In this document: in pieces, positions 1 to 64,000 of the stretch | Layout: every line of letters begins with the position of its first letter | Numbering within the stretch: the first letter of the stretch is position 1 | Assembly (NCBI GenBank): GCA_002450075.1 | Contig: DJYJ01000015.1 | Location: 2,377 to 66,376 of the forward strand | Length of the DNA stretch: 64,000 nucleotides | Direction of reading: 5' to 3' | DNA from: Clostridiales bacterium UBA6981 | GTDB taxonomy: Bacteria; Bacillota; Clostridia; Oscillospirales; Oscillospiraceae | Made by a program: the position numbers and the translations under genes | Notes under the pieces: generated by a model | Told to the model about the DNA's origin: nothing | Seen by the model: only the letters and a program-made list of their open reading frames with translations | The model's database searches: none

Positions 1-2
1 AG

Positions 3-1346
3 GCAGGCGTCGGAAGCGTTCTGCGGATTAAGAGCGGCAGCGAGCAGATCGAGCTGACGGATATTGCCATCGGCGAGGTCTGGCTTGCCGGCGGGCAGAG
101 CAATATGGAATTTCACATGAAGTTTGACCGGGATTATGACGCGGTGCTCTCCGCGGGTAAATTCCGGGATACCCGGTTCTTCGACGTGCCGGAGATCGCC
201 TATGACGGCGAGGAGAAGGATTTTGACTATTCCCGGTTCGGTCTCTGGCGCAGGGCGACGCCGGAGGATCTGGGCTATTTCTCGGCCGTAGGCTGGTATT
301 TCGCCGACCGGATCGGAGAAGAGCTGGACGTGCCCGTCGGTATCATCGGCTGCAACTGGGGCGGGACCATGGCTTCCGCCTGGACAGACCCCGCGTATCT
401 GAAGAACACCGAGGGCGACGTGTGGCTGAGGGAATATGAGGACAACCAGCCCCGTGACCTGAACGCCTATGAAGCGGGCTTCCGGGCAAACCCCAACAAC
501 AACCGCACCACCATGCTCGAGGATCCCATGAATATCAAGACGATGCGGGACGGACTCAGTCGTGAAGAGCAGGCAGCTTTTGCCCAGCAGATCCTTGCGA
601 TGGCCGGGGTAAAGGATGCGACCGAGCTGGTCAATTACGGTCCCAAAAGCGAGCAGAATCCCGGCGCGCTCTATCACCATATGCTCAAGACTGTCGCGCC
701 GTATTCTCTTCGCGGCGTGATCTGGTATCAGGGCGAGAGCGACGACCGCCATCCGGAGGTCTACGCCACGGTGTTCTCGCAGATGATCCGCTGCTGGCGG
801 GATCTCTGGGGAGAGGAGCTGCCCTTCCTGTTCGTGCAGCTCGCGCCCTTTGAGGAGTGGCTCATTGCCAGCGGCAAGACATATCCCCTGCTCCGCCGTC
901 AGCAGGAGCAGGTCAGCAAGACCGTACCCAATACCTGGATGACGACCAGCGGGGACGCCGGTATGCAGTGGGACATCCACCCGAAGGAGAAAAAGCCGAT
1001 CGGCCAGCGTCTGGCGCTGCTGGCGTTTGGGCACGTATACGGCAAAGACCTCCTGTGCGACGCGCCGGAGCTGCTGCGGACAGAAAAGAGAGACGGCGAC
1101 CTTTTCCTTCACTTTGCCCACGCGGAGGGGCTGTATCTGGACGGCGATCTGTTCGAGACGCTGGAGCTGCTGGGCGCGGATGGCAAACGCGTTGCGGCAA
1201 GCGGCGCGGTGCTTGACGGCGACAGCCTGATCCTCCGCAGCTGCGGCAGCGCCGTCACTATCCGCTATGCGCGGACACCGTTCTTTACCGCGAAACTGTT
1301 CAACGCCGCCGGGATCCCGGCCAAGCCCTTCGAAACGAACGTTTGA
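3..1346 (+). CDS. SASA/DUF303-type carbohydrate O-acetylesterase (sialate O-acetylesterase-like), 5' end outside window
   Basis: The frame is open from the window edge. Before the listed Met it reads IAIGEVWLAGGQSNMEF (GQSNM block). GCNWGGT and VIWYQGESD blocks typical of this esterase family follow. Confidence 0.75.
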   Translation, partial: AGVGSVLRIKSGSEQIELTDIAIGEVWLAGGQSNMEFHMKFDRDYDAVLSAGKFRDTRFFDVPEIAYDGEEKDFDYSRFGLWRRATPEDLGYFSAVGWYFADRIGEELDVPVGIIGCNWGGTMASAWTDPAYLKNTEGDVWLREYEDNQPRDLNAYEAGFRANPNNNRTTMLEDPMNIKTMRDGLSREEQAAFAQQILAMAGVKDATELVNYGPKSEQNPGALYHHMLKTVAPYSLRGVIWYQGESDDRHPEVYATVFSQMIRCWRDLWGEELPFLFVQLAPFEEWLIASGKTYPLLRRQQEQVSKTVPNTWMTTSGDAGMQWDIHPKEKKPIGQRLALLAFGHVYGKDLLCDAPELLRTEKRDGDLFLHFAHAEGLYLDGDLFETLELLGADGKRVAASGAVLDGDSLILRSCGSAVTIRYARTPFFTAKLFNAAGIPAKPFETNV

Positions 1347-1356
1347 AAAGGAGTAC

Positions 1357-2847
1357 ATGATGGAACAGGTATTCAATCCCTATCTCCCGCTGTGGGAATA
1401 CATCCCCGACGGAGAGCCCCATGTTTTCGGCGACCGCGTATACATCTACGGCTCCCACGACCGGGCAAACGGAAAAGTCTACTGCGAGCAGCACTATCAG
1501 GTCTGGTCGGCCCCGGTGGATGATCTGCGTGACTGGCGCAACGAGGGCGTGAGCTATCTGCGCACGCAGGACCCGTCCAACGCGGACGACACCCTGCAGC
1601 TCTGGGCGCCGGACGTGACGCAGGGCCCGGACGGCAGGTATTATCTCTATTACTGCTTTTCCTTCTATCCCGAGATCGGCGTCGCCGTCAGCGACGATCC
1701 GGCCGGCCCCTTCTCCTTCTACGGCCATGTGCACTATCCGCCCGAGATCCTGGGCGGCAAGACCGTGCAGGAGGGCATGGTGTTCGACCCAGCTGTGCTG
1801 ACGGACGACGACGGGCGGGTCTATCTCTACTACGGCTTTGCTCCCGCCTGCGAAAAGGAGCTGATCCTCCCGCAGTTTACGGAGGAGGAGATCGCCGCGA
1901 TGCCGGAGGAGGATCAGCGGGCCATCCGCGGGATGCTTTCGACGAAGTTCGGCGAGGATTCCATGGTCGTGGAGCTGGAGAAGGACATGCTGACGGCGAA
2001 AGAGCTGCCCCGTCCGCTGATTCCCGGCGGGCACCACACTGCGGGCACTGGCTTCGAGGGCCATGGCTTCTTTGAGGCTTCCTCGATCCGCAAGATTCGT
2101 GGGAGATATTACTTTGTCTATTCCAGCCACAAGAGCCACGAGCTCTGCTATGCCGTCAGCGACCGGCCGGACGGCGGCTTCTGTTACGGCGGAACGATTG
2201 TCTCCAACGGCGACATCGGGCTGAACGGCAGAGAAACGCCGGTCTATCCCTTGGGCAATAACCACGGCGGACTGGTGGAGATTGGCGATGCGCTGTATAT
2301 CTTCTACCATCGGCAGACCAACGGCACGGAGTTTTCCCGTCAGGGCTGCGCCGAGCGGGTGGAGCTTCTTCCGGACGGCAGCATCCCCCAGGCGGAGATC
2401 ACCAGCTGCGGCCTCAACGGCGGGGCGCTGGCGGCCTCGGGCGTCTATCCCGCGGCCATCGCCTGCCATCTCACCGACCCGACGGTGAAAAACGCCATCG
2501 ACTATTCCGACCCGGCCATGAAAGAGCAGATATGCGTCACCGAGCGGGAGAACCTGAGCTTTGTGACCAACATCCGCGACAGGGCAGTCGTCGGCTATAA
2601 GTACTTCCGCTTCACCGAATCTGCCGCGCTGGCGCTGGAGCTGCGGGGCAGCTTTCGCGGCAGCGTGACGATCTCGCAGCGCGAGGACAGCTCGCTTCCC
2701 ATTGGGAGTATTGAACTTGACCTGTCCTCCCCCGTCTGGCAGCTGCTCACAGCCGCCATCTGTCCGGAGGCGGGCGAGGGAGCGCTGTATCTGCACTTTT
2801 CCGGCGAAGGCGCGCTGGACATGAAGTCCATTGCCTTTTTGCCGTAA
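1357..2847 (+). CDS. glycoside hydrolase family 43 (xylosidase/arabinofuranosidase-like)
   Basis: GGAG lies 6 nt before ATGATG at 1357. The N-terminus NPYLPLWEYIPDGEPHVFGDRVYIYGSHD and LWAPDV..GPDGRYYLYY are typical GH43 five-bladed propeller blocks. The longer listed ORF start at 1267 overlaps the upstream gene. Confidence 0.8.
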   Translation: MMEQVFNPYLPLWEYIPDGEPHVFGDRVYIYGSHDRANGKVYCEQHYQVWSAPVDDLRDWRNEGVSYLRTQDPSNADDTLQLWAPDVTQGPDGRYYLYYCFSFYPEIGVAVSDDPAGPFSFYGHVHYPPEILGGKTVQEGMVFDPAVLTDDDGRVYLYYGFAPACEKELILPQFTEEEIAAMPEEDQRAIRGMLSTKFGEDSMVVELEKDMLTAKELPRPLIPGGHHTAGTGFEGHGFFEASSIRKIRGRYYFVYSSHKSHELCYAVSDRPDGGFCYGGTIVSNGDIGLNGRETPVYPLGNNHGGLVEIGDALYIFYHRQTNGTEFSRQGCAERVELLPDGSIPQAEITSCGLNGGALAASGVYPAAIACHLTDPTVKNAIDYSDPAMKEQICVTERENLSFVTNIRDRAVVGYKYFRFTESAALALELRGSFRGSVTISQREDSSLPIGSIELDLSSPVWQLLTAAICPEAGEGALYLHFSGEGALDMKSIAFLP

Positions 2848-2860
2848 CAAGGAGGACGCC

Positions 2861-5137
2861 ATGAAACGAGTATCTTTCTGCGACAACTGGACCTGCAACG
2901 GCAGCGCCGTCGTCATCCCCCATGACGCCATGCTGCACGGCGAGCGCTCTGCAAACGCGCCCAGCGGCAGCGGCGGCGCTTACTTTCCCGGCGGGAGCTA
3001 CCGCTATGAAAAGCATTTTGCACGCCCGCAGGCGGAGCACGTCCTGCTGCAGTTCGAGGGCGTCTATAAGAACGCAAAGGTTTATCTCAACGGCCAGTTT
3101 GCCGGCGGGACGGCCTATGGCTATCTGCCCTTCTTCATTGAGGCGGATCCCTTCCTGATCGATGGGGAGAATGTGCTCTGCGTCGAGTGTGAAAACCTCG
3201 ACCAGCCGGATTCCCGCTGGTATTCCGGCGCGGGGATCTACCGCCCGGTCTGGCTCTGGATGGGGCCGAAGCAGAGCATCGCCCCGGAGAGCGTGCGCGT
3301 CAGCACCCTTTCCCTTGACCCGGCGGTCATCCGCGTGGAGAGCGAAAAGAAGATCCGCTTCACAGTGGACGGAATCGACGGCAGCGGCACGGATTTCACG
3401 CTGACGATCCCCGACGCGAAACTCTGGAGTGAGGACAGTCCCTCGCTTTATACCGCCCGCGTGACGAACGGCTTTGATGAAACGGAAGTCACCTTCGGTA
3501 TCCGTACGATCAGCTGGAGCGCGAAAGGGCTCTTTGTAAACGGGAAAGAGACACTGCTGCGCGGCGGCTGTCTGCACCACGACCACGGCGTCCTCGGTGC
3601 GGCGACCTTTGACGAGAGCGAGCTGCGCCGGGTCAAGAAGCTGAAGGAGGCGGGCTTCAACGCCATCCGCTCGGCGCACAATCCCTGCTCCCGCGCGCTG
3701 CTCGACGCCTGCGACCGGCTCGGCCTGTACGTCATGGACGAGGGCTGGGATATGTGGTATTCCCACAAGAATCCCTATGACTATGCTGCCTATTGGCGGG
3801 AGAACCACTTCTACGATCTCGAGGCCCTGGTGCGGCGGGACTTCAGCCACCCCTCCGTGCTGCTGTACTCCATCGGCAACGAGGTCTCCGAGCCGGCCTG
3901 GGATGAAGGCGTCAAGGCGGCGAAGGAGATGGTCGCCGCACTGCATCGGCTCGACCCCGCCCGCCCCGTCACAGCGGGCATCAACCTCGCGATCCTCCTG
4001 CAAAGCGCCCAGGGCAAGCCCTTCTACGGCGAAGACGGCGGCGCGGAGAGCGCGATTCCCGGCGCGGAGAGCGGTGAAATGAACAGCACCAAATTCAACG
4101 AGATCACCGCCATGGTCGGCACCGGGATGAACCACGCGGCCGACGGCGAGGACGCCGACCGCATCACCTCTCCCGTGCTTGATGCGCTGGATATCGCGGG
4201 CTATAACTACGCCTCCGGCCGATATCTGCTGGAAAAGGACAAGCATCCCGACCGCGTCGTCGTCGGCAGCGAGACCTTCCCCCAGGATCTGCCGAAAAAC
4301 TGGGCGATGGTGAAAGAGCTCCCGTATCTGGTCGGCGACTTTATGTGGACGGCATGGGACTATCTGGGCGAGGCCGGGATCGGCGCCTGGGCCTATACGC
4401 CGGACGGCGCGGGCTTCAACAAGCCCTACCCCTGGCTGCTCGCGGACAGCGGCGCCTATGACATCCTCGGCAACCCGACGGGCGAGCTCTTCTGGGCAAG
4501 CGCGGTCTGGGGCCGACTCAATAAGCCCGCGATCTGTGTGCAGCCGATCAATCATGACGCAGCCCCTGCGAAGGCGGCCTGGCGCGGCACCAACGCGATC
4601 CCCTCATGGGCGTGGCGGGGCTGCGAAGGGCGCACAGCGACCGTGGAGGTCTATACCGGCGCCGCTCGTGTGGAGCTTCTGCTCAACGGCGCGTCCGCCG
4701 GGAACAAGGCGGTCGAGGACTGCCGCGCCGTGTTTGAGCTGTCCTATGCCCCCGGCACGCTGACGGCCGTGAGCTTTGACGAGCATGGCAGCGAGCTTGG
4801 CCGCTCCGCGCTTTGCTCGGCCAGGGGTGAGCTGCACATCGGCCTCCACCCGGAGGTGCAGTCGGCGCGTCCCGGTGAGATCGTCTATGTGCCCGTCGCC
4901 ATCGAGGATGCCGACGGCATCATCGAGCGCAACGCCGACCGTCTCCTTTCGATCCGTGTGGAAAACGGAACGCTGCTCGGCTTCGGCAGCGCCGCGCCCC
5001 GCACGGAGGAGCGCTATGACAGCGGCAGCTTCACCACCTATTACGGCGAGGCTTTGGCCGTCGTGCGCGCGGAAAAGCCGGGAGAGTTGGTCCTTTCCGT
5101 TAGGGATCAGCGGCTCGTGATCCCCGTTTTCGAATGA
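2861..5137 (+). CDS. glycoside hydrolase family 2 (beta-galactosidase-like)
   Basis: AAGGAGG precedes ATG 2861 (MKRVSFCDNW). FNAIRSAHNP, MDEGWDMW and SIGNEVSEP blocks match the GH2 TIM-barrel region. Confidence 0.8.
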   Translation: MKRVSFCDNWTCNGSAVVIPHDAMLHGERSANAPSGSGGAYFPGGSYRYEKHFARPQAEHVLLQFEGVYKNAKVYLNGQFAGGTAYGYLPFFIEADPFLIDGENVLCVECENLDQPDSRWYSGAGIYRPVWLWMGPKQSIAPESVRVSTLSLDPAVIRVESEKKIRFTVDGIDGSGTDFTLTIPDAKLWSEDSPSLYTARVTNGFDETEVTFGIRTISWSAKGLFVNGKETLLRGGCLHHDHGVLGAATFDESELRRVKKLKEAGFNAIRSAHNPCSRALLDACDRLGLYVMDEGWDMWYSHKNPYDYAAYWRENHFYDLEALVRRDFSHPSVLLYSIGNEVSEPAWDEGVKAAKEMVAALHRLDPARPVTAGINLAILLQSAQGKPFYGEDGGAESAIPGAESGEMNSTKFNEITAMVGTGMNHAADGEDADRITSPVLDALDIAGYNYASGRYLLEKDKHPDRVVVGSETFPQDLPKNWAMVKELPYLVGDFMWTAWDYLGEAGIGAWAYTPDGAGFNKPYPWLLADSGAYDILGNPTGELFWASAVWGRLNKPAICVQPINHDAAPAKAAWRGTNAIPSWAWRGCEGRTATVEVYTGAARVELLLNGASAGNKAVEDCRAVFELSYAPGTLTAVSFDEHGSELGRSALCSARGELHIGLHPEVQSARPGEIVYVPVAIEDADGIIERNADRLLSIRVENGTLLGFGSAAPRTEERYDSGSFTTYYGEALAVVRAEKPGELVLSVRDQRLVIPVFE

Positions 5138-5159
5138 AGTAAACACGAAAAACAGCATA

Positions 5160-5210
5160 AAGCAAGGACGGACAGTTGCGAAAACTGTCCGTCCTTGCTT
5201 TTTTGTTTTC
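5160..5210. terminator. bidirectional intrinsic terminator between convergent genes
   Basis: Perfect 18-bp stem AAGCAAGGACGGACAGTT / AACTGTCCGTCCTTGCTT with a 5-nt loop. It is followed by TTTTGTTTTC on the + strand and a T-rich run on the - strand. Confidence 0.85.
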
Positions 5211-5211
5211 T

Positions 5212-6135
5212 TTACGACTTGCAGAGCGCGAGCTTGGCGTACATGTCCTCAAAGATGAAGCGCACGTCCACAAAGTCATAGACGCGGATCTCTTTTCCTC
5301 CCGGATTTGGCAGATACCGCATATCGTCCGCGATCCGGGGCGCTGTTTCCGTGTGGAAGTTACCGCGCCAGCCGCACTGGAGCAGCACGCCGACCACTGG
5401 GGAATCGCCCAGACACCAGTTTTCGCCTTTGCGCAGCTCATAGGGCTCCGCGCTGTGGAGATTATAGTCCTCCATTTGCTCGTAAAGATACCGTCCTACC
5501 TTGCCGCAGGGGCGTACGCGCCCGGCCAGTTCCGCCATCGTGACCTCCATGGCGCAGTAGACGTTGACAGGGATCTGCCACACCGCGGCCTTCGAGGCTA
5601 TCACAACACGCGCGGCGGCCACGTCCTGCATCAGATTGAATTCTCCGCCGCCCGCGGGATAGGGCATGCCGCCGATCCAGACTATGGTCAGCTTTTCCGC
5701 GATCGCCGGGCAGCGGTTCAGTGCTGCGGCAATATCGGTCAAAGCACCCTGTGCAGTGACATACAGCGGCCGGGGATCGTCCCGCAGGGCTTCCCGGATC
5801 AGAAAATCCACGCCCTCACTGTGCGGCGCGTCCTCGTCGTTTTTCAGCGGCGCGGTGCAGCCGCGCAGCGCGGGCACGTCGTCGATCTCGATGGCGTCCA
5901 TGAGTCGCAGCAGTTCCTGATAGCTCTGCTCCATGGTCGTCTCCGTGCCGGGGGCTTTGCTCTCAAAGTGGGCGGCAATCACGCCGCGCACGTCAAACAT
6001 CGGCGTCAGCAGCTGGTGGACAATGGCAAAGGGATCGTCCGCCTCGTTTTTCACGTCGCTGGACACGATCACGCGGATCTGTTTTTCCAGCGGCAGGCGG
6101 ATCCCCATGCGCGCAAGCAGTTCTTCTCTCTTCAT
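5212..6135 (-). CDS. nucleoside hydrolase-fold (IUNH-like) protein
   Basis: AAGGAGAG RBS. The N-terminal IRVIVSSDVKNEADDPFAIVHQLL resembles the Asp-rich DxDxxxDD metal/ribose-binding block of inosine-uridine nucleoside hydrolase-like proteins. The function call is tentative. Confidence 0.5.
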   Translation of the reverse strand: MKREELLARMGIRLPLEKQIRVIVSSDVKNEADDPFAIVHQLLTPMFDVRGVIAAHFESKAPGTETTMEQSYQELLRLMDAIEIDDVPALRGCTAPLKNDEDAPHSEGVDFLIREALRDDPRPLYVTAQGALTDIAAALNRCPAIAEKLTIVWIGGMPYPAGGGEFNLMQDVAAARVVIASKAAVWQIPVNVYCAMEVTMAELAGRVRPCGKVGRYLYEQMEDYNLHSAEPYELRKGENWCLGDSPVVGVLLQCGWRGNFHTETAPRIADDMRYLPNPGGKEIRVYDFVDVRFIFEDMYAKLALCKS

Positions 6136-6144
6136 GTTCTCTCC

Positions 6145-7746
6145 TTACCGGATCACAAAGCCGTACACGTCGTTGACACCGAGCGAGGCCCGGATCGTCA
6201 GCACGCCGTCTTCCCAGGTAAAAGGCCAGTTTTCGCTCTCCACCGCGCTGCGCTGTTTCAAATCTTCGACCTCGGCGCGGTTGAGATAATCCGGCCTCCC
6301 CATCTCCTCCCAGAGCTTGAGAGGGTTGCCGTGCTCCTCGTCGATGCGCTTGACGGTCACGCTTTCGGGCTTCTCGGCAAGCTCCATGCGGATGACTGAT
6401 TCTTCCTTCGGCAGATCGAGATTCTTCATCTTCTGGCGGAAGAGGATCACGTGAGTCTCATTTCCACCGGCAAAGGCTGCAATACCGATCTCTCCATCGG
6501 TGGCCTCCGGGCCGAGATCCAAGCGCGTGTCCGGCGCATCGGCCAGCAGCTTCATGCCGTAATAGACCGGCTTGGGGATGCCGCTCTGGCTGAGCAGACC
6601 GAAGCCGCCGTGAAACTCCTGCACGAAGGGGTGCAGTTCTTCAAAAATATCACTGAAGCACCAGATGGAGCTGCCGTCGAGGTTGTCGGTCACGTCCAGC
6701 GCCGTTTTCACATCATAGGCTGCTACCTTGCGTGTGTCGTTGGTGTAGGCGCCAAAGCCCGCGTTGCAGTTCCATTCGGTGTAGTACAGCGGCAGCTCGC
6801 CCGCCTGCCTGCGCACCACGGCGGAATTCCGGCGGAAGTTGTCATTGGGCATGTCAGTGGCCTCCGTCTGGTCGGGGTTAATGGTGCGAAGTCCGGCCAG
6901 CACGCTGCGGTCAGGCAGGGCCGCCAGCTGCTCGCCCATGCGCTGCATGCGCTCCAGCCAACTCTCGCCGCCCTCGGAGCCTTCGGCCTCCAGGTTGTCG
7001 CCCGTGCTTTCCACGCCGCCGATTGGATCGCCGGCGTACTGGTGGGTCGTGACAAAGTCCACGGGCACCGTATGCTCCCGGCAATAGGCCAAGAAGGAGG
7101 AGACCCACTTGCTGCCGCTGGTAGCGGGGCCGCCCACCTTCAGCTGCGGGTCGACCGCCTTGATCGCCCGGGCGGTGGTCTCATAGAGTTTGAAATAGGC
7201 CTCCCGATCCTCGGAGAAAAACACCACCGGCAGATCCGGCTCGTTCCAGACCTCAAAGGGCCAGGAGCGCACTTCTTCCGCGCCGTAGCGGTGGATCAAG
7301 AAGCGGAGAAAACGCTGGATATATCCTGCCCATGCCGCATGGTCGGCGGGCGTGTCGATACAGGGCCTGTAGTAAAACACGCCGTCCACCTGATTGCGGC
7401 TCATTTTCTTCGGCATGAAGCTCAGCTCCACCAGGGGCTTCATCCCGGCATCAAGGACATTATCATACGCGAGACCGCAGGCGCGGAAGTTCTCTTCGGT
7501 AAAGCTCTCAGCGCCGGGAGCCGGGAACAGCTCGGAGAGGCTGCAGACCGTGCGCATGTCGTCGTCAAAGATTCCGTGAAAGCGCACCCGCTCGATGCCC
7601 AGCGTGTCGTGGATGAACTTGAGCTGTTTCACATAGTCCGTGCGCAGCGCCAGCAGGGCATGGCCGCTGCCCACGCAGAACTGCCAGTGCTTCTTATTGG
7701 GGATACGCGGGAGATCGGCTGAGATCGTAAATTCCATCGGGATCAT
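6145..7746 (-). CDS. glycoside hydrolase family 39 (beta-xylosidase-like)
   Basis: WQFCVGSGHALLALRTDYVKQLKFIHDTLGIERVRFHGIFDDDM and FEVWNEPD blocks are typical of GH39 XynB-type enzymes. ATG 7746 overlaps the upstream stop (ATGA); an alternative start at 7737 (MEF) has a better-spaced AAGGAA. Confidence 0.8.
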   Translation of the reverse strand: MIPMEFTISADLPRIPNKKHWQFCVGSGHALLALRTDYVKQLKFIHDTLGIERVRFHGIFDDDMRTVCSLSELFPAPGAESFTEENFRACGLAYDNVLDAGMKPLVELSFMPKKMSRNQVDGVFYYRPCIDTPADHAAWAGYIQRFLRFLIHRYGAEEVRSWPFEVWNEPDLPVVFFSEDREAYFKLYETTARAIKAVDPQLKVGGPATSGSKWVSSFLAYCREHTVPVDFVTTHQYAGDPIGGVESTGDNLEAEGSEGGESWLERMQRMGEQLAALPDRSVLAGLRTINPDQTEATDMPNDNFRRNSAVVRRQAGELPLYYTEWNCNAGFGAYTNDTRKVAAYDVKTALDVTDNLDGSSIWCFSDIFEELHPFVQEFHGGFGLLSQSGIPKPVYYGMKLLADAPDTRLDLGPEATDGEIGIAAFAGGNETHVILFRQKMKNLDLPKEESVIRMELAEKPESVTVKRIDEEHGNPLKLWEEMGRPDYLNRAEVEDLKQRSAVESENWPFTWEDGVLTIRASLGVNDVYGFVIR

Positions 7747-8765
7747 TCCTTTCTGGCGTCGTCTGCCGTCTTTTCCATCGCATCGAGCTGACGCTCGAGA
7801 TCGCGGATCGTTTTCTCATCAAATCCGCCCCAGGCGAGGATCTGCCCCAGCGTGATGACCTTCTCGGCGCTTTTGGGAAGAGCCATGCCCTCCTGCTTCT
7901 CCGGGATGAGCCGGGAAAGCAGCTCCGCCGTCGCGCTCTGCGTGCGCAGATAGGCTACGGTGCAGTTCAGATTCAGCTTTTCCTCGTGATTGCCGTTGAT
8001 GGCGGAGCCGAAACGCGGCGCGGTCAGCCCGCTCGGGCCGAAGCCGCCCAGTACGTCCCCAAGCCACGAGATACTGTCGCCCACCCAGTGGGGATAGCGG
8101 CTGCAGCAGTCCTGCACGCCGAGGCTCTCGTCGCCGGTCGTCAGCCCGTGGGGGCCGTTGGAATAGATATGGCTTTCAAAAGCCACCTCATGGCGGCACA
8201 GCGCGTCGATCAGATGGATGCTGTTTTCCACAGGCACAAGATTGTCCGTGCGGGTGGCAAAGACAAAGCAGGGGCAGGTGGAGGCGTCCACCGCCGCGAT
8301 CACGTCCGGCGCACTGGGCAGATAGTCTTTGGCGCACGCGCCGTCGATCACTGGGTAGCCGAGGATCGCCGCGTTGGGGCGTTCCCTGCTCATGGTCGCG
8401 GCGCAGGCGGCCAGATGCCCGCCCGCGGAAAAGCCGATGACCGCGATGCGGTCGCTTGCCACATGCCATTGCTCCGCGTTGGCGCGGATCATGCCCATGG
8501 CCTGCTCATAGTCGCGAAGCGGATTGGGCCACCCGGCCTGCTCATTGAGCGAATAGCGCAGGATAAAGGCGTGATAGCCCGCCTTCAGATAGGCGTAGGC
8601 CACGGGCTCCGCCTCCCGGTCTGAGCAGAAATGGTAGCCGCCGCCGGGGATGATCAGCACGGCGGGACGAGAGGTGAGCGCGCCGAACTCGCCGCCCACG
8701 GGCTGGAGATAACTTGTCAGGGTAACTTGCCGCTCTTCATTGAGCACGAAGGTCTCTGTTTTCAT
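7743..8765 (-). CDS. alpha/beta-hydrolase esterase (acetyl-esterase/lipase-like)
   Basis: IIPGGGY oxyanion-type block and the GFSAGGHLA nucleophile elbow (GxSxG). Confidence 0.7.
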   Translation of the reverse strand: MKTETFVLNEERQVTLTSYLQPVGGEFGALTSRPAVLIIPGGGYHFCSDREAEPVAYAYLKAGYHAFILRYSLNEQAGWPNPLRDYEQAMGMIRANAEQWHVASDRIAVIGFSAGGHLAACAATMSRERPNAAILGYPVIDGACAKDYLPSAPDVIAAVDASTCPCFVFATRTDNLVPVENSIHLIDALCRHEVAFESHIYSNGPHGLTTGDESLGVQDCCSRYPHWVGDSISWLGDVLGGFGPSGLTAPRFGSAINGNHEEKLNLNCTVAYLRTQSATAELLSRLIPEKQEGMALPKSAEKVITLGQILAWGGFDEKTIRDLERQLDAMEKTADDARKE

Positions 8766-8771
8766 ACGCTC

Positions 8772-9416
8772 TTAACCGTCGACCACGTCTTCCAGCTCAC
8801 AGAAGCTCGAAAGGTTCCAGTCGCCCGCGCCGTTTTTGGCCGCGTCGCCCACGCAGGCGACCTTCATGCCGGCGTTATGCCCGGCCTCGGCGCCAGAGAC
8901 CGCGTCCTCCACCACCAGGCAGTCCTTCGGCTCCATGCCGACGAACTCCGCCGCCTTCAGAAAGACCTCAGGGTCGGGCTTGGAGCGGGAGATGTTGTTG
9001 CCGTCGGAAACCGCGTCGAAATAGCCCTCAAGGCCGATCTGATGCAGGATGAAGGGCGCGTTTTTCGACGAAGAGCCGATGGCCAGCTTCAGCCCGCGTG
9101 CGCGCAGCGCGTCGAGGGTGTTCTTCACCTCGTCGCTCAAGTCCGCCGTGCTCATCTCCTTGAGCGATTCACGGTAGATCTCGTTCTTCTCGGTGGCGAG
9201 AGCGAGCTTTTCCTCGTCCGAGAGAGCGGGGCCGGTATATTTCTCCAGCACGATCTCCAGACTCGCCATGCGGCTGACGCCGCGCAGACGGTTGTTGATG
9301 ACGCGGTCAAAGGGAGTATTGAGCTTGTCGGCCAGGGCCTTCCAGGCGCGGTAATGGTATTCGTCGGTGGAGCAGATTACACCGTCAAGATCAAAAATGA
9401 TGGCTTTAAACTGCAT
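8772..9416 (-). CDS. pgmB: beta-phosphoglucomutase (HAD superfamily)
   Basis: TAAGGAGG RBS. MQFKAIIFDLDGVI (DxDG HAD motif I), RGVSRMASLEIVL, and a 214-aa length typical of PgmB. Confidence 0.75.
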   Translation of the reverse strand: MQFKAIIFDLDGVICSTDEYHYRAWKALADKLNTPFDRVINNRLRGVSRMASLEIVLEKYTGPALSDEEKLALATEKNEIYRESLKEMSTADLSDEVKNTLDALRARGLKLAIGSSSKNAPFILHQIGLEGYFDAVSDGNNISRSKPDPEVFLKAAEFVGMEPKDCLVVEDAVSGAEAGHNAGMKVACVGDAAKNGAGDWNLSSFCELEDVVDG

Positions 9417-9431
9417 GCCTGCTTTTCCTCC

Positions 9432-11186
9432 TTAATATTTCAGATAATCCTTCCCGCAATAGGGATCAACGGGGCTGACGCCCTTGAATTCGCTGCGGCC
9501 CATGATCTTTTCAACCACGGCCTTGTTGAACTGCGGGGCGCTGCTGTAAGAATTGATGAAGGTCTTGATCATCGGCGCGTCGAAGAGATGATAGGGATAC
9601 GCGGTGCTGATCATCATGACCGGGATCTCGGAGACGAGCCAGGGTGCGTCGTCGCCCATGCCGAAGGCCACGTTCCAGTTCAGGCGCAGGGTCGTGTTGT
9701 TCGAGGCATTTTGCATATTGACCACATAGACATAGAGGTCATAGTTCTTCTTCATTTCCTCCACGCTGCGGTAAAGCTCGTACATCAGATATTTCTTCTC
9801 GGGGCTGAGGTTGGGATCGGTGAAGTCGGAGATGCCGATGCTGACGCGGCGGTCGCGCACCGTGACGGCAAAGCCCTCGGCCTCAAAGAGGCTCTTCCAC
9901 TCCTGCACGAGCGCGTCGTCGGGATCGGTGGATTTCTGGATGACGTTCAGGTACAGGCGCGGGTATTTCTTCGCCGAGATGGGCAGCAGATGCTGCGTGT
10001 CGTGCACCAGCGTGACGGCGCGGTCCGCCGTCTCGTCCGCCCAGGCGCGGAATTTTGCGCAGCCGACCGTGTCCAGCGCCTCTGCGCCCGGGACCAGCGT
10101 TCCCGCTGCCTGCTTTTCGGGCAGCTGCAGCGAGGCCTTGGTGGCGAGGATGCGTGTCACGGCCTCGTCGAGACGCTCGACGGAGAGGAGACCGTTCTTC
10201 ACGCCCTCAAGCAGATAGCCATAGTCCTCCTCGAGGCTCTTGTTGAAGAGGATCATGTCCGCACCCGCCGCGATGCTCAGCGGGATCGCGCGGCTGCGCG
10301 GCATGGCGATGGTAAAGCCGACCATGGCCGTGGAGTCGGTGGAAATGAGGCCGTTGAAGCCGAGCTCGCCGCGCAGAAGGCCGGTCAGCAGCTCGGGGCT
10401 GAGCGAGGCCGGCATCAGGCAGGCGGCTTTGTCGGCCGCGGGGTTGATGCGCTTTGCCCAGGCAGGCTGGGCAATGTGGCCGACCATGACGGTCTTGGCG
10501 CCCTTGTCGATCAGCGTCTTGTAGACCTTGCCGTAGCTTGCCATCCACTCCTCGCAGCTGAGGGAATTGACGCTTGTGAGCAGGTGCTGGTCGCGCTCGT
10601 CCACGCCGTCGCCGGGGAAGTGCTTGATGGAGACGGCGACGCCGCACTCGTCCGCCGCGTCGAGATAGCGTGAGGCACAGGCGAGGACCCGCTCGGGGTC
10701 AGAGCCGAAGGTGCGGGTGTTGGTGATGGGGTTGTGGAACTCCCGGTCGATGTCCACGATCGGCGCAAAGGACCAGTTGAGACCCAGCGCCGCGCCCTCG
10801 GCGCAGGCGGTGTAGCCCATGCGATAGGCAAATTCGCTGTCGTTTGCCGCCGCGACGGCCATCGGCGCGCCGAAGCTGGTGCCCTCCACGGCAAGACCAT
10901 TACCGCCGGCCTCGGTGTTGGCGGCGAGCAGCAGCGGGATCTTCGCCAGGTTCTGGATGCGGCGGTGGGTCTCCTGGATCTCGGCCTTGAGACCCGGGCG
11001 GTACATCATGCCGCCCACGCCGATCTCACAGACGAAATGGCGCAGCGCGCCCCCGTCGCTGGCAAAGCCCATGGGGCAGAAGACCTGCCCGGCCTTTTCC
11101 TCCAGGGTCATGGAGGCCAGGGTGTCCTTTACCCACCGGATCTGTTTGTCGTTCAAATAAAAGGGTCTGGCTTTCAGGTCGATCAT
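9432..11186 (-). CDS. glycoside hydrolase family 3 (beta-glucosidase/beta-N-acetylhexosaminidase-like)
   Basis: GGGAGGAA RBS. LEEKAGQVF and KHFPGDGVDERDQH blocks of the GH3 N-terminal domain. Confidence 0.75.
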   Translation of the reverse strand: MIDLKARPFYLNDKQIRWVKDTLASMTLEEKAGQVFCPMGFASDGGALRHFVCEIGVGGMMYRPGLKAEIQETHRRIQNLAKIPLLLAANTEAGGNGLAVEGTSFGAPMAVAAANDSEFAYRMGYTACAEGAALGLNWSFAPIVDIDREFHNPITNTRTFGSDPERVLACASRYLDAADECGVAVSIKHFPGDGVDERDQHLLTSVNSLSCEEWMASYGKVYKTLIDKGAKTVMVGHIAQPAWAKRINPAADKAACLMPASLSPELLTGLLRGELGFNGLISTDSTAMVGFTIAMPRSRAIPLSIAAGADMILFNKSLEEDYGYLLEGVKNGLLSVERLDEAVTRILATKASLQLPEKQAAGTLVPGAEALDTVGCAKFRAWADETADRAVTLVHDTQHLLPISAKKYPRLYLNVIQKSTDPDDALVQEWKSLFEAEGFAVTVRDRRVSIGISDFTDPNLSPEKKYLMYELYRSVEEMKKNYDLYVYVVNMQNASNNTTLRLNWNVAFGMGDDAPWLVSEIPVMMISTAYPYHLFDAPMIKTFINSYSSAPQFNKAVVEKIMGRSEFKGVSPVDPYCGKDYLKY

Positions 11187-11204
11187 TGTCGTTCCTCCCG
11201 CTAT

Positions 11205-13949
11205 TTATAGTTTCAGTTCAAACAGCCGCTTTGTGCCGTCCCGCACCATCTGCGGATTAAAGCCCCGGAAGAACAGGAACTGCAGTTCGCCGAGACTCAT
11301 GGCGAGGAATTCCGCATCGCCGGTCTCGATCAGGCCGAGGGCGAGAGGAAAATCCTCCCGCAGGAGCGCGAGCGCCTCGCCATCCTCCGCAAGCTCGCCG
11401 AGGCGGCTTTGCATGCTGTATTTCAGCCGGAAGTCGCGCTCCGGCGTATAGGTCTTTTCAAACACGCCCGCTTCCAGCTCCAGCGTTTCTCCTGTTCCGG
11501 GCAGGATCGCCTGGGCCGTACAGCCGAAGGGCACCTCAAAGCGGACGGTGAGCGTGCCGTCGGGGTTGATGCGCCAGGCCGAGCCCCACGCGCCGCTGAC
11601 GGAGTCATAGCGCACGTCCAGCTCGCGCAGTCGCCAGGTGGGCTGCGGCGCGAAGCGGACGCGCTCGAAGCCCGGCGCGAGGCTTTGGATCCCCGCGAGG
11701 TCGCGGTAGACATACTCCATGACGGAGCCGTAGGAATAGTGGTTGAGGGAATTCATCTCCGTCCCGCTGATTGTACCATCATCCAGCACGGAATTCCAGC
11801 GTTCCCAGATCGTCGTCGCGCCCAGATTCACGCAGTGCATCCAGCCCGGGAAGCCCTCCTGGAACAGGAAGTAGGCCGCGAGATCCTCCATGCCGTTTTC
11901 GGCCAGCACGCGGCACATCATCGTCGCGCCGACGAAGCCGCCCTTGATTTTCCAGCAGTCCTTCTGCAGCCGCCGCCTGAGGCTCTCGACGATGCGCTCC
12001 TTATCCACGTACACGCCGAAGTTCAGGCACAGCAGATAGGCCGTCTGGGTATCGAGGCAGAGTCGGCCGGCCGGGGAGAAATACTCGTGCAGGATCGCTT
12101 CTCGGATCTGCGCCTGCAATTGCTCATAGCGCTCGGCGTCTGCGGCCTTGCCCAGCAGCTGGGCCGCGCGGGCGAGCTTCGAAGCGGTGGCGTAATAATA
12201 CATACTCGCCACAAAGTGGTCGTCCGTGCCGCCTTTCATGCTCTGGGGCGTCACGCCGTCCTGGGCCAGCCAGTCGCCGAAATGGAAGCCGAAGTTCCAC
12301 AGCCTGTGCCCGCCGTGCTCCTCGTCCTGGCGGAGGATCCACTCCAGCCAGTCGTGCATAAGAGGATAGCTCTCGCGCAGCGCGTCCCGGTCGCCGTAGG
12401 CGTCAAAGAGCGTCATGGGCAGAAAGCTCGCCACGTCGCCCCAGACGCTGCTGCCGCCGGGAAGACCGCCGAAGTTCGGCAGATAGTTGGCCACCGCGCC
12501 GCCGTTCTTCATCTGGTCGAGGCGCAGATCCTTGAGATACTTCCGATAGAACGCGCGGGTATCCATCTGGAAGCAGGCCGTGGGTGAAAAGACCTGGGCG
12601 TCGCCGGTCCAGCCCAGGCGCTCGTCGCGCTGGGGGCAGTCGGTCGGCATGTCTATGAAGTTCGAGCACTGGCCCCAGAAGGCGTTTGATGCCAGGCGGT
12701 TGAGCTTTTGATCAGACGAGGAGAAGCGGATCGCCGTGTCAAGATCAGAGTAGACCACGCGGCCGACAAAGTCCTCTGCCTTCACCTCGCCCGGCCAGCC
12801 CGTGACGCGCACATAGCGGAAGCCGAAATAGGTGAAGTGGGCGCGCACCGTCTCGCGCCGTCCGTCCGAGACATAGATCATCTGCACCTTCGCAGTGCGG
12901 TAGTTGTCGTTATAGAAGTTTTCGTTCTGCAAAATTTCACCGTGGTCGAGGACGATCCTTGTGCCCTTCGGGAAGTCCGCCGTGTATTCGACATAGCCCG
13001 TAAAGTTCTGGCCGAAGTCGAGAACGGTTTCCCCTGCCGGGGTGCGGATCACCTCTTTGACCGGCAGACTGTCCTTCACCGTGACGGCGGGGCTGTAGCG
13101 GTCGCAGACGGGTCTGCTCTCCAAAACGGCAACTGGCTTGTCCGGGTTTTCTTTTTCTTCCCAAAGCAGACGGTCAAGCGTCTCGCCGTCATAGATGTCG
13201 GTCGCGGCAAAGTCGCTGCCGCGATAGCGCCAGCTCGCGTCTGTTCCGAGGACGGTCTCGCTGCCGTCGGCAAAGACGACGCGCAGCTCCGCAAGCGCCG
13301 CGAAGCGGTCGCCATACACCTCCCGGGCGCCCTCATAGCCCAGGCGGCCCTTGTACCAGCCGTTGCCGCACAGGATCTCAAGCCGGTTCTCCCCGTCGCG
13401 CAGCAGCCCGGTCACGTCGTAGGTCTGCGCCTGGACGGCCTCGTTATAGTCGTTGCAGAAGGGCGCGAGAAGCTCCTCGCCGATCTTTTCCCCGTTGCAG
13501 GCAGCCTCGTAGAGACCGAGCCCGGTAACGTACAGCCGCGCCGAGACGGGTTTTTCCGCCAGCGAAAAGGCGCGGAAGAACAGCGGATGAAAGCTGTCAT
13601 CCGGCTGCGTGCCGATCCAGGAGGCAGCAAAGGGCTCGCCCATCTTGCCGGTCTCGAACCAGCTGTCCGCCGCGGCGCTGTCTCCCGCGTCGCCGGTGAC
13701 CTTTACGCGCAAGAAATAGCGTGTCCGCGGCCGCAGCGTCAGCTCGACGGGCAGCGCATGACGGCTGAGCTCTTTTTCTTCCTTCTTGAACAGAATATGT
13801 GTAAAATCCGCATCCGCCGCCACGATGAGGCTTTCTCTGGTCGGGAATTTGCTCGGCGTATCCTCCACCTTCCAGGAGGCGGTGAGATACGGCAGCTCAA
13901 AGCCCATCGGCTCGCGGATGCCGTTGATTTTGATTTCCGAAATGATCAT
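11205..13949 (-). CDS. alpha-L-rhamnosidase (GH78)
   Basis: Start moved to ATG 13949 (MIISEIKINGIREPMG), preceded by GGAGAAAAAAC. IDMPTDCPQRDERLGWTGDAQVF is the hallmark GH78 catalytic-domain block. The listed 14063 start would overlap the upstream permease and a hairpin. Confidence 0.85.
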   Translation of the reverse strand: MIISEIKINGIREPMGFELPYLTASWKVEDTPSKFPTRESLIVAADADFTHILFKKEEKELSRHALPVELTLRPRTRYFLRVKVTGDAGDSAAADSWFETGKMGEPFAASWIGTQPDDSFHPLFFRAFSLAEKPVSARLYVTGLGLYEAACNGEKIGEELLAPFCNDYNEAVQAQTYDVTGLLRDGENRLEILCGNGWYKGRLGYEGAREVYGDRFAALAELRVVFADGSETVLGTDASWRYRGSDFAATDIYDGETLDRLLWEEKENPDKPVAVLESRPVCDRYSPAVTVKDSLPVKEVIRTPAGETVLDFGQNFTGYVEYTADFPKGTRIVLDHGEILQNENFYNDNYRTAKVQMIYVSDGRRETVRAHFTYFGFRYVRVTGWPGEVKAEDFVGRVVYSDLDTAIRFSSSDQKLNRLASNAFWGQCSNFIDMPTDCPQRDERLGWTGDAQVFSPTACFQMDTRAFYRKYLKDLRLDQMKNGGAVANYLPNFGGLPGGSSVWGDVASFLPMTLFDAYGDRDALRESYPLMHDWLEWILRQDEEHGGHRLWNFGFHFGDWLAQDGVTPQSMKGGTDDHFVASMYYYATASKLARAAQLLGKAADAERYEQLQAQIREAILHEYFSPAGRLCLDTQTAYLLCLNFGVYVDKERIVESLRRRLQKDCWKIKGGFVGATMMCRVLAENGMEDLAAYFLFQEGFPGWMHCVNLGATTIWERWNSVLDDGTISGTEMNSLNHYSYGSVMEYVYRDLAGIQSLAPGFERVRFAPQPTWRLRELDVRYDSVSGAWGSAWRINPDGTLTVRFEVPFGCTAQAILPGTGETLELEAGVFEKTYTPERDFRLKYSMQSRLGELAEDGEALALLREDFPLALGLIETGDAEFLAMSLGELQFLFFRGFNPQMVRDGTKRLFELKL

Positions 13950-13972
13950 AGTTTTTTCTCCTTTACGGGAAA

Positions 13973-14000
13973 GCGGGAGGCGGTAGTTGCCGCCTCCCGC
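13973..14000 (-). terminator. GC-rich hairpin after the ABC operon (weak U-tract)
   Basis: GCGGGAGGCGG / CCGCCTCCCGC 11-bp stem with a 6-nt loop, between the permease stop (14029) and the GH78 start (13949). Confidence 0.5.
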
Positions 14001-14028
14001 CGCAATTGGGTTGGAGTTATTTGCTCTT

Positions 14029-15036
14029 TCAGCTCTCGGTCTTTGCCGGCTTGTGCGTGGCAAAGAGCATGGCGAAGAGCTTTTTGATGTTGCCGGCCTG
14101 TCCGGCGACCAGGTTCACGAGGAACACGAAGACGCCCATCATCGCGATGGAGACCGCCGAGCCCATCTCCGCCTTCAGCACGGCCTTGAGACCGAAGGTC
14201 ATCATACAGATGGAAAGCGAGCCCATGATGATGCCGATGGTGTCGCCGCAGAAGACGCCGATGTACAGTCCCACGAACACGGGGAGGATGTTGGAAAACA
14301 GCTCGCCCACCGTGGACAGGGAGGAGTAGGAGGCGTCATGCTTGCCGGTGGAGGCCCAGATCATGGTGGCAAAGCCGAAGATCAGGCCGGAGTAGACATA
14401 GGACAGGATGACGTTTTTGTTCTCACTGATGCCGATGTTGACGGCCGCCTGCTGGTTCTGTGCCAGCAGCAGGCTCTGCTTGCCGGTGGTGGTCACGTAG
14501 CTGTAGAACGCATACACGGCCACAGCCCCGACGAAGGGGATCAGCACCAGGGGGAAGGTGGAGAGCTTTTTGATAAAGCTTACGGACACCAGGTTGATGC
14601 CGCCGCCGCCGAAGATCAGCGGGGTGATGGCCTCGTAGAGCAGGGCCATGCCCAGCGTGGCGATCATGATCGGCAGACGGCCGTAGACATACACCAGCGC
14701 CACGACCACGCTCAGCACCACGCACACGACGAGGCACAGCACGCAGAAGAGCAGCGTGGAGCTGTTGGTACGGGACACGGTGCCCGCCACGATGGCCGCC
14801 ACCAGCATGATGGCGCCGCCGGAGAAGTCAAAGCGTCCGTTTTTGAACTGGAGGCCGATGCCCATGGCGCAGGTGACGGAGACCGCGATATCCACGATCA
14901 GCGTCCGCCACATGGCAAGGGTGCCGAAATAGGTCTTGCCGTTGGCGTCGCAGATGATTTTCATAACGATGAACATCGCGACCGGGAGCATCAGCGTGCC
15001 GGCGATGCGTTTGAGAAGATCCATACCCTTATTCAT
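14029..15036 (-). CDS. sugar ABC transporter permease (CUT2/RbsC-like)
   Basis: Start moved to ATG 15036 (MNKGMDLLKRIAG), preceded by GGAGGC. The protein is multi-pass hydrophobic throughout and lies in an operon with a duplicated-ATPase ABC protein. Confidence 0.75.
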   Translation of the reverse strand: MNKGMDLLKRIAGTLMLPVAMFIVMKIICDANGKTYFGTLAMWRTLIVDIAVSVTCAMGIGLQFKNGRFDFSGGAIMLVAAIVAGTVSRTNSSTLLFCVLCLVVCVVLSVVVALVYVYGRLPIMIATLGMALLYEAITPLIFGGGGINLVSVSFIKKLSTFPLVLIPFVGAVAVYAFYSYVTTTGKQSLLLAQNQQAAVNIGISENKNVILSYVYSGLIFGFATMIWASTGKHDASYSSLSTVGELFSNILPVFVGLYIGVFCGDTIGIIMGSLSICMMTFGLKAVLKAEMGSAVSIAMMGVFVFLVNLVAGQAGNIKKLFAMLFATHKPAKTES

Positions 15037-15101
15037 GGAAGTCAGCCTCCAAACCGTATCAGACTTGCGGGGGAAAGTTTTTCGGGGATATGAGAGATCG
15101 C

Positions 15102-16331
15102 TTAGTTCATGTAGCCGTCCACGGCCAGAGCCTGCACGAAGGAGCAGAGGCCGGCGTAGGTGGCGTCGGGATTGACGGAGATGAAGAGATCCTTCATGTC
15201 GTCCCACTGGACCTGGGCCTTGTTGATGTCAACGGTCAGGCCGATGGGGCTGTTGTTGGCCATGGCCTCGAACTCCTCGGTGGAGTTGATGACGCAGAGG
15301 CCCGGATTGATGATCTCGGGGCCGGTGAAGTCGGGGTACATGGTGCCGGAGAGGGCGGCGTCGAGCATGGCGACAGGCCACAGGAAGCTTTCCACGGTGG
15401 AGATGCTGAGGTAAACGATGGTCTTGTCATCGCCGCAGTCGGCCAGCAGGTCGGGGTCGTTCTCAAAGCCGCCGGTGATCAGCTGCATATTGGGGTTGAT
15501 GGAGCCGTTGGCCTTGGCAGCCAGCATGGTCGGGTAGATGAAGGTGGTGCCGGCGCAGATGCCGACGATGGCGTCCAGATCCTGGTTTTCCTTCTCCATG
15601 AAGTAGGAATCCTCCAGCGGGCTGAACTGCAGCACGACGGGCTCGCCCACGACCTCGATGGGCTCGGAAGCGGTTTTGTTATACTCCTCGACCATCTGGA
15701 GGAAGTTGGCCGTGATGGCGGTCTGCTTGGGGTAGGCGTAGACGGGGAAGTTCATAACGGAGACCTTCTTGTAGCCGCGGGCGACGACCTCGTCGAAGTA
15801 GCCGCGGGCCTGCTCAACGGGGTCTACCAGACCGTCGGACACGTTGCCGAGGAAGTGGTCGTTCTGCAGAACGGCGGCGTTCACGGGGTTCTCGCCGAAG
15901 ACGCTGTCCATATCGCTGAGCACGCCGACCACATACAGATCGGGGTACTCTTCCATGATGCTGCCGAGACCGCCGTCCTGGCAGGCGATCAGGCCGACGA
16001 CGTCGGAGGTGTAGGCGTTCTTCACGGCGGCCAGGTTGGCAGCGGGATCGTTGAACATGTCGCCGTAGACGACCTCGAACTTGTAGCCCAGATTATTGCA
16101 GATCATGGTCAGGTAACCGACATAGAAGTCATAGGCCGGGCCGGAGGTGAGGTTGGACAGGTAGAGGATCTTGCCCTTGTCGGCGGCGGGAGCGGGAGCG
16201 GCTTCGGCTGCGGGGGCAGATTCGGTGCTGCCGGCGTTGTCGCTGCTCGCAGCGGGAGCGGCGGACTGGCCGCAGGCGCAGAGCGCGAACACCATGGCAA
16301 GCGCAAGGATCAGAGCGAGTGCTTTTTTCAT
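15102..16331 (-). CDS. ABC transporter substrate-binding lipoprotein (periplasmic-binding-protein type I)
   Basis: AAGGAGAA RBS. Lipoprotein signal MKKALALILALAMVFALCAC followed by an Ala/Pro/Ser-rich linker. It sits inside the ABC operon. Confidence 0.75.
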   Translation of the reverse strand: MKKALALILALAMVFALCACGQSAAPAASSDNAGSTESAPAAEAAPAPAADKGKILYLSNLTSGPAYDFYVGYLTMICNNLGYKFEVVYGDMFNDPAANLAAVKNAYTSDVVGLIACQDGGLGSIMEEYPDLYVVGVLSDMDSVFGENPVNAAVLQNDHFLGNVSDGLVDPVEQARGYFDEVVARGYKKVSVMNFPVYAYPKQTAITANFLQMVEEYNKTASEPIEVVGEPVVLQFSPLEDSYFMEKENQDLDAIVGICAGTTFIYPTMLAAKANGSINPNMQLITGGFENDPDLLADCGDDKTIVYLSISTVESFLWPVAMLDAALSGTMYPDFTGPEIINPGLCVINSTEEFEAMANNSPIGLTVDINKAQVQWDDMKDLFISVNPDATYAGLCSFVQALAVDGYMN

Positions 16332-16399
16332 GTTTGTTCTCCTTTTTTCATTTTGTTTTGCTTTTTATTCGTTCAGGCATGTGGCCTGGAGAATACGGA

Positions 16400-17383
16400 T
16401 CAGCGGGGCAGGACGCCGGTCTTCTTGCGGCAGGTGATGAGCACCACGATCAGGAAGATCGCGGCCTTGATGATAAAGGTCACACGGGCGGGCACGCCGA
16501 TGATCGGCAGACCCACGGCCAGCAGCGAGAAGGTGAAGGCGCCGACGATGGCGCAGGAGACGCGGGACTTCATGCCGCCGTTGAGCGGCATGCCGCCGAG
16601 GATCAGCGCGACCATCACGTTCATTTCAAAGCCGGTGCCCGTCGAGTCGGAGGCGGCGCCGGTGTAGCCCATCTGGAACAGGGACGCGACGACCAGGCAG
16701 ACAGCCAGGAAGATATAGGGGATCACGCGGTATTTGATCACGTCCACGCCGCTCTGGCTGGTGGCGGTCTGGTTGGCGCCGATGGCGCGGGCGTACTTGC
16801 CGTACTTGGTAAAGTAGAAGAAATAAGAAATAACGGCCGTTTCGATGACGAGCACCAGCACCATGAACCAGGGAGACTTGAACAGGTGCAGGTCGATGCC
16901 CTGCATGATGATGTTGCGGGTGCCGAGCTTGGAATAAATGATGGTGGAAACGCCGGTGAGGATCATCATGAACACGACCGAGGAGATGACCGAGTACATG
17001 TGCAAAATCTCGCCCGCCGCGCCGTTGACAACGCCGATGATCACCGCGATCACAAGGCATACCAGGATCGCGAGCCAAAGGCTCCCGGTAGCGTTGCCGA
17101 TGAGCACGAGCAGCGTGGAGTAAAGGCCGATCTGCTTGCCGATGGACACGTCCATGTTGCCGAGCGAGTAGATGAACACGGCGCCCACGCTCATGAGCGC
17201 GGTGACGATCACGTTGCTCATCAGGTTCGCCAGCTTCGAGGCGGACCAGATGCTCTCGCCCTTGATGCCGGTGCCGATGGTGAAGAAGATGATGCAGAAC
17301 AGCAGTCCGCCGACGGATGCGACCGTGGAGCCGTTCTTTTTCAGCCACTGGGAAAGCGTCTGCTTTTCTTTTACGTCTGCCAT
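16400..17383 (-). CDS. sugar ABC transporter permease (CUT2/RbsC-like)
   Basis: TAAGGAGG RBS. 327 aa, about 8-10 hydrophobic segments, adjacent to the ATPase. Confidence 0.75.
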   Translation of the reverse strand: MADVKEKQTLSQWLKKNGSTVASVGGLLFCIIFFTIGTGIKGESIWSASKLANLMSNVIVTALMSVGAVFIYSLGNMDVSIGKQIGLYSTLLVLIGNATGSLWLAILVCLVIAVIIGVVNGAAGEILHMYSVISSVVFMMILTGVSTIIYSKLGTRNIIMQGIDLHLFKSPWFMVLVLVIETAVISYFFYFTKYGKYARAIGANQTATSQSGVDVIKYRVIPYIFLAVCLVVASLFQMGYTGAASDSTGTGFEMNVMVALILGGMPLNGGMKSRVSCAIVGAFTFSLLAVGLPIIGVPARVTFIIKAAIFLIVVLITCRKKTGVLPR

Positions 17384-17394
17384 GTCGCGCCTCC

Positions 17395-18900
17395 TTAAAT
17401 CATGTATTCGATGAGGTCGGTCTGCTTGAGATCGGGGCTGCGCATGACCTCATGGGTCACGGCGAAGTCCTTCATGATGATCAGCTTGTCGCACATGCCG
17501 ATCAGCTCACTGAGCTCTTCGGAGATCATCAGGATCGCCTTGCCCTGCTTCTTCATGTCCTCAATCAGCGTATACATGGCCTGCTTGACGCCGATGTCGA
17601 CGCCGCGGGTGGGGCAGTCCATGATGATGACCTCGGATCCCTTGGCCGTCCACTTGCCGAAGGAGACCTTTTGCTTGTTGCCGCCGGAGAGGGTGTTGAC
17701 ATACTGCTTGCCGCTGTGGCACTTGATGCGGTAGTTGTCGATCTCGCCGTCGCCGAGCCGCTTCTCGTCCTTGGGGCGGATGAAGGTGAACTTTTCCAGC
17801 GCCGGGATCGAGGGCAGGACGATGTTGTCCTGGATCGGGCCGTCGAGGATCAGTGCCTCGGTGTCGCGGTTTTTGGAAATGTAGCCGATGCCGCTGTTGA
17901 TGGCCTGCAGGGGCGTTTTGATCTCCTTGCCGTGGCGCAGCACCTTGCCGCCGTCGAGCTTTTCAAGACCGTAGGCGATGCGGCCGATGTCGTGCATGCC
18001 GCAGCCGGAGAGGCCGCCCATGCCGATGATCTCACCCTTATGTAAGGTCAGGTTGAAATGCTGAATCTTTCCGAGGGACACGTCCTGCAGCTCCAGTGCG
18101 ACCTCGTCGGAATGGGAGGTGTCGTAATCCTCGCGGTAATACTTGTCGCCGATCTCGCGGCCGACCATCAGGTAACGGATGGTCTTCACCGCGTCGGGCG
18201 CGTCCATCTCCTCGCGGGTCAGATGGCCCTTGATCTCGCCGTCGCGCAGGACGGTCAGATCCGTGCACTGTTCGAGGATCTCGTCCATATCGTGGGAGAC
18301 GAAGACGACCGCCTTGTCGTTCTCGGCCATCTTGTGGATCAGCTTATAGAGGATCTCGCGTCCCTCGAGGGACAGGGCCGTTGTGGTTTCGTCGACGACC
18401 AGGATCTCGGTGGCGTCAGTGACGCAGCGCACCAGCTCCACGAGCTTGCGGTCCTCGAAGGTGTAGCGGTCGATCAGGTCGGCGGCGCGGATGTGGTCGA
18501 TGCCGAAGCTGCTCAGGATCTTCTGCGCCTCGCGGTTCATCTTTCCCATGTTGATGACGCCGAATTTGGAGAACTCCTCCTCGTGGCCGGCAAAGATGTT
18601 CTGCGCGACCGTCACGCCGGGGATGGTGTTGGCCTCCTGCAGGATCATGGAGATGCCGGCGTCCTGGGCCTGCACCATCGTGTGGGGGTGCCAGGGCTCG
18701 CCTTTATAGAACATCTCGCCGCTGGTGGCCGGCTGCATGCCGGAGGCGATGGACATGATCGTGGACTTGCCGGAGCCGTTTTCGCCCACCAGTCCGCGGA
18801 TCTCGCCTCTGCGCAGTTCAAAGTCCACGTCCTTGAGCGCGATCGTGGGACCGAATTCCTTGCGCATGTGCTTCGCTTCGAAAATGATCTCGTTTGCCAT
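17395..18900 (-). CDS. sugar ABC transporter ATP-binding protein with two fused ATPase domains (RbsA/MglA-like)
   Basis: Walker A GENGSGKST, LSGGNKQK signature in the second half, about 500 aa. ATG 18900 (MANEIIF) follows GAGG; the listed 18906 is a GTG two codons upstream. Confidence 0.85.
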   Translation of the reverse strand: MANEIIFEAKHMRKEFGPTIALKDVDFELRRGEIRGLVGENGSGKSTIMSIASGMQPATSGEMFYKGEPWHPHTMVQAQDAGISMILQEANTIPGVTVAQNIFAGHEEEFSKFGVINMGKMNREAQKILSSFGIDHIRAADLIDRYTFEDRKLVELVRCVTDATEILVVDETTTALSLEGREILYKLIHKMAENDKAVVFVSHDMDEILEQCTDLTVLRDGEIKGHLTREEMDAPDAVKTIRYLMVGREIGDKYYREDYDTSHSDEVALELQDVSLGKIQHFNLTLHKGEIIGMGGLSGCGMHDIGRIAYGLEKLDGGKVLRHGKEIKTPLQAINSGIGYISKNRDTEALILDGPIQDNIVLPSIPALEKFTFIRPKDEKRLGDGEIDNYRIKCHSGKQYVNTLSGGNKQKVSFGKWTAKGSEVIIMDCPTRGVDIGVKQAMYTLIEDMKKQGKAILMISEELSELIGMCDKLIIMKDFAVTHEVMRSPDLKQTDLIEYMI

Positions 18901-19111
18901 CTGCACGCCTCGCTTTTCAAAAAGTTCTGACCGTTTATGGTCAAATTGAACGATTCTTTTTCAACGATATTACTATACCACCCTATCCTTTTGTGCAAAA
19001 CTCACGGCTTTTTGCTGTTTTAGCACAATTTTCACTTCTCGTTGCATTATGACAAAAAACATGATATTTTAAGGACAGAATTCATCTTTTTTCGGAATTG
19101 GTGGGATTATT

Positions 19112-20332
19112 ATGGTGTTTATGGATCTGCGGGACGTCCTGCGGGATATCCTCGGCGCTTACCGCGTGCAGCTGCTGCAGCTGCGGGCGGAGTGCGAGAC
19201 CCCGGAGGCACAGGCGCTGGACTTCCAGTTCCGGGGCCAGCTTTTTGAAAACTTCGACTACGGCGGTTTTGCCGCCGGGATCATGGATCTTGTGCCCGAG
19301 GAAAACGTGATCGATTATAAAGACGATTTCGGCCTGCACTATCTGGTGTTTCAGGGGCGGGATACCGAGAGCGGGTCTTTCCTGTTCTTCGGCCCCTTCC
19401 TTTACCACGAAAAGGGAGAAGCGGACTATCAGAAGATGATCCGGGCGCACGGCCTTTCAGATCAGGCCATTGACGCCATCCGCTGGTATTTCAAGCGCAT
19501 CCCCGTGGTACAGGACGTGATCGCCTGGCGGCATATGCTGACCACGCTGCTCTCCCGCTATCTTGCCAATCCGGATCTGGAGATCCGGCCCGTCCGGCAC
19601 GACCACGTGGAAGAGGCCAGAGAAAAGCCCTCCGTTTCCCTGTCCGCGATCCCCTATACCTCGATCGAGGCCCGCTATGCCACCGAGGCGAAAATGCTGG
19701 AGGCCATTCGCCAGGGAGATATCTCCGAGGCCACCTATCAGCAGAACCTCTTTATGGGCTATACCCTCGATCAGCGCAACGACGATCCGCTGCGCAACGC
19801 CAAAAACATGGTGATCAGCGTCAATACGCTCTATCGCAAGTCGGTCGAGCAGGCCGCCGTGCATCCGCTGTATCTCGACGCGATCAGCGGGCAGTTTTTA
19901 GAGGAGATCGAGAAGGCGGAAAACCTGGCGCAGGTCACGGCTCTGGTCCCCCGCATGATCCGCCACTATTGCCTGCTTGTCCAGACCTATTCCCGGGAAC
20001 GCTATTCCAGCGTGGTGCGGGACTGCCTGAACTTCGTGGACTTTCATTATATGGAGCCGCTGAGTCTGGAGGGGCTGGCCAACAAATTTGCCGTCAATAA
20101 AAACTATCTCTCCTCCCGCTTCTCCAAAGAAGTCGGCATGACGCTGACGGATTATATCAATCTTACCCGTGTGCGCCGCTCGCTGAAGCTGCTGAGCACG
20201 ACCGCCCTGTCCATGCAGGAGATCGCCGAGAACTGCGGCTTTTCCGACGCCAATTATTACACCCGTATCTTCAAAAAGATCCACGGCTCCACGCCGAATG
20301 ACTATCGCAAGTCTCTCAAGAGCACGCCGTAA
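19112..20332 (+). CDS. AraC-family transcriptional regulator
   Basis: The C-terminal double HTH (LSLEGLANKFAVNKNYLSSRFSKEVGMTLTDYINLTRV...IAENCGFSDANYYTRIFKKIHGSTPNDYR) is classic AraC. It is divergent from the ABC operon. Confidence 0.85.
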   Translation: MVFMDLRDVLRDILGAYRVQLLQLRAECETPEAQALDFQFRGQLFENFDYGGFAAGIMDLVPEENVIDYKDDFGLHYLVFQGRDTESGSFLFFGPFLYHEKGEADYQKMIRAHGLSDQAIDAIRWYFKRIPVVQDVIAWRHMLTTLLSRYLANPDLEIRPVRHDHVEEAREKPSVSLSAIPYTSIEARYATEAKMLEAIRQGDISEATYQQNLFMGYTLDQRNDDPLRNAKNMVISVNTLYRKSVEQAAVHPLYLDAISGQFLEEIEKAENLAQVTALVPRMIRHYCLLVQTYSRERYSSVVRDCLNFVDFHYMEPLSLEGLANKFAVNKNYLSSRFSKEVGMTLTDYINLTRVRRSLKLLSTTALSMQEIAENCGFSDANYYTRIFKKIHGSTPNDYRKSLKSTP

Positions 20333-20620
20333 AACGGCAGGCTGCCCGCACGGCGCTTTCCCGCGCCTTTTCTTCTCAAAAAAAGCGATCGCCGCAGAGG
20401 GGCAATAAAGAAAGACGCCTATACTGTCAGCGTTGTCTTCCCGCAGGCGCATTTTGACCTTCTGTCCGCTGCCAATCCTTTTGAAACGAAAACAGAGAAT
20501 ACAGCGATGGTTTTCAAACTATGTAAGCCAAACACGAAGTGAGAAAATCTGCCAAACGAGTCATTTGAAAACGGAACAAGGCGTGAAAACGGCAGAATTC
20601 ATAGCAAGAAGGAGGCAATT

Positions 20621-21472
20621 ATGCTTTTTCAGACAGAAGCGATCCGTCCCGGTCTGTGGCGTATCTGGGATGTGAGCCATACGGCTTTTTATCTGGTGGA
20701 AGGTCAAAACGCGGCGGCGCTGATCGACAGCGGCGTCGGCGTCGGAAGTGTCAGGGACGTGGTCATGGGTCTCACCGACAAGCCGGTGAGCGTATGGATC
20801 ACGCACGGCCATGTGGACCATGCCATGGGGGCATCGGAGTTTGACGAGATCCATATGGATCCGGCAGATCTGCCGGTGTTCGCGGCCCATTCCGACATGA
20901 CGATGCGGCAGGGCTACGTGGCAGGCGCAGCCATGGCAGGCGCGGATCCCACAGCCGTCGCCGGAGTCAGAGCAACGGATTTTCTCCCACCGCCGGAAGC
21001 GGAGCGCTTGCTTCCGCTCTCGGACGGGGAGCGAGTTGATCTCGGCGGCATTCATCTGCGCTTTTACAAGCTGGAAGGACACACGCCGGGCAGCATGACG
21101 GTCCTGCTGGAGGAGTGGCGGATCCTGATTCTGGGCGATGCCTGCAACGCCTTTACCTATCTTTTTGATCCCTCATGCCCCACGGTGAAGCAGTATCGGG
21201 AGAACCTGCTGCGCTTCCGGGAGCGGACGGACGGCAGCTATGACCTGCTGCTGTTCAGCCATGGGACGGGAGAAGGGGACGCCGCCATGATTGGAAACGT
21301 CATCCGGGTCTGTGAGGATGTTCTTGCCGGTCATTCTGACGCGGTGCCCTTCCGCGGTCCCTTTGGCGACAGCGCTGTGATTGCAAAGGAAATGGACTTC
21401 GTGCGCTTCTGCCGGGTCGACGGCGGGGAGGGGAATATCGTCTACAACACAGGAAAAGTCAGAAATAACTGA
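20621..21472 (+). CDS. MBL-fold metallo-hydrolase
   Basis: AGGAGG RBS. ITHGHVDH (HxHxDH) zinc-binding motif. Confidence 0.75.
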   Translation: MLFQTEAIRPGLWRIWDVSHTAFYLVEGQNAAALIDSGVGVGSVRDVVMGLTDKPVSVWITHGHVDHAMGASEFDEIHMDPADLPVFAAHSDMTMRQGYVAGAAMAGADPTAVAGVRATDFLPPPEAERLLPLSDGERVDLGGIHLRFYKLEGHTPGSMTVLLEEWRILILGDACNAFTYLFDPSCPTVKQYRENLLRFRERTDGSYDLLLFSHGTGEGDAAMIGNVIRVCEDVLAGHSDAVPFRGPFGDSAVIAKEMDFVRFCRVDGGEGNIVYNTGKVRNN

Positions 21473-21476
21473 AAAC

Positions 21477-21535
21477 GCCGGATGGGGACGAGGGAATACT
21501 ATTTCCCGCTTCCCCATCCGGCTGCTTTCTTTTCC
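21477..21535 (+). terminator. intrinsic terminator
   Basis: GCCGGATGGGGA ... TCCCCATCCGGC 12-bp stem followed by a TGCTTTCTTTTCC run, 5 nt after the MBL stop. Confidence 0.8.
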
Positions 21536-21685
21536 GCTTTCTGCCGCGGCAAGGCGGGCGGCTCTCTCCCCTTTCGGCGCGGATTTTTCAGATTCTTAAG
21601 GCCGTTTTTTCGTTGACACGGAAATGCGAATATGATACCCTAAAAGTTGAGATAGACTATATCGGGAGAGGTGTGAGCACAGAAA

Positions 21686-22870
21686 ATGGACGAATTATCC
21701 CGTAAGGTTTTCCATAAAGAAGAGAGCGAGCTGACCGAATACGAGCGCATGATGCTCGGCATCATGGCGGAAAAGCAGGCGGCCGAGGGCGCCGCTGAGG
21801 AGACACCCGCCGCGGCGCCGGCTGCGGAAGGCCCGGTCGAAGCTCCTGCCGCCGCGGAGGAAACGCCCGCCGAGGCCGAGGAGCCTGCTCCCGTCGAAGA
21901 GGCACCCCAAGACGAGCCTGCGACTGAGGAAGCGTCTGCTGAGGAGCCGTCAGCTGAGGAAGCGCCCGCTGACGAGCTGACAGCCGAGGAAGCTCCCGTC
22001 GCGGAGAGCGCCGCGGAAGAACCGGTCGCGGAGGCCGTTTCCGCGGATGAGCCGGACGACAGCGACGTGAAGATCGCCGGAGAAGAGCCCGTTCAGCCGA
22101 AGAGCGAGCGGATCCCCCTGCTGACCGAGGAGAAGAACCCGGAGCTTGAGCCGGTCGTCCTCACACGGCCGACGATCCAGTTCAAGAACAGCATCGAGCG
22201 TGAAAAGAAGATCACCCGCAAGGTGCAGCGGCACCGCCGCCGTTCCGGTCTTGTGGTGCTCGGGCTGTGTGTGGCGCTGATCTTTGTGGCGTTCCTCTAT
22301 AACGGCATCTTCAACAAGTCCTGGGGTCTCCTGGAAAAGGAAGAGCCCACGCCTGTGCCGGAGGAGCTGATCGCGGCGGAGACAGGCGAAGAAGCCCAGC
22401 TGCAGGAGCCCGAGCCGACGCCCGAGCCCACGCCCGAGCCGCCTCCCGAGCACCGCTATGCGGTCGAGCGGGCGGATATAAGCTGGATCGGCGCGCAGGA
22501 TCTGTGTCTCGCGAGCGGCGGCTATCTCGCCGTTATCAACGACATGGATGAATTCAACCGCATTACGGCGCTGGCCGACGAGCAGGGCATCGAGGCGCTG
22601 TGGGTCGGCTGTCACCGCGACGTGAACAGCAACACGATGGTATGGGAGCACGGCGAGACGGTAGACAAGGCCGTTGATCCCGACGAGCGGCAGATGTCGC
22701 TGTGGGCAGCCGGCGAGCCCTCGTTCATCGACGATGAAGGCACCGACGAGGATTATCTCCTGCTTTGGAACCACGACGGCGGCTGGCGGTATTGGGACAG
22801 CATCGGCGATCTGACCATTTACTTCGGCTGGCGCGGCAGGATCGGCTATGTCTGCGAATTTGACAGCTGA
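21686..22870 (+). CDS. single-pass membrane protein with acidic Ala/Glu/Pro-rich N-terminal region and C-terminal C-type lectin-like domain
   Basis: TM segment LVVLGLCVALIFVAFLY. The C-terminus ISWIGAQDLCLASGGYLAVINDMDEFNRI...ALWVGCHRD...WAAGEPS...DYLLLW...WRYWDS...GYVCEF follows the CTLD pattern (W-x-A-x-x-C, WIGL-like, W-x-x-GEP, W-x-D, final C-E-F). Confidence 0.65.
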   Translation: MDELSRKVFHKEESELTEYERMMLGIMAEKQAAEGAAEETPAAAPAAEGPVEAPAAAEETPAEAEEPAPVEEAPQDEPATEEASAEEPSAEEAPADELTAEEAPVAESAAEEPVAEAVSADEPDDSDVKIAGEEPVQPKSERIPLLTEEKNPELEPVVLTRPTIQFKNSIEREKKITRKVQRHRRRSGLVVLGLCVALIFVAFLYNGIFNKSWGLLEKEEPTPVPEELIAAETGEEAQLQEPEPTPEPTPEPPPEHRYAVERADISWIGAQDLCLASGGYLAVINDMDEFNRITALADEQGIEALWVGCHRDVNSNTMVWEHGETVDKAVDPDERQMSLWAAGEPSFIDDEGTDEDYLLLWNHDGGWRYWDSIGDLTIYFGWRGRIGYVCEFDS

Positions 22871-22916
22871 ATCGAATAAGCGTTTGAAAAAGGGACTGCG
22901 TGTGCAGTCCCTTTTG

Positions 22917-23966
22917 TTATCGATAGAGATACCGCTCGTCGCGGATCGTGCCGGAGGTCGAGCGGAAGGCGCCGTTTTCAAGATAGACTACATCGAGATT
23001 CTCCGCGCCGATTTCCGTTTCAAAGGGGTTGAGCGCGTCGTTGAGGAGCGGAAGCCACTCGCCGAGGTCGACAAAGGTATAGCTCAGCCCGCCGGCCTCC
23101 GCCGGGATGTTCGGCATCGTGTAGAATGAAATGTCTTCGGCACGGCATTGGAGCGCGCAGCGCAGGAAATAGGCGACGTTGGCCGCCGTGAGATCGCTGT
23201 CTACCGTGGAAGAGACGAGCTGGACGACGCGGGCGAGATTCGGAATCGAGCCGAGAGAGATGAACTGTTTGGCCGCAGCGCGGAGGAAGTCGTGCTGAAG
23301 CGCGATCCGGTCGATGTCGCCATTTACATAATTCTTTCGGTAACGACAGAGCTGTACGCACTCCTCCCCGCTGAGGCACTGATAGCCCGCAGGGATGTGG
23401 ATATGCAGATCCTGCGCGCTGTCCTCATAGTCCATGTCGAAGGGCACGTCGAAATAGACCCCGCCCATCATCTCGATCGCGGATTTGACGGTGCTGAGGT
23501 CAACGACGGCGCAGCAGTCCGTCTCGAAGCCCGTAAGCGAACGGACCGCGCTGCGCAGCCCCTCCAGTCCGTCGCCGCCCGACGCCTTTGTCCCGGAGTA
23601 GACGCAGTTGATTTTGCGCACGCTCCAGGGTAGGTTTACATAAGTGTCTCGCGGAATGCTGACGAAGTCCATACTGCGCGCCTCGGCGTCGATCCGGCCG
23701 AGGAGGATCGTGTCGGTATTGCCGCTGACCTCGTCGACGCCGGCCAGCAGAAGCGTATACACGGTTTTTCGCCGTGTCGGTTCCTTTTGGGATACGGCAG
23801 AAGCGGCGAGAGGCTCCTGCCGGGCAGGCGTCGGATCCTCCTGCCGGAGGATGTCGGCGCCGGCAAGCGGCAGCGCGCTGCGCAGCGACACGGCCGACGA
23901 GGCGAGCAGCGCGGAGAAAAACAGCGCCGTGATACTTTTTTTGATGAATTTTCCCCTTCGTTTCAA
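22917..23966 (-). CDS. LytR-CpsA-Psr (LCP) family cell-envelope glycopolymer ligase
   Basis: TTG start preceded by AAGGAAG. N-terminal TM anchor. NTDTILLGRIDAEARSMDFVSIPRDTYV is the LCP core block. Confidence 0.8.
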   Translation of the reverse strand: MKRRGKFIKKSITALFFSALLASSAVSLRSALPLAGADILRQEDPTPARQEPLAASAVSQKEPTRRKTVYTLLLAGVDEVSGNTDTILLGRIDAEARSMDFVSIPRDTYVNLPWSVRKINCVYSGTKASGGDGLEGLRSAVRSLTGFETDCCAVVDLSTVKSAIEMMGGVYFDVPFDMDYEDSAQDLHIHIPAGYQCLSGEECVQLCRYRKNYVNGDIDRIALQHDFLRAAAKQFISLGSIPNLARVVQLVSSTVDSDLTAANVAYFLRCALQCRAEDISFYTMPNIPAEAGGLSYTFVDLGEWLPLLNDALNPFETEIGAENLDVVYLENGAFRSTSGTIRDERYLYR

Positions 23967-24045
23967 CGGATCATCTTCCTTTCGGTTTTCTTCTTATCAG
24001 TATTCCCGCTTTTTCCGAAAGATAGACGAACAGACCGTAAAATAC

Positions 24046-24080
24046 AAAAATCCGGTCCGGGAGTTCCCGGACCGGATTTT
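24046..24080. repeat. 34-35-nt palindromic hairpin (bidirectional terminator-like), copy 1 of 2 in the window
   Basis: AAAATCCGGTCCGGGAGTTCCCGGACCGGATTTT. The identical core recurs at 62931-62966, with related TGTCAAAAAA flank sequence. Confidence 0.85.
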
Positions 24081-24086
24081 CAGCTT

Positions 24087-24196
24087 GTCAAAAAAGTCAA
24101 CAGGACTTTTTTGACTGCGCTTCTCCCGCCGCACATTTTGACTGCGAATCAAAATGTGATTACCCGAAAAAAGCCTGTTGCTTCAGGCTTTTTCGG
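24087..24196. repeat. cluster of three further A/T-flanked hairpins with a repeated TTTTGACTGCG motif
   Basis: Three hairpins: GTCAAAAAAGTC/GACTTTTTTGAC (24087-24115), CACATTTTGA/TCAAAATGTG (24132-24158) and CCGAAAAAAGCCTG/CAGGCTTTTTCGG (24164-24196). TTTTGACTGCG occurs twice. Confidence 0.6.
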
Positions 24197-24662
24197 ACGG
24201 CGGGTTATTGTACTCGAGGGATTCATTTAGTTAAGGATACAAATAATCGAAACTCACGCTTACGATACTTCCAAATATGATTTGGAGGTATATCCATGAA
24301 AACGCAAAAATCCTTTTATGAGCAAAACAGCGGCACTTATACACAGGTCGGCGACGTGCGCCCAAGCGAGCGCAGCTTCAAGCGAAACAGTCAATATGCG
24401 AAAGCTCTGGATAATTGAAGAAGAGAAAGACGGGAGGACAGGATTCTCTTTATCGTGCCCTATCCCGACAGGAAAGAACAGGCGCTGCCAATCAGCCGCG
24501 ACGAAAAAGATCCCCCACTTTTGGATTCCCATACTCCGGGAATCCAAAAGTGGGGGTCTGTGTTAAACTGGGCGCTCTTCCCATGCATTACTTATGCCGC
24601 CATTAACAATCCTGTAAATCACGGCATACTCAGCGTGTTCGGCCCTGGCTGATACAGCGCGG

Positions 24663-25961
24663 TCATTGTGTAAATGTGCCATAGCCGGCAACTGCTTCCT
24701 CTATCGTTATTTCTCCCGTTCCGACAAGGTAACCGGCCAGCCTCAGCTGGATGACCGCGTCATCCGACAATCCGAAAACTTCCGGCGACAGGATCCGGGA
24801 TTCCGGAACGGTCCCCAATGCGGCGTACATGCTGTTAAAAGACAGGTCCTTCGTCGGCGATATCAGCCCCTTGTTCTGCGCCATCTCGTTGAGCTCCCGC
24901 GGCGTGATCAGAAAACGCATAAATTCGTTGGCCATGTCCAGATTTGAACTGTCTTTGTTGACAGAAAACTGCAGATTCGGCATGTCAAGGAAATATGCGC
25001 CTTCCTCCGACATGGGAACAGGGGCAAAGGTGTATGGAAAGGGCTTGGCGATAAATGCCTCAGAACGGCTCTCCCGTTTTTTTGTCCCGGAGGCGGCGTC
25101 ACCGGAGCAGAGCATCATGGGCACGTCCCCTTCAAAGAAGCGAAGGATCACGGCGTCATAGTTGTTTTCGATCTCCGCACACGCGTCAAGGTCTACGCAG
25201 CCGTCGTTCAGGAACTGCACAAGCTTCTCAAGGGCGGGCCGCATATACTCGCCGGCTGATGCGTCAAGGGCATTGAGCTTTTTCACAGCTTCTTCATCAT
25301 GCGCCACTGTTCCGCAGAAGTACGGATAAAGCGTCAAGGTAAAAAGCGAAGTCGTCTCCTGCCGGGAGAAGCCCATCATCGGGTTTTCATAGCCCTTTTC
25401 ACGAAACGCATCGCACACCGCTACCAGTTCCTGATAGGTTGCAGGAACGCTCAGACCCTCTTTTTCAAAAAGGCTGTCGTTCACCAGCATGCCGTAGGTG
25501 TTTGAGAAAACCGGGACCATCGGAAGCGTACCGTCATCCGTATTCAAAAGGATATTGCCGCGGATGCAGCCCAGATCAAGGCCTAGCGCGGGATCGGCCA
25601 AGTCTTCGGCATGATCGATGGACGCCTTATACTGCTCCCGGCCATACATCCAGGAGTAATTGACGTAGATGTCAGGGGCGTCGTTTCCGTTCAGGACCAT
25701 TCCGATCATGTTGTTATAGTCGTCAACCTTTGTAAATACCAGTTCTACATTGGGATAGTATTCGTTAAAGCGGTCAAATTCAGCCTCCAGAGCCTCAAAA
25801 TTGTTGTAGCCGCCGGCAACGCTGATATGGCAGCTGACAGAAGGATCCAGAGACGGCCGGAAGCCTTCCTCTGTCGTCGCTTCCTGCGTCTCTGAGCCGC
25901 ATGCAGCCAGACTCAGGACCATCAGCATCGCCAAAAACAAACACATCGTTTTTTTCATCAT
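24663..25961 (-). CDS. extracellular solute-binding lipoprotein (ABC SBP family 1), no cognate permease or ATPase nearby
   Basis: Start moved to ATG 25961 (MMKKTMCLFLAMLMVLSLAACGSE lipobox). It overlaps the kinase stop by 1 nt (TAATG). Confidence 0.75.
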   Translation of the reverse strand: MMKKTMCLFLAMLMVLSLAACGSETQEATTEEGFRPSLDPSVSCHISVAGGYNNFEALEAEFDRFNEYYPNVELVFTKVDDYNNMIGMVLNGNDAPDIYVNYSWMYGREQYKASIDHAEDLADPALGLDLGCIRGNILLNTDDGTLPMVPVFSNTYGMLVNDSLFEKEGLSVPATYQELVAVCDAFREKGYENPMMGFSRQETTSLFTLTLYPYFCGTVAHDEEAVKKLNALDASAGEYMRPALEKLVQFLNDGCVDLDACAEIENNYDAVILRFFEGDVPMMLCSGDAASGTKKRESRSEAFIAKPFPYTFAPVPMSEEGAYFLDMPNLQFSVNKDSSNLDMANEFMRFLITPRELNEMAQNKGLISPTKDLSFNSMYAALGTVPESRILSPEVFGLSDDAVIQLRLAGYLVGTGEITIEEAVAGYGTFTQ

Positions 25962-28495
25962 TACCTTCTCCCTTCCTTGATTCTCCGGATCTCCTTGATC
26001 ACCAGTTTGATATCGACGGGCTTTGCGATATGTCCATTCATGCCGGCATCCAGGCATTCCGTGACGTTTTCGGAAAATGCATCTGCCGTCATCGCAACAA
26101 TCGGGATGGAGGCCGCCCAGGGATCCTCCAACTTCCGGATTGCCCTGGCCGCGTCAAGCCCGTTCATCTCCGGCATCTGTATATCCATGAAGATCAGCGC
26201 ATAACTGCCCTCCGCAGCCGTGCGCATCTTATCCACACAGACTCGCCCATTTTCCGCTCGCTCGGTAGTGATCCCAAACATGGAAAGCATGGCGGAAATG
26301 ATCTCCCAGTTGATGTCGTTGTCCTCGGCAACCAGGATGTGCAGCCCCTGCAGATCGGAATAATCATCCTCCGGCTCCTGGGAAACGGACTCTTTCCCGA
26401 TCAGATCGTTGATCTTATCATAGAGCGTAGAGCGGAACAGCGGCTTGCTGACGAACCCGTTTGCACCCGCCGCTTTCGCCCGATCCTCGATGTCCGACCA
26501 GTCATAAGCGGAGATCAGCAGGATCGGGATGTTTCCGTCCACCTCCGTGCGGATCCGGCGGATCGTCTCAATGCCGTCTGTTTCTGACATTTTCCAGTCC
26601 ACGATGACTACGCCGTAATCCTGTCCGGAAAGATGTCTGTGCTTGACCATCCCGAGCGCTTCCAAGCCGGATTGCGCCGTCTCCACCGAGGCGCCAAGAG
26701 ACGCCAGAATATCGGCAGCCGTCTGAAGCAGAATCTCATCGTCATCCACGATCAGCACGTCGATAGGATCAAGCATCATGTCATCCCTCTGCCTGTCAGC
26801 TACGGGGATATCCAGTACGACGGTGAAGGTCGTCCCCTTGCCCTGCTCGCTCTGGCAGTCGATCGTGCCGCCAAGCAGATCGACCATCTGCTTTGTAATA
26901 GCCAGACCAAGGCCAGTCCCCTGAATGCTGTTGACCCGGCTGTCGACCTGACGCGAGAAGGGCTGATACATGGTCGCCATGAATTCCGGGCTCATACCGA
27001 TGCCCGTATCTGCTACAACATAGCTCAGCCGTATGCAGCCGGGTATCGTGCTCTGTTCCTCGCGCATATCTACGGTGACTCGCCCACTGGGTTCCGTGTA
27101 CTTGATGGCGTTGGAGAGGATATTGATATAAATCTGGTTCAGACGAAGCTGGTCTGTATACAGATATTCCTTTTCGATTTGATTGATATGGAATCTGAAA
27201 TCAATATTCTTCTCCTTGATCATCGGCTGTGAGATATTGACAAGGTTCTCAACCGTTTCCACAATGGAGAAGGTCAAAGGACTCAATTTCAGCTTTCCGC
27301 TTTCCACCTTCGAGATATCCAGAATGTCGTTGATCAGCGTCAGCAGATGATTGCTGGCCAGGCTGATCTTCCGAAGGCTCTCACCCGTCGACTCCACATC
27401 CCCGAGATTCTTCTCGGCAATGGTCGTAAGGCCTATGATGGCGTTCATGGGCGTGCGGATGTCGTGAGACATGGTGGAGAGAAAATCGGTTTTCGCTTTG
27501 CTTGCGGATTCAGCCTCCCTTGCTGCGGCCTGAAATCGTTTGTTCAAGTGAAGCATATAGTGCAGATCAAGCAGGAAAAGAATCAGCAGCCCGGCAGAAA
27601 CGACTCCTACCAGCAGCCAGTTTTCCGCATCCACATGGAGATCCTTTGCCGGCACGAAACCCAGCAGCGTCCAACCGGCCGTGGCCGAGACGGGGGTAAA
27701 GGCGAGGACGCACTCCTGCCCGTGCGAGTTGAGCATCGAAACGGAGCCTGTCGACGAGGTGATCCTGTCGAACAGCCTGCCCGCTGATTCAGGGTCTGTT
27801 GGATTATATGATTTGTAGAACTCAAAGAAACTGGAGTTCTTAAAGCTGTGTCCTTTCAGAATATAATCCCCGTTGGCATCGATCATGGACAGCTCGGCGT
27901 TCACCAGTTCCGTCTGTGGGAAAACCCATTTCTGTTCCAGCTCCGAGATAGGAATAACCCGCAGCAGAACAGCAGCCTCGGAAGAATCACTTTCCGGATC
28001 ATACAGCGTAACACGGTTGCAGAAAGCAAGGGATTGCTCGCCGTTCATCGGATTGGTGTACGCGCGGGTGATGTTGATCGACTCTCCGATTTCCTTGATC
28101 CAATCCACGTTCTCCAGGAGAGCGATCTGCTTATAGGAAACAGCATAGTCGTCAGCCGTTCCCTGCTTCGGGCGCGTGGAGAGACCCGAGGAGGTATCGA
28201 GAGAAATCAGATGTGCCGAGGCGTTCTCGAGTACATGGGAGGCACGGATAAACGCAACCGCCTCTTCCATGGTCATGTGCTCGCTGTTGATATAGTGCGC
28301 CCAAACGTCGCAGATCTGCTGCTCACCTTCCAGGTAATTCTCCGTCACCTTTTCCATGGTGACCAGTGTGCTTTCAAAGTGTTCTATCTGCCTCCGGTAA
28401 GAATCGGTGTTTTCAAAGCGGGAGTAGAGAACAACGAAAATCAGCATGGCGGCTATGATAATCACGTTGACAATGATAACGAGAATCTTTTTCAT
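25961..28495 (-). CDS. hybrid sensor histidine kinase with extracytoplasmic Cache-like sensor and two receiver domains
   Basis: AGGGAG RBS before ATG 28495 (MKKILVIIV). TM, about 270 aa, then a second TM. H-box FLSTMSHDIRTPMNAIIG. N/G boxes (NAIKYT, DTGIGM, GTGLGL). Two REC domains (VLIVDDD...DWKM and ILVAEDNDIN...MDIQMP). Confidence 0.85.
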   Translation of the reverse strand: MKKILVIIVNVIIIAAMLIFVVLYSRFENTDSYRRQIEHFESTLVTMEKVTENYLEGEQQICDVWAHYINSEHMTMEEAVAFIRASHVLENASAHLISLDTSSGLSTRPKQGTADDYAVSYKQIALLENVDWIKEIGESINITRAYTNPMNGEQSLAFCNRVTLYDPESDSSEAAVLLRVIPISELEQKWVFPQTELVNAELSMIDANGDYILKGHSFKNSSFFEFYKSYNPTDPESAGRLFDRITSSTGSVSMLNSHGQECVLAFTPVSATAGWTLLGFVPAKDLHVDAENWLLVGVVSAGLLILFLLDLHYMLHLNKRFQAAAREAESASKAKTDFLSTMSHDIRTPMNAIIGLTTIAEKNLGDVESTGESLRKISLASNHLLTLINDILDISKVESGKLKLSPLTFSIVETVENLVNISQPMIKEKNIDFRFHINQIEKEYLYTDQLRLNQIYINILSNAIKYTEPSGRVTVDMREEQSTIPGCIRLSYVVADTGIGMSPEFMATMYQPFSRQVDSRVNSIQGTGLGLAITKQMVDLLGGTIDCQSEQGKGTTFTVVLDIPVADRQRDDMMLDPIDVLIVDDDEILLQTAADILASLGASVETAQSGLEALGMVKHRHLSGQDYGVVIVDWKMSETDGIETIRRIRTEVDGNIPILLISAYDWSDIEDRAKAAGANGFVSKPLFRSTLYDKINDLIGKESVSQEPEDDYSDLQGLHILVAEDNDINWEIISAMLSMFGITTERAENGRVCVDKMRTAAEGSYALIFMDIQMPEMNGLDAARAIRKLEDPWAASIPIVAMTADAFSENVTECLDAGMNGHIAKPVDIKLVIKEIRRIKEGRR

Positions 28496-28818
28496 GAGTG
28501 AATACTCCCTATGGCTTCTTATGTTTGTCATGAATCAGGAACGGGTGTAGCAATATTCTTTGTTATTACCGCCTTGAGAGGCTTCATTGAGGTCTGGCAG
28601 TTCTCGTATTTCAACATTTTTTCGGGTGTCGAATACGCATGGCACTACCGTTCTCTACGCCATTCTACTTGTTTCAACTGTTCAAATAGGCACCTACAAC
28701 AAACTATTTTATATTTTATCATAAAAAGAGCTGCCATTCCAGAAATTTCTATGATTTTTTACAAGCATCCCCTCCGCCTGCGAATTGCTCGGCAGCAAAG
28801 CAACCCAGGGCACCAGAC

Positions 28819-28849
28819 TTGACAAAAGCAGCTTGCCGGAGTTTAATAT
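28819..28849 (+). promoter_or_regulatory. sigma-A-type promoter for the sORF-hup unit
   Basis: TTGACA, 17 nt, TTTAAT (or TAATAT), about 35 nt upstream of the sORF RBS. Confidence 0.55.
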
Positions 28850-28882
28850 GCCATGTTGTGTCAGAAACCGAGGTGAGCCGCT

Positions 28883-29059
28883 ATGTATGAAGAATATGAG
28901 CGCATCTGTGATGGGAAAGAAGGCCCTGTATTGGCCGTCTCCAGAGAGGGAGAAAACATCGTTGTTTCCCGCGGCGCGGACGCACAGGGTACGTTTTATC
29001 TTGTTACCAGACTTCGGCGTGACGGCTGGCACATCCGTCAGAAAGTATATAAGAGCTAA
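28883..29059 (+). CDS. 58-aa hypothetical small protein (not in the ORF track, below its size cut-off)
   Basis: GAGGTGA RBS 7 nt upstream of the ATG. It reads MYEEYERICDGKEGPVLAVSREGENIVVSRGADAQGTFYLVTRLRRDGWHIRQKVYKS and ends 33 nt before hup. GC3 is only about 50%, so coding status is uncertain. Confidence 0.4.
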   Translation: MYEEYERICDGKEGPVLAVSREGENIVVSRGADAQGTFYLVTRLRRDGWHIRQKVYKS

Positions 29060-29091
29060 GCCCCAACATTTTTATGAAGGAGATTATGAGA

Positions 29092-29364
29092 ATGAACAAG
29101 ACCGAACTGATTAAAAAAGTAGCTGCTGAGAATGAACTGTCCCAGAAGGATGCTGCTGCTGTTGTGAACAGCGTGCTCAACACGGTCATGGATTCCCTGG
29201 CAGCCCATGATCCCGTTGCCCTGGCTGGCTTCGGCACCTTCTCCTGCAAGCACCGTGACGCGCGTCAGGGCCGCAACCCGGCCAACGGCGCGACTATTGA
29301 TATCCCTGCCAGCAACACCCCCGTATTCAAGGCCGCCAAAGCGTTCAAGGACAAGGTCAACTGA
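29092..29364 (+). CDS. hup: HU-family nucleoid-associated DNA-binding protein
   Basis: MNKTELIKKVA...GFGTF..K.R.AR.GRNP.....I.IPA...P.FKA.K.FKD is the canonical HU/IHF pattern. AGGAG lies 9 nt before ATG 29092. Confidence 0.9.
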   Translation: MNKTELIKKVAAENELSQKDAAAVVNSVLNTVMDSLAAHDPVALAGFGTFSCKHRDARQGRNPANGATIDIPASNTPVFKAAKAFKDKVN

Positions 29365-29383
29365 GAAAAGCATATGTTTCACT

Positions 29384-29423
29384 CCCGCTCATCGGCTCGT
29401 GCCGGTGGGCGGGATCTTTCTTT
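29384..29423 (+). terminator. probable intrinsic terminator after hup
   Basis: CCCGC...CGGCtcgtGCCG...GCGGG composite stem followed by ATCTTTCTTT. Confidence 0.5.
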
Positions 29424-29628
29424 ATGCTGTCAGGAAGATTGTCCTTCCAATAGAATCCAAAATATGGCGTACTGACAATGGTGAAATAAACAGAAAGGCG
29501 ATGTGCATAGATGCCGGATATCAAGCCCTGGCTCCAGCGCCGACACACGGCGAGGGATCCGGGGCTTTGGTTATCAAGAGGCGCTGCAATTTGACATTCG
29601 TGCGGCGCAAGACACGATGTCTTTCCCG

Positions 29629-29657
29629 TTGACGTTGTTAAAACTCGGGTATATAAT
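29629..29657 (+). promoter_or_regulatory. sigma-A-type promoter of the MarR gene
   Basis: TTGACG, 17 nt, TATAAT, about 20 nt upstream of the RBS GGGGTGAGAG. Confidence 0.6.
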
Positions 29658-29678
29658 TTGTTTTAAAGGGGTGAGAGA

Positions 29679-30113
29679 ATGGAAAAAGAGTCAGCGGAGG
29701 AACTTGGGAGTTGCTTTCTCCCTGCGTACGCACTTGTTCGCAATATTCTCTATTCTGACTACGGCAGGAAAAAAGCCAAGTATTCCAAGACGCAGATTGC
29801 GGTCCTGGCGGCATTGTATTGGCAAAATGAAATGTGTATGTCACAGGTCGCTGAGTTGATCGCCACCCCGCGCCCCCAGATGACCCGATCTATCATCCCA
29901 CTGGTGAACAATGGATTAGTCGAGAGATTTGAGGACAACAGCAATCGCAAAATGGTCTATATCCGCCTGACAGAAAGCGGCAGACATTTTGTGAGGGATT
30001 ACCTGCGCAATCGCTTTGATACGCTTCGTGATAAACTAAGTGAAGCGGATGCGGAAAAACTGACGGAAGCGGCAAAAACAATTGTCGAGATACTGAAAAA
30101 AACGCGTGCATAA
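29679..30113 (+). CDS. MarR-family transcriptional regulator
   Basis: 144 aa. The winged-HTH core MSQVAELIATPRPQMTRSIIPLVNNGLVERFEDNSNRKMVYIRLTESG matches the MarR pattern. Confidence 0.8.
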   Translation: MEKESAEELGSCFLPAYALVRNILYSDYGRKKAKYSKTQIAVLAALYWQNEMCMSQVAELIATPRPQMTRSIIPLVNNGLVERFEDNSNRKMVYIRLTESGRHFVRDYLRNRFDTLRDKLSEADAEKLTEAAKTIVEILKKTRA

Positions 30114-30115
30114 GA

Positions 30116-30148
30116 AAAAGAGTGCTTTCTTAAGGGAAGCACTCTTTT
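30116..30148. terminator. bidirectional terminator between convergent marR and the symporter gene
   Basis: AAAAGAGTGCTT / AAGCACTCTTTT 12-bp stem with A-run and T-run flanks. Confidence 0.8.
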
Positions 30149-30165
30149 CGTGTGTAATCGGGTCC

Positions 30166-31584
30166 TTAGGGTATGCGGCTCGGATTTTTATCATAGGTTG
30201 CAAGGCTCACCGTGACCATCAGAATCAGACAAACGGCCGCGCCGGGCAGTGTCCCGCCAATACCGAACGGTGATCCCAGAGCTCTCCAGACTGCGCACGT
30301 GGCAAAGCCGCCAATGACCGCAGCGATCATCCCCTGCGAAGTGGCCTTTTTCCAATACAGTGCAGCAAGCGCGGGAATCCCTGCTGCAGCAGCATAGAAA
30401 TTGTAAATCATGGTCAGAATGGTGTAAGCGCTCTTGATATACAAAGCGATCACAAGGGCTCCCGCTGCCAGGACAACACAAAGCACGCGGGAGAGGAAAA
30501 GCTCTCTTTTCTCGCTCATGTCCGGGCTGATCGTCTTTCCGATGTCATCGACGGCAGTTTGCATGGAAACCAGCAGATAACTGTCCGCAGTACTCATCAT
30601 AACAGAAACGATGCCTGCAAGGGCAAGGCCCGTTAATCCGGCGGGAAGCGTTGTGACAGCAAGCGCGGGAATAACCGCGTCCGTGCTGCCATACTGGCCG
30701 ATCACGTCCGGTAAAAGCTGCTGCGCGGCCAAGGCCATAACCAGGATCATACAGACGCAGACTGCGTATACAGCAGTCCCCCAAAACATGCCGCGTTTGG
30801 CAGCGCGGCGGTCTTTCGCGGCAAATGCTCTCTGCCACATCTCCGCCCCGGCCATGGTTATAACAAGATAACTGACGATATCGCCCAAAAGGCGACCGTC
30901 AATGTGTGGGACCAGATAGGATGTGTCGATCCCGGACAAATAGGATTTCAGCCCGCCCAGGGAGGATATGGATGAAATCGGCACCATGATGTACACGAAC
31001 AGGACAAGCATGAAGAACTGGATCACATCCGTGTAAACAACGCCAAACAGCCCGGAAGCCCCCGTATAAATGACAAATACCAGAGTTGCAATCAACGCGC
31101 CGGTTTCATAAGGAATTCCAATTCGACTCCCGAGCAGCTTGATAATGGTTGCCGTTGCAGTTATTTGAGAGGAGACCGTGCCCATCATGGCAAACACGAT
31201 CATAATTGCTATAACGATTTTTGCCGGTTTCCCAAAGCGGAACTCGAACAGACTCGGAATTGACGTGACCCCATGCTTTGCGCCGACATCATATATTCTT
31301 CCGGCGTATGCTGAGAAGAGAAACATTCCCGCCATATACGGCAAAGCAGTCATAAGGCATTCAATCCCGCTCGTGTATCCGAGGCCCGCCCGCCCCATCA
31401 TGGAACTGCCGCCAATGATAGTGGCACATACGGTTGCAAGCATGACCTTTGTGCCCAACGTGTGATCCGCTGTGTAAAAGTCTTCTCTGTTCTTTACCCG
31501 CTTCACAAATCGCAGACCGACACCCAACATGACCAAGAGATAGACGACAATGATGATAATGTCCAATGTTGTAACTTCACTCAT
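30166..31584 (-). CDS. sodium:solute symporter (SSS) family transporter
   Basis: 472 aa, about 13 hydrophobic helices. The N-terminal region FYTADHTLGTKVMLATVCATIIGGSSMMG is typical of the SSS family. Confidence 0.75.
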   Translation of the reverse strand: MSEVTTLDIIIIVVYLLVMLGVGLRFVKRVKNREDFYTADHTLGTKVMLATVCATIIGGSSMMGRAGLGYTSGIECLMTALPYMAGMFLFSAYAGRIYDVGAKHGVTSIPSLFEFRFGKPAKIVIAIMIVFAMMGTVSSQITATATIIKLLGSRIGIPYETGALIATLVFVIYTGASGLFGVVYTDVIQFFMLVLFVYIMVPISSISSLGGLKSYLSGIDTSYLVPHIDGRLLGDIVSYLVITMAGAEMWQRAFAAKDRRAAKRGMFWGTAVYAVCVCMILVMALAAQQLLPDVIGQYGSTDAVIPALAVTTLPAGLTGLALAGIVSVMMSTADSYLLVSMQTAVDDIGKTISPDMSEKRELFLSRVLCVVLAAGALVIALYIKSAYTILTMIYNFYAAAAGIPALAALYWKKATSQGMIAAVIGGFATCAVWRALGSPFGIGGTLPGAAVCLILMVTVSLATYDKNPSRIP

Positions 31585-31628
31585 TTTTCGTTCTTTCCTT
31601 TCCTCTTGATTGGTAGTACTTCATAATG

Positions 31629-31657
31629 ATTATATATCAATGATTGCCTTTAGTCAA
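31629..31657 (-). promoter_or_regulatory. sigma-A-type promoter of the symporter gene
   Basis: On the minus strand: TTGACT, 17 nt, TATAAT, about 45 nt upstream of ATG 31584. Confidence 0.55.
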
Positions 31658-31786
31658 TCGTTAAGAAAAGGTAAGCATGCGTCTGGCCGAAATGAGTAAT
31701 TTTTCATGCTCCCTGCCAGGTATCGTTTTTTGATGCTGGGTGTGTTGATCGACAGTTCGATGATAGAAATTTGAATAGTAAAGAAT

Positions 31787-31819
31787 GTGCCGGAAAGAGA
31801 CGAGCGCTCCTTCCGGCAC
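31787..31819. terminator. hairpin downstream of the zinc-ribbon gene
   Basis: GTGCCGGAA / TTCCGGCAC stem. T-run GTTTTCTTGTTT on the + side and ATTCTTT on the - side. Confidence 0.45.
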
Positions 31820-31942
31820 GTTTTCTTGTTTGAGGTTCAAGTTAATCTGGCGCTGTACAAGAGCGCTGAGCGATAAGGTACAACAGGTTGTTCAAATTGG
31901 AACAGGAAAGAGCTTTACTGTCGCTCTCATTTTGGGGGAGCA

Positions 31943-32635
31943 TCACTTGATGATCGGGTTGCGGCAGTAGTCGCAGCTGTCGTTTTCTATCGGATTCATT
32001 CTGCCGCAGAACAAGCAGGGAATCTCCGCATCGCGGGATTTGTCATACTTCTCAAAGGGCAGCGGAAACTGGGGAAGGTAGCGAAGGCGGTCGCCTTCAT
32101 TCAGGTAATTGTATATGGTCGGGGTCGTATGTTTCTTATGCCGTTTCCCCTCTGCGTCCGTGATATAGAGGATATAGTCGTGCCGGGAGTTTCGATACCC
32201 GTCGTTGGAACGATGGATGCGGCGAACGTGCTTTTTGCGTGTCAGCGTTCCCTCAAAAGACTTACCCAGCCTCTTTTTCAGGGAGACGATGAGCACGCTT
32301 ACGGCCATGATGACGGAGATCACAACGCCGGCAAACATCGCCTGCCAGAGCTCCATGGCATCGGACACCGCACCGTAGACGCCAAAGCCGATCAGCGGCA
32401 GGACGATCACGATCAGACCGACGATCCGCGTTGATTTTCTCTGCTTCTTCAGCGCCTCCAGAACGGCCTCGGATTCTAGCCTGCGGGAATAGCCCGGTGC
32501 GAGACGCTCCGGCCCCGGAGCATATCCGTAAAATGCGTCCGCATGGGAAGCCGCCTGCCCTTCAAGCCTCGCGCCGCATTCCTCACAAAACCTGGAGCCG
32601 TCCTTTATGGACATTCCGCAATTGGGACAAATCAT
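31943..32635 (-). CDS. zinc-ribbon membrane protein, unknown function
   Basis: GGAGGAGAAAAA RBS before ATG 32635. N-terminal CPNCG...CEECG zinc ribbon, two TM helices, and a C-terminal second CxxC...CxxC (CLFCG...CDYC). Confidence 0.6.
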   Translation of the reverse strand: MICPNCGMSIKDGSRFCEECGARLEGQAASHADAFYGYAPGPERLAPGYSRRLESEAVLEALKKQRKSTRIVGLIVIVLPLIGFGVYGAVSDAMELWQAMFAGVVISVIMAVSVLIVSLKKRLGKSFEGTLTRKKHVRRIHRSNDGYRNSRHDYILYITDAEGKRHKKHTTPTIYNYLNEGDRLRYLPQFPLPFEKYDKSRDAEIPCLFCGRMNPIENDSCDYCRNPIIK

Positions 32636-32704
32636 TTTTTCTCCTCCCGGTGTAAAATTAGCGCAAATCAGGTTGTTCGATCCTGACCGTCTCATATGCT
32701 GCTG

Positions 32705-34216
32705 TCATTTGATCGTGTAGCCGGTAATATCAAAGAGAGCTTCGTTCACGGCGTCGTCGATGGTGTAGACGGTATAAACCGTTTCCCCGATCTCCGCGAC
32801 AGTCTCGACCACGGGGGCGCCTTTGAGGCAATAGACCAGTCGGCCGTCATCCCTGAAATAGAAGGCCGCCTGGGCTGTGCTGTCCACCTCCGGAAACAGC
32901 TCCACCGTATAGGAAACGCCCTCGATCTCCTGTGTCTGAGTCGTATAGTCCTTCCGCAGCGCGTAGCCGCGGATATCCGAAAGCAGGTGATCCATCAGCA
33001 TGATATTTTCAGCAATATAAGAGGAAGTCGTTGTCGTGGCAATGATGCCGGTCATATCATCCGGGTAGAGATTGTACGCCGTGCCGTCCCGGAAGAAGGT
33101 CACCACCGTATTTTCGAAGCCGGACACCCGGGTCGTGCGGCGGGAGTAGTACACGCCGTCTTTCCCGTGGACGTCATAGCTCTGGTCGGCGTCCATATAG
33201 TCTGTGTGCATATCGTAGTTCAGATGAATGCCCGCGTTCAGGTCGAGACCTGCCCACAGCGCATACAGCATGGACTCCGGCTTGCTCCGGTATTCTTCCA
33301 TCGTCATGGGCGCATAGCCGGAGAGGTCGGCTCCTTCCTTGGCATAGAAGAAGATCATATAGCCGGTTCCGTAGATGTCAAGCTCAATGACGCCGCCGTG
33401 AAGCTTGCCGCCCGCAGAGCCGCCGTCAGCCAGGGTGATCGTAAGGGCTTCGCCCTCCAGCGTCCACACCGTGATGCCCATGGCCTCGTCGTCGGAGGTC
33501 ATGCGGCCCGTGCCGCCGTCGGCCAATGTAAGCGCGGAGGAAACTCCCAGGTCGGCGGAATACACGAGCGCCCCTTCGTATTCCACGGCAAAGAGCTCAT
33601 ACTTGCCCTCGACGGGCAGCTCCGCCAGGACGGACGCGGCGGGCTCCGGTCCCCGCAGCATAGACGCAAACTCTCCCAGTGTGATCGGCTCGACGCCGGA
33701 AGTATCCGCACCCGGAGCGGCAAAGAGGGCGGAAAAGCCGTCATCGATCGTCAACGTCATCAGGCCGTCGGCGATCGTGCCGTTGATCACAGCGACGCCT
33801 GCCTGGAACTGCAGCGCGTCACCGTCCAGCTTCCACCAGTCGATCGGCCCCTGGTTGTTGTCGCCCCAGTACAGATAGCCGCTGCCGTCGGCTTCCAGAG
33901 TCACAGTCTCGCCCACCATATCCGGCATGGCGACATATTGATCCGGAAGGTCACTTCCCGCGCCGCCGAGCTCATACATCCGATCCATATAGGCGGCGCT
34001 GAATCTGGCGCATAGGAAGGTATACTCTCCGGCGTTGGCTTCCTGCTCCGTCACGACGGGCTCTGGCGTCGGTTCCCGGGTCGTTTCCGCAGGCGTCGCG
34101 GCAGGTATCTCCCGCACAGGCTTCTCCGGCTCCGCTTTTGTACCGCCGCAGGCACAAAGCGTCAACAATAGCGTCAACACAAGCAAGATGTACACGGAAC
34201 GTTTAACCTTATTCAT
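32705..34216 (-). CDS. lipoprotein, unknown function, with internal repeat
   Basis: GAAGGAGG RBS before ATG 34216. Lipobox LLLTLCACGG, a Pro/Thr/Glu linker, and two related blocks (TLEADGSGYL...LMTLTIDDG and TLADGGTGRM...ALTITLADGG). Confidence 0.6.
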   Translation of the reverse strand: MNKVKRSVYILLVLTLLLTLCACGGTKAEPEKPVREIPAATPAETTREPTPEPVVTEQEANAGEYTFLCARFSAAYMDRMYELGGAGSDLPDQYVAMPDMVGETVTLEADGSGYLYWGDNNQGPIDWWKLDGDALQFQAGVAVINGTIADGLMTLTIDDGFSALFAAPGADTSGVEPITLGEFASMLRGPEPAASVLAELPVEGKYELFAVEYEGALVYSADLGVSSALTLADGGTGRMTSDDEAMGITVWTLEGEALTITLADGGSAGGKLHGGVIELDIYGTGYMIFFYAKEGADLSGYAPMTMEEYRSKPESMLYALWAGLDLNAGIHLNYDMHTDYMDADQSYDVHGKDGVYYSRRTTRVSGFENTVVTFFRDGTAYNLYPDDMTGIIATTTTSSYIAENIMLMDHLLSDIRGYALRKDYTTQTQEIEGVSYTVELFPEVDSTAQAAFYFRDDGRLVYCLKGAPVVETVAEIGETVYTVYTIDDAVNEALFDITGYTIK

Positions 34217-34368
34217 AATGTAACCTCCTTCGCCTATCAATAATAACCCACTTGTATAGTACAGTTGAAAGGATACCAAAGCAATAGGTGGACAACTTTT
34301 TTTCATTGCAAAAATGTTGTCCGCTATGCTATAGTGTCCTTGAGCCGGAAGAGAAGGAGTGAACCGCC

Positions 34369-36183
34369 ATGCTTTCAGAGAGGATAAGCGCCATATTCAC
34401 ACTTCTGCACTGCAACAACACGGAGATTGCCCGTTACGCCGGCTGCTCGTCGGGCAATATCTCCAAACTGAAAACCGGAAGGCGCTCACCGAAGTCCAGC
34501 AGCCCTTCCATTGCCTCGCTGGCGAGCGGTATCTACGGCTATGCCGACTACGAAAACATGCTGCCTGCACTGCAGGAGCTCTGTGGCAGCACGGATACTG
34601 CGCGGGAGACCCTGCTTCCTGCTTTGGTCGCATGGCTCTATGAGACAGACGAGATCGTCCTGCCAGCTCTCACAGACGTGCCGAAAAGCAAGCGGGCGCG
34701 AAAACAGCGGCGGAAGGCCTTTGGAGAGCGACTGGATCGCGCTGCCGCCCTGTTGGATCTTTCCAACGCAAAACTTGCCTCGCAGCTTAGTATCGACGTC
34801 TCTCTTGTCAGCCGTTTCCGCAGCGGTATTTATTCGCCTCACGGGAATGACCGGCTGGCGGAGAAGCTGTCCGATCTGCTGTTCTCCCGTGCGCAGCAGG
34901 TAGGAAAAACAGAGGAGTTTGGCGCACTTTGCGGCGTTGGCGCAGCGCAGCTAAATTCCGATTCCGTGGCAGCGTGGCTCTATGAGATGCCCTCCGAAGA
35001 GGACAACGCGGTTATGGCTGGGCTGCTGCTGCGGTCTCTGGACGAGTTCAAGCCGGGCGGAGGCCTGCCTTCTGCCAGCCCGGATGCGGCGGAGAACCCG
35101 GTTGAAGCCTGCTATTTTGGAACGGAAGGGCTGCGGAGCGCTGTGATCCGCTTTTTGTCCGACGCTGCGCGGGAGGGCGGCGAGCTGCTCCTTTACTCCG
35201 ACGAGCCCATGGACTGGATGACGGGAGATCGGGCTTATTTTGCCCGGTGGACTTCCCTGATGAGCCAGTGTGTGAGCCGCGGCGTGACGATCAAGATCAT
35301 CCACAACGTAGACCGCATTGGGGAAGAGATGGTCAACGCGATCCGCGGCTGGCTGCCCCTGTATGTTTCCAGCAGGATCGAGCCCTTTGTCTTCCGCAAA
35401 CAGCAAAACGCACGGTTTTATCACACGGTATTCCTCCGATCCGGCAGCGCCTGTATCCACGGCTTCTTCCCCACGGAAGGCAGGGAGAGCCGATGGTATG
35501 AATATATCACGGACGCAAAGCGCCTCGGCCTGATCGAACGGGAGTATACCGCCATGCTGTCCGCCGCATCGCCGTTTCTCAAGGTCTACCGGGAAGCGTC
35601 ACGGGAGGAATACCTGTCGTTCCGCTCTGCCGGGCAAGGGGCGAGAGCGTTTCTGCTGTCCGACCTTCCTGTGTTTACTATGCCGGAGAAGCTGTTGGAG
35701 CGGATCCTAAGCCGCGCGGAGCTTGAGCCGGCGCGCAGGAGCTTCGTGCTTTCTCTCTACCGCCGGGAGCGAGAGCTGTTTCAGGCTTTGCTTCAGCAGG
35801 ATGCGGTAAACATGATCCTCTGCTTGCCGGAGGACACCTTGGGACAGCCGCGGTTCGTCAATTTCGGATTTGATCTGCTGGATCTCGTGATGGAATTTAC
35901 GCAGGAGGAATATGCCGAGCACCTGGCGGCCATCACCGAGCTTGTCAGAAACGAGAAGAATTTTCATTTGACGCTGCTGGCTGAGTCACCGTTCCGGGAG
36001 ATTCAGATCGCTATGCCGGGGGATGCTGTGGCCGTTCTGCGCAGCAAAAGGCCCTATGGCGCGTTTGTCTTTTCCAATCCCTCTCTGAGCCAGTCTGTAT
36101 CGGGGTACCTTTCCCTGCTGACAGAAAACCATGCCGCAGACAGAAGCTCGACAATTGCGGCATTGGAAAAGCTGATCCGGTGA
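34369..36183 (+). CDS. large (604 aa) protein with two N-terminal XRE-like HTH segments, otherwise unknown
   Basis: AAGGAG RBS. NNTEIARYAGCSSGNISKLKTGRRSP and SNAKLASQLSIDVSLVSRFRSGIYSP resemble XRE-type HTH helix2-turn-helix3. Confidence 0.55.
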   Translation: MLSERISAIFTLLHCNNTEIARYAGCSSGNISKLKTGRRSPKSSSPSIASLASGIYGYADYENMLPALQELCGSTDTARETLLPALVAWLYETDEIVLPALTDVPKSKRARKQRRKAFGERLDRAAALLDLSNAKLASQLSIDVSLVSRFRSGIYSPHGNDRLAEKLSDLLFSRAQQVGKTEEFGALCGVGAAQLNSDSVAAWLYEMPSEEDNAVMAGLLLRSLDEFKPGGGLPSASPDAAENPVEACYFGTEGLRSAVIRFLSDAAREGGELLLYSDEPMDWMTGDRAYFARWTSLMSQCVSRGVTIKIIHNVDRIGEEMVNAIRGWLPLYVSSRIEPFVFRKQQNARFYHTVFLRSGSACIHGFFPTEGRESRWYEYITDAKRLGLIEREYTAMLSAASPFLKVYREASREEYLSFRSAGQGARAFLLSDLPVFTMPEKLLERILSRAELEPARRSFVLSLYRRERELFQALLQQDAVNMILCLPEDTLGQPRFVNFGFDLLDLVMEFTQEEYAEHLAAITELVRNEKNFHLTLLAESPFREIQIAMPGDAVAVLRSKRPYGAFVFSNPSLSQSVSGYLSLLTENHAADRSSTIAALEKLIR

Positions 36184-36291
36184 ACACTTTGTATCTGTGA
36201 ACTGTTTTTCTCCTTGCAAAAACAAGGAGCCTGCTGTACGAAAAGCGCGTCCTTTTACACTGACGCATCCTTCTTGCTCGGAGGCGAGGAC

Positions 36292-36741
36292 ATGGCAAGC
36301 ATAGTTAATACAAACACCCTGATGAAACGCCTGTTCAAGGCAGCAGATCTTGACACCTACCTGGAAGGAAACGAAAGCGATCTTCACTCCCCGGACTTTT
36401 ATTCGCTTCTGAAGCAGGCCTGCGAAAAGCGGAATATGCTCCCGGCGCAGGTGATCGAACGCTCCCAGATCGAGCGGACCTATGGCCACCAGCTGTTTAA
36501 CGGAACGCGCCGGCCCTCACGCGATAAGGTGCTCCAGCTTGCGCTCGGCCTCGGCTTGAGCGTGGACGAGACCCAGCGTCTGCTGCGTGCGGCGGGAAAA
36601 AGCCCGCTCTATCCCCGGCTGAAGCGGGACGCCGTGATCCTGTACGGGATCGGGAAAAAGCTCCCCATCCTTACCGTTCAGGAGAACCTGACGAAATACG
36701 GGCTGACCCTGCTGGGAGGGCTGAAAAATGGAATCGACTGA
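36292..36741 (+). CDS. small XRE-like HTH protein coupled to the kinase gene
   Basis: GGAGGCGAGGAC precedes ATG 36292. PAQVIERSQIERTYGHQLFNGTRRPSRDKVLQLALGL HTH-like block. The 3' end overlaps the kinase start by 14 nt. Confidence 0.55.
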   Translation: MASIVNTNTLMKRLFKAADLDTYLEGNESDLHSPDFYSLLKQACEKRNMLPAQVIERSQIERTYGHQLFNGTRRPSRDKVLQLALGLGLSVDETQRLLRAAGKSPLYPRLKRDAVILYGIGKKLPILTVQENLTKYGLTLLGGLKNGID

Positions 36742-38446
36742 AACCTGCGCCATGATCCCGAATCTCCCGGACGAGTCAGAATACCCCGGGGAACTGACGC
36801 GGCGCTATGAGCTTTTGGAGTGCTTCTCCGACAAAGAGGACATGCGGACCCTTCTGGCCGCCGACCGCGAGAGCGGCGAGCTCTGTGTGGTCAAGTGTTA
36901 TCTCCGGGAAAGCCCTCTGTTTGACCGCAGCGAGCCGGAAGCCCTGCGGACGATCGACGCTGCGCCGATGCCGCGTTTTCTGGAGGAATACCGCAATGAG
37001 CAGATGCGCTGCGTACTGCGGGAATATGTGCCCGGTGAGACGCTGTCGCAGCTGGCCAAAGAACAGACTTTCACAGAGGAAGAGATCATCCGCATCGGCC
37101 TGCAGCTATGCGATCAGCTCCACGCGCTGCACGGCATGACGCCGCCGGTGATCCATCGGGACATCAAGCCCCAGAATGTTGTCCTGCGCCCGGACGGGGC
37201 GGCCGTGCTGATCGACTTCGGCATCTCGCGGGTCCGCACGGAAAAGGATGCCGACACCGTCGCATTCGGTACCCAGGGCTTCTCCCCGCCGGAGCAGTAT
37301 GGGTTTTCCCAGACGGACGCCCGTTCGGATATCTACTCTCTCGGCATCCTGCTGTACTGGCTGCTGCACCGTGCGACGAAGGTCACGCAAAACAGCCGCT
37401 CCGCCTTGGAAAAGGTCATCGCCCGCTGTGTGTTCTTTGATCCCGACAAACGTTTTGACAACGTAGAGCAAGTCAGGCGCGCACTGCTTGCCGCGAAGCC
37501 GGAGGCACGGAAGAAGCGCAAACGCCTGATTACTGTTGCCGTATGCCTTTTGCTGGCGCTGCTCTCCTGCGGGGTCTTCTTTTCTGCCCGGGCCAATCAG
37601 CGGGCAGTCTTGTTTTCCCAGCCGCTGATCGAGCAGGCGGTGAGGGCAAATCTGGGGCTTTCGGACACGGCACCGATCACAAAGGATATGCTTGAGCAGG
37701 TCACAGCTCTTTACATCGTGGCGGATGCTGCCTACCCGGATGCAGACAGCTTCTACCCCGCCATCAATCGGTGGTATGCGGAGGGGAAGCCGACACGCGG
37801 GGCGATCACAGATCTAAATGACCTCGCGGCAATGCCCAATTTGGAGCGGGTTTGTATCGTCGCGCAGGAGCTGACAGATATCTCAGCCCTGGCAGAGCTT
37901 CCCAAGCTCGACAAAGTGGAGCTCAAGCACAACTATCTCACGGATATTTCTGTTCTGGCCGGGATGGATCACCTGACCTACGTGGGGATCAACGACAATC
38001 CGGTGCGGGATATTTCCCCGCTGGCCGCCTGCCCGAATCTGGCTTTTATGGATCTGTGCGACGTGCGCAGCTACGAGCCATCCGTGATCGCGCAGCTGGG
38101 CAACTTCAACTCTCTGGACATCTCGAACCCCACCGGAAGCTATCGGTATCTGGACGGAAAAAGCATCCTCGATCTGCGCCTCGCTTGGAGCGGTCTGGAC
38201 GATCTGCATTGCCTGGATCATGTGACACGGCTGGAACGGCTGGAGATCGACCATACCGCCGTCTCGGATCTCTCCCCGTTGGCTCTGCACAAAGGGCTGA
38301 AGGTGCTGAAGCTGGCAGGGCTCCCGGTCACCGATCTCAGCGTTTTGCTGGAGCTGCCCCAGCTTGAGGAGGTTTATATCAGCGAGGAACTGCGCCCCGC
38401 CGCCGAGGCTCTCGGCCCGGTTCCTTTTAGCTTCGTGTATGAATAA
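36728..38446 (+). CDS. Hanks-type Ser/Thr protein kinase - TM - extracytoplasmic leucine-rich-repeat domain
   Basis: GGGAGGG RBS. Catalytic-loop HRDIKPQNVVL, DFGISR, GTQGFSPPE. TM LITVAVCLLLALLSCGVFFSA. The C-terminal half is about 22-aa LRRs (LTDISALAELPKLDKVELKHNYLTDISVLAGMDHLTYVGINDNPVRDISPLA...). Confidence 0.8.
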   Translation: MESTETCAMIPNLPDESEYPGELTRRYELLECFSDKEDMRTLLAADRESGELCVVKCYLRESPLFDRSEPEALRTIDAAPMPRFLEEYRNEQMRCVLREYVPGETLSQLAKEQTFTEEEIIRIGLQLCDQLHALHGMTPPVIHRDIKPQNVVLRPDGAAVLIDFGISRVRTEKDADTVAFGTQGFSPPEQYGFSQTDARSDIYSLGILLYWLLHRATKVTQNSRSALEKVIARCVFFDPDKRFDNVEQVRRALLAAKPEARKKRKRLITVAVCLLLALLSCGVFFSARANQRAVLFSQPLIEQAVRANLGLSDTAPITKDMLEQVTALYIVADAAYPDADSFYPAINRWYAEGKPTRGAITDLNDLAAMPNLERVCIVAQELTDISALAELPKLDKVELKHNYLTDISVLAGMDHLTYVGINDNPVRDISPLAACPNLAFMDLCDVRSYEPSVIAQLGNFNSLDISNPTGSYRYLDGKSILDLRLAWSGLDDLHCLDHVTRLERLEIDHTAVSDLSPLALHKGLKVLKLAGLPVTDLSVLLELPQLEEVYISEELRPAAEALGPVPFSFVYE

Positions 38447-38471
38447 GTGAATACCGCGAAAAAGTTCCGAG

Positions 38472-38519
38472 AAAAGCGCCAATGTGTGCAGCCTGCACAC
38501 CAATTGGCGCTTTTCTTTT
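38472..38519 (+). terminator. intrinsic terminator after the kinase gene
   Basis: AAAAGCGCCAAT ... ATTGGCGCTTTT stem with an inner GTGCAG/CTGCAC helix, followed by TCTTTTG. Confidence 0.75.
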
Positions 38520-38584
38520 GCTATACTTTTTACTGGTTTATTGTAAGCAGATTTGCTTCCGAAAGAAACAGGAGGGACGGTACC

Positions 38585-40603
38585 ATGGCCTATACCGCAA
38601 TCGAAAATATGAGAAAACGGAATGAAGCGCGCTTTGGCTCGGATGTGGGGCCGCAGCAACCGCCTCTCTATCAGAACCGTTTCTGTCAGCAGGATCTGAA
38701 GTCCGCGGCGCTGCGCTTTCTCCATGAACGCTGTGAGCAACTGCTGTTTGACCCTGCGAGAGAGACGGAGGAGCGGCAGACCGGCGTTTTCCTCGGCAAG
38801 AGCCTTTCTGCAAACCAGATCCCCTTTAACATGGAAATGGACGTCAACCGGCTTTGTCTCGAAAAAGCGCTGGAGGCCTTTATCGACTCCGGCGTGGCCG
38901 AGGACGCCTATACGGTCTATTACTGCTATCTGGACATGTTCCTGGGGCGCTACGGAAACTCCAAGCGCATGGTGGAGCTGCTGAGCGAATACGAGGCAAA
39001 CGGCAGCTCGCTGCTGATGAAGCACCGGGATCACTATTCCCATTCGGTCTATGTGTTTGCCCTCGGCCTGGCCATCTACGAAACCAATGAAGCGTACCGG
39101 AACAGCTTTTGGCGCTTCTATCGGTTGGAGGAGCGGAAAGAGAACGAAAGAGCCAATCTGTTTTTGGAGTATTGGGGACTGACGGCGCTCTTTCACGACA
39201 TCGGCTATCCCTTTGAGCTGCCTTTCGAGCAGGTGCTCAGCTACTTTGAAGTGGATCATCAGGAGCGCGGCAAGGGCAGTTTATACCTGGCCTATCATGA
39301 TGTGGAGGCGCTGACCGCCCTGGACGAGGCGGCGAAGGTTCATTTCGAAACGCTTTACGGAAAACGCTTCGAGACGACCAGCGCGCTGCTGGCGCATGAT
39401 CTTGCGCAAAAGCTCGGCGCAGCCTATGACTTCTCCGAGGACTACCTGCTGGCCGTGCTGGACCGGAAGCCGACGCAGCCCAACCGCTTCGGCTACTTCA
39501 TGGATCACGCCTTTTTCAGCGCCTCCCGCCTGTACCGGGAGCTGGCGGAGGAGCTCGGCGCGGAGAATCTCTCTCCCATGCATGTGGACGCGCTGTCGGC
39601 CATTATGCTGCATAACAGCCTCTATAAGTTCTCCATCGCTTTTTATAAGGACAATGAAAAACGGAAAGCGCCGCTGAAGGCGGAGCTTCACCCCCTGGCC
39701 TGGCTGCTGATGCTCTGTGACGAGCTGCAGTGCTGGGACCGCACCGCCTACGGGCGCAATTCCCGCACGGAGCTGCACCCCATGGCCGTCGATTTTGATT
39801 TCTCCGACAGCGCGATCCGCGCCGTCTATTACTACGACCGGGAAGAACAGGAAAAAATCGACGCCTTCAAGCTGAAATACGCCGCCTGGGAAGCGGGCGG
39901 CGAGCAGGGCAAGCCTCCGCGTCTGAAAGCCTACAGCGACATGGCGGAGAAGGAGCAGCGCTTTACGGCGGATATTGAAAAGATCGTGGACACCGAGACC
40001 TGTCCTCTGCATATCCGTCCGGACGTCCGGCAGGTGGATCGCCGGAGCAAGCACACCTATCTGTCCGGCAGCAACTTCCTGCACTTATACGATTTTGCCG
40101 TGGCGCTCCACGGACGGAACATGCCGCAGGAGACCACTGCGGAGGAATTGGAAGAAAAATTCACCTCGCAGTCGCTGGAATACCAGCTCTCCGGCATCAA
40201 CCGTGCAAAAAGCTTCAGCCGCTATCTCAATGCCCTGGGCTGCTTCTATACGGACAGACCGGTGGATTATGAGATGGTGACGGCCTTTACGCCCGAGCAG
40301 GCGCTGCAGATCGCGCCCCTGGAGCATGAGCGCTGGGTGCGGGAGCATCAAGGCATGGGCTGGCGTTGTGGCACAGCCTATGAGACCCTGCCGCTCCCGG
40401 AGGATAACCGGAATGCGCGGAGAGCGCTGCGGGAGCAGCTGCGCTGCCACAAGCTGGCCATGGACGGAGATGTGACGGACGAAGAGGTCCGCGCGCATTT
40501 CTTCTCCCTGCCGGAGGAAGATCAGGACAAGGACTGGAAGCCCTTCAACAGCATGCTCAAGCTGCTGAAAAAGTTTGACGGGCTGCGCATCTATAAGCTG
40601 TAA
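38585..40603 (+). CDS. HD-domain phosphohydrolase with C-terminal RyR-like domain
   Basis: AGGAGGGA RBS before ATG 38585 (the listed 38447 start would read through the terminator). H..HD..H..D set: HYSHSVYVF, LFHDIGYPFE, IMLHNSLY, LMLCDELQCWD. The C-terminus LEHERWVREHQGMGWRCG...LPEEDQDKDWKPFNSMLKLLKKFDGLRIYK follows the RyR-domain pattern (E.W......GW.yG...LpeeeK..D......L...G..I.K). Confidence 0.6.
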   Translation: MAYTAIENMRKRNEARFGSDVGPQQPPLYQNRFCQQDLKSAALRFLHERCEQLLFDPARETEERQTGVFLGKSLSANQIPFNMEMDVNRLCLEKALEAFIDSGVAEDAYTVYYCYLDMFLGRYGNSKRMVELLSEYEANGSSLLMKHRDHYSHSVYVFALGLAIYETNEAYRNSFWRFYRLEERKENERANLFLEYWGLTALFHDIGYPFELPFEQVLSYFEVDHQERGKGSLYLAYHDVEALTALDEAAKVHFETLYGKRFETTSALLAHDLAQKLGAAYDFSEDYLLAVLDRKPTQPNRFGYFMDHAFFSASRLYRELAEELGAENLSPMHVDALSAIMLHNSLYKFSIAFYKDNEKRKAPLKAELHPLAWLLMLCDELQCWDRTAYGRNSRTELHPMAVDFDFSDSAIRAVYYYDREEQEKIDAFKLKYAAWEAGGEQGKPPRLKAYSDMAEKEQRFTADIEKIVDTETCPLHIRPDVRQVDRRSKHTYLSGSNFLHLYDFAVALHGRNMPQETTAEELEEKFTSQSLEYQLSGINRAKSFSRYLNALGCFYTDRPVDYEMVTAFTPEQALQIAPLEHERWVREHQGMGWRCGTAYETLPLPEDNRNARRALREQLRCHKLAMDGDVTDEEVRAHFFSLPEEDQDKDWKPFNSMLKLLKKFDGLRIYKL

Positions 40604-40622
40604 GCAAAGGCGGGAAAACACA

Positions 40623-41180
40623 ATGGCAAACCTTGCATCTGTCAGCGTTCTCTTTGAAAACGAAGAGCAAGCAAAGCGTGCTCTAACCGTCACGGAGGGC
40701 ATGATCAAGCTGCTCTATGCCCCGCCGACGCTGCCCTGGGCGGCAGAAGCGCAGCAAATCCCCTCGCTGAGCAAGCGCTATTTCCGCTTCTGTGAGGAAG
40801 CCGCAAAGCTTGACGTGCTCGCCGAGCGCCCGCACTGTGCGCTCAAATGGCTGCGGCGGGAGGGCGCGCAGCTCGCTCTTACGCGCTGCGCCGATATCCA
40901 GTCGCCTGTGAATGAACGCTCGCCGGCTGACTTTTTCAGTCAGCTGTGCCTTGTTCTGTCCAAGTGCTTTCCGGACGGTGCTTTTACGGCTTTCTGCCGC
41001 CATGAGGAGACGGTAAGCGCCACGGTGCAGCTGATCCGCATCATGCATCGGGATAACAAACTGATTTTCACCGAGATGTACCGGCTGGACGGAGATGAGC
41101 GGGACGAAGATGACTGGTCCTGCGCCGCCACGTTTTTGTTGCGGGACAGCGACGGCGTTTTCGTCTGGTCGAAGAGGTAA
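40623..41180 (+). CDS. hypothetical protein (185 aa), no recognisable domain
   Basis: ATG 19 nt after the HD-RyR stop and 6 nt before the next gene. The call rests on tight operon packing and reasonable composition only. Confidence 0.5.
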   Translation: MANLASVSVLFENEEQAKRALTVTEGMIKLLYAPPTLPWAAEAQQIPSLSKRYFRFCEEAAKLDVLAERPHCALKWLRREGAQLALTRCADIQSPVNERSPADFFSQLCLVLSKCFPDGAFTAFCRHEETVSATVQLIRIMHRDNKLIFTEMYRLDGDERDEDDWSCAATFLLRDSDGVFVWSKR

Positions 41181-41186
41181 ATAAGT

Positions 41187-42017
41187 ATGACCCCGAAATG
41201 GATGAAACAGATCCCGCCCTATGAGGGCGATCAGCCCTATTTGTACCTGGCCTTTGCCGAGGAGGACAGCGGGCGTGTCTGGAAGCTCCTGCGGCCGCTG
41301 CTGGCGCGGGGCTGCCGGGTGTGGTACTGCGTTGGCCCGGCGGGCAGCGCGGAGGAGCTGCTGTACCGACAGGAGCGCTGTGAAAAGGCGGGGCTGACCG
41401 TGGTCTATCTGACGGACGCACTCTGCGCGGACCGGGACAGCAAAAGCGCCGTTCTTGTCAATCAAAAATATAACCGTCCGATCCTCTGCCTGGATCCGGA
41501 CGAAAAGGACCGCCGCCTCGACATGAATCTGCGGGAGACGATCCCGCATGTTCCCTTATATCGGCTGTCAAGCGAGGAATGGGAGGGCGCCGTTTTACAC
41601 GCCGAGGGCTTTTCCCAGGACATGCTCGGTGAGCCGATCCCGATCGGAGACGACAGCAAAACCATCAAAAAGCTCACGCTGACCTTCTGTGCGTTGGCCC
41701 TGCTGCTGGCCGTGGTGTCCTTTGCGGGCTTTCGGGTGTTCGGCTGGTTCTCCCCCGCGGCGCGGGATGAGCTGGAAATCCGCGACCCGGCGATCCGCTC
41801 CGCGGTGCGTCAGGCTGTGGGCGGCGGCGCGATCACGGAGGAGCGGGCAAATGAGGTCAGCTTCCTGCGCTTCCGGGAACTGCCGGAGAGCTGGGAGGAA
41901 CTTGAGCTGCTGCCGCACTTACAGCGCATCGAGCTGCCGCAGCTCTCCCTGTTGGACGGCGGCGCGCTGCCGGAAGGAGACTGGGTCATCGAATTGAGCG
42001 GAGGTGACGGCTCATGA
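41187..42017 (+). CDS. degenerate TIR-like domain - TM - short LRR protein
   Basis: GAAGAGG RBS. PYEGDQPYLYLAFAEED...LLARGCRVWY parallels the PYEGSRPFVFISYAHRQ...WRLWYDEG block of the next gene. TM LTLTFCALALLLAVVSFAGF. LRR-like tail. Confidence 0.6.
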   Translation: MTPKWMKQIPPYEGDQPYLYLAFAEEDSGRVWKLLRPLLARGCRVWYCVGPAGSAEELLYRQERCEKAGLTVVYLTDALCADRDSKSAVLVNQKYNRPILCLDPDEKDRRLDMNLRETIPHVPLYRLSSEEWEGAVLHAEGFSQDMLGEPIPIGDDSKTIKKLTLTFCALALLLAVVSFAGFRVFGWFSPAARDELEIRDPAIRSAVRQAVGGGAITEERANEVSFLRFRELPESWEELELLPHLQRIELPQLSLLDGGALPEGDWVIELSGGDGS

Positions 42018-43180
42018 GCGGCTTCTTCAAGCCCTACGAGGGCAGCCGCCCCTTTGTCTTTATCAGCTATGCGCACCGCCAGTCCGATACCGTCCTCGAC
42101 ACCATCCGCATCCTGCACGAAAAGGACTGGCGGCTCTGGTACGACGAGGGGATCCCTGCAGGCAGCGACTGGCCGGCCAACATTGCCCGGCATATGCAAA
42201 GCTGTGAGCGGGTGATCTTCTTCCTCTCCGCGCGGGCTTTGGCATCCCACAACTGTTACAGCGAAATGAAGGCCGCGGCGCGGCAGGGAAAACCGATCCT
42301 GCTTGTCCGGCTGGAGGACATATCACCGGACGAAAAGTGGTCGGAGCTTCTGGCCGAATGTCCGGAGATTCCCTTGCTTGAGGAACCGGCGGAGCGTGCG
42401 GGCGCGATCCTGCGCTCCGGCTTTCTGCCCCGCCGCCTGCACCGGCGCTTTACGGAGCGCATCCCCTGGCGGGCGCTGGGACTGATCGCCTCGCTGCTCT
42501 TTTTCCTGGCGGCGGCGGGCGTGCTCGGCGCGCTGACCACGGGAATATGGAACCCGGTCATGGCAGCAGAAATCCCAACAGAGACGCCCGCTTCCCATGA
42601 GGCGCCGACACCGGTGCCCATTGTGGAGCTGGGAGAGGCGGAGCGCTTCTTCGCCGTCAGCTTCCCCGATAAGCAGCAGGAGCGTGCCATCCGCCGGGCG
42701 CTGGATATTCCCGCGGACGCGATCTACCGCTGGCAGATCGCCGGGATCCCGGAGCTGTATTTCTGCGGGAATCTGACGGTGGACGGCAAGGCCGCCGTCT
42801 CCTTCGACGCGGACGGGACCTGCCGCGTCAACGGAGCCCCGGTGATCCAGGGGAATGTGTCCGATCTGCGTCTGATCGAATCCATGGTAAAGCTGGAAAA
42901 ACTCGCCCTGATCTTCCAGCCGATGGACGACCTGTCCGGATTGAGCGGGCACCTGCTGTTGCGGGAGCTGAGCCTCGCGGGCAGCAGCGTGGACGATCTC
43001 TCCGCGCTGACAGAACTGCCAAGCCTGGAGACGCTGCATCTGGAGCACACCGGCGTGCGCGACCTGAGGCCGCTGGAAGAGCTGCCGAGCCTGAAAACCG
43101 TGACGGTCAGCCGGGAAATGCTGCCGCTGACATGGACCGAGCAGGCCGCTTTCGCGGTGGTTTTGATCCGTGAATCCTGA
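42014..43180 (+). CDS. TIR domain - TM - LRR protein (canonical bacterial TIR motifs)
   Basis: GGAGGTGA RBS and ATGA overlap with the upstream stop. FVFISYAHRQSD, WRLWYDEGIPAGSDW, VIFFLSARALASHNCYSEM (conserved Glu E84 at nt 42263-42265). TM LGLIASLLFFLAAAGVLGALTTGIW. C-terminal LRRs. Confidence 0.75.
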   Translation: MSGFFKPYEGSRPFVFISYAHRQSDTVLDTIRILHEKDWRLWYDEGIPAGSDWPANIARHMQSCERVIFFLSARALASHNCYSEMKAAARQGKPILLVRLEDISPDEKWSELLAECPEIPLLEEPAERAGAILRSGFLPRRLHRRFTERIPWRALGLIASLLFFLAAAGVLGALTTGIWNPVMAAEIPTETPASHEAPTPVPIVELGEAERFFAVSFPDKQQERAIRRALDIPADAIYRWQIAGIPELYFCGNLTVDGKAAVSFDADGTCRVNGAPVIQGNVSDLRLIESMVKLEKLALIFQPMDDLSGLSGHLLLRELSLAGSSVDDLSALTELPSLETLHLEHTGVRDLRPLEELPSLKTVTVSREMLPLTWTEQAAFAVVLIRES

Positions 43181-43201
43181 TTCTTTGAAGGAGGATGCGA
43201 T

Positions 43202-46200
43202 ATGAGTAAAAAAGTGATCCATCTGCTGTGCAGCGATGGCGACCGCGCGGCGCTGCAGCCGGTGCTGGACGCTTTGCAGGCCAAGGGACTGCGGGTGTCC
43301 GGGGAAGTACCGGAGAAAAACGACCTTGTGCTGGCGGTGCTGTCCGAGGCTTTCTATGCAGACAACGACAAGACCGATGCGCTGCTTGACCTGCTCGCCG
43401 CGGGGGCGGAAAACGTGCTGCCGCTGCAGCTCGACGGCGTACCGATCCCGGACGCGATCAAAAATGCGCTCTACGCCCGCAACATCATCCCCGCCGCAGG
43501 GCGGGACGCGGCACATACCGCCGAGCGCATCGCTGACGCGCTGCCGAAGCGGAAGTCGAAGCTGCCGCTGATCCTCGGCGCTGCCGGGCTCGTGCTGCTG
43601 GCCGCTGTCGGCCTGTTGATCTGGCGCGGCGCGCAGAAAGGGGAGGCCGTACCTGTCATGGCGGAGACGGCCAACGAGATTTATATCCCCATGGGTCTCA
43701 CGGAAGAAGACCTGGCCGCCATCGAGGACGTGGTCATCGTGGGCGACTATTTCGGCTATTACACCGACGCAGATTTCCGCGAGGCCGGAGAACACTGGCT
43801 CAACGTCTATGACGACGTGGCCTATCGCACCTTTGATGACGACGTTCCCCGGTGGATCAGCAAGGAGGACGGGCACGCCTATACCATGACCCGCTACGAC
43901 GATCTGCGCTTTCTGGAGCTGATGCCGAAGCTGCGGTTTCTGGAACTGGTGAATGTGGAGGCGGGTGCTGACTCGCTTCCGGATTTGAGCGAAGCCGCTA
44001 TTCTGGAGGGCGTGTCCCTCTCTGATTGCGAAATTGACAGTCTGGACTGGCTGGCCGGGGCGCATATGCACGACTTCGACATGCACTCCACGCAGGTGAC
44101 AGACTTTGCGCCGCTCAGCTCCTGCGAGAGACTGAGGACTGTATTTCTCGATTTCTATCAGATTGAAGAGGCCGACCTCTCGACATTCGCCCCGCCCGCG
44201 CTGGAACATCTGGAGATCTGCAACGGGCAGGATCTGCGCGGCGGGCTTGACCTTTCCGCCCTCTCTGCCTGTACAAAGCTGCGCGAATGCCGGCTGGATG
44301 CTGATCTCCCGCTCGCCGATCTGTCCTTCCTCGCCGACGCGTCAAAGCTGGAAGCTCTATACATTTACAATCTGCATGAGCTGCGGGATATCTCTGCGCT
44401 GAACGGGATGAAAAATCTCAAGAATCTGGACATCCAGTACTGCGAGCGCGTCACGGACTATACGCCCATCGCGGGGTGTTCTTCACTGGAACAGATCCAT
44501 CTCCAGTGTGACTACAACCCCGACGCCCTGCGGGACGCCTCCTTCCTCGCCGATCTTCCCAGACTGTGGGATATCGGGCTTTACGGCTGCAATCTGAACG
44601 ATCTGAACTTCCTGGAGGGCAAGCCGGATAACGGCAGCTTGTGTCTGGGCTTTGCCGGGGATATCCGGGACTATTCGGGGCTTGCCACTGTCAAGCACTA
44701 TGACTGGCTGCATCTGAATCCGCGCCGGGTAGACGGCAGCCGCTTCGGCGATCTCTCGGCCGTGCTGCCCTATCTGGAGGGCGCTGAGGTGAAGAACCTG
44801 CACCTGCACGACTGCGGCGGGATCGACCTGGGCCTGCTGCCCAAGGTCACAGAGAGCCTGGAGATCTGGTACGGCGATCTGACCGACTTGAGCACCCTGC
44901 CGGATTGGGGCATCAAGAAACTGATGCTGTATGACTGCCAGTACCTCACGAGCCTGGACGGCATACAGAGCCTGCCCGCTTATACACAGCCCGGCTCTTT
45001 GACCCTTGCGGTCGCGGGCTGCCCGCGTCTGCGGGACTGGAGCGCCATCGAAAACGCCAGTCTGTCGGGTCTGGAGCTGCAGGGCGTCTACTCGCTGCCG
45101 GTATTCGACGGCATCGGCTTCGGCTCCCTGCGGCTGGAGAGCATCGAGGATCTGAGCGATCTGAGCATTCTCTCCGCTCTGTCGGACGGTCACAGCTATA
45201 ACAGCATAGCGCTGGTGGGTCTGGACGCCATCAGTGACCTCACCCCGCTGCGCCGCCTGCAGATCAAGCATCTGCAGATCCCGCCCCAGGTGGCGGATCA
45301 GGCGGAGGAGCTGGTGGAAGCCGGGATCGTGGGCGACTATGAGGTGGCCTACCCCGACGGGGACTGGCAGCCCTTTGACGGTCGGGTAGAGCTTTTGAGC
45401 CTGGACGAGCTGGACACCCTTCCTTCCTCCCTGCTGCAGCGGGTGGAGTGCCTGTGTATTGCAGGCGATACGCTGTTCGATTTCGACCGCTATGACATCT
45501 GGGAAGACTGGGAGCACAGGGATCGGAACGGGAATCCGGCGCTGCAGCTCCACGACCGCGAGACGGACGCGGTGACGCCTCTCTCCCCGGGTGTGATCAC
45601 GGATCTGAGCAGCCTCAGCGCCCTCACCGGCCTGCGGGAACTGTATCTTGTCGGCCAGCCTATCCAAAGTCTGGACGGTATTCAGGTGTTCTCCTTCCTG
45701 GAGGAATTTTCCGCCAAGGGGTGTGCAGAGCTGACTGACGCCTCCGCTCTCTTCGCCCTGCCGGAGCTGCGCTGGGTGGAACTCAAGTGCACGCCGGTGG
45801 ATTCCATCCAGGGCGTACAGAATCTGCCGGAGCTGCGGTATCTGAACGTCTCCAACACAAAGGTGGAGGATCTGACGCCTCTGGCGGAGTGCGACTTCTC
45901 CGCTGCGGAGGAAGACATCGGCTTTGACCTGGACTGCAACGAGCTGAAACTGGGCGAGGAGGATTTCGCCGCCATTGCCCATATCCGGCGCTTTGGGGGT
46001 CTGGCCTTCACCGACGCCGATCCCGCCGTTTGGATCGATGCGCTGTCGGACAGCGAGATACATTATTTCGGCGCCGCAGGAGACCTGCAAAGCAATGAGG
46101 ACCTGGCTGCCTTCGTCTCGGATCATCCGGAGCTGCGGCAGCTGTTCCTGGGCTGGGCGGAGGATATTACCGATCTGACGCCGCTGCTGGCGCTGGAAAA

Positions 46201-46291
46201 CCTGGAAAGAGTCGAAATCAACGGGGACATGCGGGAGGCCATCGCCAGCCTCGACGGGCAGAGCTGTGACTGGCTGGAGATCCAAAACTGA
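43202..46291 (+). CDS. degenerate TIR-like domain - TM - very large (about 850 aa) LRR ectodomain protein
   Basis: GAAGGAGG RBS. The N-terminus VIHLLCSDGD...LQAKGLRV...LVLAVLSEAFYADNDKTD...VLPLQLDG keeps the beta-alpha periodicity of the TIR/flavodoxin-like fold. TM LPLILGAAGLVLLAAVGLLIW. Dozens of 22-25-aa L..L..L.L....I.D.S.L repeats follow. Confidence 0.65.
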   Translation: MSKKVIHLLCSDGDRAALQPVLDALQAKGLRVSGEVPEKNDLVLAVLSEAFYADNDKTDALLDLLAAGAENVLPLQLDGVPIPDAIKNALYARNIIPAAGRDAAHTAERIADALPKRKSKLPLILGAAGLVLLAAVGLLIWRGAQKGEAVPVMAETANEIYIPMGLTEEDLAAIEDVVIVGDYFGYYTDADFREAGEHWLNVYDDVAYRTFDDDVPRWISKEDGHAYTMTRYDDLRFLELMPKLRFLELVNVEAGADSLPDLSEAAILEGVSLSDCEIDSLDWLAGAHMHDFDMHSTQVTDFAPLSSCERLRTVFLDFYQIEEADLSTFAPPALEHLEICNGQDLRGGLDLSALSACTKLRECRLDADLPLADLSFLADASKLEALYIYNLHELRDISALNGMKNLKNLDIQYCERVTDYTPIAGCSSLEQIHLQCDYNPDALRDASFLADLPRLWDIGLYGCNLNDLNFLEGKPDNGSLCLGFAGDIRDYSGLATVKHYDWLHLNPRRVDGSRFGDLSAVLPYLEGAEVKNLHLHDCGGIDLGLLPKVTESLEIWYGDLTDLSTLPDWGIKKLMLYDCQYLTSLDGIQSLPAYTQPGSLTLAVAGCPRLRDWSAIENASLSGLELQGVYSLPVFDGIGFGSLRLESIEDLSDLSILSALSDGHSYNSIALVGLDAISDLTPLRRLQIKHLQIPPQVADQAEELVEAGIVGDYEVAYPDGDWQPFDGRVELLSLDELDTLPSSLLQRVECLCIAGDTLFDFDRYDIWEDWEHRDRNGNPALQLHDRETDAVTPLSPGVITDLSSLSALTGLRELYLVGQPIQSLDGIQVFSFLEEFSAKGCAELTDASALFALPELRWVELKCTPVDSIQGVQNLPELRYLNVSNTKVEDLTPLAECDFSAAEEDIGFDLDCNELKLGEEDFAAIAHIRRFGGLAFTDADPAVWIDALSDSEIHYFGAAGDLQSNEDLAAFVSDHPELRQLFLGWAEDITDLTPLLALENLERVEINGDMREAIASLDGQSCDWLEIQN

Positions 46292-47892
46292 TGAACACAG
46301 AGAAGACGATCCCGATCATCATCGGGGTCACCGGACACCGGGCGATCCGGGAGAAAGACCGTCCGGCGCTTACGGCGGCGGTAAAGGCGGAGCTGGAAAA
46401 GCTTCGCGGGCTTTGTTCTCACTCGCCGCTCGTGATGCTGAGCTCTCTCGCGGAGGGCGCCGATCTCCTGTGCGCCGACGCGGCGGAGGAGTTGGGTATT
46501 CCCCTGATCGCGGTACTTCCCCGGGAGCGGACGGATTACGAGCAGGATTTCAGCCCGGAGGCGCTCGAGCGCTTTGCCCACCACTGTGAGCGCGCCGGGC
46601 AGGTGTTCGTCTCGCCGAGCACAGAACCCCTTCCCCCAGATGGCGTCAGCCGGGCGTATGCGTTTCGGCAGGCCGGGATCTATGTGGCGTCCCACTGCCA
46701 TGTGCTGCTGGCCCTCTGGGACGGAGAGCCGGGGAAGCACGGCTGCGGCACGGCGGAGACGGTGGACTTTGCCCTGAACGGTAGTTATGATCCCGCGTCC
46801 GGCCTGTCCCCGCGCTTGGGCAGCAACGAGGCCGTGATCCACCTTTACACGCCGCGGGTGGAAAGCACGGAAAAGACGGCCGGTGCAGTGGCCGTTCTGG
46901 GAAATCAGGATGCCGTTTGGGACATACTCCGCAAAACGGACGACTTCAATCAAAACGCCTCGAAGGTTTCATCAACGGGGAACTCCCGGCTCCCTGCCGG
47001 GCATGACGGCGACCCCGCCCTGAAGAAGATGGAGACGATCAGTCGCATCGCGGGAAAACTCAGCCGACAATATGCCGGGCGTTATCGGCGCGTGCTTGCC
47101 TTGCTCGCTGTGGCCAGCGCCCTGGTTACCTTTGCGTTTTTACTGTACGACGAGGCGCAGGCGATTTGGATGATTCTTGTCTGCGGAGCGATGCTGCTTG
47201 CCGCCTGGGGCTGTCAGCGCTATGCCGTTCGTTCGGACTGTCACCGCCGCTATATCGAATACCGCGCGCTGGCCGAAGGCTTACGGGTGCAGACCTATCT
47301 GGGCTATGCGGGCAGCGGCATCCAGGCCTCCGGGCTGCTGTCCTGGACGCAGCAGGAGGAGACTGCGTGGATCCTGGACGCTCTCTGTGCGCTGACGATC
47401 GGAAACACACCGAGAGAGGCGCACGATATTCGTTCCTGCTGGGTGGATGCCCAGCGGGAGTACCACCAAAAAGCGGCAAAGAGCGCGGAAGAAAAGCTCT
47501 CTGCCAGTGACCGCACCGTGCGTTTTGCGTTGCTTCTGAGCGTTGGGTTATATCTGCTGGGCGTGGGCTATGAGCTCCTTTGCGGCGGACTGGTGTTCCG
47601 GCCCACTGTCGCGGTAGGGGATGTGGAGCTTTGGCGCACGGTCTTGAAGATCCTGGTGGGGACGATCTCCGCCGTGACGCTCTTTGTGGCCAATTTCTAC
47701 GGACGCCTGTCCCTGCCGCGCACGCTTTCCGACCACCGGAAGATGGAGCGCTTTTACGAAAAAATGTCCTCGGAGATCGAAAAGTGCGGACAGACGGATA
47801 CCGTTCTGACCGTGCTGGCCCGGGAGGAGCTGACCGAAAACGGCAACTGGTGCTCCTATCAGCGGGACAACAAGCCGGATCTTTCACTTTGA
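46291..47892 (+). CDS. SLOG-like Rossmannoid domain fused to two transmembrane hairpins (SLATT-like), candidate membrane effector
   Basis: The start overlaps the upstream stop (TGATG). N-terminal IIIGVTGHR...LVMLSSLAEGADLLCADAAEELGIPLIAVLP...HVLLALWDGEPGKHGCGTAETV matches the strand-helix pattern of LOG/DprA/YpsA-type SLOG domains. There are four hydrophobic helices in two pairs (VLALLAVASALVTFAFLLY / IWMILVCGAMLLAAWG and FALLLSVGLYLLGVGYELLCGG / ILVGTISAVTLFVANFYG). Confidence 0.6.
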   Translation: MNTEKTIPIIIGVTGHRAIREKDRPALTAAVKAELEKLRGLCSHSPLVMLSSLAEGADLLCADAAEELGIPLIAVLPRERTDYEQDFSPEALERFAHHCERAGQVFVSPSTEPLPPDGVSRAYAFRQAGIYVASHCHVLLALWDGEPGKHGCGTAETVDFALNGSYDPASGLSPRLGSNEAVIHLYTPRVESTEKTAGAVAVLGNQDAVWDILRKTDDFNQNASKVSSTGNSRLPAGHDGDPALKKMETISRIAGKLSRQYAGRYRRVLALLAVASALVTFAFLLYDEAQAIWMILVCGAMLLAAWGCQRYAVRSDCHRRYIEYRALAEGLRVQTYLGYAGSGIQASGLLSWTQQEETAWILDALCALTIGNTPREAHDIRSCWVDAQREYHQKAAKSAEEKLSASDRTVRFALLLSVGLYLLGVGYELLCGGLVFRPTVAVGDVELWRTVLKILVGTISAVTLFVANFYGRLSLPRTLSDHRKMERFYEKMSSEIEKCGQTDTVLTVLAREELTENGNWCSYQRDNKPDLSL

Positions 47893-48142
47893 AGAGAGCA
47901 GACCGAACCGCGCAGGTATTTGTCATTCGCAACATTTGGGATCACGATCTCATCATCGTCGCAAAGACTATACGACAGCGAGTTTCTCTTTCCTGAAATA
48001 TCTCTCGGAAAGAGAGTACGACCATGCTTCGGCAGGATATTTGGAAGATAATCATCACGACGATTTTTCGCTTCCAAGAGGTCACCGGTGAACTCAGCCC
48101 GCGGGACAATATCATAATATTTCTTGTATTTACAAAATGTAT

Positions 48143-48170
48143 GAGGGCAGGAGCCGCAACTCCTGCCCTC
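48143..48170 (-). terminator. hairpin terminator downstream of guaA
   Basis: GAGGGCAGGAG / CTCCTGCCCTC 11-bp stem with a 6-nt loop. On the minus strand it is followed by ATACATTTTGTAAAT. Confidence 0.6.
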
Positions 48171-48198
48171 ACTGTTTCCTTCATCATCATGTGTCTGG

Positions 48199-49734
48199 TC
48201 ATTCGTATTCCACCGTGGCCGGCGGCTTCGAGGTGATGTCATAGAGCACACGGTTGACGCCCTTTACCTCGTTGACGATCCGCACGGACACTCGGTCGAG
48301 CAGTTCCCAGGGCAGGCGCGTAAAGTCGGCGGTCATAAAATCCGAGGTCTGCACGCTGCGCAATGCCACGGCATGATCGTAACTGCGCCCGTCGCCCATA
48401 ACGCCGACGGAACGCAGATTCGTCAGTACCGCGAAATACTGGTCGGCTGTCTGATCCAGTCCGGCCTTTGCCATCTCCTCCCGGAAGATAGCGTCGGCCT
48501 CGCGCAGCAGAGCGAGCTTTTCCGCCGTCACCTCACCGATCACGCGGATGGCAAGGCCTGGCCCGGGGAAGGGCTGGCGCGAGACCAGGCTCTCCGGGAG
48601 CCCCAGCTCCCGCCCCAGCTGGCGCACCTCGTCCTTGAAGAGCAGACGCAGCGGCTCGAGGATCTCCTTGAAATCCACATAGTCCGGAAGCCCGCCCACA
48701 TTGTGGTGGCTCTTGATGACGGCGGATTCGCCGAGGCCGGATTCGATCACGTCGGGGTAGATCGTCCCCTGGGCCAGATAGTCCACCGCGCCGATCGATT
48801 TTGCTTCCGCCTCGAAGACGCGGATGAATTCCTCCCCGATGATGTGGCGCTTTTCTTCCGGCTCCCGCACGCCGCGCAGGCGCGCCAGAAAGCGATCGGA
48901 AGCATCGACGCGGCGGAAGTTCAAAGCGTGCGGGGCAAAAACGGTCTCCACCTCGTCGCCTTCGTTTTTGCGGAGCAGGCCGTGGTCGACAAAGACGCAG
49001 GTAAGCTGGCTGCCGATGGCCTCACTCAGAAGCGCGGCCAGCACCGAGGAATCCACGCCGCCGGAGAGCGCCAGCAGCACGCGGCCCTTGCCGACGCGTC
49101 TGCGAAGCTCGTCTACGCTGCGGCGCTTGAAATCCGCCATGGTCCAGTCGCCGTGCGTCCCGCAGACGCGGTACAGGAAATTGCGCAGCATCTCCCGCCC
49201 GAAGGCCGTGTGATCGACCTCCGGATGAAACTGCACGCCATAGAAACCCCGCTCCTCATCACAGATCGCGGCGGTGGGACAGGCCGCGGAATGTGCGGCA
49301 AGACGGAAGCCCTCCGGTACCCTGGTCATGTAGTCCCCGTGGCTCATCCAGGTAACGCTCTGCTCGGGCAGATCCCGGAACAGCGCGCAGGTCGGATCGA
49401 AAAATGTTTCGGTCTTGCCGTACTCACGGGCGGAAGCATCCTCCGCTGCGGTGACCAGCCCGCCGAGAGACTGCGCCAGCAGCTGGCAGCCGTAGCAGAT
49501 GCCGAGGATCGGCACGCCAAGTTCAAAAACGCCGGGGTCTGGCCTGGGCGAATCGGCGAGATACACGCTGTGCGGCCCGCCGGTGAAGATGATACCGACG
49601 GGAGAAAAGCGGCGGATCTCGTCCAGGGACATGTTGTGCGGGTGCAGCTCGCAGTACACATGCTGCTCGCGCACGCGCCGGGCGATCAGCTGGTTATACT
49701 GGCCGCCGAAATCAAGGATCAGGATTTTCTCCAT
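48199..49734 (-). CDS. guaA: GMP synthase (glutamine-hydrolysing)
   Basis: [29 protein letters not shown] (GATase Cys), [11 protein letters not shown] (PP-loop SGGxDS), C-terminal KPPATVEYE. Confidence 0.95.
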
Positions 49735-49737
49735 GCA

Positions 49738-51333
49738 TTACTCCTCCAGAGAAGCGGAAATCAGCCCCACAAACAGGGGGTGCGGGTGATTGGGCCGGCT
49801 CTTGAATTCCGGGTGGAACTGCACGCCGACAAAAAAGCGCTTCTCACTCAGCTCCACCGCTTCCACGATATACCCGTCCGGCGACTGGCCGCAGAGACAA
49901 AGCCCCTTGTCCTGCAAAAGCTCGCGATAGTCGTTGTTGAACTCATAGCGGTGGCGGTGACGTTCGCGGATCTCCTCCGAGCCGTAGCAGCGGCGCATGA
50001 CAGAGCCCGCCGCGATACGGCAGGGATAAGCGCCGAGCCGCAGTGTGCCGCCCTTGCTGACAGTTTCATCCTGATCGGGCAAAAAGTCAATGACTTTGTG
50101 CGGCGAGGAGGGGTCAAATTCTCCCGAAGTCGCGTCTGTGAGGCCGCAGACATGCCGCGCAAACTCGATCACAGCCACCTGCATGCCGAGACAGATGCCG
50201 AGATACGGGATGTCGTGTTCCCGGGCGTAGCGCGCCGTCACGACCATGCCCTCCACGCCCCGGTCTCCGAAGCCGCCGGGGACGATGATGCCATCGCAGC
50301 CGGCAAGCGTTTCGGCCACAGTTCCTTCCGTAACGGTCTCACTGTCGATCCAGCGGATCTCCACCCGGGCATTGCAGGCATACCCGGCGTGCCGCAGCGC
50401 CTCGGCCACGGAGAGATAGGCGTCGTGCAGCTGCACATATTTCCCCACAAGCCCGATCGTTACCCGGTACTGAAGCGATTTGATCCGCGCGACCATCTCC
50501 CGCCATTCATCCAGCTGCGGCGGGCGCGTCCAGAGGCCCAGCTCACGGCAGACGATCAGCGAAAAGTCCTCGTCCTCCAGCATCAGCGGCGCCTCATAGA
50601 GCGTCGGCAGCGTGCGGTTTTCGATGACACAGTCGGGCTTTACGTTGCAGAACATGGCGATCTTGCGGAAGATCTCTTCCTCCAGCGGCTCGTCGCAGCG
50701 CAGCACGATGATATCCGGCGAGATGCCCATGCCCTGCAGTTCCTTGACGGAGTGCTGCGTGGGCTTGGTCTTGTGCTCGTCGCTTCCGCGCAGAAAAGGG
50801 ACAAGCGTCACATGGATAAAGAGCGTGTTCTCCTTTCCCTGCTCGAGACTGACCTGCCGGGCCGCCTCCAGGAAAGGCTGACTTTCAATGTCGCCGGTGG
50901 TGCCGCCGATCTCGGTGATGACCACGTCGGCGTTTGTCTCCGCTCCCACATGGTAGATAAAGTCCTTGATCTCCTGTGTGATGTGAGGGATGATCTGCAC
51001 GGTCTGTCCGAGGTACTCGCCGCGCCGCTCCTTGTTCAACACGTTCCAGTAGACCTTGCCGGTGGTAAGGTTGGAATAGCGGTTTAAGTCCTCATTGATA
51101 AAGCGCTCGTAATGCCCCAGATCCAGATCCGTCTCGCTGCCGTCCTCGGTCACATAGACCTCGCCGTGCTGATAGGGGCTCATGGTGCCGGGGTCAACGT
51201 TGATATAAGGGTCGAGCTTCTGCGCCGCCACCTTTAAGCCGCGCGCCTTCAAAAGCCTTCCGAGGGAGGCCGCCGTGATCCCTTTGCCCAGCCCGGATAC
51301 AACGCCGCCGGTCACAAACACATATTTTGTCAT
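49738..51333 (-). CDS. pyrG: CTP synthase
   Basis: [26 protein letters not shown] GATase Cys block, [19 protein letters not shown] before ATG 51333. The stop is 3 nt before the guaA start. Confidence 0.95.
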
Positions 51334-51347
51334 GGCTAACACCTCAC

Positions 51348-51405
51348 AAAAAAATTCTTCGATGCCTTAAAGGGGCACTTGCCCCCTGACATCGAAGAAT
51401 TTTTT
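51348..51405 (-). promoter_or_regulatory. terminator hairpin inside the pyrG leader (candidate attenuator)
   Basis: On the minus strand: AAAAAATTCTTCGATG - loop containing GGGGGCAAGTGCCCC - CATCGAAGAATTTTTTT, ending 8 nt before the pyrG RBS. Confidence 0.6.
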
Positions 51406-51426
51406 GTTGTTATTCAAGACACATAC

Positions 51427-51455
51427 AGGATAGCAGAACACAAAATGCCTGTCAA
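51427..51455 (-). promoter_or_regulatory. candidate sigma-A promoter of pyrG-guaA
   Basis: On the minus strand: TTGACA, 17 nt, TATCCT, upstream of the leader hairpin. Confidence 0.45.
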
Positions 51456-51521
51456 GAAAGCAGTTTTTCAGCAATAGGGATCCCGTATGAAACAGCATAC
51501 GAAGCGCGTATGAAAAGCCCC

Positions 51522-52472
51522 TTACAGATACTTGGTATCCTCCGGCGGGAAGTATTCCCGCTCCGGCATGATATAGGGCTGGGTGCCGCGGCGCTCCTCC
51601 TCCATGCAGTCCTGTACAAAGTTTATGAATTCCTGCTGGAGCTCGCTCTGCCGGTCGTTGCGCTTCCAGACCAGAGCGTATTCCACCTGGCGGGCGCTTT
51701 CCGTGATGATCTTCGTTACGATCAGATCGCTGACGTTATAGGTGGTCATCGGGTAAATGCAGATCCCGGCGTTCTGCTCGGCGAGTGCGACAGCGTCGAT
51801 ATAGTGGGAGAGGTCGCCTGCGATGGTCGGCTCTTCGCCCAATTCCTCAAACCAGGCGCGGATGGAGTCGAGACGGGAGCGGCGGCTGGGGATATACAGC
51901 GGCTGACCGACCAGCTTGCGCAGCGGCAGGAACTGCCCCTCTTCCGCTGCGAGGGGATGATCCTTGGACATCATGGCGACCCACGGCTCGCGCCCGACGG
52001 AGAAGCCGTCGAGCTGTTCGGCATTATAGGGAGTGGCCACCAACGCAAGATCCGCCAAGCCCCGCTGCACCCGCTCCATGACCTCGTCACCGCTGCCGTT
52101 CCAGAGGTGGATCGCCACGCGCGGGAACTCGGAGCGGAAGCCCGCGATCCAGCGGGAGAGCAGAAACGGAGCGCGGCCTTCCACCAGGCTGATGTTCAGA
52201 TCGCCGGAGAGCCCCTCCATGGACATGAGCTCCTGCTGGGTCTGATCCGAGAGCTCCAGGATCTGACGCGCGCGGCGGTACAGATACGTGCCCGCGTCCG
52301 TGATCGTCAGATGTCGCTTGCCCCGGATGAAAAGCTGCACGCCCAGCTCCTCCTCCAGGCCCTTGATCTGCGCGGAGAGCGGTGGCTGGCTCATGTTCAG
52401 CCGCTCGGCCGCCCGGGTGATGTTCAGTTCCTCCGCCACAATGACGAAATAGTGCAGCGCGCGCAGATCCAT
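51522..52472 (-). CDS. LysR-family transcriptional regulator
   Basis: MDLRALHYFVIVAEELNITRAAERLNMSQPPLSAQIKGLEEELGVQLFIRGKR is the canonical LysR N-terminal wHTH. 316 aa. Confidence 0.9.
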   Translation of the reverse strand: MDLRALHYFVIVAEELNITRAAERLNMSQPPLSAQIKGLEEELGVQLFIRGKRHLTITDAGTYLYRRARQILELSDQTQQELMSMEGLSGDLNISLVEGRAPFLLSRWIAGFRSEFPRVAIHLWNGSGDEVMERVQRGLADLALVATPYNAEQLDGFSVGREPWVAMMSKDHPLAAEEGQFLPLRKLVGQPLYIPSRRSRLDSIRAWFEELGEEPTIAGDLSHYIDAVALAEQNAGICIYPMTTYNVSDLIVTKIITESARQVEYALVWKRNDRQSELQQEFINFVQDCMEEERRGTQPYIMPEREYFPPEDTKYL

Positions 52473-52536
52473 TTCATCCGCCTCTTTCTTTTTTGAATGA
52501 TGAAAGTATACACAAAACAGCCTTTTCCTTCAAGGG

Positions 52537-54120
52537 TTAATCGCCGCTTTTCCCATAGTTGGAGAGCACTCTGGCGGAGGGATCGTCCACCTTACAGCCT
52601 TCCCATTCCGGGTTTGGCATCCAAAAGCCGGCGATCATTTCAGATTGCCCGGGATAATATTTCTCGAAAAGTTCCCGATACAGCAGACTCTCCTTGGTAA
52701 AGGGAGGACAATATGCGTACTGACGGCAGCCGGCCCGGAACGCTTCGTCGGTATAGACGGTCTCGGCATAGGCTTTCAGCTCGTCCACCATGGAATGACC
52801 GACTGCGTCGGAAAAAGCCGCCTTTTGCCGCCAGAGGATCTCGTCGGGGAGAATATGGTCGTTTTCAAAGGCGTGGCGCAGCAGATACTTTCCCATGCCG
52901 TAGCGGTTGAGCTTCAGCTCCGGATCGATCCGCATCACATAGCGCACAAAGTCCAGATCCCCAAAGGGGACGCGCGCCTCCAGAGAGTTCACGGAAATGC
53001 AGCGGTCCGCCCGCAGCACGTCGTACATATGCAGCTCATCGATCCGCTTTTTGCTCTCCCGCTGAAAGGCCTCGGCGGAGGGGGCAAAGTCCGTATACTT
53101 ATAGCCGAACAGCTCGTCGGAGATCTCCCCGGTCATCAGCACACGTACATCCGTGGTCTCATGAATGGCCTTGCAGCAGAGATACATGCCGAGGCTTGCG
53201 CGGATCGTCGTGATGTCCCAGGTGCCGAGCAACAGGATCACTTCCTCCAGTGCGGAGAGCACATCCTCTTTTGTCATATGAAAAGCCGTGTGCTCCGCGC
53301 CGATATAATCCGCCGCGATCCGGGCGTACTTCAGATCGATGGGGTCGAGGTCCATGCCGATGGCAAAGGTCCTGATCTTCCGCCCCAAAAGCTTTGACGA
53401 GATCGCACACACCAGGCTGGAGTCCAGCCCGCCGGAGAGCAGGAAGCCCAGCGGTGCGTCCGCGTCCAGACGCTTTTCCACCCCGGCGATCAGCTTTTCC
53501 CGGATGTTTTTGCAGACGGTCTCCAGATCGTCGGAGGAACAGCGGGAAACCGTCGTCAGATCGGCATAGCGGATGAAACGCTCGCCGTCGTAATAGTGTC
53601 CCGGCGGGAAAGGGAGGATACGCGTGCAAAGTCCCTCCAGGTTTTGCGCCTCACTGGCAAAGGCGATGCTCCCGTCGGAGAAATAGCCGTAATAAAGCGG
53701 CCGGATCCCGATGGGATCCCGTGCGGCGATCAGCCGTCCGCTCTCCCCGTCGTACAGGATCAGGGCAAATTCCGCGTCCAGCTTATTAAACATGCCAAGC
53801 CCGTATTCCTCATACAGTGGCAGCAGCAGCTCACAGTCGGAATTGCCGGCAAAGGAATAGCCCTTCGCCTCGAGCTCGCGCCTTTTGGCCCGCCATCCGT
53901 AAAGCTCGCCGTTGCACACCAGCTTGTTTTTCCCGCGGGAGAAGGGCTGCATGCCCCGCTCGTCGAGCCCCATGATGGAGAGACGGTGAAAGCAGAGCAG
54001 TCCCGTCCCGACCGGCTCGAGCCTGGTATCGTCCGGCCCGCGTGATTTCGTACGGTCAAAGTAAGGGCGGATCGCCTCCGCGGAGTAAAGACCCGACAAA
54101 AAACCCATAATACAACACAT
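52537..54120 (-). CDS. asnB: asparagine synthase (glutamine-hydrolysing)
   Basis: N-terminal Met-Cys (Ntn nucleophile), LLSGGLDSSLV PP-loop, 527 aa. GGAGGTG RBS. Confidence 0.85.
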   Translation of the reverse strand: MCCIMGFLSGLYSAEAIRPYFDRTKSRGPDDTRLEPVGTGLLCFHRLSIMGLDERGMQPFSRGKNKLVCNGELYGWRAKRRELEAKGYSFAGNSDCELLLPLYEEYGLGMFNKLDAEFALILYDGESGRLIAARDPIGIRPLYYGYFSDGSIAFASEAQNLEGLCTRILPFPPGHYYDGERFIRYADLTTVSRCSSDDLETVCKNIREKLIAGVEKRLDADAPLGFLLSGGLDSSLVCAISSKLLGRKIRTFAIGMDLDPIDLKYARIAADYIGAEHTAFHMTKEDVLSALEEVILLLGTWDITTIRASLGMYLCCKAIHETTDVRVLMTGEISDELFGYKYTDFAPSAEAFQRESKKRIDELHMYDVLRADRCISVNSLEARVPFGDLDFVRYVMRIDPELKLNRYGMGKYLLRHAFENDHILPDEILWRQKAAFSDAVGHSMVDELKAYAETVYTDEAFRAGCRQYAYCPPFTKESLLYRELFEKYYPGQSEMIAGFWMPNPEWEGCKVDDPSARVLSNYGKSGD

Positions 54121-54124
54121 GAAA

Positions 54125-54385
54125 AAGCACCTCCGGATAGTATTGCAGCCTGTCCTACCAAAAGGACGGACAGCTGCGTATCCGTGGTGCCACCTTTCTT
54201 ACCGCCGAAGCGATCACTCGTCGGAGCCAATCAGCTCCCAGCTCTTTAACGCAGCGCTTACGGCTTCCCTAATAGAATTCTCGTTCAGGTCGCGGCTCCG
54301 AAGGGTTACCTGTCAAAGACGCTTGCACCGGGCTTCCACCGTCCCCGGCTCGCTGCGGCAGTTTTTCTTTGCGGCATGTCTTCAT
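54125..54385 (-). promoter_or_regulatory. T-box leader (Asn-type) upstream of asnB
   Basis: On the minus strand: Stem-I-like GCAGCGAGCCGGGGACGGTGGAAGCCCGG. AAC and AAU codons in CCUGAACGAGAAUUC. Conserved T-box AAAGGUGGCACCACGG (consensus GGUGGNACCGCG) at 54182-54197. Confidence 0.65.
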
Positions 54386-54400
54386 CTCAGCCATTGATGC

Positions 54401-54434
54401 AGGGGATCCCTCTGAGTGCTTGAAGGGATCCCCT
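54401..54434 (-). other. perfect 11-bp hairpin between the sORF pair and the T-box leader
   Basis: AGGGGATCCCT - 12 nt - AGGGATCCCCT. There is no U-tract on the minus strand, so a terminator role is uncertain. Confidence 0.4.
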
Positions 54435-54473
54435 TTAATCTATTAAAAATGTTTAATTCGGGAGTTTTACAGT

Positions 54474-54539
54474 TCAGCGGCCTTCCCGATGAGAAAAGCT
54501 CTTGTAGTACTCCTTGAACAGTTCGGACATTTTTTTCAT
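54474..54539 (-). CDS. 21-aa small protein MKKMSELFKEYYKSFSHREGR (paralogue 1)
   Basis: AAAGGAG RBS 8 nt upstream. It shares MKK..L..E.Y.SFSHREG with the neighbouring sORF, and the DNA differences in the shared blocks are all synonymous. Confidence 0.6.
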   Translation of the reverse strand: MKKMSELFKEYYKSFSHREGR

Positions 54540-54599
54540 GACAGACACTCCTTTTCATTTTTAAGATGATGTTTTCTTCCCATTTGAACATGGACCGGA

Positions 54600-54662
54600 T
54601 CAGCCCTCGCGGTGAGAGAAGCTTTCATATAATTCTTCCACCAGCTTTTCAATCTTCTTCAT
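54600..54662 (-). CDS. 20-aa small protein MKKIEKLVEELYESFSHREG (paralogue 2)
   Basis: AAGAGG RBS 8 nt upstream. Evidence as for paralogue 1. Confidence 0.6.
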   Translation of the reverse strand: MKKIEKLVEELYESFSHREG

Positions 54663-54861
54663 GGGATTCGCCTCTTTTCATTTTGGATTGTTGTCTGTTT
54701 CCCGGGGACGATTGAAGCATAGCACAGGAGAAAAGAAAAATAAAATACATATAATATGGCCATTATCATATGATTTCCGTATCAATTCTGTGGCGCACGA
54801 TCAGCGCAAAATCATAGGCTTTCCCTCTTCCTTTTCCTCTGAAATCTGTATATCGGAAGCC

Positions 54862-54890
54862 TTGACTTCTGTATTTTCGGCAAGTATAAT
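54862..54890 (+). promoter_or_regulatory. sigma-A promoter of the amt-PII gene
   Basis: TTGACT, 17 nt, TATAAT. This is a near-consensus promoter. Confidence 0.7.
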
Positions 54891-54905
54891 CACCGACATA
54901 TTGGA

Positions 54906-54953
54906 CGGCAAAGACGCCGCACGTTGGGTGCAGAGGTCTTTGCCGCCTTTTTT
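54906..54953 (+). promoter_or_regulatory. intrinsic terminator inside the amt leader (candidate attenuator)
   Basis: CGGCAAAGAC - 20 nt - GTCTTTGCCG followed by CCTTTTTT, immediately before the RBS GGAGGTG. Confidence 0.6.
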
Positions 54954-54971
54954 GGAGGTGTCTTGACGGAT

Positions 54972-56651
54972 ATGACAGTATGGTTTTTGATCGGTGCGAT
55001 TTTGGTGTTCTTCATGCAATGCGGCTTTGCCATGGTAGAGACCGGCTTCACCCGGGCTAAGAACGCAGGCAACATTATTATGAAAAACCTGATGGATTTC
55101 TGCATTGGGACAGTGATGTTCTTCCTGCTCGGCTACGGGCTGATGATGGGTCAGCATGGCGCTCTTGGCTTGATCGGCAGGCCGGAATGGGGAATGTTCC
55201 GGGACTTTGAAGGCTTCGATTGGTCATCCTTTGTTTTTCAGCTGGTGTTTTGTGCGACGGCAGCCACGATCGTGTCGGGTGCCATGGCAGAGCGGACGAA
55301 ATTTTCCGCCTATTGCCTGTATTCCGCGATTATCAGTTTGCTCATCTATCCGATCGAGGCCGGCTGGGTCTGGGGCGGCGGCTGGCTGAACAGGCTGAGC
55401 TTCATCGACTTTGCCGGATCCTGCGTGATTCACATGGTAGGAGGTCTGTCCGCGCTGGTCGGCGCGGCGATCCTCGGTCCCCGTATCGGCAAATATACAA
55501 AAAGCCAGGACGGTAGCATCACCTCAAACGCGATCCCGGGGCACTCCGTAACCTTGGGCGCTTTGGGTGTTTTCATTTTGTGGTTTGCCTGGTACGGCTT
55601 TAACGGCGCGGCGGCAGCTGACGTGGAAGAGATGGCGCGTATCTTCGGGACAACCACGATCGCCCCGGCGGTGGCAACGGTCACCTGCATGCTCTTTACC
55701 TGGAGGAAGAACGGGAAGCCGGACGTCTCCATGTGCCTTAACGCCTCTCTGGCCGGCCTGGTTGCCATCACCGCAGGCTGCGCCAGCGTGGATGCGCTCG
55801 GCGCAACAATTATTGGAATCGTCTCGGGGATCCTCGTGGATCTGGCGGTGGAGATCCTGGACATGCGTTTCCACGTGGACGATCCCGTCGGTGCCGTGGC
55901 GGTCCACTGCGTCAACGGGATCTGGGGTACGATCGCGGTCGGTCTTTTTGCCTGCAATGAGAGCTACGGCGCCAAAGGCCTCTTTTATGGCGGCGGGCTG
56001 CGGCAGCTGGGCGTGCAGTGTCTCGGCGTCCTCACCGTCGGCAGCTATACGGTCTTGTGCATGATCCTTGTGTTCAAACTGATCAAAGGCACGATCGGTC
56101 TGCGGGCTGGCGCGGAGGAAGAAATCGAAGGCCTGGATGTGACGGAGCACGGCCTCGCCAACGCCTACGCGGACTTCATCCCCATTGAGTCCACGCTGGG
56201 CGTGCATTCCGACGGCCCGGTCGACACTGCCGGACTACAGCCTTTCCCGCTGACGCTTTCCTCCGGCTTGCATGAGACGCCGGTCGGCCGGAAACGCTAC
56301 ACCCTGGTGCGTATCCTCTGCGATGAGGCGCGTTTCGGTACCCTGCGGGATACGATGGCAGGCATCGGCGTTACCGGCATGACCGTCACCAATGTGCTGG
56401 GCTGCGGCACGCAGAAGGGCAAAACCGGCCAGTACCGCGGTATTGAGATGAGCATGCATCTCACGCCGAAGCTGCAGGTCGATATTGTCGTGTCCAAGGT
56501 GGATCCCGAGCTTGTCGTCGCCGCGGCCAACGCGGCGCTACACACCGGAGAGATCGGCGACGGCAAGATCTTCGTATACGATGTGGAGGACGTGGTCCGC
56601 ATCCGCACGGGAGAATCCGGCTATGACGCGCTACAAATATCAGAGATTTAA
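54972..56651 (+). CDS. ammonium transporter (Amt) fused to a C-terminal P-II (GlnB/GlnK) domain
   Basis: ATG 54972 lies 11 nt after GGAGGTG. FFMQCGFAMVETGFTRAKNAGNI and DFAGSCVIHMVGG are Amt blocks. The last 112 aa, YTLVRILCDEARFGTLRDTMAGIGVTGMTVTNVLGCGTQKGKTGQYRG...IGDGKIFVYDVEDVVRIRTGE, are P-II including the T-loop Tyr. Confidence 0.85.
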   Translation: MTVWFLIGAILVFFMQCGFAMVETGFTRAKNAGNIIMKNLMDFCIGTVMFFLLGYGLMMGQHGALGLIGRPEWGMFRDFEGFDWSSFVFQLVFCATAATIVSGAMAERTKFSAYCLYSAIISLLIYPIEAGWVWGGGWLNRLSFIDFAGSCVIHMVGGLSALVGAAILGPRIGKYTKSQDGSITSNAIPGHSVTLGALGVFILWFAWYGFNGAAAADVEEMARIFGTTTIAPAVATVTCMLFTWRKNGKPDVSMCLNASLAGLVAITAGCASVDALGATIIGIVSGILVDLAVEILDMRFHVDDPVGAVAVHCVNGIWGTIAVGLFACNESYGAKGLFYGGGLRQLGVQCLGVLTVGSYTVLCMILVFKLIKGTIGLRAGAEEEIEGLDVTEHGLANAYADFIPIESTLGVHSDGPVDTAGLQPFPLTLSSGLHETPVGRKRYTLVRILCDEARFGTLRDTMAGIGVTGMTVTNVLGCGTQKGKTGQYRGIEMSMHLTPKLQVDIVVSKVDPELVVAAANAALHTGEIGDGKIFVYDVEDVVRIRTGESGYDALQISEI

Positions 56652-56722
56652 CTGCTGCGCGACGAGCAGGTGCAGCGCAGACCGTTTACACAAGCGGCCG
56701 GATCGATCAAGGAGGAAAAAGC

Positions 56723-57463
56723 ATGTTTGACGCGATGAAAGTGAAAAACAACTGTGTGGATTGGATACGCGTTTTTTTTGAAACAAACGGAGCGGGATGC
56801 AATGCCGTCGTTGGAATTTCCGGGGGGAAAGACAGCTCCACGGTAGCGGCGCTCTGTGCGGAGGCGCTCGGCAGGGAACGGGTGATCGGGGTCCTGATGC
56901 CGAACGGCGTACAGCCGGATATCGACGCTGCGCATAGTCTGGTGAGGCATCTGGGCATCCGGTATGTCACAGTGAATATCGAAGCAGCCGTGAACGGCCT
57001 GAAAGAGGCCATTCCGTTTGCGCTCTCCGAACAGAGCCGAATCAATCTTCCTGCCCGCATTCGCATGGCGGCGCTGTATGCGGTATCCCAAAGTCACAAC
57101 GGACGAGTGGCGAACACCTGCAATCTCTCGGAAGACTGGGTGGGTTATGCGACACGCTATGGCGACGGGGCGGGAGATTTCAGCCCCTGCTCCCGGCTGA
57201 CCGTGCAGGAGGTCAAGGCGGTCGGACGTGCGCTTGGCCTTCCCGCGCAGCTCATCGAGAAAACGCCGATCGACGGCCTGTCGGGGAAGACGGACGAAGA
57301 GAACCTGGGCTTCACCTACGAGGAACTGGATCGCTATATCCGCACGGGAGAATTGTCGGATGAAGGAATAAAGGCCAGGATCGACAGCCTGCATGCGCAG
57401 AATCTCTTCAAGCTGCGGCCGATGCCGTATTTTGACCCTGAACTTACCGTTTTTCGGCCATGA
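56723..57463 (+). CDS. nadE: NH3-dependent NAD+ synthetase
   Basis: AAGGAGGAAAAAGC RBS. VVGISGGKDSS PP-loop. 246 aa with no glutaminase domain. Confidence 0.85.
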   Translation: MFDAMKVKNNCVDWIRVFFETNGAGCNAVVGISGGKDSSTVAALCAEALGRERVIGVLMPNGVQPDIDAAHSLVRHLGIRYVTVNIEAAVNGLKEAIPFALSEQSRINLPARIRMAALYAVSQSHNGRVANTCNLSEDWVGYATRYGDGAGDFSPCSRLTVQEVKAVGRALGLPAQLIEKTPIDGLSGKTDEENLGFTYEELDRYIRTGELSDEGIKARIDSLHAQNLFKLRPMPYFDPELTVFRP

Positions 57464-57589
57464 AACGCACGAGGCATACCCGCAATTCAAATACCGATCT
57501 GATCGGACGGCGGCCTGCGGCATGATAGGAAAAGGCTTTTTGCTATCATAGTGTTTTCGAATGATAAGAACGGAGGCGATATAAAAATG

Positions 57590-57619
57590 CTTGTCTTTTG
57601 TGGCAGACAAGTGTAAAAT
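57590..57619 (+). promoter_or_regulatory. inverted repeat (candidate operator) abutting an extended -10 element upstream of the glutamine synthetase gene
   Basis: CTTGTCT - 8 nt - AGACAAG followed by TGTAAAAT. The half-sites resemble the TGTNA/TNACA half-sites of GlnR/TnrA boxes, but the spacing is one nt longer. Confidence 0.4.
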
Positions 57620-57628
57620 GACCGCGTA

Positions 57629-57662
57629 ATGAGAGGCAAGACTGCCTCTCATGTGCATTTTT
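57629..57662 (+). promoter_or_regulatory. strong hairpin in the glutamine synthetase 5' leader
   Basis: ATGAGAGGCA - agac - TGCCTCTCAT followed by GTGCATTTTT, about 30 nt before the RBS GAAGGAGG. Confidence 0.45.
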
Positions 57663-57692
57663 GCCTCACAAAGTCAGAAGGAGGAATTCATC

Positions 57693-59788
57693 ATGAGTAC
57701 AGTACCGGAACTGTTCGGCAGCATGGTTTTCGATGACAAGGTCATGCGTGCGCGCCTGTCCGCAGACGTCTACCACAGTCTGAAGGAAACCATCCGCAGA
57801 GGAAAGAAGCTGGATCTCTCCGTGGCCAACGCCGTGGCGGACGCCATGTGCTCCTGGGCTGTGGAGAACGGAGCCACCCATTTCACCCATTGGTTCCAGC
57901 CGCTGACCGGCATCACCGCGGAAAAGCATGAAAGCTTCCTCTCTCCCGCGCCGGACAGCCACGTGATCATGAAGTTTTCCGGCAAAGAGCTGATCCAGGG
58001 CGAGCCGGACGCCTCCAGCTTCCCCTCCGGCGGCCTGCGGGCCACCTTCGAGGCCAGAGGCTATACCGCCTGGGACCCGACCTCCTATGCTTTTATCAAG
58101 GAAAAGACGCTGTGCATCCCGACGGCGTTCTGCTCCTACGGCGGCGAGGCGCTGGACAAAAAGACGCCGCTGCTGCGTTCGATGGAGGCTTTGAACCGTC
58201 AGGCGCTGCGTGTGCTGCGTTTGTTTGGAAATCATGAAGTACAGCGAGTCATGACAAACGTCGGCCCGGAGCAGGAGTATTTTCTCGTAGACCGGGAGAT
58301 GTACCTCAAGCGCCGTGACCTGATCTACACCGGGCGGACCCTCTTCGGTGCGAAGCCCCCCAAGGGTCAGGAGCTGGAGGACCACTATTTCGGTGCGATC
58401 AAGCCCCGGGTCAAGGCCTTCATGGAGGAGCTGAACGAGGAGCTTTGGAAGCTTGGCATCTACGCCAAGACAGAGCACAACGAGGTGGCCCCCTGCCAGC
58501 ATGAGCTCGCGCCGATCTTCACCGTGACCAACGTCGCGGCGGATCACAATCAGCTCACCATGGAGATCATGAAGAAGGTCGCCCGCCGGCACGGTCTCGC
58601 GTGCCTGCTGCATGAAAAACCCTTTGCGGGTGTCAACGGCAGCGGTAAGCATAACAACTGGTCCATGGCCACCGATACCGGCGTCAATCTCCTGAGCCCC
58701 GGCGACACGCCTTATGAAAACGCGCAGTTTCTGCTCTTTCTTCTGGCGGTCATCAAGGCGGTGGACGAGTATCAGGGGCTGCTGCGTCTGAGCGTGGCCT
58801 CGGCCGGCAATGACCACCGTCTCGGCGCCAACGAAGCGCCGCCGGCCGTCATTTCCATCTTCCTCGGTGACGAGCTGAGCGCCGTATTGGACGCCATCGA
58901 GACAGACAGCCCCTACGCCGGGACGGAGAAAGCGGCAGGATCCGTCTGGGCGCCGACGTGCTGCCCCGCTTCAACCGGGACACAACAGACCGCAACCGCA
59001 CTTCGCCTTTTGCCTTTACCGGCAATAAATTCGAGTTCCGCATGGTCGGCTCCAATGACTCGATCTCCTGCGCGAACATCATGATCAACGCCGCCGTGGC
59101 GGAGGCGCTGCGCCAGTTTGCGGATACGCTGGAGGGCAGCGCGGAGGGCTTTGATACCTGCCTGCACGAGCTGATCCGGGAAAACATCACGGCCCACAAG
59201 CGGATCCTGTTCAACGGGAACGGCTATGACGAGAGCTGGATCCGGGAGGCGACGGAGGAGCGCGGCCTGCTGAATCTGCGCACGACGCCGGATGCGCTGC
59301 AGATGGTGCTGGTGCCGGAGAACATGGAGATGCTGCAGCGGCATCGGATTTTCTCTGAGGCGGAGATCCTCTCCCGTTATGAGATCACCATGGAGAACTA
59401 TGTGCGCACGGTGCGCATCGAGGCGCTGACCATGGCGGAGATGGCCCGGAAAGAGATCCTGCCCGCTGTACTGCGCTATACCGGCGACCTGGCTGCTGAA
59501 ATCTGCGAGAAGAAAAAGGCTGTGGCCGTGCTGCCCTGCCGGGCGGAAACCAAGCTGCTGGAAAAGCTCTCTATTCTTTCTGATGAAATCGATGCGGCCA
59601 TTGATGCACTCGAAGAGAGTATCGGCGGCTGCGCCGGGGAGGACGTCACGGCCCAGGCCTTTTTCATCCGGGATGAGCTTCTCGGAAAAATGGCTGCGCT
59701 GCGCGCGCTCTGCGACGAGGCGGAGACGCTCACAGCCGCATCCTACTGGCCGTTCCCGACTTACGGAGAGCTGCTGTTCAAGGTATAA
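57693..59788 (+). pseudogene. glnA: type III glutamine synthetase with the reading frame broken by an apparent 1-nt deletion near 58937 (pseudogene or assembly error)
   Basis: The N-terminal part (ORF 57651-59084; [15 protein letters not shown]...[11 protein letters not shown]...) and the C-terminal part (frame of ORF 58958-59788; [33 protein letters not shown]...) are consecutive GSIII sequence in frames offset by one. The two frames overlap only between 58871 and about 58940. Confidence 0.7.
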
Positions 59789-59801
59789 GGAGGAAGACGT
59801 C

Positions 59802-61625
59802 ATGTGTGGAATCGTTGGATTTGCCGGCAAACAGAGCGCTGCGCCCATCCTGCTGAAGGGTCTGCAGCAGCTCGAGTATCGGGGCTATGACTCGGCGGGT
59901 ATCGCCGTGATGGACGACGACAGGATCCGGGTCGAAAAAGTGAGCGGGCGCATCGCCAGGCTCTGTGAGAAGACAGATAACGGCGCGTCCGTCCACGGCC
60001 GCATCGGCATCGGTCACACCCGCTGGGCGACCCACGGCGCGCCTACGGACATCAACGCCCACCCCCATCTGTCCAATGACGGGCGCTTTGCCATCGTGCA
60101 CAACGGGATCATTGAGAACTATCTGGCCCTGCGGGAGGAGCTGATCGCTGACGGCTATGTGTTCCGGAGCGAAACGGACACCGAGACGATCGTCCATTTA
60201 CTGGAGAAATACTACGACGGCGATATCAAAACCGCCGTCATGAAGACGGCGGCGAGACTGGAGGGCTCCTACGCCCTGGGGATCCTCTGCGCCGACGCGC
60301 CGGACACGCTTTACGCCGTCCGGGAGGCAAGCCCGCTGATCCTCGGCATCGGCGTGGGGGAGAATTTCTTTGCTTCCGATGTGACCGCTCTGGTCGCGCA
60401 TACGAAAAACGTTATTTATCTCGACGACGGTGAGATCGCCATGCTCACGCCGCGATCCATCCAGGTCTTCGACTGCACCGGGAAGCTGATCCAAAAGCCC
60501 ATTAACCGCGTGACCTGGAGCGTGGAGGCGGCGGAGAAGGGCGGCTATGAGCACTTCATGCTCAAGGAGATCATGGAGCAGCCCGCCGCCGTCAAGGCGG
60601 CCTTGGCGCCGCGCCTGCATGAAGGCGAGATCCGGCTCGACGATTTTGAGCTTTCCGCAGAGAAGCTGCGCTCGATCAACAAGATCGTCATCACCGCCTG
60701 CGGATCGGCCTATTACGCAGGCTGCTCAGGTCGCTATGCGATTGAAAAGCTATGCCATATCCCGGTTCAGGTGGAGCTGGCCAGCGAGCTGCGCTACGGC
60801 GAGCCGATGGTGGACGAGCACACGCTGGTGCTGGTGATCTCCCAATCCGGTGAGACAGCCGACACCATCGCGGCGCTCAAGGAGTGCCGAAGGCGCGGCG
60901 CTACGATCATCGGCATCGTCAATGTGGTAGGCAGCACGATCGCAAAGCTGGCCGATCACACGCTCTATACCTGGGCCGGGCCCGAGATCGCCGTAGCGAC
61001 GACCAAGGGCTATACCACGCAGCTTGCCGTGCTGTACCTGTTTGCGCTCTATACGGCGGAAAAGCTGGGGCGTCTACAGAAAACCGAGTATTCCTCTCTG
61101 GTACGCTCCCTGAAAATGCTGCCAAAGCTCCTCCAGGAGACGATCGATATGAACTATCAGATCCCCGCCCTTGCCGGACGCTATGCCAGCCAATCCCTCT
61201 TTTTCATCGGCCGCAATACGGATTATGCCGTGGCGCTGGAAGGAGCGCTGAAGATGAAGGAAATCTCCTATCTGCACGCGGAGTCCTATGCCGCCGGGGA
61301 GCTCAAGCACGGAACCATCGCCCTCATAGACGAGGGGCAGCCGGTGATCGCCGTCTGCTGCAACGAGGCGCTCTGCGACAAAACGCTGTCGAACATCGTG
61401 GAGGTCAAGGCCAGGGGCGCGAAGGTGCTGGCGTTGGCCTTTCGCGGGAACAGGAAAATCGTCTCCCAGGCCGACGACGTGATCTTCATCCCGCAGATCG
61501 AGACCGTCTTCTCCGCCGCTCTCGCCGTCGTACCGCTGCAGCTGCTGGCGTATTATGCCGCGAAAGAAAAGGGCTGCGACATCGACAAGCCGAAAAATCT
61601 GGCCAAGTCCGTGACGGTGGAGTGA
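59802..61625 (+). CDS. glmS: glutamine--fructose-6-phosphate aminotransferase
   Basis: AAGGAGGAAGACGTC precedes ATG 59802. MCGIVGF Ntn start, two SIS domains, C-terminal KPKNLAKSVTVE. Confidence 0.95.
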   Translation: MCGIVGFAGKQSAAPILLKGLQQLEYRGYDSAGIAVMDDDRIRVEKVSGRIARLCEKTDNGASVHGRIGIGHTRWATHGAPTDINAHPHLSNDGRFAIVHNGIIENYLALREELIADGYVFRSETDTETIVHLLEKYYDGDIKTAVMKTAARLEGSYALGILCADAPDTLYAVREASPLILGIGVGENFFASDVTALVAHTKNVIYLDDGEIAMLTPRSIQVFDCTGKLIQKPINRVTWSVEAAEKGGYEHFMLKEIMEQPAAVKAALAPRLHEGEIRLDDFELSAEKLRSINKIVITACGSAYYAGCSGRYAIEKLCHIPVQVELASELRYGEPMVDEHTLVLVISQSGETADTIAALKECRRRGATIIGIVNVVGSTIAKLADHTLYTWAGPEIAVATTKGYTTQLAVLYLFALYTAEKLGRLQKTEYSSLVRSLKMLPKLLQETIDMNYQIPALAGRYASQSLFFIGRNTDYAVALEGALKMKEISYLHAESYAAGELKHGTIALIDEGQPVIAVCCNEALCDKTLSNIVEVKARGAKVLALAFRGNRKIVSQADDVIFIPQIETVFSAALAVVPLQLLAYYAAKEKGCDIDKPKNLAKSVTVE

Positions 61626-61855
61626 GCGGATCCTATTATCATCGTTATTCCTACAAAAACATTTCACTCTTTTTCACTCAGATATTACAAGCATAACCTT
61701 TCTGCCTCCGTTACGTTGGTCTTGACCAAATACTTGTTACGATTATCCGCTATATAAAGGAACATATTATTTTCAATTCGTTATTGATACAGGCTGTTTC
61801 GAGTGATGTATTCTTATCGTAGAAACAGTCTGTTCCGCTTTGGAGATTAAACCAT

Positions 61856-62128
61856 ATGCGAAGGAAAGACGAATCGAAGAAACCGATCATCGCAGATTTC
61901 ATCCATGCATTTTACTACGAGCATGATAAAGTCCCCAGCGTGAGAGAGATCGTTGAGGGAACTGGGATTCCGCTTTCAACCGCTCACCGTTATCTTGTGG
62001 ATATGCAGGGTGAATGTGGAAGCAAAGGGCAGGTATCAAGTCCAAAAAAGAATCACGCAGCAGCGAGAACTGTACGTGATCTTTGGCTTGATGCCTGCCT
62101 TTGTTTTTATCAATTTTGCAAAAATTGA
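61856..62128 (+). CDS. short winged-helix (LexA-N-terminal-like) DNA-binding protein, possibly truncated
   Basis: IIADFIHAFYYEHDKVPSVREIVEGTGIPLSTAHRYLVDMQ resembles the LexA/phage-repressor N-terminal wHTH. It lies in a low-GC patch, and the C-terminal 40 aa look like non-native read-through. Confidence 0.35.
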   Translation: MRRKDESKKPIIADFIHAFYYEHDKVPSVREIVEGTGIPLSTAHRYLVDMQGECGSKGQVSSPKKNHAAARTVRDLWLDACLCFYQFCKN

Positions 62129-62365
62129 ATCGCGTCTGAAAAGCAAAACGCGAAAAAAGTTGAGCGGAGGAAGCGGTTTCTTACTTAGAGCAAGTATCGA
62201 CCCGTGGCCCAAAATTCGAGATAGCCGAATTTTTGCCGCGGTCAGAACTTGTTGGGGAGTGCCTTCCCCAGACTGTGTCAAAACACCAGTCCGTGGACTT
62301 CCCCAAACCCAAATTTTCTGCTTTCTGCAGAAAAACAGACATAAAAGCAAGCGCTGGTTTTGCCT

Positions 62366-62758
62366 TTATGCCTGGATCGCCTTTACAAGGCATTCTACTC
62401 CCAGTATTTGAATGGCTCTTTTTATGTTGTATGCCAAAAATGCAAGCGAAAGCTCACCTTCTGCTTTTGGAATCCCTCGCAACAGAAGATATGAAATACC
62501 AAGATTCAGTTTTACGGATCCAAATACATGTTCAATGATGCATTTACGCTGCGAAGCTGTATTCGGATCAGCAAGCACATGATGTTTCTTCAAAGGCATC
62601 GGCGAACCGTCATATTCCCGACTGAATTCCAACAGCTTTATGAACCGTGATGCTACATAGTATCTCGCATCTGTACAGCGGTTTGGGCAGTTCCTGCACG
62701 CTTTACAATTTTTGTATTTCGCTTCATGCTTGCTTTTTACATAAGCACTGGGAAACAA
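62366..62758 (-). pseudogene. C-terminal fragment of an IS1182/IS5-type DDE transposase
   Basis: CKACRNCPNRCT...QRKCIIEHVFGSVKLNLGISYLLLRGIPKAEGELSLAFLAYNIKRAIQILG matches the conserved C-terminus of these transposases. Only about 130 aa are present, the upstream catalytic region is absent, and the segment is low-GC. Confidence 0.65.
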
Positions 62759-62930
62759 ATATCCTTAACGAAAGGAATGGAGGCGGGTCTTTTCGCGCTG
62801 CGGCTCGGTCACGGCACGGCTCTGACGCGCCCCCGGCGCGTCATTCACTCCCGTGCCGCCGCTTCGCTACCCCTCGAGCTCTCCCGCGGCTCTGTTATCT
62901 GAGCTTTTTCGGAGGTTTTTTGACAGTCTC

Positions 62931-62966
62931 AAAATCCGGTCCGGGAGTTCCCGGACCGGATTTTTT
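62931..62966. repeat. palindromic hairpin, copy 2 (terminator of the mntR-like gene)
   Basis: AAAATCCGGTCCGGGAGTTCCCGGACCGGATTTTTT, identical core to 24046-24080. It lies 11 nt after the regulator stop. Confidence 0.85.
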
Positions 62967-62976
62967 CATGGTTTGC

Positions 62977-63342
62977 TTACAGCTTTTTCATCAGCTGCTT
63001 GATCGCACGGAAGGACTCGTCGCTGATGTCATGCTCGATCTTGCAGGCGTCCTCGGCCGCCGTTTCGGCATTGACGCCGAGCGAGGAGAGGAAATCCGTC
63101 AGGACGGTGTGACGCTCGTAGATCTTGTCCGCGACCTCGTGCCCCGCGTCGGTCAGCGTGATATAGCCGTCCTCATCGACGACGATATAGCCGCCGTTTC
63201 TGAGCAGACCAACCGCCCGGCTGACGCTTGGCTTGGAAAAGCCCATATACTCGGCTACATCAAGGCTGCGGACATGGCCGCCCTTGAGAGAGAGGATGTG
63301 AATGGTCTCAAGATACATCTCGCCGGATTCCAGCAAGCGCAT
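62977..63342 (-). CDS. DtxR/MntR-family metal-dependent transcriptional repressor
   Basis: GEMYLETIHIL, VRSLDVAEYMGFSKPSVSRAVGLLRNGGYI, HEVADKIYERHTVLTDFL are typical DtxR-family wHTH plus metal-site helices. 121 aa. Confidence 0.8.
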   Translation of the reverse strand: MRLLESGEMYLETIHILSLKGGHVRSLDVAEYMGFSKPSVSRAVGLLRNGGYIVVDEDGYITLTDAGHEVADKIYERHTVLTDFLSSLGVNAETAAEDACKIEHDISDESFRAIKQLMKKL

Positions 63343-63377
63343 GGCGACCGCCTCCTGTTTCTTTAATAGGTAAAATT

Positions 63378-63405
63378 ATTATACCACAAAAATTTGAAAT
63401 AGCAA
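63378..63405 (-). promoter_or_regulatory. sigma-A promoter (extended -10) of the DtxR/MntR-family gene
   Basis: On the minus strand: TTGCTA, 16 nt, TGgTATAAT. Confidence 0.55.
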
Positions 63406-63425
63406 GCCGCATTGCCGAAAAGACA

Positions 63426-64000
63426 TCACTTTTCGGAATAGGCGGCAAGGACGCCCTTGTAGGTCATATAGCAATCGAACTTGGCGACGACCTCAAAGGG
63501 GGCGTGCATGCTGAGCACCGGAACACCGGCGTCGATCGTGTCGATGTTGCGGTTGGCCATGAATTTGGCGATCGTGCCGCCGCCGCCCTGGTCGACCTTG
63601 CCGAGCTCGGCCATCTGCCAGACGACCTTGTTTTCGGCAAGCAGACGGCGCAGATGTCCCACGACCTCGGCCGAGGCGTCGCTGCTGCCGGATTTGCCGC
63701 GGGCGCCGGTAAACTTGCACACACCGAGACCGTAGTTGATGCGCGAGGCGTTGCTCTTTTCCGAGACCTCCGGATAGAGGGGGTCAAGGGCGGCGGTCAC
63801 GTCGGCGGATAGGCAGAAGCTCTTTTCATAGCAGCGGCGAAGCGCCACGCCCTCGGATTCACACAGGTCGGCCATGAAGGTGTCGAAGGCCTCGCTCTGC
63901 ATGCCGGAAACGCCCTCGGAGCCGATTTCCTCCTTGTCCGCGAGGATGCAGACGCAGGTACGCTCGGGCTCTTCGACATCAAAGATGGCCTTGAGCTCGG
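63426..64000 (-). CDS. M18-family aminopeptidase, C-terminal part (5' end outside window)
   Basis: The frame stays open to the window edge. ILADKEEIGSEGVSGMQS, GGGGTIAKF and VLSMHAPFE blocks are typical of M18 aminopeptidases. Confidence 0.75.
   Translation of the reverse strand, partial: ELKAIFDVEEPERTCVCILADKEEIGSEGVSGMQSEAFDTFMADLCESEGVALRRCYEKSFCLSADVTAALDPLYPEVSEKSNASRINYGLGVCKFTGARGKSGSSDASAEVVGHLRRLLAENKVVWQMAELGKVDQGGGGTIAKFMANRNIDTIDAGVPVLSMHAPFEVVAKFDCYMTYKGVLAAYSEK

What the first reader, a model, noticed from the sequence alone, without database searches (positions are those of the whole stretch)
34369..47892. Candidate undescribed signalling/defence island: three membrane TIR-LRR proteins plus a SLOG-transmembrane effector, an LRR receptor kinase and an HD-RyR hydrolase
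Nine genes lie on one strand. The last six (38585-47892) are packed with gaps of 19, 6, -4, 21 and -1 nt, including ATGA and TGATG stop/start overlaps, so they are probably one operon. The products are: 2 HTH proteins; a Hanks kinase-TM-LRR; an HD phosphohydrolase with a RyR-like tail; an unknown 185-aa protein; three paralogous TIR(-like)-TM-LRR proteins; and a SLOG-like domain fused to two TM hairpins. Established precedent is Thoeris, where TIR proteins (ThsB, often several paralogues per locus) make an NAD-derived signal that is read by the SLOG domain of the effector ThsA. This locus has the same TIR-plus-SLOG pairing with three differences. (i) The TIRs are N-in single-pass membrane proteins with extracytoplasmic LRRs, which is a Toll-like-receptor topology. 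(ii) The SLOG is fused to membrane hairpins instead of SIR2 or Macro. (iii) A receptor-like kinase and an HD enzyme (a possible signal-degrading or regulatory arm) are attached. The suggested model is surface sensing by the LRRs, then TIR nucleotide signalling, then a SLOG-gated membrane effector. I do not recognise this composition as a described system.
Basis: partly seen in the sequence, partly recalled or inferred. Interest (0 to 1): 0.92.

Follow-up and report, generated by a model that had tools for sequence, protein, structure and literature searches.

The report
Membrane TIR receptors with SLOG-channel effector
A rumen Clostridia genome carries a conserved gene block in which Toll-like-receptor-shaped membrane proteins (inside: TIR, outside: leucine-rich repeats) sit next to a nucleotide-sensing membrane protein and an HD-RyR enzyme; it looks like a Thoeris-type immune signalling system that listens outside the cell instead of inside.

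Summary
Nine same-strand genes lie at 34369-47892, with the stated spacings and nearly all the stated domains. The conserved unit is G4-G9 (38585-47892). A strong terminator-like hairpin separates it from G1-G3.

Domain evidence:
- G7 is a TIR_2 protein with the catalytic Glu.
- G6 is a TIR homologue that has lost the Glu.
- The N-terminal domain of G8 is only weakly TIR-like.
- G9 is a YpsA-like SLOG domain plus a SLATT/DUF4231 hairpin and a second TM hairpin (AF2 pLDDT 87, Foldseek).
- G4 is an HD phosphohydrolase fused to a RyR (R12-like) domain.

Across 113 related loci, G9 travels with G4 and with TIR proteins. Most of these are N-in membrane proteins whose outer domains vary: LRR, BspA-LRR, WD40 or PASTA. 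A few are cytoplasmic STAND/TPR forms.

The core pairing is not new. TIR+SLATT is Thoeris type VII, and "SLOG and 4TM" is a predicted Thoeris effector that gave no defence when tested in E. coli (Yirmiya 2025). RyR domains were shown in 2026 to bind or cleave cADPR isomers.

I found no description of three features: extracytoplasmic sensing by membrane TIR receptors, a host-encoded HD-RyR partner, and a linked LRR receptor kinase.

Verdict: a new variant of a known kind, of high interest, with function untested.

The parts
34306..34335 (+). Promoter-like site (TTGCAA-18-TATAGT, TG extended) upstream of G1
   Evidence: The count of such sites in the region is not above the shuffle expectation, so this is weak evidence.
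34369..36183 (+). G1: 604-aa protein with two weak Xre-type HTH modules and an unassigned C-terminal part. It is a neighbour, not shown to belong to the module.
   Evidence: Sub-threshold HTH_3 and Xre-like-HTH hits. No tblastn match in 104 related loci. One distant locus (L110) has a G1-like protein, pairwise E 1e-4.
36292..36741 (+). G2: 149-aa HTH_31 (XRE-family) regulator whose end overlaps the G3 start by 14 nt. Accessory regulator.
   Evidence: HTH_31 3e-6. The G2-G3 pair is found together in the window and in L004, L005 and L022, and G3 is found in 13 of 104 loci.
36728..38446 (+). G3: Hanks-type Ser/Thr kinase (nt 36860-37528), TM segment (37526-37582), extracytoplasmic LRR (37670-38413). 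Accessory receptor kinase.
   Evidence: Pkinase 8.4e-27 and LRR_4 1.2e-13. HRDIKPQN and DFG motifs are present. TM at residues 267-285, preceded by KKRKR. Its LRR is paralogous to the G7 and G8 LRRs, 1e-8 to 1e-10.
38469..38517 (+). Intrinsic-terminator-like hairpin (A-tract, stem of about 22 bp, U-tract) in the 138-nt G3-G4 gap
   Evidence: MFE -38.5 kcal/mol for 38447-38540, z = -6.7 against 200 shuffles. Sequence read.
38585..40603 (+). G4: 672-aa cytoplasmic protein. HD phosphohydrolase domain at about nt 39002-39754 (H153, H204-D205, D379). Two-repeat RyR/R12-like domain at nt 40067-40600 (H581, W584, H622, D650). Core partner of G9.
   Evidence: All motif residues are invariant in 60 homologues. 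HD hits 27 of 60 and RyR 27 of 60 members. Divergent orthologue L021:8284-10014 hits Pfam RyR at 1.8e-15. AF2 pLDDT 82.9. Foldseek: RyR3 Repeat12 at probability 0.95, with weak PPX and dGTPase HD-fold hits. G4 lies next to G9 in 47 of 104 loci and in Mogibacterium.
40623..41180 (+). G5: 185-aa soluble protein with no recognisable domain. Optional accessory gene.
   Evidence: No Pfam, NCBIfam or PADLOC hit. Present in 8 of 104 loci, always inside the block.
41187..42017 (+). G6: 276-aa membrane protein. Degenerate TIR domain (nt 41211-41603; Ala88 at the catalytic-Glu position), TM segment (41673-41729), short LRR-like ectodomain.
   Evidence: BLASTP to the G7 TIR 1e-9. hhalign probability 98%, E 2.8e-14, ungapped across the Glu position. 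Codon check.
42014..43180 (+). G7: 388-aa membrane protein. TIR domain (nt 42026-42418; catalytic Glu84 at 42263-42265 in an invariant NCxSE motif), TM segment (42473-42529), extracytoplasmic LRR (42839-43126). Predicted signal-producing enzyme.
   Evidence: TIR_2 5.2e-17 and LRR_4 2.2e-8. Weak ThsB hits. Motif invariant in 14 orthologues. The S..C..E motif aligns with TIRs of the '4TM SLOG' class.
43202..46291 (+). G8: 1029-aa membrane protein. About 120-aa N-terminal Rossmann-like, weakly TIR-like domain without the catalytic Glu (43202-43561), TM segment (43568-43624), large hypervariable LRR ectodomain (43649-46288). Predicted main sensor; present in 1-3 copies per locus.
   Evidence: LRR_4 2.6e-20 and internalin-type hits. 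TIR_2 hit in 9 of 22 orthologues, best E 0.004. The ectodomain diverges far faster than the cytoplasmic domain. Copy number.
46291..47892 (+). G9: 533-aa effector candidate. YpsA-like SLOG domain (46291-46995), SLATT/DUF4231 2TM hairpin (47062-47301; TM segments at 47092-47214), second 2TM hairpin (47524-47697), conserved C-terminal helices.
   Evidence: AF2 pLDDT 86.8, pTM 0.86. Foldseek: YpsA 2nx2 at E 6.7e-5, DprA, ShosA, and ThsA SLOG 7uxs at probability 0.98. DUF4231 in 55 of 60 and YAcAr in 46 of 60 homologues. Four TM segments.
48141..48172 (.). Bidirectional terminator-like hairpin (14 bp, 8 GC) between G9 and the convergent guaA
   Evidence: guaA and pyrG identified.

Best explanation
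G4-G9 (38585-47892) is a Thoeris-like TIR nucleotide-signalling module whose sensors are membrane receptors.

Proposed steps:
1. Inferred: a ligand outside the cytoplasmic membrane binds the hypervariable LRR ectodomains of G8, and of G7 and G6. The ligand could be a phage or other envelope-associated cue.
2. Inferred from general TIR enzymology: binding clusters the cytoplasmic TIR or TIR-like domains. G7 is the only one with the catalytic Glu. It then converts NAD+ into a cADPR-type or ADPR-derived messenger. G6 and G8 contribute non-catalytic TIR-like domains as assembly partners.
3. Inferred; the domains themselves are shown: the messenger is read by the YpsA-like SLOG domain of G9. This opens or oligomerises its SLATT-type four-helix membrane part, causing ion leak or depolarisation and growth arrest or death.
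4. Inferred; the domains and conserved residues are shown: the RyR/R12 domain of G4 binds the same class of messenger. It either switches on the HD phosphohydrolase as a second effector, or together with HD destroys the messenger to set a threshold and reset the system.

G2 (HTH) and G3 (kinase-TM-LRR) form an optional regulatory arm that also senses outside the cell. G1 is a neighbour.
For: Domains:
- G7: TIR_2 at 5e-17 with an invariant NCxSE motif.
- G6: TIR homologue lacking the Glu.
- G9: SLOG by AF2 and Foldseek, with YpsA E 6.7e-5 and ThsA-SLOG probability 0.98; SLATT-clan hairpin.
- G4: invariant HD motifs H153, H204-D205 and D379, and RyR residues H581, W584, H622 and D650. RyR is confirmed in an orthologue at 1.8e-15 and by Foldseek at probability 0.95.

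Topology: single TM segments with basic residues on the N-terminal side.

Linkage:
- In 104 loci with G9 at 49-96% identity, G4 is adjacent in 47, G8 in 48, and TIR genes in at least 35.
- Of 28 loci with at least 4 kb on both sides, 26 carry a partner. About 24-25 of these carry a TIR or TIR-like receptor gene once the variant receptors are counted.
- Gene order is permuted (L009, L022, L023) and the flanks differ.

Sensor swapping with constant G4+G9: TIR-TM-LRR_5 (L043), TIR-TM-WD40 (L006 and four others), TIR-Sel1/TPR and DUF4062-NACHT (L007, L008).

Distant G9 homologues (29-41% identity): 7 of 9 lie next to TIR or DUF4062 proteins. These include TIR-TM-PASTA, TIR-TM-WD40, and an archaeal DUF4062-NACHT-TPR.

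Fast evolution of the sensor: for G8, the ectodomain is 55-57% identical against 79-86% for its cytoplasmic domain in L003 and L004. The other genes are about 80% identical. Flanking housekeeping genes in L005 are 91-95% identical.

Precedent:
- Thoeris TIR signals are read by SLOG (type I) and SLATT (type VII, cADPR) effectors.
- 'SLOG and 4TM' is a predicted Thoeris effector.
- RyR-domain proteins bind or hydrolyse 2'/3'cADPR using H, W, H and D residues.
Against: - There is no functional data of any kind.
- The window is not in a defence island. The flanks are housekeeping genes (guaA, pyrG, asnB, glnA, glmS). PADLOC finds nothing nearby. No G9 relative occurs in IMG/VR viral contigs.
- G4 and G9 are strongly conserved (58-99% identity in the best 120 hits). 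This fits a lineage-wide physiological system as well as it fits immunity.
- The two 'SLOG and 4TM' operons tested by Yirmiya et al. gave no defence in E. coli.
- The TIR assignment for G8 is sub-threshold.
- HD and RyR are sub-threshold in the window protein itself.
- Some G9 genes stand alone (L024, L064, L109).
- Topology rests on hydropathy and the positive-inside rule, not on a dedicated predictor.
Confidence: 0.6

Rival explanations
1. The same signalling chain operates (membrane TIR receptor, then nucleotide messenger, then SLOG-gated channel and RyR-HD enzyme), but it serves ordinary physiology and not immunity. It could be a reversible response to cell-wall fragments, plant or host polymers, or neighbouring cells. 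G9 would act as a regulated ion channel and G4 as the messenger-clearing enzyme.
For: - The genomic context is housekeeping and there are no defence neighbours.
- G4 and G9 are highly conserved across many rumen Clostridia.
- Sensor domains such as PASTA (a peptidoglycan-binding fold in PknB-type kinases, from general knowledge) and internalin-type LRRs occur in relatives.
- A Hanks receptor kinase and an HTH regulator are linked to the block.
- A messenger-degrading enzyme suits reversible signalling.
Against: - The sensors are swapped, duplicated (1-3 G8 copies) and hypervariable, while the readers stay constant.
- Cytoplasmic STAND (NACHT) and TPR sensor versions exist, including one in an archaeon next to an OLD-like ATPase/DUF4276 pair.
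- The block sits in different genomic contexts and evolves faster than its housekeeping flanks.
- Every characterised bacterial TIR-plus-SLOG or TIR-plus-SLATT system so far is anti-phage.
Confidence: 0.22
2. The TIR domains do not make a messenger. They act as scaffolds or as NAD+-depleting effectors triggered by the ectodomains. G9 and G4 are independent membrane and nucleotide-metabolism proteins that are merely co-regulated with them.
For: - Two of the three TIR-like domains lack the catalytic Glu.
- Many bacterial TIRs are NAD+-depleting effectors and not signal makers (the paper's own account).
- Some G9 genes are solitary.
Against: - Both partner proteins carry domains whose characterised relatives bind ADPR-derived signals: SLOG in ThsA and RyR in RyDEP.
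- Adjacency of G9 to TIR persists down to 29% identity and into archaea, with overlapping stop and start codons.
- G7 keeps the Glu in all 14 orthologues.
Confidence: 0.12
3. The block is a chance neighbourhood of internalin-like surface LRR proteins and unrelated hypothetical genes. The weak SLOG, HD and RyR signals are over-interpreted.
For: Several assignments are below curated thresholds in the window proteins: HD 0.012, YAcAr 0.012, and DUF4231 at 23.4 bits against a cut-off of 24.7.
Against: - The genes are co-conserved with permuted order in dozens of loci with unrelated flanks.
- High-confidence AF2 models give SLOG and RyR structural matches.
- An orthologue passes the Pfam RyR threshold.
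- Motif residues are invariant.
Confidence: 0.03

Closest known systems
Predicted Thoeris configuration with a 'SLOG and 4TM' ('4TM SLOG') effector (Yirmiya et al., bioRxiv 10.64898/2025.12.03.692087, Tables S1 and S2)
   Same: A TIR-domain gene lies next to an effector built of a SLOG domain plus four TM helices. This is the G7+G9 core. The G7 TIR aligns with the two listed TIRs at 23-24% identity, with the S..C..E motif in register.
   Different: - It is listed there as a two-gene operon from Streptomyces and Nitrospira, and no defence was seen in E. coli.
- The terms 'LRR' and 'RyR' occur nowhere in that paper's supplementary files and 'LRR' and 'HD domain' nowhere in its main text; its 'transmembrane' passages concern effectors only, and I did not search it for a linked kinase.
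- I could not compare the effector sequences, so homology of G9 to those effectors is assumed from architecture only.
Thoeris type VII (ThsB TIR + ThsH SLATT effector; signal is canonical cADPR)
   Same: A TIR enzyme is paired with a SLATT-clan membrane effector that is thought to breach the membrane on ligand binding. The first hairpin of G9 matches DUF4231/SLATT in 55 of 60 homologues.
   Different: - G9 has an added N-terminal SLOG sensor and a second 2TM hairpin.
- The match to SLATT models is at or just below threshold.
- The TIRs here are membrane receptors.
- The signal is unknown.
Thoeris type I (ThsB + ThsA SIR2-SLOG) and type III (several TIRs + a SLOG effector)
   Same: Foldseek links the G9 domain to the ThsA SLOG structure 7uxs at probability 0.98.
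   Different: - There is no SIR2 or Macro domain.
- The SLOG is closer to YpsA/YAcAr than to the ThsA (STALD) type.
- PADLOC ThsA models do not hit G9.
- The effector output is a membrane module.
RyDEP, phage RyR/R12-domain proteins (Lopez Rivera et al., PMC13232231)
   Same: Both have a RyR Repeat12-like fold and a conserved H-x-x-W, H and D ligand or catalytic set: G4 H581, W584, H622 and D650. RyDEP cleaves or sequesters 2'/3'cADPR.
   Different: - G4 is host-encoded, sits inside the TIR operon, and is fused to an HD phosphohydrolase and a central domain.
- Residue equivalence is inferred from motif alignment, not from superposition.
- No activity is known.
Animal Toll-like receptors and plant LRR receptor kinases
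   Same: The logic is the same: an LRR ectodomain, a single TM segment, and a cytoplasmic TIR (G6-G8) or kinase (G3).
   Different: - The polarity is opposite. Here the order is N-in TIR, TM, C-out LRR (type II). TLRs have the order N-out LRR, TM, C-in TIR.
- The output is presumed to be an enzyme-made small molecule, not adaptor recruitment.
- Common descent of the whole architecture is not implied.
SAMHD1/dGTPase-type HD phosphohydrolases
   Same: The G4 motifs HSxxV, HDIGxPF and D...WD resemble this branch (recalled consensus). There are weak Foldseek hits to dGTPases and the PPX HD-like domain.
   Different: The Foldseek probabilities are 0.06-0.23, and Pfam HD is sub-threshold in the window protein. 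The substrate is unknown.

Membership tests
Thoeris (generic: signalling TIR + signal-activated effector) | A TIR-domain protein with the catalytic glutamate | tested here: met
   G7 hits TIR_2 at 5.2e-17. Glu84 lies in an NCxSE motif invariant in 14 orthologues and aligns with the S..C..E motif of Thoeris-class TIRs.
Thoeris (generic: signalling TIR + signal-activated effector) | An adjacent, co-conserved effector gene with a ligand-sensing domain | tested here: met
   G9 has a SLOG domain. It is adjacent to TIR genes in most informative loci and in 7 of 9 distant homologues.
Thoeris (generic: signalling TIR + signal-activated effector) | Enrichment next to known defence genes (defence-island context) | tested here: not met
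   The window flanks are housekeeping or regulatory genes with no meaningful PADLOC hits. Only the archaeal locus L105 has an OLD-like ATPase/DUF4276 pair nearby. No systematic enrichment test was run.
Thoeris (generic: signalling TIR + signal-activated effector) | Phage-triggered production of an ADPR-derived signal, and protection against phage | not testable with these tools
   This needs phage challenge and LC-MS. The two '4TM SLOG' operons tested in E. coli were negative.
Thoeris type I (ThsA) | The effector is SIR2 (or Macro/TM) fused to a STALD-type SLOG domain | tested here: not met
   G9 gives no SIR2 or Macro hit and no PADLOC ThsA hit. Its SLOG is nearest to YpsA/YAcAr.
Thoeris type VII (ThsH) | The effector is a SLATT-domain membrane protein | tested here: inconclusive
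   DUF4231 (SLATT clan) scores 8e-5 and 23.4 bits against a cut-off of 24.7 in G9. It hits 55 of 60 homologues, with a few SLATT_1 and SLATT_3 hits. No ThsH sequence was available for direct comparison.
'SLOG and 4TM' predicted Thoeris effector class | SLOG domain plus four TM helices, encoded next to a TIR gene | tested here: met
   The architecture is shown, and adjacency. Sequence homology to the published examples was not tested because their effector sequences are not held.
SLOG superfamily | Rossmann-like fold matching solved SLOG members, with conserved Gly-rich loops | tested here: met
   Foldseek matches YpsA 2nx2 (E 6.7e-5, TMt 0.60), DprA, ShosA, LOG-like proteins and ThsA SLOG. G12, T14, G15, H16, R17, G56 and W143-D144-G145 are invariant or nearly so.
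RyR domain (Pfam PF02026, R12-like) | Profile match above the curated threshold | tested here: inconclusive
   The window G4 gives no hit at E <= 0.1. Twenty-seven of 60 homologues hit sub-threshold. Divergent orthologue L021 scores 57.4 bits against a cut-off of 27.4.
RyR domain (Pfam PF02026, R12-like) | R12-like two-repeat fold with the H-x-x-W, H and D ligand residues | tested here: met
   Foldseek matches 9ls7_D at probability 0.95 over 210 columns. H581, W584, H622 and D650 are invariant. Equivalence to RyDEP H75, W78, H100 and D117 is by motif only.
HD phosphohydrolase superfamily | The H...HD...D metal-binding motifs | tested here: met
   H153, H204-D205 and D379 are invariant in 60 homologues.
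HD phosphohydrolase superfamily | Profile or structure match above threshold | tested here: inconclusive
   Pfam HD scores 0.012 in G4, with a best of 1.7e-4 among homologues (27 of 60). Foldseek HD-fold hits have probabilities of 0.06-0.23.
TIR domain (for G8 N-terminus) | Significant profile match to TIR models or to the TIRs of G6 and G7 | tested here: inconclusive
   TIR_2 hits 9 of 22 orthologues, best E 0.0038. hhalign to G6N gives E 3e-4 at probability 39%, and to G7N E 0.037. A PDB profile search returns only designed Rossmann folds. There is no catalytic Glu.
Toll-like receptor | N-terminal extracellular LRR, TM segment, C-terminal cytoplasmic TIR (type I orientation) | tested here: not met
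   G6-G8 have the reverse order: N-terminal TIR, TM segment, C-terminal LRR. They are analogous to TLRs, not members of the family.

The most novel reading that the evidence does not exclude
Bacteria, and some archaea, have a widespread class of TLR-like innate sensors. These are single-pass membrane proteins whose extracytoplasmic LRR, WD40 or PASTA domains detect a threat or cue before it enters the cell. Their cytoplasmic TIR domains answer by making a cADPR-type messenger. Two dedicated receptors read the messenger: a SLOG-gated four-helix membrane channel and a host RyR-domain/HD enzyme. If true, this would be the first transmembrane (outside-in) input into Thoeris-type signalling. It would also be the first cellular, non-viral RyR domain placed in a cADPR pathway in prokaryotes, and so a direct model for the long-debated cADPR-RyR link.
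Probability: 0.4. Interest if true: 0.92.

Novelty: new variant of a known kind. Interest (0 to 1): 0.78.

Why it matters
In the Thoeris literature I read, systems sense infection inside the cell. Here the same signalling chemistry is attached to receptors whose variable parts face outward. That would mean detection at the envelope, the logic of animal Toll-like receptors, arrived at with the opposite polarity.

The constant partners give two concrete, testable receptors for the messenger. The HD-RyR protein places a cellular RyR domain in a TIR pathway shortly after phage RyR domains were shown to bind and cleave cADPR isomers. This makes the old question of whether RyR domains read cADPR testable with small bacterial proteins.

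The family is abundant in rumen and gut Clostridia: at least 598 metagenome hits, and 456 clusters at 50% identity with E <= 1e-30. Yet every member that carried a source name (5 in the top-120 list and 3 of 10 distant clusters) is annotated only as 'hypothetical protein'.

Tried and rejected
- Sequence and profile searches of G4 and G9 against PDB found nothing useful. The RyR-tail profile gave only E about 0.5 to RyR3.
- A Foldseek search of G4 against viral BFVD gave no meaningful hit, so no RyDEP-like match could be shown that way.
- A test for an internal duplication of the two 2TM hairpins of G9 was not significant (hhalign E 0.05). I do not call the second hairpin SLATT.
- No G9 relatives were found in IMG/VR viral contigs.
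- There are no tRNA genes in the window and no mobile-element genes in the scanned flanks. I found no evidence for an integrative element.
- An ORF I first treated as a 1049-aa partner in L006 (no Pfam hit) was the shadow of a minus-strand TIR-WD40 gene.
- Burroughs et al. 2015 (NAR), the original SLOG/SLATT paper, is not held. What I say about it comes from later papers and from memory.
- Literature searches for bacterial transmembrane TIR or TIR-LRR receptors returned nothing relevant. That is absence from the held library, not proof of absence.
- The promoter scan is uninformative: 3 sites found against 3.5 expected.

Full report
**1. What is in the window**

| Gene | Coordinates |
|---|---|
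| G1 | 34369-36183 |
| G2 | 36292-36741 |
| G3 | 36728-38446 |
| G4 | 38585-40603 |
| G5 | 40623-41180 |
| G6 | 41187-42017 |
| G7 | 42014-43180 |
| G8 | 43202-46291 |
| G9 | 46291-47892 |

- The spacings of the last six genes are 19, 6, -4 (ATGA), 21 and -1 (TGATG), read directly from the sequence.
- The 138-nt G3-G4 gap holds a strong A-tract/hairpin/U-tract element at 38469-38517. Its MFE is -38.5 kcal/mol, z = -6.7 against shuffles.
- A second strong hairpin lies at 48141-48172, after G9 and before the convergent guaA.
- G4-G9 is therefore the most likely operon. G1-G3 form an upstream unit.
- The window has about 60% G+C. Its relatives are rumen and gut Clostridia MAGs labelled Oscillospiraceae or Ruminococcaceae.

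**2. Domains**

- **G3** is a Hanks kinase (Pkinase 8e-27; HRD and DFG motifs present) with one TM segment and an internalin-type LRR.
- **G7** is TIR_2 (5e-17), then a TM segment, then LRR_4. The motif NCxSE, with Glu84, is invariant in 14 orthologues.
- **G6** has no Pfam hit, but its N-terminus is a homologue of the G7 TIR (BLASTP 1e-9; hhalign probability 98%, E 3e-14). Ala88 sits at the Glu position in an ungapped alignment.
- **G8** has an N-terminal domain of about 120 residues that is only weakly TIR-like. TIR_2 hits 9 of 22 orthologues, best E 0.004. hhalign gives E 3e-4 to G6. A PDB profile search finds only designed Rossmann folds. It has no catalytic Glu.
- **Topology.** All four receptors have one TM segment with Lys/Arg clusters on the N-terminal side. 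TIR and kinase should therefore be cytoplasmic and the repeats extracytoplasmic. This is an inference from hydropathy and the positive-inside rule.
- **G9** was modelled with 60 homologues (pLDDT 86.8, pTM 0.86).
  - Its first 235 residues match solved SLOG proteins: YpsA 2nx2 (E 6.7e-5, TMt 0.60), DprA, ShosA, LOG-like proteins, and the ThsA SLOG-3'cADPR structure 7uxs at probability 0.98.
  - Pfam DUF4231 (SLATT clan) hits 55 of 60 homologues. YAcAr hits 46 of 60.
  - There are four TM helices in two hairpins.
  - An internal duplication is not supported.
- **G4** was also modelled (pLDDT 82.9, pTM 0.88).
  - Its C-terminal 180 residues match human RyR3 Repeat12 at probability 0.95.
  - Twenty-seven of 60 homologues give sub-threshold Pfam RyR hits and 27 of 60 give HD hits.
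  - A divergent orthologue (L021, 26% identity) passes the RyR threshold at 1.8e-15.
  - The HD metal-binding set (H153, H204-D205, D379) and the RyR set (H581-x-x-W584, H622, D650) are invariant.
- **G2** is an HTH_31 protein.
- **G1** has two weak HTH modules.
- **G5** has no recognisable domain.

**3. Is the block real?**

G9 identity in these ranges from 49 to 96%.

- tblastn and all-against-all ORF clustering show that the only recurrent families are G9, G8, G7, G6, G4, G5, G3 and G2.
- Across the 104 loci, G4 lies next to G9 in 47, G8 in 48, and G6, G7 or another TIR gene in at least 35.
- Twenty-eight loci have at least 4 kb on both sides. Of these, 26 carry a partner.
- After annotating the variant loci, about 24-25 of the 28 carry a TIR or TIR-like receptor gene.
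- Order is permuted: L009 has G4-G5-G9-G6-G7-G8, L022 has G2-G3-G6-G7-G8-G4-G9, and L023 has G4-G6-G7-G9-G8x3.
- G8 occurs in one to three copies, and the flanks are unrelated between loci.
- Only L005 shares the window's downstream housekeeping genes. Those are 91-95% identical, against 71-82% for the block genes.
- G1 has no match in any locus.

**4. The sensors change; the two readers stay**

Loci that lack G6-G8 carry other TIR proteins beside G4 and G9:
- TIR_2-TM-LRR_5 (L043)
- TIR_2-TM-WD40 propeller (L006 and homologues in L090, L092, L101 and L104)
- A TIR-like-TM protein plus a propeller protein (L071)
- TIR-Sel1/TPR with a C-terminal anchor, a 2TM-LRR_5 protein, and a cytoplasmic DUF4062-NACHT STAND protein (L007, L008)

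A search of 1.84 billion representatives shows that G9 belongs to a large family: 5872 hits at E <= 1e-3 and 456 at E <= 1e-30. The full-length architecture is kept down to about 29% identity. Among ten distant clusters looked up, the three that carry a source name are all called hypothetical. They include an archaeon and a Mogibacterium.

I looked up nine distant members (29-41% identity):

| Locus | Genes next to the G9 homologue |
|---|---|
| L105 (Saccharolobus) | DUF4062-NACHT-TPR, overlapping the G9 homologue |
| L106 | G7-like TIR-TM-LRR |
| L107 | TIR_2, DUF4062 and a clear G4 orthologue (1063 bits) |
| L108 | TIR_2-TPR |
| L109 | No TIR or RyR gene |
| L110 | A RyR-domain protein and a G1-like HTH protein |
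| L111 | TIR-TM-WD40 |
| L112 | TIR-TM-PASTA plus a small TIR-like-TM-LRR protein |
| L113 | TIR_2 with many TM segments |

Seven of the nine lie next to TIR or TIR-like proteins.

The general rule is therefore: a SLOG-4TM protein, plus TIR proteins that are usually membrane-anchored with outward-facing ligand-binding domains, often plus an HD-RyR protein.

**5. Evolutionary behaviour**

- The G8 ectodomain is the fastest-changing part. In L003 and L004 it is 57% and 55% identical, while its own cytoplasmic domain is 86% and 79% identical. G4, G6, G7 and G9 stay near 75-90%.
- Per-gene identities are discordant between loci. For example, L026 has G9 at 88-89% and G4 at 77%, while L002 has G9 at 83% and G4 at 90%. 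This suggests exchange of parts.
- Both features are typical of receptor repertoires under diversifying pressure, but I did not compute dN/dS.

**6. Mechanism (inferred)**

1. Ligand binding outside clusters the receptors.
2. G7, the only TIR with the Glu, turns NAD+ into an ADPR-derived messenger. G6 and G8 supply non-catalytic TIR-like domains for assembly. This resembles receptor-adaptor TIR contacts in animals.
3. The G9 SLOG domain binds the messenger and its SLATT-type membrane part permeabilises or depolarises the membrane.
4. The G4 RyR domain binds the same messenger.

Two sub-models remain open for G4:
- It is a clearing enzyme that sets a threshold. The RyR glycosidase dyad His/Asp is conserved, and HD could finish the breakdown.
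- It is a second effector, an HD hydrolase of the SAMHD1/dGTPase-like motif type that is switched on by the RyR domain.

I lean slightly towards the first. A receptor exposed to the outside needs noise suppression. But G4 is absent from some distant loci, which fits an accessory role under either model.

G2 and G3 look like an added outside-sensing regulatory arm. They are found in 13 of 104 loci and always sit at the block.

**7. What is already known**

- Thoeris now has types I-XI. Type I reads 3'cADPR with a SLOG domain. Type VII pairs a TIR with a SLATT effector and uses canonical cADPR. Type III has several TIRs and a SLOG effector.
- The same preprint lists 'SLOG and 4TM' among its predicted effector classes. 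The two examples it tested in E. coli gave no defence.
- Its supplementary files contain neither 'RyR' nor 'LRR'.
- TIR-SLATT neighbourhoods were predicted earlier by the Aravind group.
- In May 2026, phage RyR-domain proteins (RyDEP) were shown to hydrolyse or sequester 2'/3'cADPR, with H75, W78, H100 and D117 as key residues. That work covers viral proteins only.
- I found no paper describing bacterial transmembrane TIR receptors.

**8. Caveats**

- Nothing here is functional evidence.
- The window's neighbourhood is housekeeping, not a defence island.
- G4 and G9 are unusually well conserved for defence genes.
- A physiological outside-in signalling role is a serious rival, to which I give about 0.2.
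- Several domain calls rest on family-level recurrence plus structure prediction, and not on above-threshold profile hits in the window proteins themselves.

**9. Verdict**

- I classify the block as a new variant of a known kind: Thoeris-like TIR signalling of the 'SLOG-4TM' class.
- Three features appear undescribed: membrane TIR receptors with hypervariable extracytoplasmic sensors, a host HD-RyR partner, and a linked LRR receptor kinase.
- Interest 0.78.

Noticed in passing
window 38469-38517: A very stable hairpin with an A-tract before it and a U-tract after it lies in the G3-G4 gap (z = -6.7). It could be a terminator or an attenuator that controls read-through into the TIR operon. The consensus terminator scan did not list it.
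   Followed up: partly
window 48199-61625: A run of nitrogen and nucleotide housekeeping genes follows the block directly: guaA, pyrG, asnB, an amtB-glnB fusion, type III glutamine synthetase and glmS. Part of this set is also found beside the block in L005, but inverted and rearranged.
   Followed up: partly
window 24000-32000: G+C drops to 0.49-0.54, against about 0.60 elsewhere. The stretch holds a hybrid histidine kinase/response regulator (25961-28531, - strand), a MarR-like gene and a sodium:solute symporter. No mobile-element gene was seen, and the cause of the dip is unexplained.
   Followed up: no
L107 (Mogibacterium sp. MAG) 5728-7851 versus 8001-9629: The G4 orthologue scores 1063 bits against the G4 profile, so it is very well conserved. 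The neighbouring G9 homologue is only about 36% identical to the window's G9. The two partners evolve at very different rates, or G4 has been exchanged between lineages.
   Followed up: no
L105 (Saccharolobus sp. E5-1-F, CP045687.1) 6603-11683: In an archaeon, a DUF4062(TIR-like)-NACHT-TPR STAND protein overlaps the start of a G9-family SLOG-4TM gene. An OLD-like ATPase/DUF4276 pair lies about 6 kb away. This looks like a two-gene defence candidate in Archaea.
   Followed up: partly
L112 3363-5726: A TIR_2-TM-PASTA protein lies next to a G9 homologue. PASTA is the peptidoglycan-fragment-binding module of PknB-type kinases. This hints that some receptors of this class read cell-wall material.
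   Followed up: no
L110 1087-7336: A distant locus has a G1-like HTH protein (pairwise E 1e-4), a 793-aa RyR-domain protein, a 244-aa unknown protein and a G9 homologue, but no recognisable TIR. Either a TIR is missed, or RyR and SLOG-4TM can work with a messenger made elsewhere.
   Followed up: partly
window 40623-41180 (G5) and L007:4661-5206, L008:3671-4216, L009:295-777: A small soluble protein with no detectable domain recurs inside the block at 35-85% identity. It always lies between G4 and the TIR genes or next to G9. Its role is unknown.
   Followed up: no
window 32705-34306 (- strand): A 533-aa predicted lipoprotein or secreted protein with no Pfam hit is transcribed divergently from G1. 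It is not found in the related loci.
   Followed up: no

Follow-up and report, generated by a model that had tools for sequence, protein, structure and literature searches.

What might three adjacent bacterial genes signal if each of them appears to join a TIR-type domain to an LRR ectodomain through a single TM helix? The genes lie in a stretch of 64,000 nt from Clostridiales bacterium UBA6981 (GCA_002450075.1 DJYJ01000015.1:2377-66376), in the following called the window, and all three plus-strand ORFs that had been proposed on first reading of the DNA were present with the coordinates and lengths given in Table 1 (genes A, B and C). As judged from their sequences, the three proteins are paralogues of predicted type II membrane topology that carry a TIR-family domain at the N-terminus and LRRs at the C-terminus, the LRRs of A being seen in a structural model only. 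With slightly better than even confidence, we propose that they are the core of a membrane-embedded, multi-subunit TIR signalling system with a Thoeris-like output and a TLR-like input, whose role may be a defence at the cell surface, for example against phage.

Organization of the locus

The genes are part of a co-directional array that starts with the gene for a 604-aa protein and is preceded by a promoter-like site (34306-34335). The genes A and B share 4 nt, and C and D share 1 nt, the latter overlap suggesting translational coupling. The start codon of the RyR-domain protein was set from the gene calls in two related loci (L086 and L087), where the small protein encoded between this gene and A was also called as 185 aa; searches of Pfam, NCBIfam and PADLOC gave no match for this small protein. 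The array likely terminates at a GC-rich hairpin that follows D and precedes guaA, which is transcribed convergently.

Table 1 Features of the gene array, with positions counted from the first nucleotide of the window.
Feature	Position	Strand	Description
604-aa protein, possible accessory	34369..36183	+	two weak Xre-type HTH matches (HTH_3, Xre-like-HTH)
HTH_31 (Xre-type) regulator, accessory	36214..36741	+	HTH_31 4.2e-6; overlaps kinase gene
Ser/Thr protein kinase-TM-LRR, accessory	36728..38446	+	Pkinase 8.4e-27; TM at residues 267-285; LRR_4 1.2e-13
HD-like/RyR-domain protein	38585..40603	+	672 aa from ATG 38585; mechanical ORF begins 38447
Small protein, unknown family	40623..41180	+	185 aa (ORF listed from 40575); between RyR gene and A
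Gene A	41187..42017	+	276 aa; degenerate TIR-like domain (~1-155), TM helix, 93-aa ectodomain
Gene B	42014..43180	+	388 aa; canonical TIR_2 (residues 15-105), TM helix, Pro/Thr-rich linker, LRR ectodomain
Gene C	43202..46291	+	1029 aa; degenerate TIR-like domain (~1-118), TM helix, 886-aa ectodomain with several LRR blocks
Gene D	46291..47892	+	533 aa; SLOG-like N-terminal domain, four predicted TM helices, conserved C-terminal tail
GC-rich bidirectional hairpin	48141..48172	.	12-14 bp stems on both strands (terminator scan)

One canonical and two degenerate TIR domains

Protein B matched the Pfam family TIR_2 (PF13676) with an E-value of 5.2e-17 and 62.9 bits, the cut-off being 28, and A and C, taken as single sequences, had no Pfam TIR match. 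Profiles of their N-termini were then aligned with the TIR profile of B using hhalign, giving a probability of 99.3% for A (E 3.3e-20, 143 columns) and of 95.9% for C (E 6.4e-9). AF2 models of the cytoplasmic domains had pLDDT values of 83.4 for A and 81.9 for C. When the model of C was compared to the PDB with Foldseek, BtpA/TcpB, MAL, SARM1, MyD88 and TLR15 made up almost the entire top 40, and the model of A retrieved a B. cereus TIR, SARM1 and the SPARTA TIR alongside the flavodoxin-like folds of CheY, DNPH1 and MilB, at E-values of about 1e-3 and TM-scores of about 0.5-0.66. The TIR structures of RRS1 and RPS4 were also among the fold matches of the A and C models. On these profiles and models, the N-terminal domains of A and C are TIR-related, with TIR or flavodoxin-like folds. 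The original prediction had counted a non-TIR fold as evidence against itself; what the models retrieved were TIR structures, and the profiles proved homologous to the TIR_2 domain of B.

The putative catalytic residue of B, Glu84, is encoded by GAA at nt 42263-42265 as predicted, within the motif NCYSEM. It is invariant in 62 of 62 orthologues, as are S78, N80 and C81. In profile alignments against the PDB, in which the TIR of B matched the TIR structures of TLR15/2, TLR6 and TLR1, this residue was aligned with the Glu of Cat1 (CWDELEQA), TLR15/2 (WCQYELYFA), 7uxr (TEYELNGM) and TLR6, so its proposed place in the catalytic-Glu column was borne out. This column is associated with NADase activity, but the same Glu is also found in the non-enzymatic TIRs of TLR1/2/6/10, and its presence is no proof of catalysis (PMC7075850). 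A conserved Glu on the alphaC helix, in a (W/C)xxE motif, is found in B and in neither A nor C. In the hhalign alignments, Ala88 of A and Ala60 of C stand opposite Glu84 of B, which agrees with the Ala predicted for A and with the predicted lack of the Glu in C. The loss is family-wide, with A, R, N or S in this column among the orthologues of A, and A, R, K or T among those of C. In the C family, the column neighbouring the Glu position holds D or E in 43 of 64 sequences, and in the A family D82 and K86 are invariant. According to these alignments, B is the sole member of the trio that keeps the catalytic Glu, and it is a candidate NADase or cyclase. When searched with PADLOC, B matched ThsB models only marginally (E 1e-3 to 2e-2), A, C, D and the RyR-domain protein had no match, and no Thoeris effector/ThsA model was matched.

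Membrane topology and ectodomains

Hydropathy analysis agreed with the claim that all three proteins have a single hydrophobic helix and no signal peptide. There was no hydrophobic signal segment at the N-terminus of A, B or C, and exactly one strongly hydrophobic 19-mer in each (Kyte-Doolittle means 2.3-2.6), located at residues 163-181 of A (nt 41673-41729), 156-174 of B (nt 42479-42535) and 123-141 of C (nt 43568-43624). The helix is conserved in every orthologue (71-77 per gene). The content of K+R before and after the helix was 3.35 vs 1.05 for B and 3.87 vs 1.94 for C, and this positive-inside bias was strong in 69 of 77 orthologues of either protein; for A the bias was modest (2.69 vs 1.69), with more charges before than after the helix in 46 of 71 orthologues. 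The conserved helices and the enrichment of K+R on their N-terminal side predict an N-in/C-out orientation with the TIR inside and the LRRs outside, the topology originally put forward.

The ectodomains measure 93 aa in A, 212 aa in B and 886 aa in C. Clear LRRs were detected in B and C by Pfam and internalin models, with LRR_4 at 2.6e-20 in C and also present in B in addition to TIR_2. Among the NCBIfam models, internalin_H matched C (6e-23) and internalin_A the kinase (6e-17), all scores being far under the family cut-offs. For the ectodomain of A, no significant similarity to LRRs was found at the sequence level; the AF2 model alone suggests short strand/helix units, two or three in number, and the LRR nature of this ectodomain is thus model-supported and not demonstrable from sequence. 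Of the three LRR ectodomains that had been predicted, those of B and C are clear and that of A is supported by the model only. A common ancestry of these domains had been suggested from their C-terminal caps. The ectodomains of B, C and the kinase are significantly similar, as an HMM of the B ectodomain matched the kinase at 1.6e-13 and C at 7.6e-12, in eight segments of the latter, and the C-terminal motif, L.x[VL]x[VI]Sx[DE]M.P, is shared by B, the kinase and L085, a relative with 28% identity, and is found in a looser form in C.

Linked genes for candidate nucleotide receivers

Orthologues of D matched DUF4231 in 20 of 33 cases (best 9e-7), the window protein scoring 23.4 bits against a cut-off of 24.7, and YAcAr SLOG in 12 of 33 (best 7e-6), where the window protein was sub-threshold with 15.9 vs 28.2 bits. 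More distant relatives matched SLATT_3 (three proteins) and DprA (one protein). A PDB sequence match for the SLOG-like domain was not found. The four TM helices predicted from hydropathy peaks include a DUF4231/SLATT-type pair. One distant homologue of D is encoded directly downstream of a TIR_2/ThsB_TIR-WD40 gene and one directly downstream of a DUF4062-NACHT-TPR gene. In Thoeris systems, 3'cADPR is bound by the SLOG domain in type I, and cADPR is the signal to which the SLATT effectors of type VII react (bioRxiv 10.64898/2025.12.03.692087). By its domains, D is a candidate signal-gated membrane effector.

The profile of the RyR domain matched the PDB entries 6uhi (1.8e-15) and 3nrt, a B. thetaiotaomicron protein (4e-8), and the Pfam family RyR (PF02026) was matched by 10 of 34 orthologues (best 6e-16). 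H581-x2-W584 and D650 are invariant among the orthologues. The profile match and these conserved His, Trp and Asp residues allow the domain to be assigned as RyR (R12). RyR-domain proteins bind or hydrolyse 2'/3'cADPR via H75, W78, H100 and D117 (PMC13232231); an equivalent of His100 was not identified in our alignment. The HD-like region matched Pfam HD weakly (E 0.014 for the window protein, 5e-4 in one of 34 orthologues) and had no PDB profile match, and its invariant residues H150, H153, H204-D205, D307-H308 and D379 fit an H...HD...D motif. We regard the protein as a candidate for binding or degrading a signal of the cADPR type, or as a possible second effector.

Conservation and genomic context

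Homologues that keep the TIR-TM-LRR order, for which a search had been recommended, were found, and the gene order A-B-C is retained in 67 of 69 related loci from MAGs of rumen/gut Clostridia. Linkage of the other genes was counted either in 37 loci with long flanks or in all 80 related loci. Among the 37 long loci, the RyR gene was linked in 30 and D in 25; some of the apparent absences are loci in which duplications of C push the downstream genes beyond the fetched flank. C is duplicated two to three times in 8 of these 37 loci, and between species it varies from one to three copies and from 870 to 1876 aa in length. Accessory genes are rare, with the kinase in only 7 of 80 loci, together with the HTH regulator in five of them, and the small 185-aa protein in 4 of 80; the 604-aa HTH protein was found in L087 and not seen in more distant loci. 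Linkage of D and the RyR gene to the trio persists, in shuffled positions, over identities from 83% to 31%. At the lower end, a Christensenellaceae locus encodes one canonical TIR, five degenerate TIR-LRR paralogues, an RyR protein and D. In one sampled D-RyR context (L089), no TIR was detectable.

Every domain is under purifying selection (omega about 0.1-0.3), with 0.28-0.31 for A and 0.2-0.26 for the LRRs. The degenerate TIRs of A and C thus evolve under purifying selection despite the missing Glu, and the bulk dN/dS gave no sign of the diversifying selection on the LRRs that had been suspected. Over a range of identities between 95% and about 31%, the cassette genes keep a constant length; they are vertically conserved, lineage-restricted and well conserved. 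The chromosomal position of the cassette differs between species, and its neighbours in the window and in the related loci are housekeeping genes (guaA, pyrG, nusA-infB, mnmG), with no mobile-element or defence genes among them. This conserved, lineage-restricted pattern resembles a physiological signalling module more than a typical patchy defence island.

Comparison with known systems

As in Thoeris type VII (ThsB TIR plus ThsH SLATT, with cADPR as signal; bioRxiv 10.64898/2025.12.03.692087), a Glu-bearing TIR is encoded together with a membrane protein that here is putatively of SLATT type and is presumed to be a nucleotide-gated effector that kills the cell. Here, however, the TIR is membrane-anchored and has a predicted LRR sensor, two obligatory degenerate TIRs and an RyR protein, and D has an extra SLOG-like domain and four predicted TM helices; the report on type VII mentions LRR 0 times. 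In Thoeris types I and III, the cADPR isomer made by the TIR is received by a SLOG domain, as the SLOG-like domain of D may do here, and operons of type III contain several TIR genes, but the effector output in our locus appears to be SLATT/4TM rather than SIR2, and the extra TIRs lack the Glu. The H-x2-W and Asp ligand/catalytic positions of the phage protein RyDEP and other PF02026 proteins (PMC13232231) are kept in the RyR protein, which differs from RyDEP in being host-encoded, fused to an HD-like region of about 500 aa and linked to TIR genes.

Animal TLRs share the predicted single-pass arrangement with LRRs outside and TIR inside, and combine Glu-bearing and Glu-less TIRs in heterodimers. 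Nevertheless, the order is reversed here (N-TIR-TM-LRR-C, type II, no signal peptide), the LRRs belong to the internalin type, and the downstream partners are candidate nucleotide receivers instead of death-domain adaptors. We therefore do not classify the proteins as Toll-like receptors; they are analogues, having the predicted sidedness alone in common with them, and convergent domain shuffling rather than orthology would most simply account for the resemblance. The plant TIR-NLR pair RPS4/RRS1 also places a Glu-bearing TIR next to a Glu-less one, in genes side by side, but our proteins lack NB-ARC/STAND, are membrane-bound and have LRRs predicted to be extracellular. The LRR subtype is that of Listeria-type internalins, at scores far below cut-offs; unlike these, the proteins have no signal peptide and no LPXTG or GW anchor, but an N-proximal TM helix and a cytoplasmic signalling domain.

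Proposed function and alternatives

The linked genes for RyR-domain and SLOG-SLATT-type proteins, absent from the original prediction, make the signalling reading much stronger. In the system that we propose, the large, divergent and copy-variable ectodomains of C, possibly together with the conserved ectodomain of B, would bind an extracellular ligand, and clustering by this ligand would gather the cytoplasmic TIRs. In this assembly, A and C may be partners without catalytic activity by which B is nucleated or gated, much like RRS1 in its pair with RPS4 or the co-receptors of TLRs. Once assembled, B would cleave NAD+ and release a cADPR-type nucleotide, binding of which to the SLOG domain of D could cause the SLATT membrane module to open or oligomerise and lead to depolarisation or arrest. 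The RyR domain would bind the signal as well and, since the positions of its His/Asp dyad are kept, possibly cleave it, thereby terminating the response or driving a second effector. The least certain step is the biology, for which we suggest that the system most likely protects against something encountered at the cell surface, such as a phage.

The same machinery might, with a lower but still appreciable likelihood, serve a role other than immunity, namely as a physiological outside-in module of rumen Clostridia that responds to a conserved cue from outside, for example the state of the cell wall, a plant or host polymer, or neighbouring cells. Its output would be membrane potential or dormancy, with the kinase-LRR and HTH proteins as a parallel transcriptional arm; close relatives do link the cassette with a kinase-TM-LRR protein, whose ectodomain is B-like, and an HTH regulator. 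The housekeeping flanks, the vertical conservation at constant gene length, the low omega of the LRRs and the ectodomain of B, whose conservation comes close to that of its TIR (55% vs 61%), are in favour of such a role. It is at odds with the fact that each characterised bacterial pairing of TIR and SLOG/SLATT is an anti-phage system, and with the occurrence of D homologues beside NACHT-TPR and TIR-WD40 proteins, which are characteristic of conflict systems. The variation of C in copies and length and the changing chromosomal position of the cassette also argue for defence, as does one distant homologue in a mobile or defence context, a stand-alone TIR-TM-LRR gene on an IMG/VR contig that adjoins genes for an integrase, a transposase and OLD-ATPase/UvrD.

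We consider it improbable that the trio works without a second messenger, be it that B depletes NAD+ in a SARM1-like manner or that the three TIRs are scaffolds as in TLRs, with D and the RyR protein as unrelated neighbours. The frequent Glu of non-enzymatic TLR TIRs, the sub-threshold SLOG assignment of D, and the lack of D in 12 and of RyR in 7 of the 37 long loci would fit this explanation. Yet the two genes remain linked while shuffling over a wide range of identity, encode domains of kinds for which binding of TIR products is established and, in the case of D, overlap with C and recur beside other TIR-superfamily genes. An inverted or peripheral topology, in which the helix is only an anchor and the LRRs are cytoplasmic (N-out) or both ends inside, so that the proteins would sense nothing beyond the cell, would draw on the modest charge bias of A and on a sidedness that is only predicted, but is very improbable given the strong bias of B and C, the lack of a signal sequence (N-out would need post-translational export of a folded TIR of 120-155 aa), the cytoplasmic location of the TIR substrate NAD+, and the likeness of the LRRs to secreted or surface internalins, with a Pro/Thr-rich linker following the TM helix in B.

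In our survey of the literature, we found no published description of this TIR-TM-LRR cassette. The signalling system proposed here could, as a tentative and rather less likely extension, be a true outside-in pattern-recognition complex of bacteria, with LRRs of C and B that sense a particle or molecule at the surface, such as an adsorbing phage, a hetero-oligomer of one catalytic and two regulatory TIRs, a SLOG-SLATT pore gated by a cADPR-type messenger, and a shut-off by the host's RyR-domain enzyme. If true, this would be the first case of transmembrane TIR receptor signalling in prokaryotes, with recognition taking place before entry into the cytoplasm, and it would mean that the TLR logic was invented independently and is coupled here to the cADPR/RyR-domain chemistry under debate for the ryanodine receptors of animals.

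Gene organization of the cassette

The three ORFs originally predicted for the TIR-like/TM/ectodomain proteins A, B and C are present as listed in the table, and belong to a co-directional array on the + strand (34369-47892) of a window with a G+C content of ~60%. The A and B genes overlap by 4 nt, and the stop codon of C has one base in common with the ATG of D, the gene of a putative SLOG-like/SLATT membrane protein. Two mechanical ORF starts, 38447 and 40575, lie too far upstream (excess 38447-38584 and 40575-40622); alignments of orthologues and the gene calls of the related loci L086 and L087 place the true starts at ATG 38585 for the RyR/HD-like protein and at about 40623 for a 185-aa protein, which matched no family. 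Long antisense ORFs (458-628 aa) were treated as stop-codon-poor high-G+C artefacts, because the + strand genes opposite to them have conserved orthologues. Gene A of L086, a relative with 95% identity, was split by gene calling into two pieces of 171 and 131 aa (4476-5326), which reflects either a frameshift pseudogene or an assembly error.

Coordinates of the cassette genes and of antisense reading frames in the window.
Feature	Positions	Strand	Product or remark
A	41187-42017	+	276 aa
B	42014-43180	+	388 aa
C	43202-46291	+	1029 aa
RyR/HD-like protein	38585-40603	+	672 aa
D	46291-47892	+	four predicted TM helices
Antisense ORF	42323-44209	-	opposite cassette genes
Antisense ORF	44483-46285	-	opposite cassette genes
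Antisense ORF	37883-39259	-	opposite cassette genes

Elsewhere in the window, a 394-aa protein (21686-22870) matches Lectin_C, a C-type lectin domain that is uncommon in bacteria, above the Pfam cut-off (E 2.2e-5). The region 24000-32000, which encodes a hybrid histidine kinase/response regulator, a solute-binding protein and a sodium:solute symporter, has a G+C of 0.49-0.54 compared to about 0.60 and may have been acquired horizontally.

TIR-family domains and the catalytic residue

In Pfam searches, B matched TIR_2 at residues 15-105 (E 5.2e-17, 62.9 bits vs a cut-off of 28) as well as LRR_4, C matched LRR families only and A matched nothing. Since a TIR domain was thus not recognizable in A and C from single sequences, we collected orthologues by scanning the GTDB set (one genome per species) with the B alignment. 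The scan matched 280 stretches. We fetched 80 loci, whose source genomes were without exception MAGs of rumen or gut Clostridia labelled Oscillospiraceae/Ruminococcaceae, Lachnospiraceae or Christensenellales. N-terminal profiles, built from 58-64 orthologues each, were compared using hhalign and aligned A with B at a probability of 99.3% (E 3.3e-20, 143 columns), C with B at 95.9% (E 6.4e-9) and A with C at 96.5% (E 1e-9). Against PDB sequences, the A and C profiles returned noise only, and the TIR nature of these two domains is therefore drawn from the profile comparisons plus a fold search. AF2 models built from alignments of database homologues reached a pLDDT of 83.4 for full-length A and 81.9 for residues 1-160 of C, and both models alternate strands and helices as in a flavodoxin-like domain before ending in one long helix. 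Foldseek matched the C model to almost only TIR domains in the PDB (TM-score 0.5-0.63), among them BtpA/TcpB (6e-4), MAL, SARM1, MyD88, TLR15, TRR-2 and PdTIR. For the A model, TIR domains (B. cereus TIR, SARM1, SPARTA, RPS4/RRS1) were mixed with the related folds CheY-like, DNPH1 and MilB (E about 1e-3). From these profiles and predicted folds, we conclude that all three proteins carry TIR-family domains, in line with the original prediction. The N-terminal motifs PYEG..P[YF] and R.WY..G, common to A and B, identify A as a close paralogue of B, and C is a more distant one.

The codon 42263-42265 is GAA and encodes Glu84 of B, within the motif NCYSEM. The B-family profile matched PDB sequences of Cat1 (CRISPR-associated, 1.4e-6), TLR15/2, TLR6, 7uxr and TLR1, and in every printed alignment Glu84 shared a column with the conserved (W/C)xxE glutamate, so that its predicted placement on the catalytic column of known TIRs holds. 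Toshchakov and Neuwald, in their survey, associate this column with NADase activity but warn that TLR1/2/6/10 also have Glu there (PMC7075850). Glu84, S78, N80 and C81 are invariant in 62/62 B orthologues. As had also been predicted, A and C lack this residue: at the equivalent position, the 58 orthologues of A have A/R/N/S and the 64 of C have A/R/K/T. One column earlier, D/E occurs in no more than 43 of the 64 C sequences, and the hydrophobic register argues against a shift by one residue. A is in addition devoid of the D44-E45 pair (WYDEGI) that is invariant in B, and has invariant polar residues of its own, D82 and K86. The invariance of Glu84 in B and its absence from A and C suggest that one potentially catalytic TIR is combined, family-wide, with two TIRs predicted to be non-catalytic.

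Membrane topology, ectodomains and selection

A Kyte-Doolittle scan revealed one strong 19-residue hydrophobic peak per protein (A, 163-181; B, 156-174; C, 123-141) and none at the N-terminus, which bears out the single helix and lack of an N-terminal signal proposed for A, B and C. Each protein retains its TM helix in every orthologue (71-77 per protein). The number of Lys plus Arg in the 15 residues before/after the helix is 3.35/1.05 for B, 3.87/1.94 for C and 2.69/1.69 for A. This bias, a Pro/Thr-rich linker behind the B helix, the internalin-like LRRs and the cytoplasmic substrate of TIR domains together predict an N-in/C-out orientation. LRR ectodomains, originally assigned to all three proteins, were recovered for B and C by Pfam, but not for A, whose 93-aa tail gave no significant match by BLAST or by an HMM of the B ectodomain. 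The same HMM matched the ectodomain of the neighbouring kinase (1.6e-13). In C it matched eight segments, the best at 7.6e-12, so that C is a concatenation of B-like LRR blocks. The terminal motif noticed earlier recurs as LKRLYISYDMAP in a 28%-identical relative.

Nei-Gojobori dN/dS was calculated for the window vs L086 and vs L087, an 88% relative. Omega was 0.1-0.3 for the TIR-like, ectodomain, SLOG, TM, HD-like and RyR parts alike, with a single outlier of 0.94 for the cytoplasmic part of C vs L086, where dS is 0.03 over 118 codons only. Bulk positive selection was thus rejected in every domain, and the diversifying selection looked for in the LRRs left no bulk sign in these two comparisons. 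Purifying selection together with invariant family-specific residues rules out that A and C are pseudogenes and marks them as functional genes. Among deeper orthologues, the ectodomains are somewhat less conserved than the cytoplasmic parts (46 vs 54% in A, 55 vs 61% in B, 41 vs 50% in C). The most divergent component is C, which ranges from 870 to 1876 aa among loci and is present in 2-3 copies in 8/37 loci with long flanks. Adjacent cassette domains and genes (36728-47892) differ up to 50-fold in dS vs L086/L087, with extremes of 0.009 in the RyR part and 0.5 in the A ectodomain, which suggests recombination mosaics among close strains.

Conserved linkage with RyR/HD-like and D proteins

ORFs were called on all fetched loci and compared by BLAST. 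The order A-B-C is found in 67 of the 69 loci holding all three genes, at identities from 83% down to about 31%. Among the 37 long-flank loci, the RyR/HD-like gene is present in 30, D in 25 and both in 24, upstream or downstream of A-B-C depending on the locus. A Christensenellaceae locus (L078, 7752-20455) contains six tandem TIR(-like)-TM-LRR paralogues, of which the first alone has a strong TIR_2 match and the other five (approximately 470 aa) combine a weak or undetectable TIR with LRRs, along with an RyR-domain protein and a divergently transcribed D homologue; an adjoining gene encodes a response-regulator-PAS-GGDEF-HD-GYP protein. In the window, an HTH_31 regulator gene overlaps and precedes a Ser/Thr kinase-TM-LRR gene (36214-38446), whose product has a plant receptor-kinase-like topology and an ectodomain homologous to that of B. 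As the kinase occurs in only 7 and the HTH_31 gene in only 5 of the 80 related loci, both were treated as accessories, which makes the pair an accessory or a parallel arm of sensing.

The C-terminal domain of the RyR/HD-like protein is an RyR domain (PF02026), as its profile matches 6uhi at 1.8e-15 and 3nrt, a 'putative ryanodine receptor' of B. thetaiotaomicron, at 4e-8; Pfam finds RyR in 10/34 orthologues. Phage RyR-domain proteins bind 2'/3'cADPR at nanomolar affinity or cleave it, using a His75/Asp117 dyad and a Trp78 that stacks on adenine (2026 preprint, PMC13232231). By alignment via 3nrt, which did not place a His100 counterpart, the equivalents of H75, W78 and D117 are H581-x2-W584 and D650, all invariant. 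The N-terminal approximately 500 residues have an H...HD...D-like invariant set, with marginal HD matches.

In D, DUF4231/SLATT was detected in 20/33 and YAcAr SLOG in 12/33 orthologues, each match being sub-threshold, and distant relatives matched SLATT_3 and DprA too; three different profiles of the SLOG part gave no match to PDB sequences. The D family comprises 5872 representatives at E<=1e-3. We sampled four distant contexts, of which three were informative (the fourth contig is 2.1 kb), with D homologues of 29-31% identity. The homologue lies directly behind a 1123-aa TIR_2/ThsB_TIR-WD40 protein in L092 (287-5479), overlaps a 1133-aa DUF4062-NACHT-TPR gene in L090 (4603-9683) and follows an AAA/STAND-RyR protein in L089 (2520-7336). 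A TIR in the latter neighbourhood was sought by hhalign in both unannotated neighbours, with negative results. These contexts indicate that D-type proteins are recurrent partners of TIR-superfamily repeat-sensor proteins and of RyR proteins, and it is possible that the family forms a class of effectors of TIR/RyR systems that is widespread and so far undescribed.

Proposed signaling and biological role

In Thoeris systems, the SLOG domain of type I receives 3'cADPR, the SLATT effector of type VII responds to canonical cADPR, and several TIR genes occur together in type III (bioRxiv 10.64898/2025.12.03.692087). By analogy with these types, we infer a chain in which the ectodomains would bind a ligand, the TIR domains of A, B and C would then cluster, and B would convert NAD+ under regulation by A and C; the SLOG part of D would capture the resulting messenger and its membrane module would open, with the RyR/HD-like protein as putative signal terminator or second effector. 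The cassette would thus function like a Thoeris pathway, but its matches to Thoeris models are marginal and do not establish membership. Its predicted input resembles that of TLRs, but the cassette is not a member, being type II, with reversed domain order and no signal peptide.

A defence role is the reading we favour. A non-immune role in outside-in signalling appears rather improbable, yet is kept as a serious rival: the window flanks of the cassette hold no mobile or defence genes, a protein search of a plasmid collection gave no match, the genes are strongly conserved and their LRRs are under purifying selection, and PADLOC plus NCBIfam on nine proteins made no defence-system assignment beyond generic kinase models and marginal ThsB matches. 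However, the precedents for TIR combined with SLOG or SLATT are all anti-phage, D has NACHT/WD40/TPR partners elsewhere, the copy number of C is variable, and the chromosomal site differs by species (mnmG/PPIase in L001, nusA-infB-ribF in L004, guaA-pyrG in the window). The single distant match of an IMG/VR scan also speaks against it: UViG 3300048577_000449 (L085, 85-9119) encodes at the contig end a stand-alone 378-aa TIR-TM-LRR protein with 28% identity to B and the NCxxE motif kept, beside a phage-type integrase, two transposases and a Gabija-like pair of an OLD-family ATPase-TOPRIM and a UvrD-C fragment.

No bacterial TIR-TM-LRR receptor was found described in the open-access full-text literature, which by itself does not prove novelty, and LRRs go unmentioned in a systematic survey of Thoeris (bioRxiv 10.64898/2025.12.03.692087). 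What is new is the LRR input across the membrane, the obligatory association of one potentially catalytic TIR with two degenerate ones, as predicted, and the host RyR-domain partner. The latter is the first genomic hint we found of RyR within TIR pathways, and thus of an RyR role beyond phage counter-defence.

To our knowledge, the TIRs of characterised bacterial systems (Thoeris types I-XI, SPARTA, CRISPR Cat1, TIR-STING) are all cytoplasmic and sense intracellular events. A conserved family of TIRs tethered to predicted extracellular LRRs would extend TIR/NAD+ signalling to cell-surface surveillance. In TLR activation, the central step still to be solved is the passage from ligand binding by the ectodomain to TIR assembly, for which the cassette would offer a tractable prokaryotic model. 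The constant company of a Glu-bearing TIR and Glu-less paralogues would provide a natural test of non-catalytic TIR regulation, comparable to plant sensor/helper pairs. The cassette is confined to abundant, MAG-only taxa of rumen and gut Clostridia, and may also help to determine how phages and hosts, or cells among themselves, interact in that ecosystem.

Follow-up and report, generated by a model that had tools for sequence, protein, structure and literature searches.

On balance, we favour a putative role for the 533-residue protein described here, referred to as the SLOG-4TM protein, as a ligand-gated membrane effector or transducer of a Thoeris-like cassette encoded in the analysed stretch of 64,000 nucleotides (the window). 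Since the protein combines a SLOG domain with four transmembrane (TM) helices and its gene shares a conserved operon with those of surface-exposed TIR receptors and of an HD-RyR protein, it probably provides the membrane output of Thoeris-like, NAD-derived signalling. Presumably, a small NAD-derived nucleotide would be the ligand of the cytoplasmic SLOG domain (YpsA/YspA/DprA-like clade), and its binding would alter the conformation or the oligomeric state of the four-helix membrane module, and with it the permeability of the membrane. The fold, the membrane topology, a remote likeness to SLATT, the structure of the operon and a conserved linkage to TIR/DUF4062 and HD-RyR genes are borne out by the analysis; the ligand, the gating, the formation of a pore, the sensing from outside the cell and the choice between cell death (defence) and reversible signalling are the parts of this scheme that we infer. 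As judged from its sequence, the cassette is Thoeris-like, with a TIR that carries the catalytic glutamate in the operon and an adjacent SLOG effector in the same gene row, an effector that matches no known Thoeris effector model of PADLOC 2.0. The features of the gene row are collected in Table 1.

Table 1. Genes, domains and signals of the SLOG-4TM operon, in coordinates of the window
Feature	Position	Strand	Basis or remark
Ser/Thr kinase-TM-extracellular LRR protein, 572 aa, first in the gene row	36728..38446	+	Pfam Pkinase E=8e-27, LRR_4; TM 265-289
HD-RyR protein, 672 aa from M47 of a 718-aa ORF	38585..40603	+	Homologues, Pfam, Foldseek
201-aa ORF between the HD-RyR and TIR genes	40575..41180	+	Poorly conserved
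276-aa divergent TIR-TM-(short LRR) protein	41187..42017	+	BLASTP, hhalign; TM 159-188
388-aa TIR-TM-LRR protein (TIR388)	42014..43180	+	Pfam TIR_2; TM 152-179
1029-aa protein: degenerate TIR-like N-domain, TM 119-143, large extracellular LRR region	43202..46291	+	Pfam, hhalign, hydropathy
SLOG-4TM gene, 533 aa	46291..47892	+	ORF, homologues, AlphaFold2 model
Cytoplasmic SLOG domain, about residues 6-225; GVTGHR, SLAEGADxLCA, LLALWDG..GCGTAE	46306..46965	+	Foldseek, BFVD, sub-threshold YAcAr
SLATT-like unit, about residues 242-339	47014..47307	+	Profile matches, hydropathy
Second two-TM hairpin, about residues 381-499; TM3 412-431, TM4 451-469	47431..47787	+	Hydropathy, AlphaFold2
Cytoplasmic C-terminal motif LAREELxENGxWxSYQRDN	47797..47889	+	Alignment
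Strong inverted repeat with 8 G-C pairs; 12 pairs on one strand, 14 on the other	48141..48172	.	Between the convergent SLOG gene and guaA

The open reading frame of the SLOG-4TM protein, which an earlier note had marked out from the DNA letters, is a genuine conserved gene, well beyond chance. More than 1,355 homologue clusters were found at 90% identity, nearly all of about 533 aa, and after clustering at 50% identity 7,409 representatives matched at E<=1e-3 and 1,194 at E<=1e-30, mostly over their full length. The junction with the preceding gene reads ...caaaacTGATGaac, where the TGA of the gene for the 1029-aa protein (46289-46291) and the ATG of the SLOG-4TM gene (46291-46293) have one base in common (TGATG), exactly the overlap of one nucleotide that had been reported before. 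This one-base overlap indicates that the SLOG-4TM gene is translationally coupled to the 1029-aa gene. The latter had been presented as a TIR-LRR gene, and while the overlap and the LRR region stood up, a bona fide TIR domain did not, the N-terminal domain being degenerate and lacking a Pfam TIR match; the bona fide TIR of the row is that of the 388-aa gene. Downstream of the SLOG-4TM gene, the operon probably ends at the inverted repeat, a likely terminator for both strands.

Evidence for the nature of the N-terminal part was obtained from an AlphaFold2 model of the SLOG-4TM protein (pLDDT 83, pTM 0.82), in which strands and helices alternate as in SLOG domains (E9-15/H21-41/E47-51/H57-67/E72-76/.../E138-143). 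When the model was compared with the PDB by Foldseek, the matches over residues 1-225 included YpsA (2nx2, E=4e-5), DprA (3uqz, 3e-4) and ShosA (8zva, 6e-4), as well as LOG-like structures (1rcu/1wek, probability at least 0.96) and the SLOG domain of ThsA (7uxs, probability 0.96, E=0.15). A structure search in BFVD likewise returned viral DprA-like and YspA/cpYpsA SLOG proteins, with E-values down to 4.6e-7. At the profile level, Pfam YAcAr matched the SLOG-4TM protein with E=0.012 and 15.9 bits against a cut-off of 28.2, and no curated SLOG model reached its cut-off. Sub-threshold YAcAr matches were found in 6 of 29 diverse family members and in 7 of 10 relatives, and DNA_processg_A, dprA and YAcAr were the only SLOG profiles that recurred in relatives, all of them below threshold. 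In the modelled structure, residues 1-225 form a Rossmannoid SLOG fold of three alpha/beta layers with a parallel sheet, as had been proposed from the letters, which by this model places the protein in the SLOG superfamily by fold, outside any modelled family.

Typical of SLOG domains are glycine-rich or polar loops of the GxD/E and GGxGT types, which follow the first strand and recur towards the end of the domain. Loops of this type, namely GVTGHR, AEGAD and WDG..GCGTAE, can be read directly from the SLOG-4TM protein and vary little or not at all between family members. All the motifs that had been quoted in the earlier note (IIIGVTGHR, LVMLSSLAEGADLLCADAAEELG, PLIAVLP and HVLLALWDGE..GCGTAETV) were recovered, and they fall in the best-conserved columns of the family alignment, which include the invariant or near-invariant positions G12, H16, R17, A54/G56/D58, P77, L139-G145 and G153/T154. 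The conserved polar residues of the predicted pocket (H16, R17, D58, R126/Q127, D144 and T154, again invariant or near-invariant) could equally indicate catalysis. Some SLOG clades, such as LOG, are indeed catalytic (PMC9503650), and LOG-family structures were among the Foldseek matches. The SLOG domain might thus be an enzyme, a LOG-like N-glycosidase or a nucleotide-processing activity that makes, matures or destroys a TIR-derived nucleotide while the TM helices serve as a tether, but we consider this improbable. The nearest structural and profile relatives belong to the YpsA/YspA/DprA clade rather than to LOG, and this clade is regarded in the literature as ligand- or DNA-binding; the membrane module, described below, speaks against a mere tether as well.

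Four hydrophobic segments were apparent from hydropathy (approximately 266-287, 290-309, 412-431 and 451-469), arranged as two hairpins. Basic residues flank these segments on the cytoplasmic side, where all the soluble parts fall, and in the AlphaFold2 model the segments are long helices with amphipathic helices between them. The two pairs of hydrophobic helices with amphipathic spacers that had been described earlier were thereby recovered as membrane hairpins and not as a buried soluble core. The first hairpin is embedded in a unit with the order amphipathic helix, TM1, a short outside loop with a conserved YDE, TM2 and a cytoplasmic helix with the conserved sequence H.KYLEYRxLAExLRVQ; the corresponding helices of the model are H242-284, H291-315 and H317-339. 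On this unit, Pfam DUF4231, which we take to be a member of the SLATT clan, matched residues 258-337 with 23.4 bits (E=8e-5), just short of its cut-off of 24.7, and NCBIfam SLATT_3 matched residues 254-332 with E=0.006, its curated cut-off being 45 bits. Among the 29 diverse members, Pfam returned DUF4231 in 10, SLATT_3 in 3 and SLATT_1 in 1, and NCBIfam returned SLATT_3 in 13 (best E=3.7e-7), SLATT_1 in 7 and SLATT_4 in 2; ten shorter representatives that match the membrane module alone gave DUF4231 in 6 and SLATT_3 in 1. SLATT-type models were the only membrane-domain matches that recurred, on the first hairpin wherever coordinates were given, and no SLATT match reached its curated cut-off on the SLOG-4TM protein or the 29 diverse members. 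From these profile matches, the first hairpin is most likely a remote SLATT homologue.

The second hairpin, modelled as helices H381-431 and H445-471, is followed after TM4 by a conserved NYYGKLSL motif. That it might be a SLATT repeat was rejected, as hhalign aligned it with the first hairpin at a probability of only 2%. In the profile searches with coordinates given, no family matched residues 381-500, and the C-terminal region, like the second hairpin, has no recognisable relatives; E516 and W520 within it are invariant even in the 29-sequence alignment with a mean identity of 25%. Thus, the SLATT layout that had been assigned to both helix pairs is partly borne out for the first, through recurrent matches below cut-off, and fails for the second. 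A simple anchor would not be conserved to this extent, and the invariant motifs of the membrane module (YDE, EYRxLAExLRVQ, NYYGKLSL and ENGxW) therefore make a mere tether for a SLOG enzyme unlikely, as does the resemblance of the first hairpin to a SLATT effector domain. The SLOG-SLATT-like fusion is present here and across the family, and TIR or DUF4062 genes adjoin it in Clostridia and at distant homologues. No PADLOC 2.0 defence model matched the SLOG-4TM protein, and its architecture is captured by no curated defence, Pfam or NCBIfam model.

Three of the proteins encoded upstream carry TIR-like domains. TIR388 matched Pfam TIR_2 (E=5e-17), ThsB_TIR (E=0.004) and LRR_4, as well as the PADLOC ThsB model (E=0.0013), and its TM segment is preceded by RRLHRRFTER. 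Its residue E84, in the sequence NCYSEM, is kept in the consensus of 25 homologues, and it is the only TIR of the operon with the catalytic glutamate. The 276-aa protein is related to TIR388 (BLASTP E=9e-11, hhalign probability 98.9%), with the catalytic glutamate replaced. The 1029-aa protein matched Pfam LRR_4 (E=2.6e-20), and its N-terminus, which lacks the catalytic glutamate, was aligned by hhalign with the 276-aa TIR at 95.6% and with the TIR388 domain at 83.5%; this TIR-like domain is probably non-catalytic. TIR388 is presumed from its sequence to be a signal synthase and, since neither of the other two TIR-like proteins keeps a catalytic glutamate, would be the likely source of the signal within the operon. 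The 201-aa ORF had no family match in Pfam, PADLOC or NCBIfam, and tblastn found it at just 4 other loci.

The HD-RyR protein is highly conserved. Its homologues are nearly all 667-689 aa long and align from about residue 47 of the 718-aa ORF. Family members match the Pfam RyR domain significantly (E=1.5e-14 to 6e-7), Foldseek placed the repeat domain of RyR3 first (probability 0.98, E=0.1), and the HD motif (H..H, HD, H, D), with a Pfam HD match of E=0.014, is invariant in close homologues in an alignment at least 70% identical. The protein probably works in the same pathway as the SLOG-4TM protein, where it would be either a phosphohydrolase that degrades the signal or a second effector that responds to it.

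How the SLOG-4TM gene is accompanied elsewhere was determined for 51 Clostridia loci with at least 8 kb of upstream sequence, counting neighbours within 10 kb. HD-RyR was found in 40 of these loci, directly upstream of the SLOG gene in 25, a TIR388-like protein in 30 and a protein like the 1029-aa LRR protein in 29. HD-RyR is thus the commonest detectable neighbour, which the earlier note, naming TIR partners, had left unmentioned. The linkage to TIR genes that had been proposed there recurs in Clostridia (TIR within 10 kb in 30 of 51 loci) and also among homologues of about 27% identity, for which 4 of 7 informative contexts had a TIR or DUF4062 repeat protein as the immediate neighbour. Of the loci without a BLAST partner or without a BLAST-detected TIR, two nonetheless carried a TIR (L018, L054) and one a DUF4062-NACHT gene (L011). 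The genes that adjoin or overlap the distant homologues encode TIR-NACHT-WD40, TIR-WD40 (twice) and DUF4062-NACHT-TPR proteins, and a standalone SLOG of the same clade, with the same GVTGHR/AEGAD/WDG..GCGTAE-type motifs, lies beside a TIR-caspase-TIR gene on a Methylorubrum plasmid. By comparison, 12 of the 51 loci contained HD-RyR with no TIR detected within 10 kb, and one distant homologue (L093) was solitary among housekeeping genes; a TIR-made ligand is therefore not guaranteed family-wide.

These contexts also bear on the idea that the SLOG-4TM protein is a membrane scaffold that works with no small-molecule messenger. Its SLOG domain, of a fold related to TIR, would then serve as a docking site for the cytoplasmic TIR-like parts of the three receptors or, like DprA, bind nucleic acid. 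This is very improbable in our view. In its favour, the catalytic degeneration of two TIR-like domains out of three hints at roles in protein-protein contacts, DprA ranks with the top structural matches, and TIR and SLOG domains fall within one Rossmannoid clade (PMC9503650). However, one catalytic-type TIR is retained, and DNA binding is hard to square with a polytopic membrane protein and with the gene context. Moreover, the linkage persists with unrelated TIR architectures (WD40, TPR, NACHT, PASTA) in distant taxa, which is easier to reconcile with a diffusible ligand than with a co-evolved interface between proteins.

The TIR partners cross the membrane once and carry LRR domains, elsewhere PASTA domains, outside the cell, in the layout of Toll-like receptors, a feature that the earlier note had not mentioned. 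As TIR inside and LRR outside are joined in single-pass proteins, the trigger probably lies at the cell surface. PASTA and LRR domains bind ligands outside the cytoplasm, and the same SLOG-gated membrane logic might serve reversible outside-in signalling of rumen Clostridia instead of defence by abortive infection. Cell-wall or environmental ligands would then be sensed by the surface LRR/PASTA ectodomains and the signal passed on by the cytoplasmic TIR and Ser/Thr-kinase domains, with the SLOG-4TM protein as a regulated ion channel and HD-RyR as a modulator. We regard this as possible but rather unlikely. It is in keeping with the TIR partners, and the kinase in the window, each having one TM segment and LRR, PASTA or unassigned domains on the outside, with the recurrence of Ser/Thr kinases in the neighbourhood (kinase-repeat proteins lie beside homologues at L007, L008, L035 and L054), and with the flanks in the window, which consist of housekeeping genes (guaA, pyrG, asnB, amt) with no defence island. 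The search for phage matches to the SLOG-4TM protein returned none and that for plasmid matches one, and HD-RyR and SLOG-4TM are highly conserved (median identities of 65% and 60%, respectively), with the cassette in ordinary chromosomal settings in many species. Many rumen Clostridia carry the SLOG-4TM protein well conserved and usually full length, so a physiological role fits as well as that of an abortive-infection toxin. Against reversible signalling, distant homologues lie next to or near STAND/NACHT-TIR, toxin-antitoxin, AAA_15 and other genes of the defence-island type, the 1029-aa LRR ectodomain protein is the fastest-evolving member of the operon (median identity 44%), as expected for an arms-race receptor, and the experimentally characterised bacterial TIR-plus-SLOG and TIR-plus-SLATT systems are all antiphage.

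The favoured reading, that of a ligand-gated effector or transducer of a Thoeris-like cassette, draws on several such systems. In type I Thoeris, the SLOG domain of ThsA binds the TIR product 3'cADPR (preprint 10.64898/2025.12.03.692087), and ThsA (SIR2-SLOG), like the SLOG-4TM protein, joins SLOG to an effector module beside TIR (ThsB-type) genes. In contrast to ThsA, the SLOG-4TM protein lacks SIR2 and has a four-TM output, the PADLOC ThsA model does not match it, and its SLOG domain is nearer to YpsA/YspA/DprA than to ThsA (4e-5 for YpsA against 0.15 for 7uxs). The SLATT effectors, including ThsH of type VII Thoeris and those of CBASS and GTPase-centric systems, are TIR- or cyclase-linked membrane proteins thought to oligomerise and breach the membrane; SLATT has been predicted to form pores in response to nucleotides (PMC7159879, PMC9503650), and the type VII SLATT effector responds to cADPR (preprint 10.64898/2025.12.03.692087). 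Here the likeness lies in the first hairpin with its flanking helices, through SLATT/DUF4231 matches below cut-off. ThsH is described as having no SLOG domain and as sensing cADPR in pockets where SLATT protomers meet, whereas the SLOG-4TM protein adds a fused SLOG domain before this unit and an unrelated two-TM unit and a C-terminal motif after it. Type III Thoeris, in the summary given by the preprint (10.64898/2025.12.03.692087), resembles the operon in combining multiple TIR genes with a SLOG effector, ThsD; PADLOC 2.0 offered no model that matched. The Macro-TM effector of type II Thoeris, which the signal converts into a membrane pore (same preprint), is alike in design, with a cytoplasmic nucleotide-binding domain fused to TM helices; it differs in its Macro sensor, which the SLOG-4TM protein lacks, its His-ADPR signal and its unrelated membrane part. 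The proteins of the YpsA/YspA (YAcAr)/DprA clade, which gave the best structural matches (2nx2, 3uqz, 5mll) and have GxD-type and glycine-rich motifs in common with the SLOG-4TM protein, are soluble, whereas the SLOG-4TM family is set apart by a signature (GVTGHR, WDG..GCGTAE) and by a fused membrane module.

Likenesses to animal signalling were also seen. TRPM2 and TRPM8, channels with an N-terminal SLOG-like domain, were among the weak Foldseek matches (probability 0.2-0.47). The domain of TRPM2 binds ADPR and controls the gating of a cation channel; Toll-like receptors combine LRR ectodomains, one TM segment and a cytoplasmic TIR; and the RyR domain is named for the channel classically linked to cADPR. 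The membrane parts have no detectable homology to those of the operon; the likeness is architectural and an analogy only. Tentatively, the operon might be a bacterial counterpart of Toll-like-receptor signalling combined with signalling by second messengers of the ADPR/cADPR type, a proposal that we hold to be rather doubtful as a whole. Ectodomains at the surface (LRR, elsewhere PASTA) of single-pass TIR and kinase receptors would register an extracellular event, for example the adsorption of a phage or damage to the cell wall. In the cytoplasm, an NAD-derived messenger would then be produced by the one catalytic TIR, and this messenger would act on the SLOG-gated four-TM channel, of TRPM2-like architecture, and on the HD-RyR protein. 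If true, this would be the first bacterial TIR immune or signalling pathway with a trigger from outside the cell, and one prokaryotic operon would unite TIR, SLOG-channel and RyR-domain modules, the parts of cADPR/ADPR calcium signalling in animals.

The SLOG-4TM gene, a 533-aa open reading frame, is real and conserved. Its junction with the upstream gene for a 1029-aa leucine-rich repeat (LRR) protein, p1029, reads ...caaaacTGATGaac, and one base is common to the stop codon of the latter and the ATG of the former. This bears out the overlap claimed in the earlier note, and the SLOG-type motifs quoted there were likewise all found in the sequence. A word-indexed search yielded more than 1,355 homologue clusters at 90% identity, nearly all of about 533 aa, for which the best annotation was 'hypothetical protein' from Oscillospiraceae. 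When 1.84 billion representatives were searched exhaustively by profile, 7,409 matched at E≤1e-3, of which 1,194 at E≤1e-30; most were covered over their full length and had about 500-680 aa. Hydropathy placed four transmembrane (TM) segments at residues 266-287, 290-309, 412-431 and 451-469. Since basic residues are found ahead of TM1, behind TM2, ahead of TM3 and behind TM4, the SLOG domain, the middle region of about 100 residues and the C-terminus are all predicted to be cytoplasmic.

A confident AlphaFold2 model of the protein was built from an 18-sequence alignment (mean pLDDT 83, pTM 0.82), and in it strands and helices alternate in a Rossmann-like manner across residues 9-205. The top Foldseek matches in the PDB were SLOG proteins only: YpsA of B. 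subtilis (E=4e-5), DprA of three species, the DprA-like ShosA, Moco-carrier and LOG-like proteins, and the 3'cADPR-bound SLOG domain of ThsA (probability 0.96). Among predicted viral structures, the best matches were DprA-like and 'YspA cpYpsA-related SLOG' proteins. Curated sequence models gave no match at cut-off on this domain, YAcAr reaching 15.9 bits against a cut-off of 28.2, and a PDB-sequence profile search with the family alignment returned nothing meaningful. YAcAr and DprA were nonetheless the only soluble-domain families that recurred in profile scans of the relatives. Because of these recurring profile matches and the structure matches, the N-terminal domain is, as judged from its modelled fold, a member of the SLOG superfamily in the YpsA/YspA/DprA-like clade, in agreement with the SLOG-type domain proposed earlier. 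No model in Pfam, NCBIfam or PADLOC covers the family. In one 521-aa homologue (P0121, 51% identical), the SLOG signature was lost, with GVIAETA in place of GVTGHR and the WDG..GCGTAE segment deleted, while the membrane module was kept intact; this protein may be a ligand-blind or decoy paralogue.

The earlier note had described the C-terminal half as two SLATT-like pairs of helices. For hairpin 1 (TM1 and TM2), this description found support: with its flanking helices (residues 258-337) it matched Pfam DUF4231 at E=8e-5 and 23.4 bits (cut-off 24.7), and NCBIfam SLATT_3 at E=0.006. We then considered 29 family members with identities down to 25% to the window protein. The Pfam models DUF4231, SLATT_3 and SLATT_1 matched 10, 3 and 1 of these, respectively (best E=4.1e-5, 3.7e-5 and 0.0015), and the NCBIfam models SLATT_3, SLATT_1 and SLATT_4 matched 13, 7 and 2 (best E=3.7e-7, 5.1e-5 and 5.6e-4), such that all three of the most frequent NCBIfam families were SLATT families. 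Ten shorter representatives of about 310-370 aa, some of which may be partial gene calls, matched the membrane module alone, and hairpin 1 was recognized by DUF4231 in six of them and by SLATT_3 in one. A BFVD structure search gave a single weak SLATT-annotated match (E=0.42), and a tblastn search of plasmids with hairpin 1 gave none. Judging from these sequence profiles, hairpin 1 is probably a remote SLATT homologue. Hairpin 2 (TM3 and TM4), on the other hand, did not fit the earlier description, as residues 381-499 had no family match. A duplication of the SLATT hairpin was rejected, the hhalign probability between the two hairpins being 2%. The hairpin 2 region carries the invariant motifs NYYGKLSL and, C-terminally, LAREELxENGxW.

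The SLOG-4TM gene concludes a co-directional row that is headed by a regulator and a kinase and continues, after a 718-aa ORF, with genes for proteins of 201, 276 (p276), 388 (TIR388) and 1029 aa. It is followed by a strong hairpin and then by the convergent guaA. The coordinates are collected in the table, where L-numbers denote homologous loci in other genomes. Kinase-repeat proteins recur beside homologous cassettes at four loci (L007, L008, L035 and L054). Several further observations were made upstream of the row. The low-GC stretch, which may have been acquired horizontally, encodes a solute-binding protein, a hybrid histidine kinase/response regulator and a sodium:solute symporter. Two long ORFs overlap on opposite strands; the one on the minus strand also encodes 533 aa, but it bears no relation to SLOG-4TM and the equal length is a coincidence. 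The 604-aa ORF directly upstream of the cassette had no family match and is preceded by the sole promoter-like site in the region.

Features of the SLOG-4TM gene row, its surroundings and selected homologous loci
Feature	Sequence	Position	Strand	Remarks
Low-GC stretch	window	24000-32000		GC 0.49-0.54 versus about 0.60 elsewhere
Long ORF	window	32696-34015	+	overlaps the next
Long ORF, 533 aa	window	32705-34306	-
Promoter-like site	window	34306-34335		ahead of the 604-aa ORF
604-aa ORF	window	34369-36183	+
HTH_31 (Xre-type) regulator	window	36214-36741	+	overlaps start of kinase gene
Ser/Thr kinase-TM-LRR	window	36728-38446	+	LRR predicted extracellular
718-aa ORF (HD-RyR)	window	38447-40603	+	GTG start at 38447
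HD-RyR from its probable start (M47)	window	38585-40603	+
201-aa ORF	window	40575-41180	+
Three consecutive TIR-TM-LRR paralogues	window	41187-46291	+	276, 388 and 1029 aa
SLOG-4TM	window	46291-47892	+	533 aa
Hairpin	window	48141-48172		perfect-looking, 12-14 bp, between SLOG-4TM gene and guaA; terminator-like on both strands
Replacement of TIR receptors	L033	5372-8623
Replacement of TIR receptors	L035	8883-9968 and 11621-17956
TIR-TM-PASTA	L080	6211-7824	-
TIR-TM-PASTA	L081	11478-13088	+
777-aa RyR-domain protein	L085	13716-16049	+
Standalone SLOG and TIR-caspase-TIR row	NZ_CP088248.1 (L090)	24557-26966 (7986-10395)

Among the three paralogues, TIR388 is a clear TIR protein (TIR_2 E=5e-17) with a single TM segment and C-terminal LRRs, p276 is its divergent paralogue (hhalign probability 98.9%), and the N-terminus of p1029 is a still more degenerate TIR-like domain (hhalign probability 84-96%). 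Only TIR388 has kept the catalytic glutamate (E84 in NCYSEM). In all three proteins, as in the kinase, the single TM segment has a basic stretch ahead of it and the LRRs behind it, so that the LRRs are predicted to be extracellular. The resulting topology of the paralogues is TLR-like, with the TIR inside, one TM segment and the LRRs outside, and suggests that they form a hetero-oligomeric surface receptor. Furthermore, this ectodomain topology suggests an extracellular trigger for the system. A tblastn search of phages with the TIR domain detected two unannotated contigs only. In more distant Firmicutes (L080 and L081), PASTA domains, known to sense muropeptides and the cell wall, take the place of the LRRs, so that once more the domain for ligand binding is extracellular. 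With extracellular LRR or PASTA domains on transmembrane receptors, the TIR partners in Firmicutes imply sensing at the cell surface.

In the best-supported model, which we consider moderately likely, SLOG-4TM is a ligand-gated membrane effector: the catalytic TIR would make a nucleotide derived from NAD, the SLOG domain would bind this nucleotide, and the SLATT-like four-TM module would then alter membrane permeability. The analysis shows the fold, the topology, the remote homology and the gene linkage on which this model draws; the identity of the ligand, the gating, the formation of a pore and the outcome for the cell are inferred. In the Thoeris systems covered by the searched literature, phage invasion is recognised by a TIR protein, which passes a signal on to an effector that is either soluble or in the membrane. 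The SLOG domain of ThsA binds 3'cADPR, the Macro-TM effector of type II Thoeris is pore-forming, the SLATT effector of type VII (ThsH) responds to canonical cADPR, and in type III a SLOG effector is found together with several TIRs (preprint 10.64898/2025.12.03.692087). In addition, SLATT has been predicted to form pores in response to nucleotides, and the SLOG domains of the YpsA clade to sense ligands of the cADPR type (PMC7159879, PMC9503650). A paper on YpsA made no mention of SLATT or TIR. SLOG-4TM is proposed to work like the Thoeris effectors, yet it falls into no modelled effector family, lacking SIR2, a Macro domain and any PADLOC match. An enzymatic activity of the SLOG domain appears less likely, as does a role as a pure scaffold.

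With one genome scanned for each GTDB species, 80 loci were obtained. Nearly all come from MAGs of rumen or gut Clostridia, a clade towards which the search patterns bias the sample. Synteny was scored by tblastn with the window proteins at the 51 loci having at least 8 kb upstream. Relatives of the 718-aa protein were detected at 40 of these loci, in 25 cases directly upstream of the SLOG gene, and TIR388-like, LRR1029-like (p1029) and p276-like proteins at 30, 29 and 22, respectively. Loci without a BLAST-detected TIR encoded a TM-anchored TIR (L018), a TIR-TPR with a kinase-TPR (L054), a DUF4062-NACHT (L011), or clostripain, kinases or BspA-type LRR proteins. In some cassettes (L033 and L035), the TIR receptors are replaced by a 1083-aa clostripain (C11, caspase-like) or by multi-kinase proteins, with 2111 aa, three kinase domains and TPR. 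Seven distant homologues of about 27% identity were on informative contigs; three others (P0253, P0268 and P0117), on short contigs, yielded no usable context. Four of the seven have a TIR or TIR-like repeat protein as their immediate or overlapping neighbour. This is TIR-NACHT-WD40 at L084, TIR-WD40 at L085 (where a TIR-TPR and a RyR-domain protein are also encoded), DUF4062-NACHT-TPR at L087, which belongs to a complete genome, and TIR-WD40 at L095. Of the remainder, one was solitary (L093) and two were uninformative on function. The linkage to TIR that the earlier note asked of homologues is thus clearly present, in Clostridia as well as in distant homologues. A Methylorubrum plasmid encodes a SLOG protein of this clade that stands alone (174 aa; motifs GVSGH, SLAxGxD and WDG..GGTG) and of which the record annotates the last 106 codons only. 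It lies directly ahead of a TIR-caspase-TIR row, and the whole resembles a type IV Thoeris module to which a SLOG gene has been added.

Fourteen loci encode all five proteins, and the median identities to the window there were 65% for HD-RyR (the 718-aa protein), 60% for SLOG-4TM, 59% for TIR388, 51% for p276 and 44% for the LRR protein p1029, which was the least conserved at 13 of them. This order is what one would expect if conserved components for signalling and output work with a receptor that evolves fast. The high conservation, together with the housekeeping genes that flank the row (guaA, pyrG, asnB, a LysR regulator and amt-PII), is compatible with a non-lethal signalling role, which we rank second to the ligand-gated effector. 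One MAG, RUG14730, holds two SLOG-4TM paralogues (L005 and L032). One of them shares 83% identity with the window protein and lies in the full TIR/LRR cassette; for the other, at 54%, no partner genes were detected within 10 kb.

Of all neighbours of the SLOG-4TM gene, HD-RyR was the most frequent and the best conserved. Almost all of its homologues among the matches listed have 667-689 aa and align from residue ~47, and therefore its translation probably starts at M47. Pfam RyR was significant at the C-terminus of family members (E=1.5e-14 to 6e-7), and the protein in the window could be aligned to the RyR region of that at L085 (E=4e-4). The best Foldseek match of its moderate model (pLDDT 64) was the RyR3 repeat domain (probability 0.98, E=0.1); other matches, HD enzymes among them, had low probability. 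A PDB-sequence profile search with this family returned nothing meaningful. The N-terminal two thirds contain an invariant HD-type motif set (HRDHYSHSVYV, FHDIGYPFE, HN and LCDE), and it is mainly from this set and a weak Pfam HD match (E=0.014) that we assign a putative HD-type phosphohydrolase domain. The RyR-domain protein at L085 has an otherwise different architecture and shares its neighbourhood with the distant SLOG-4TM, TIR-WD40 and TIR-TPR genes; linkage to RyR domains may thus extend beyond Clostridia. No functional context for bacterial RyR domains was found in the searched literature. A TLR-like outside-in TIR pathway that feeds both a SLOG-gated channel and the RyR-domain protein is a further reading, of rather low probability.

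Pairings of TIR with SLOG (types I and III) and of TIR with SLATT (type VII) are already known, and an association of SLOG with SLATT is implicit in the name SLATT. As far as the searched literature shows, three elements are new: the architecture that fuses SLOG, a SLATT-like hairpin and a second hairpin in a very large unnamed family, the near-constant HD-RyR-domain partner, and the transmembrane TIR receptors with ecto-LRR or ecto-PASTA domains. A SLOG sensor and a SLATT-like module are here fused in one widespread, unmodelled family of at least 7,400 clusters at 50% identity. If confirmed, these findings would add to bacterial TIR signalling an effector class and a mode of sensing that are both new. 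They would also provide the first functional context for the bacterial RyR domain and a tractable prokaryotic model of SLOG-gated channels such as TRPM2, and the family would merit models of its own in Pfam, NCBIfam and PADLOC.
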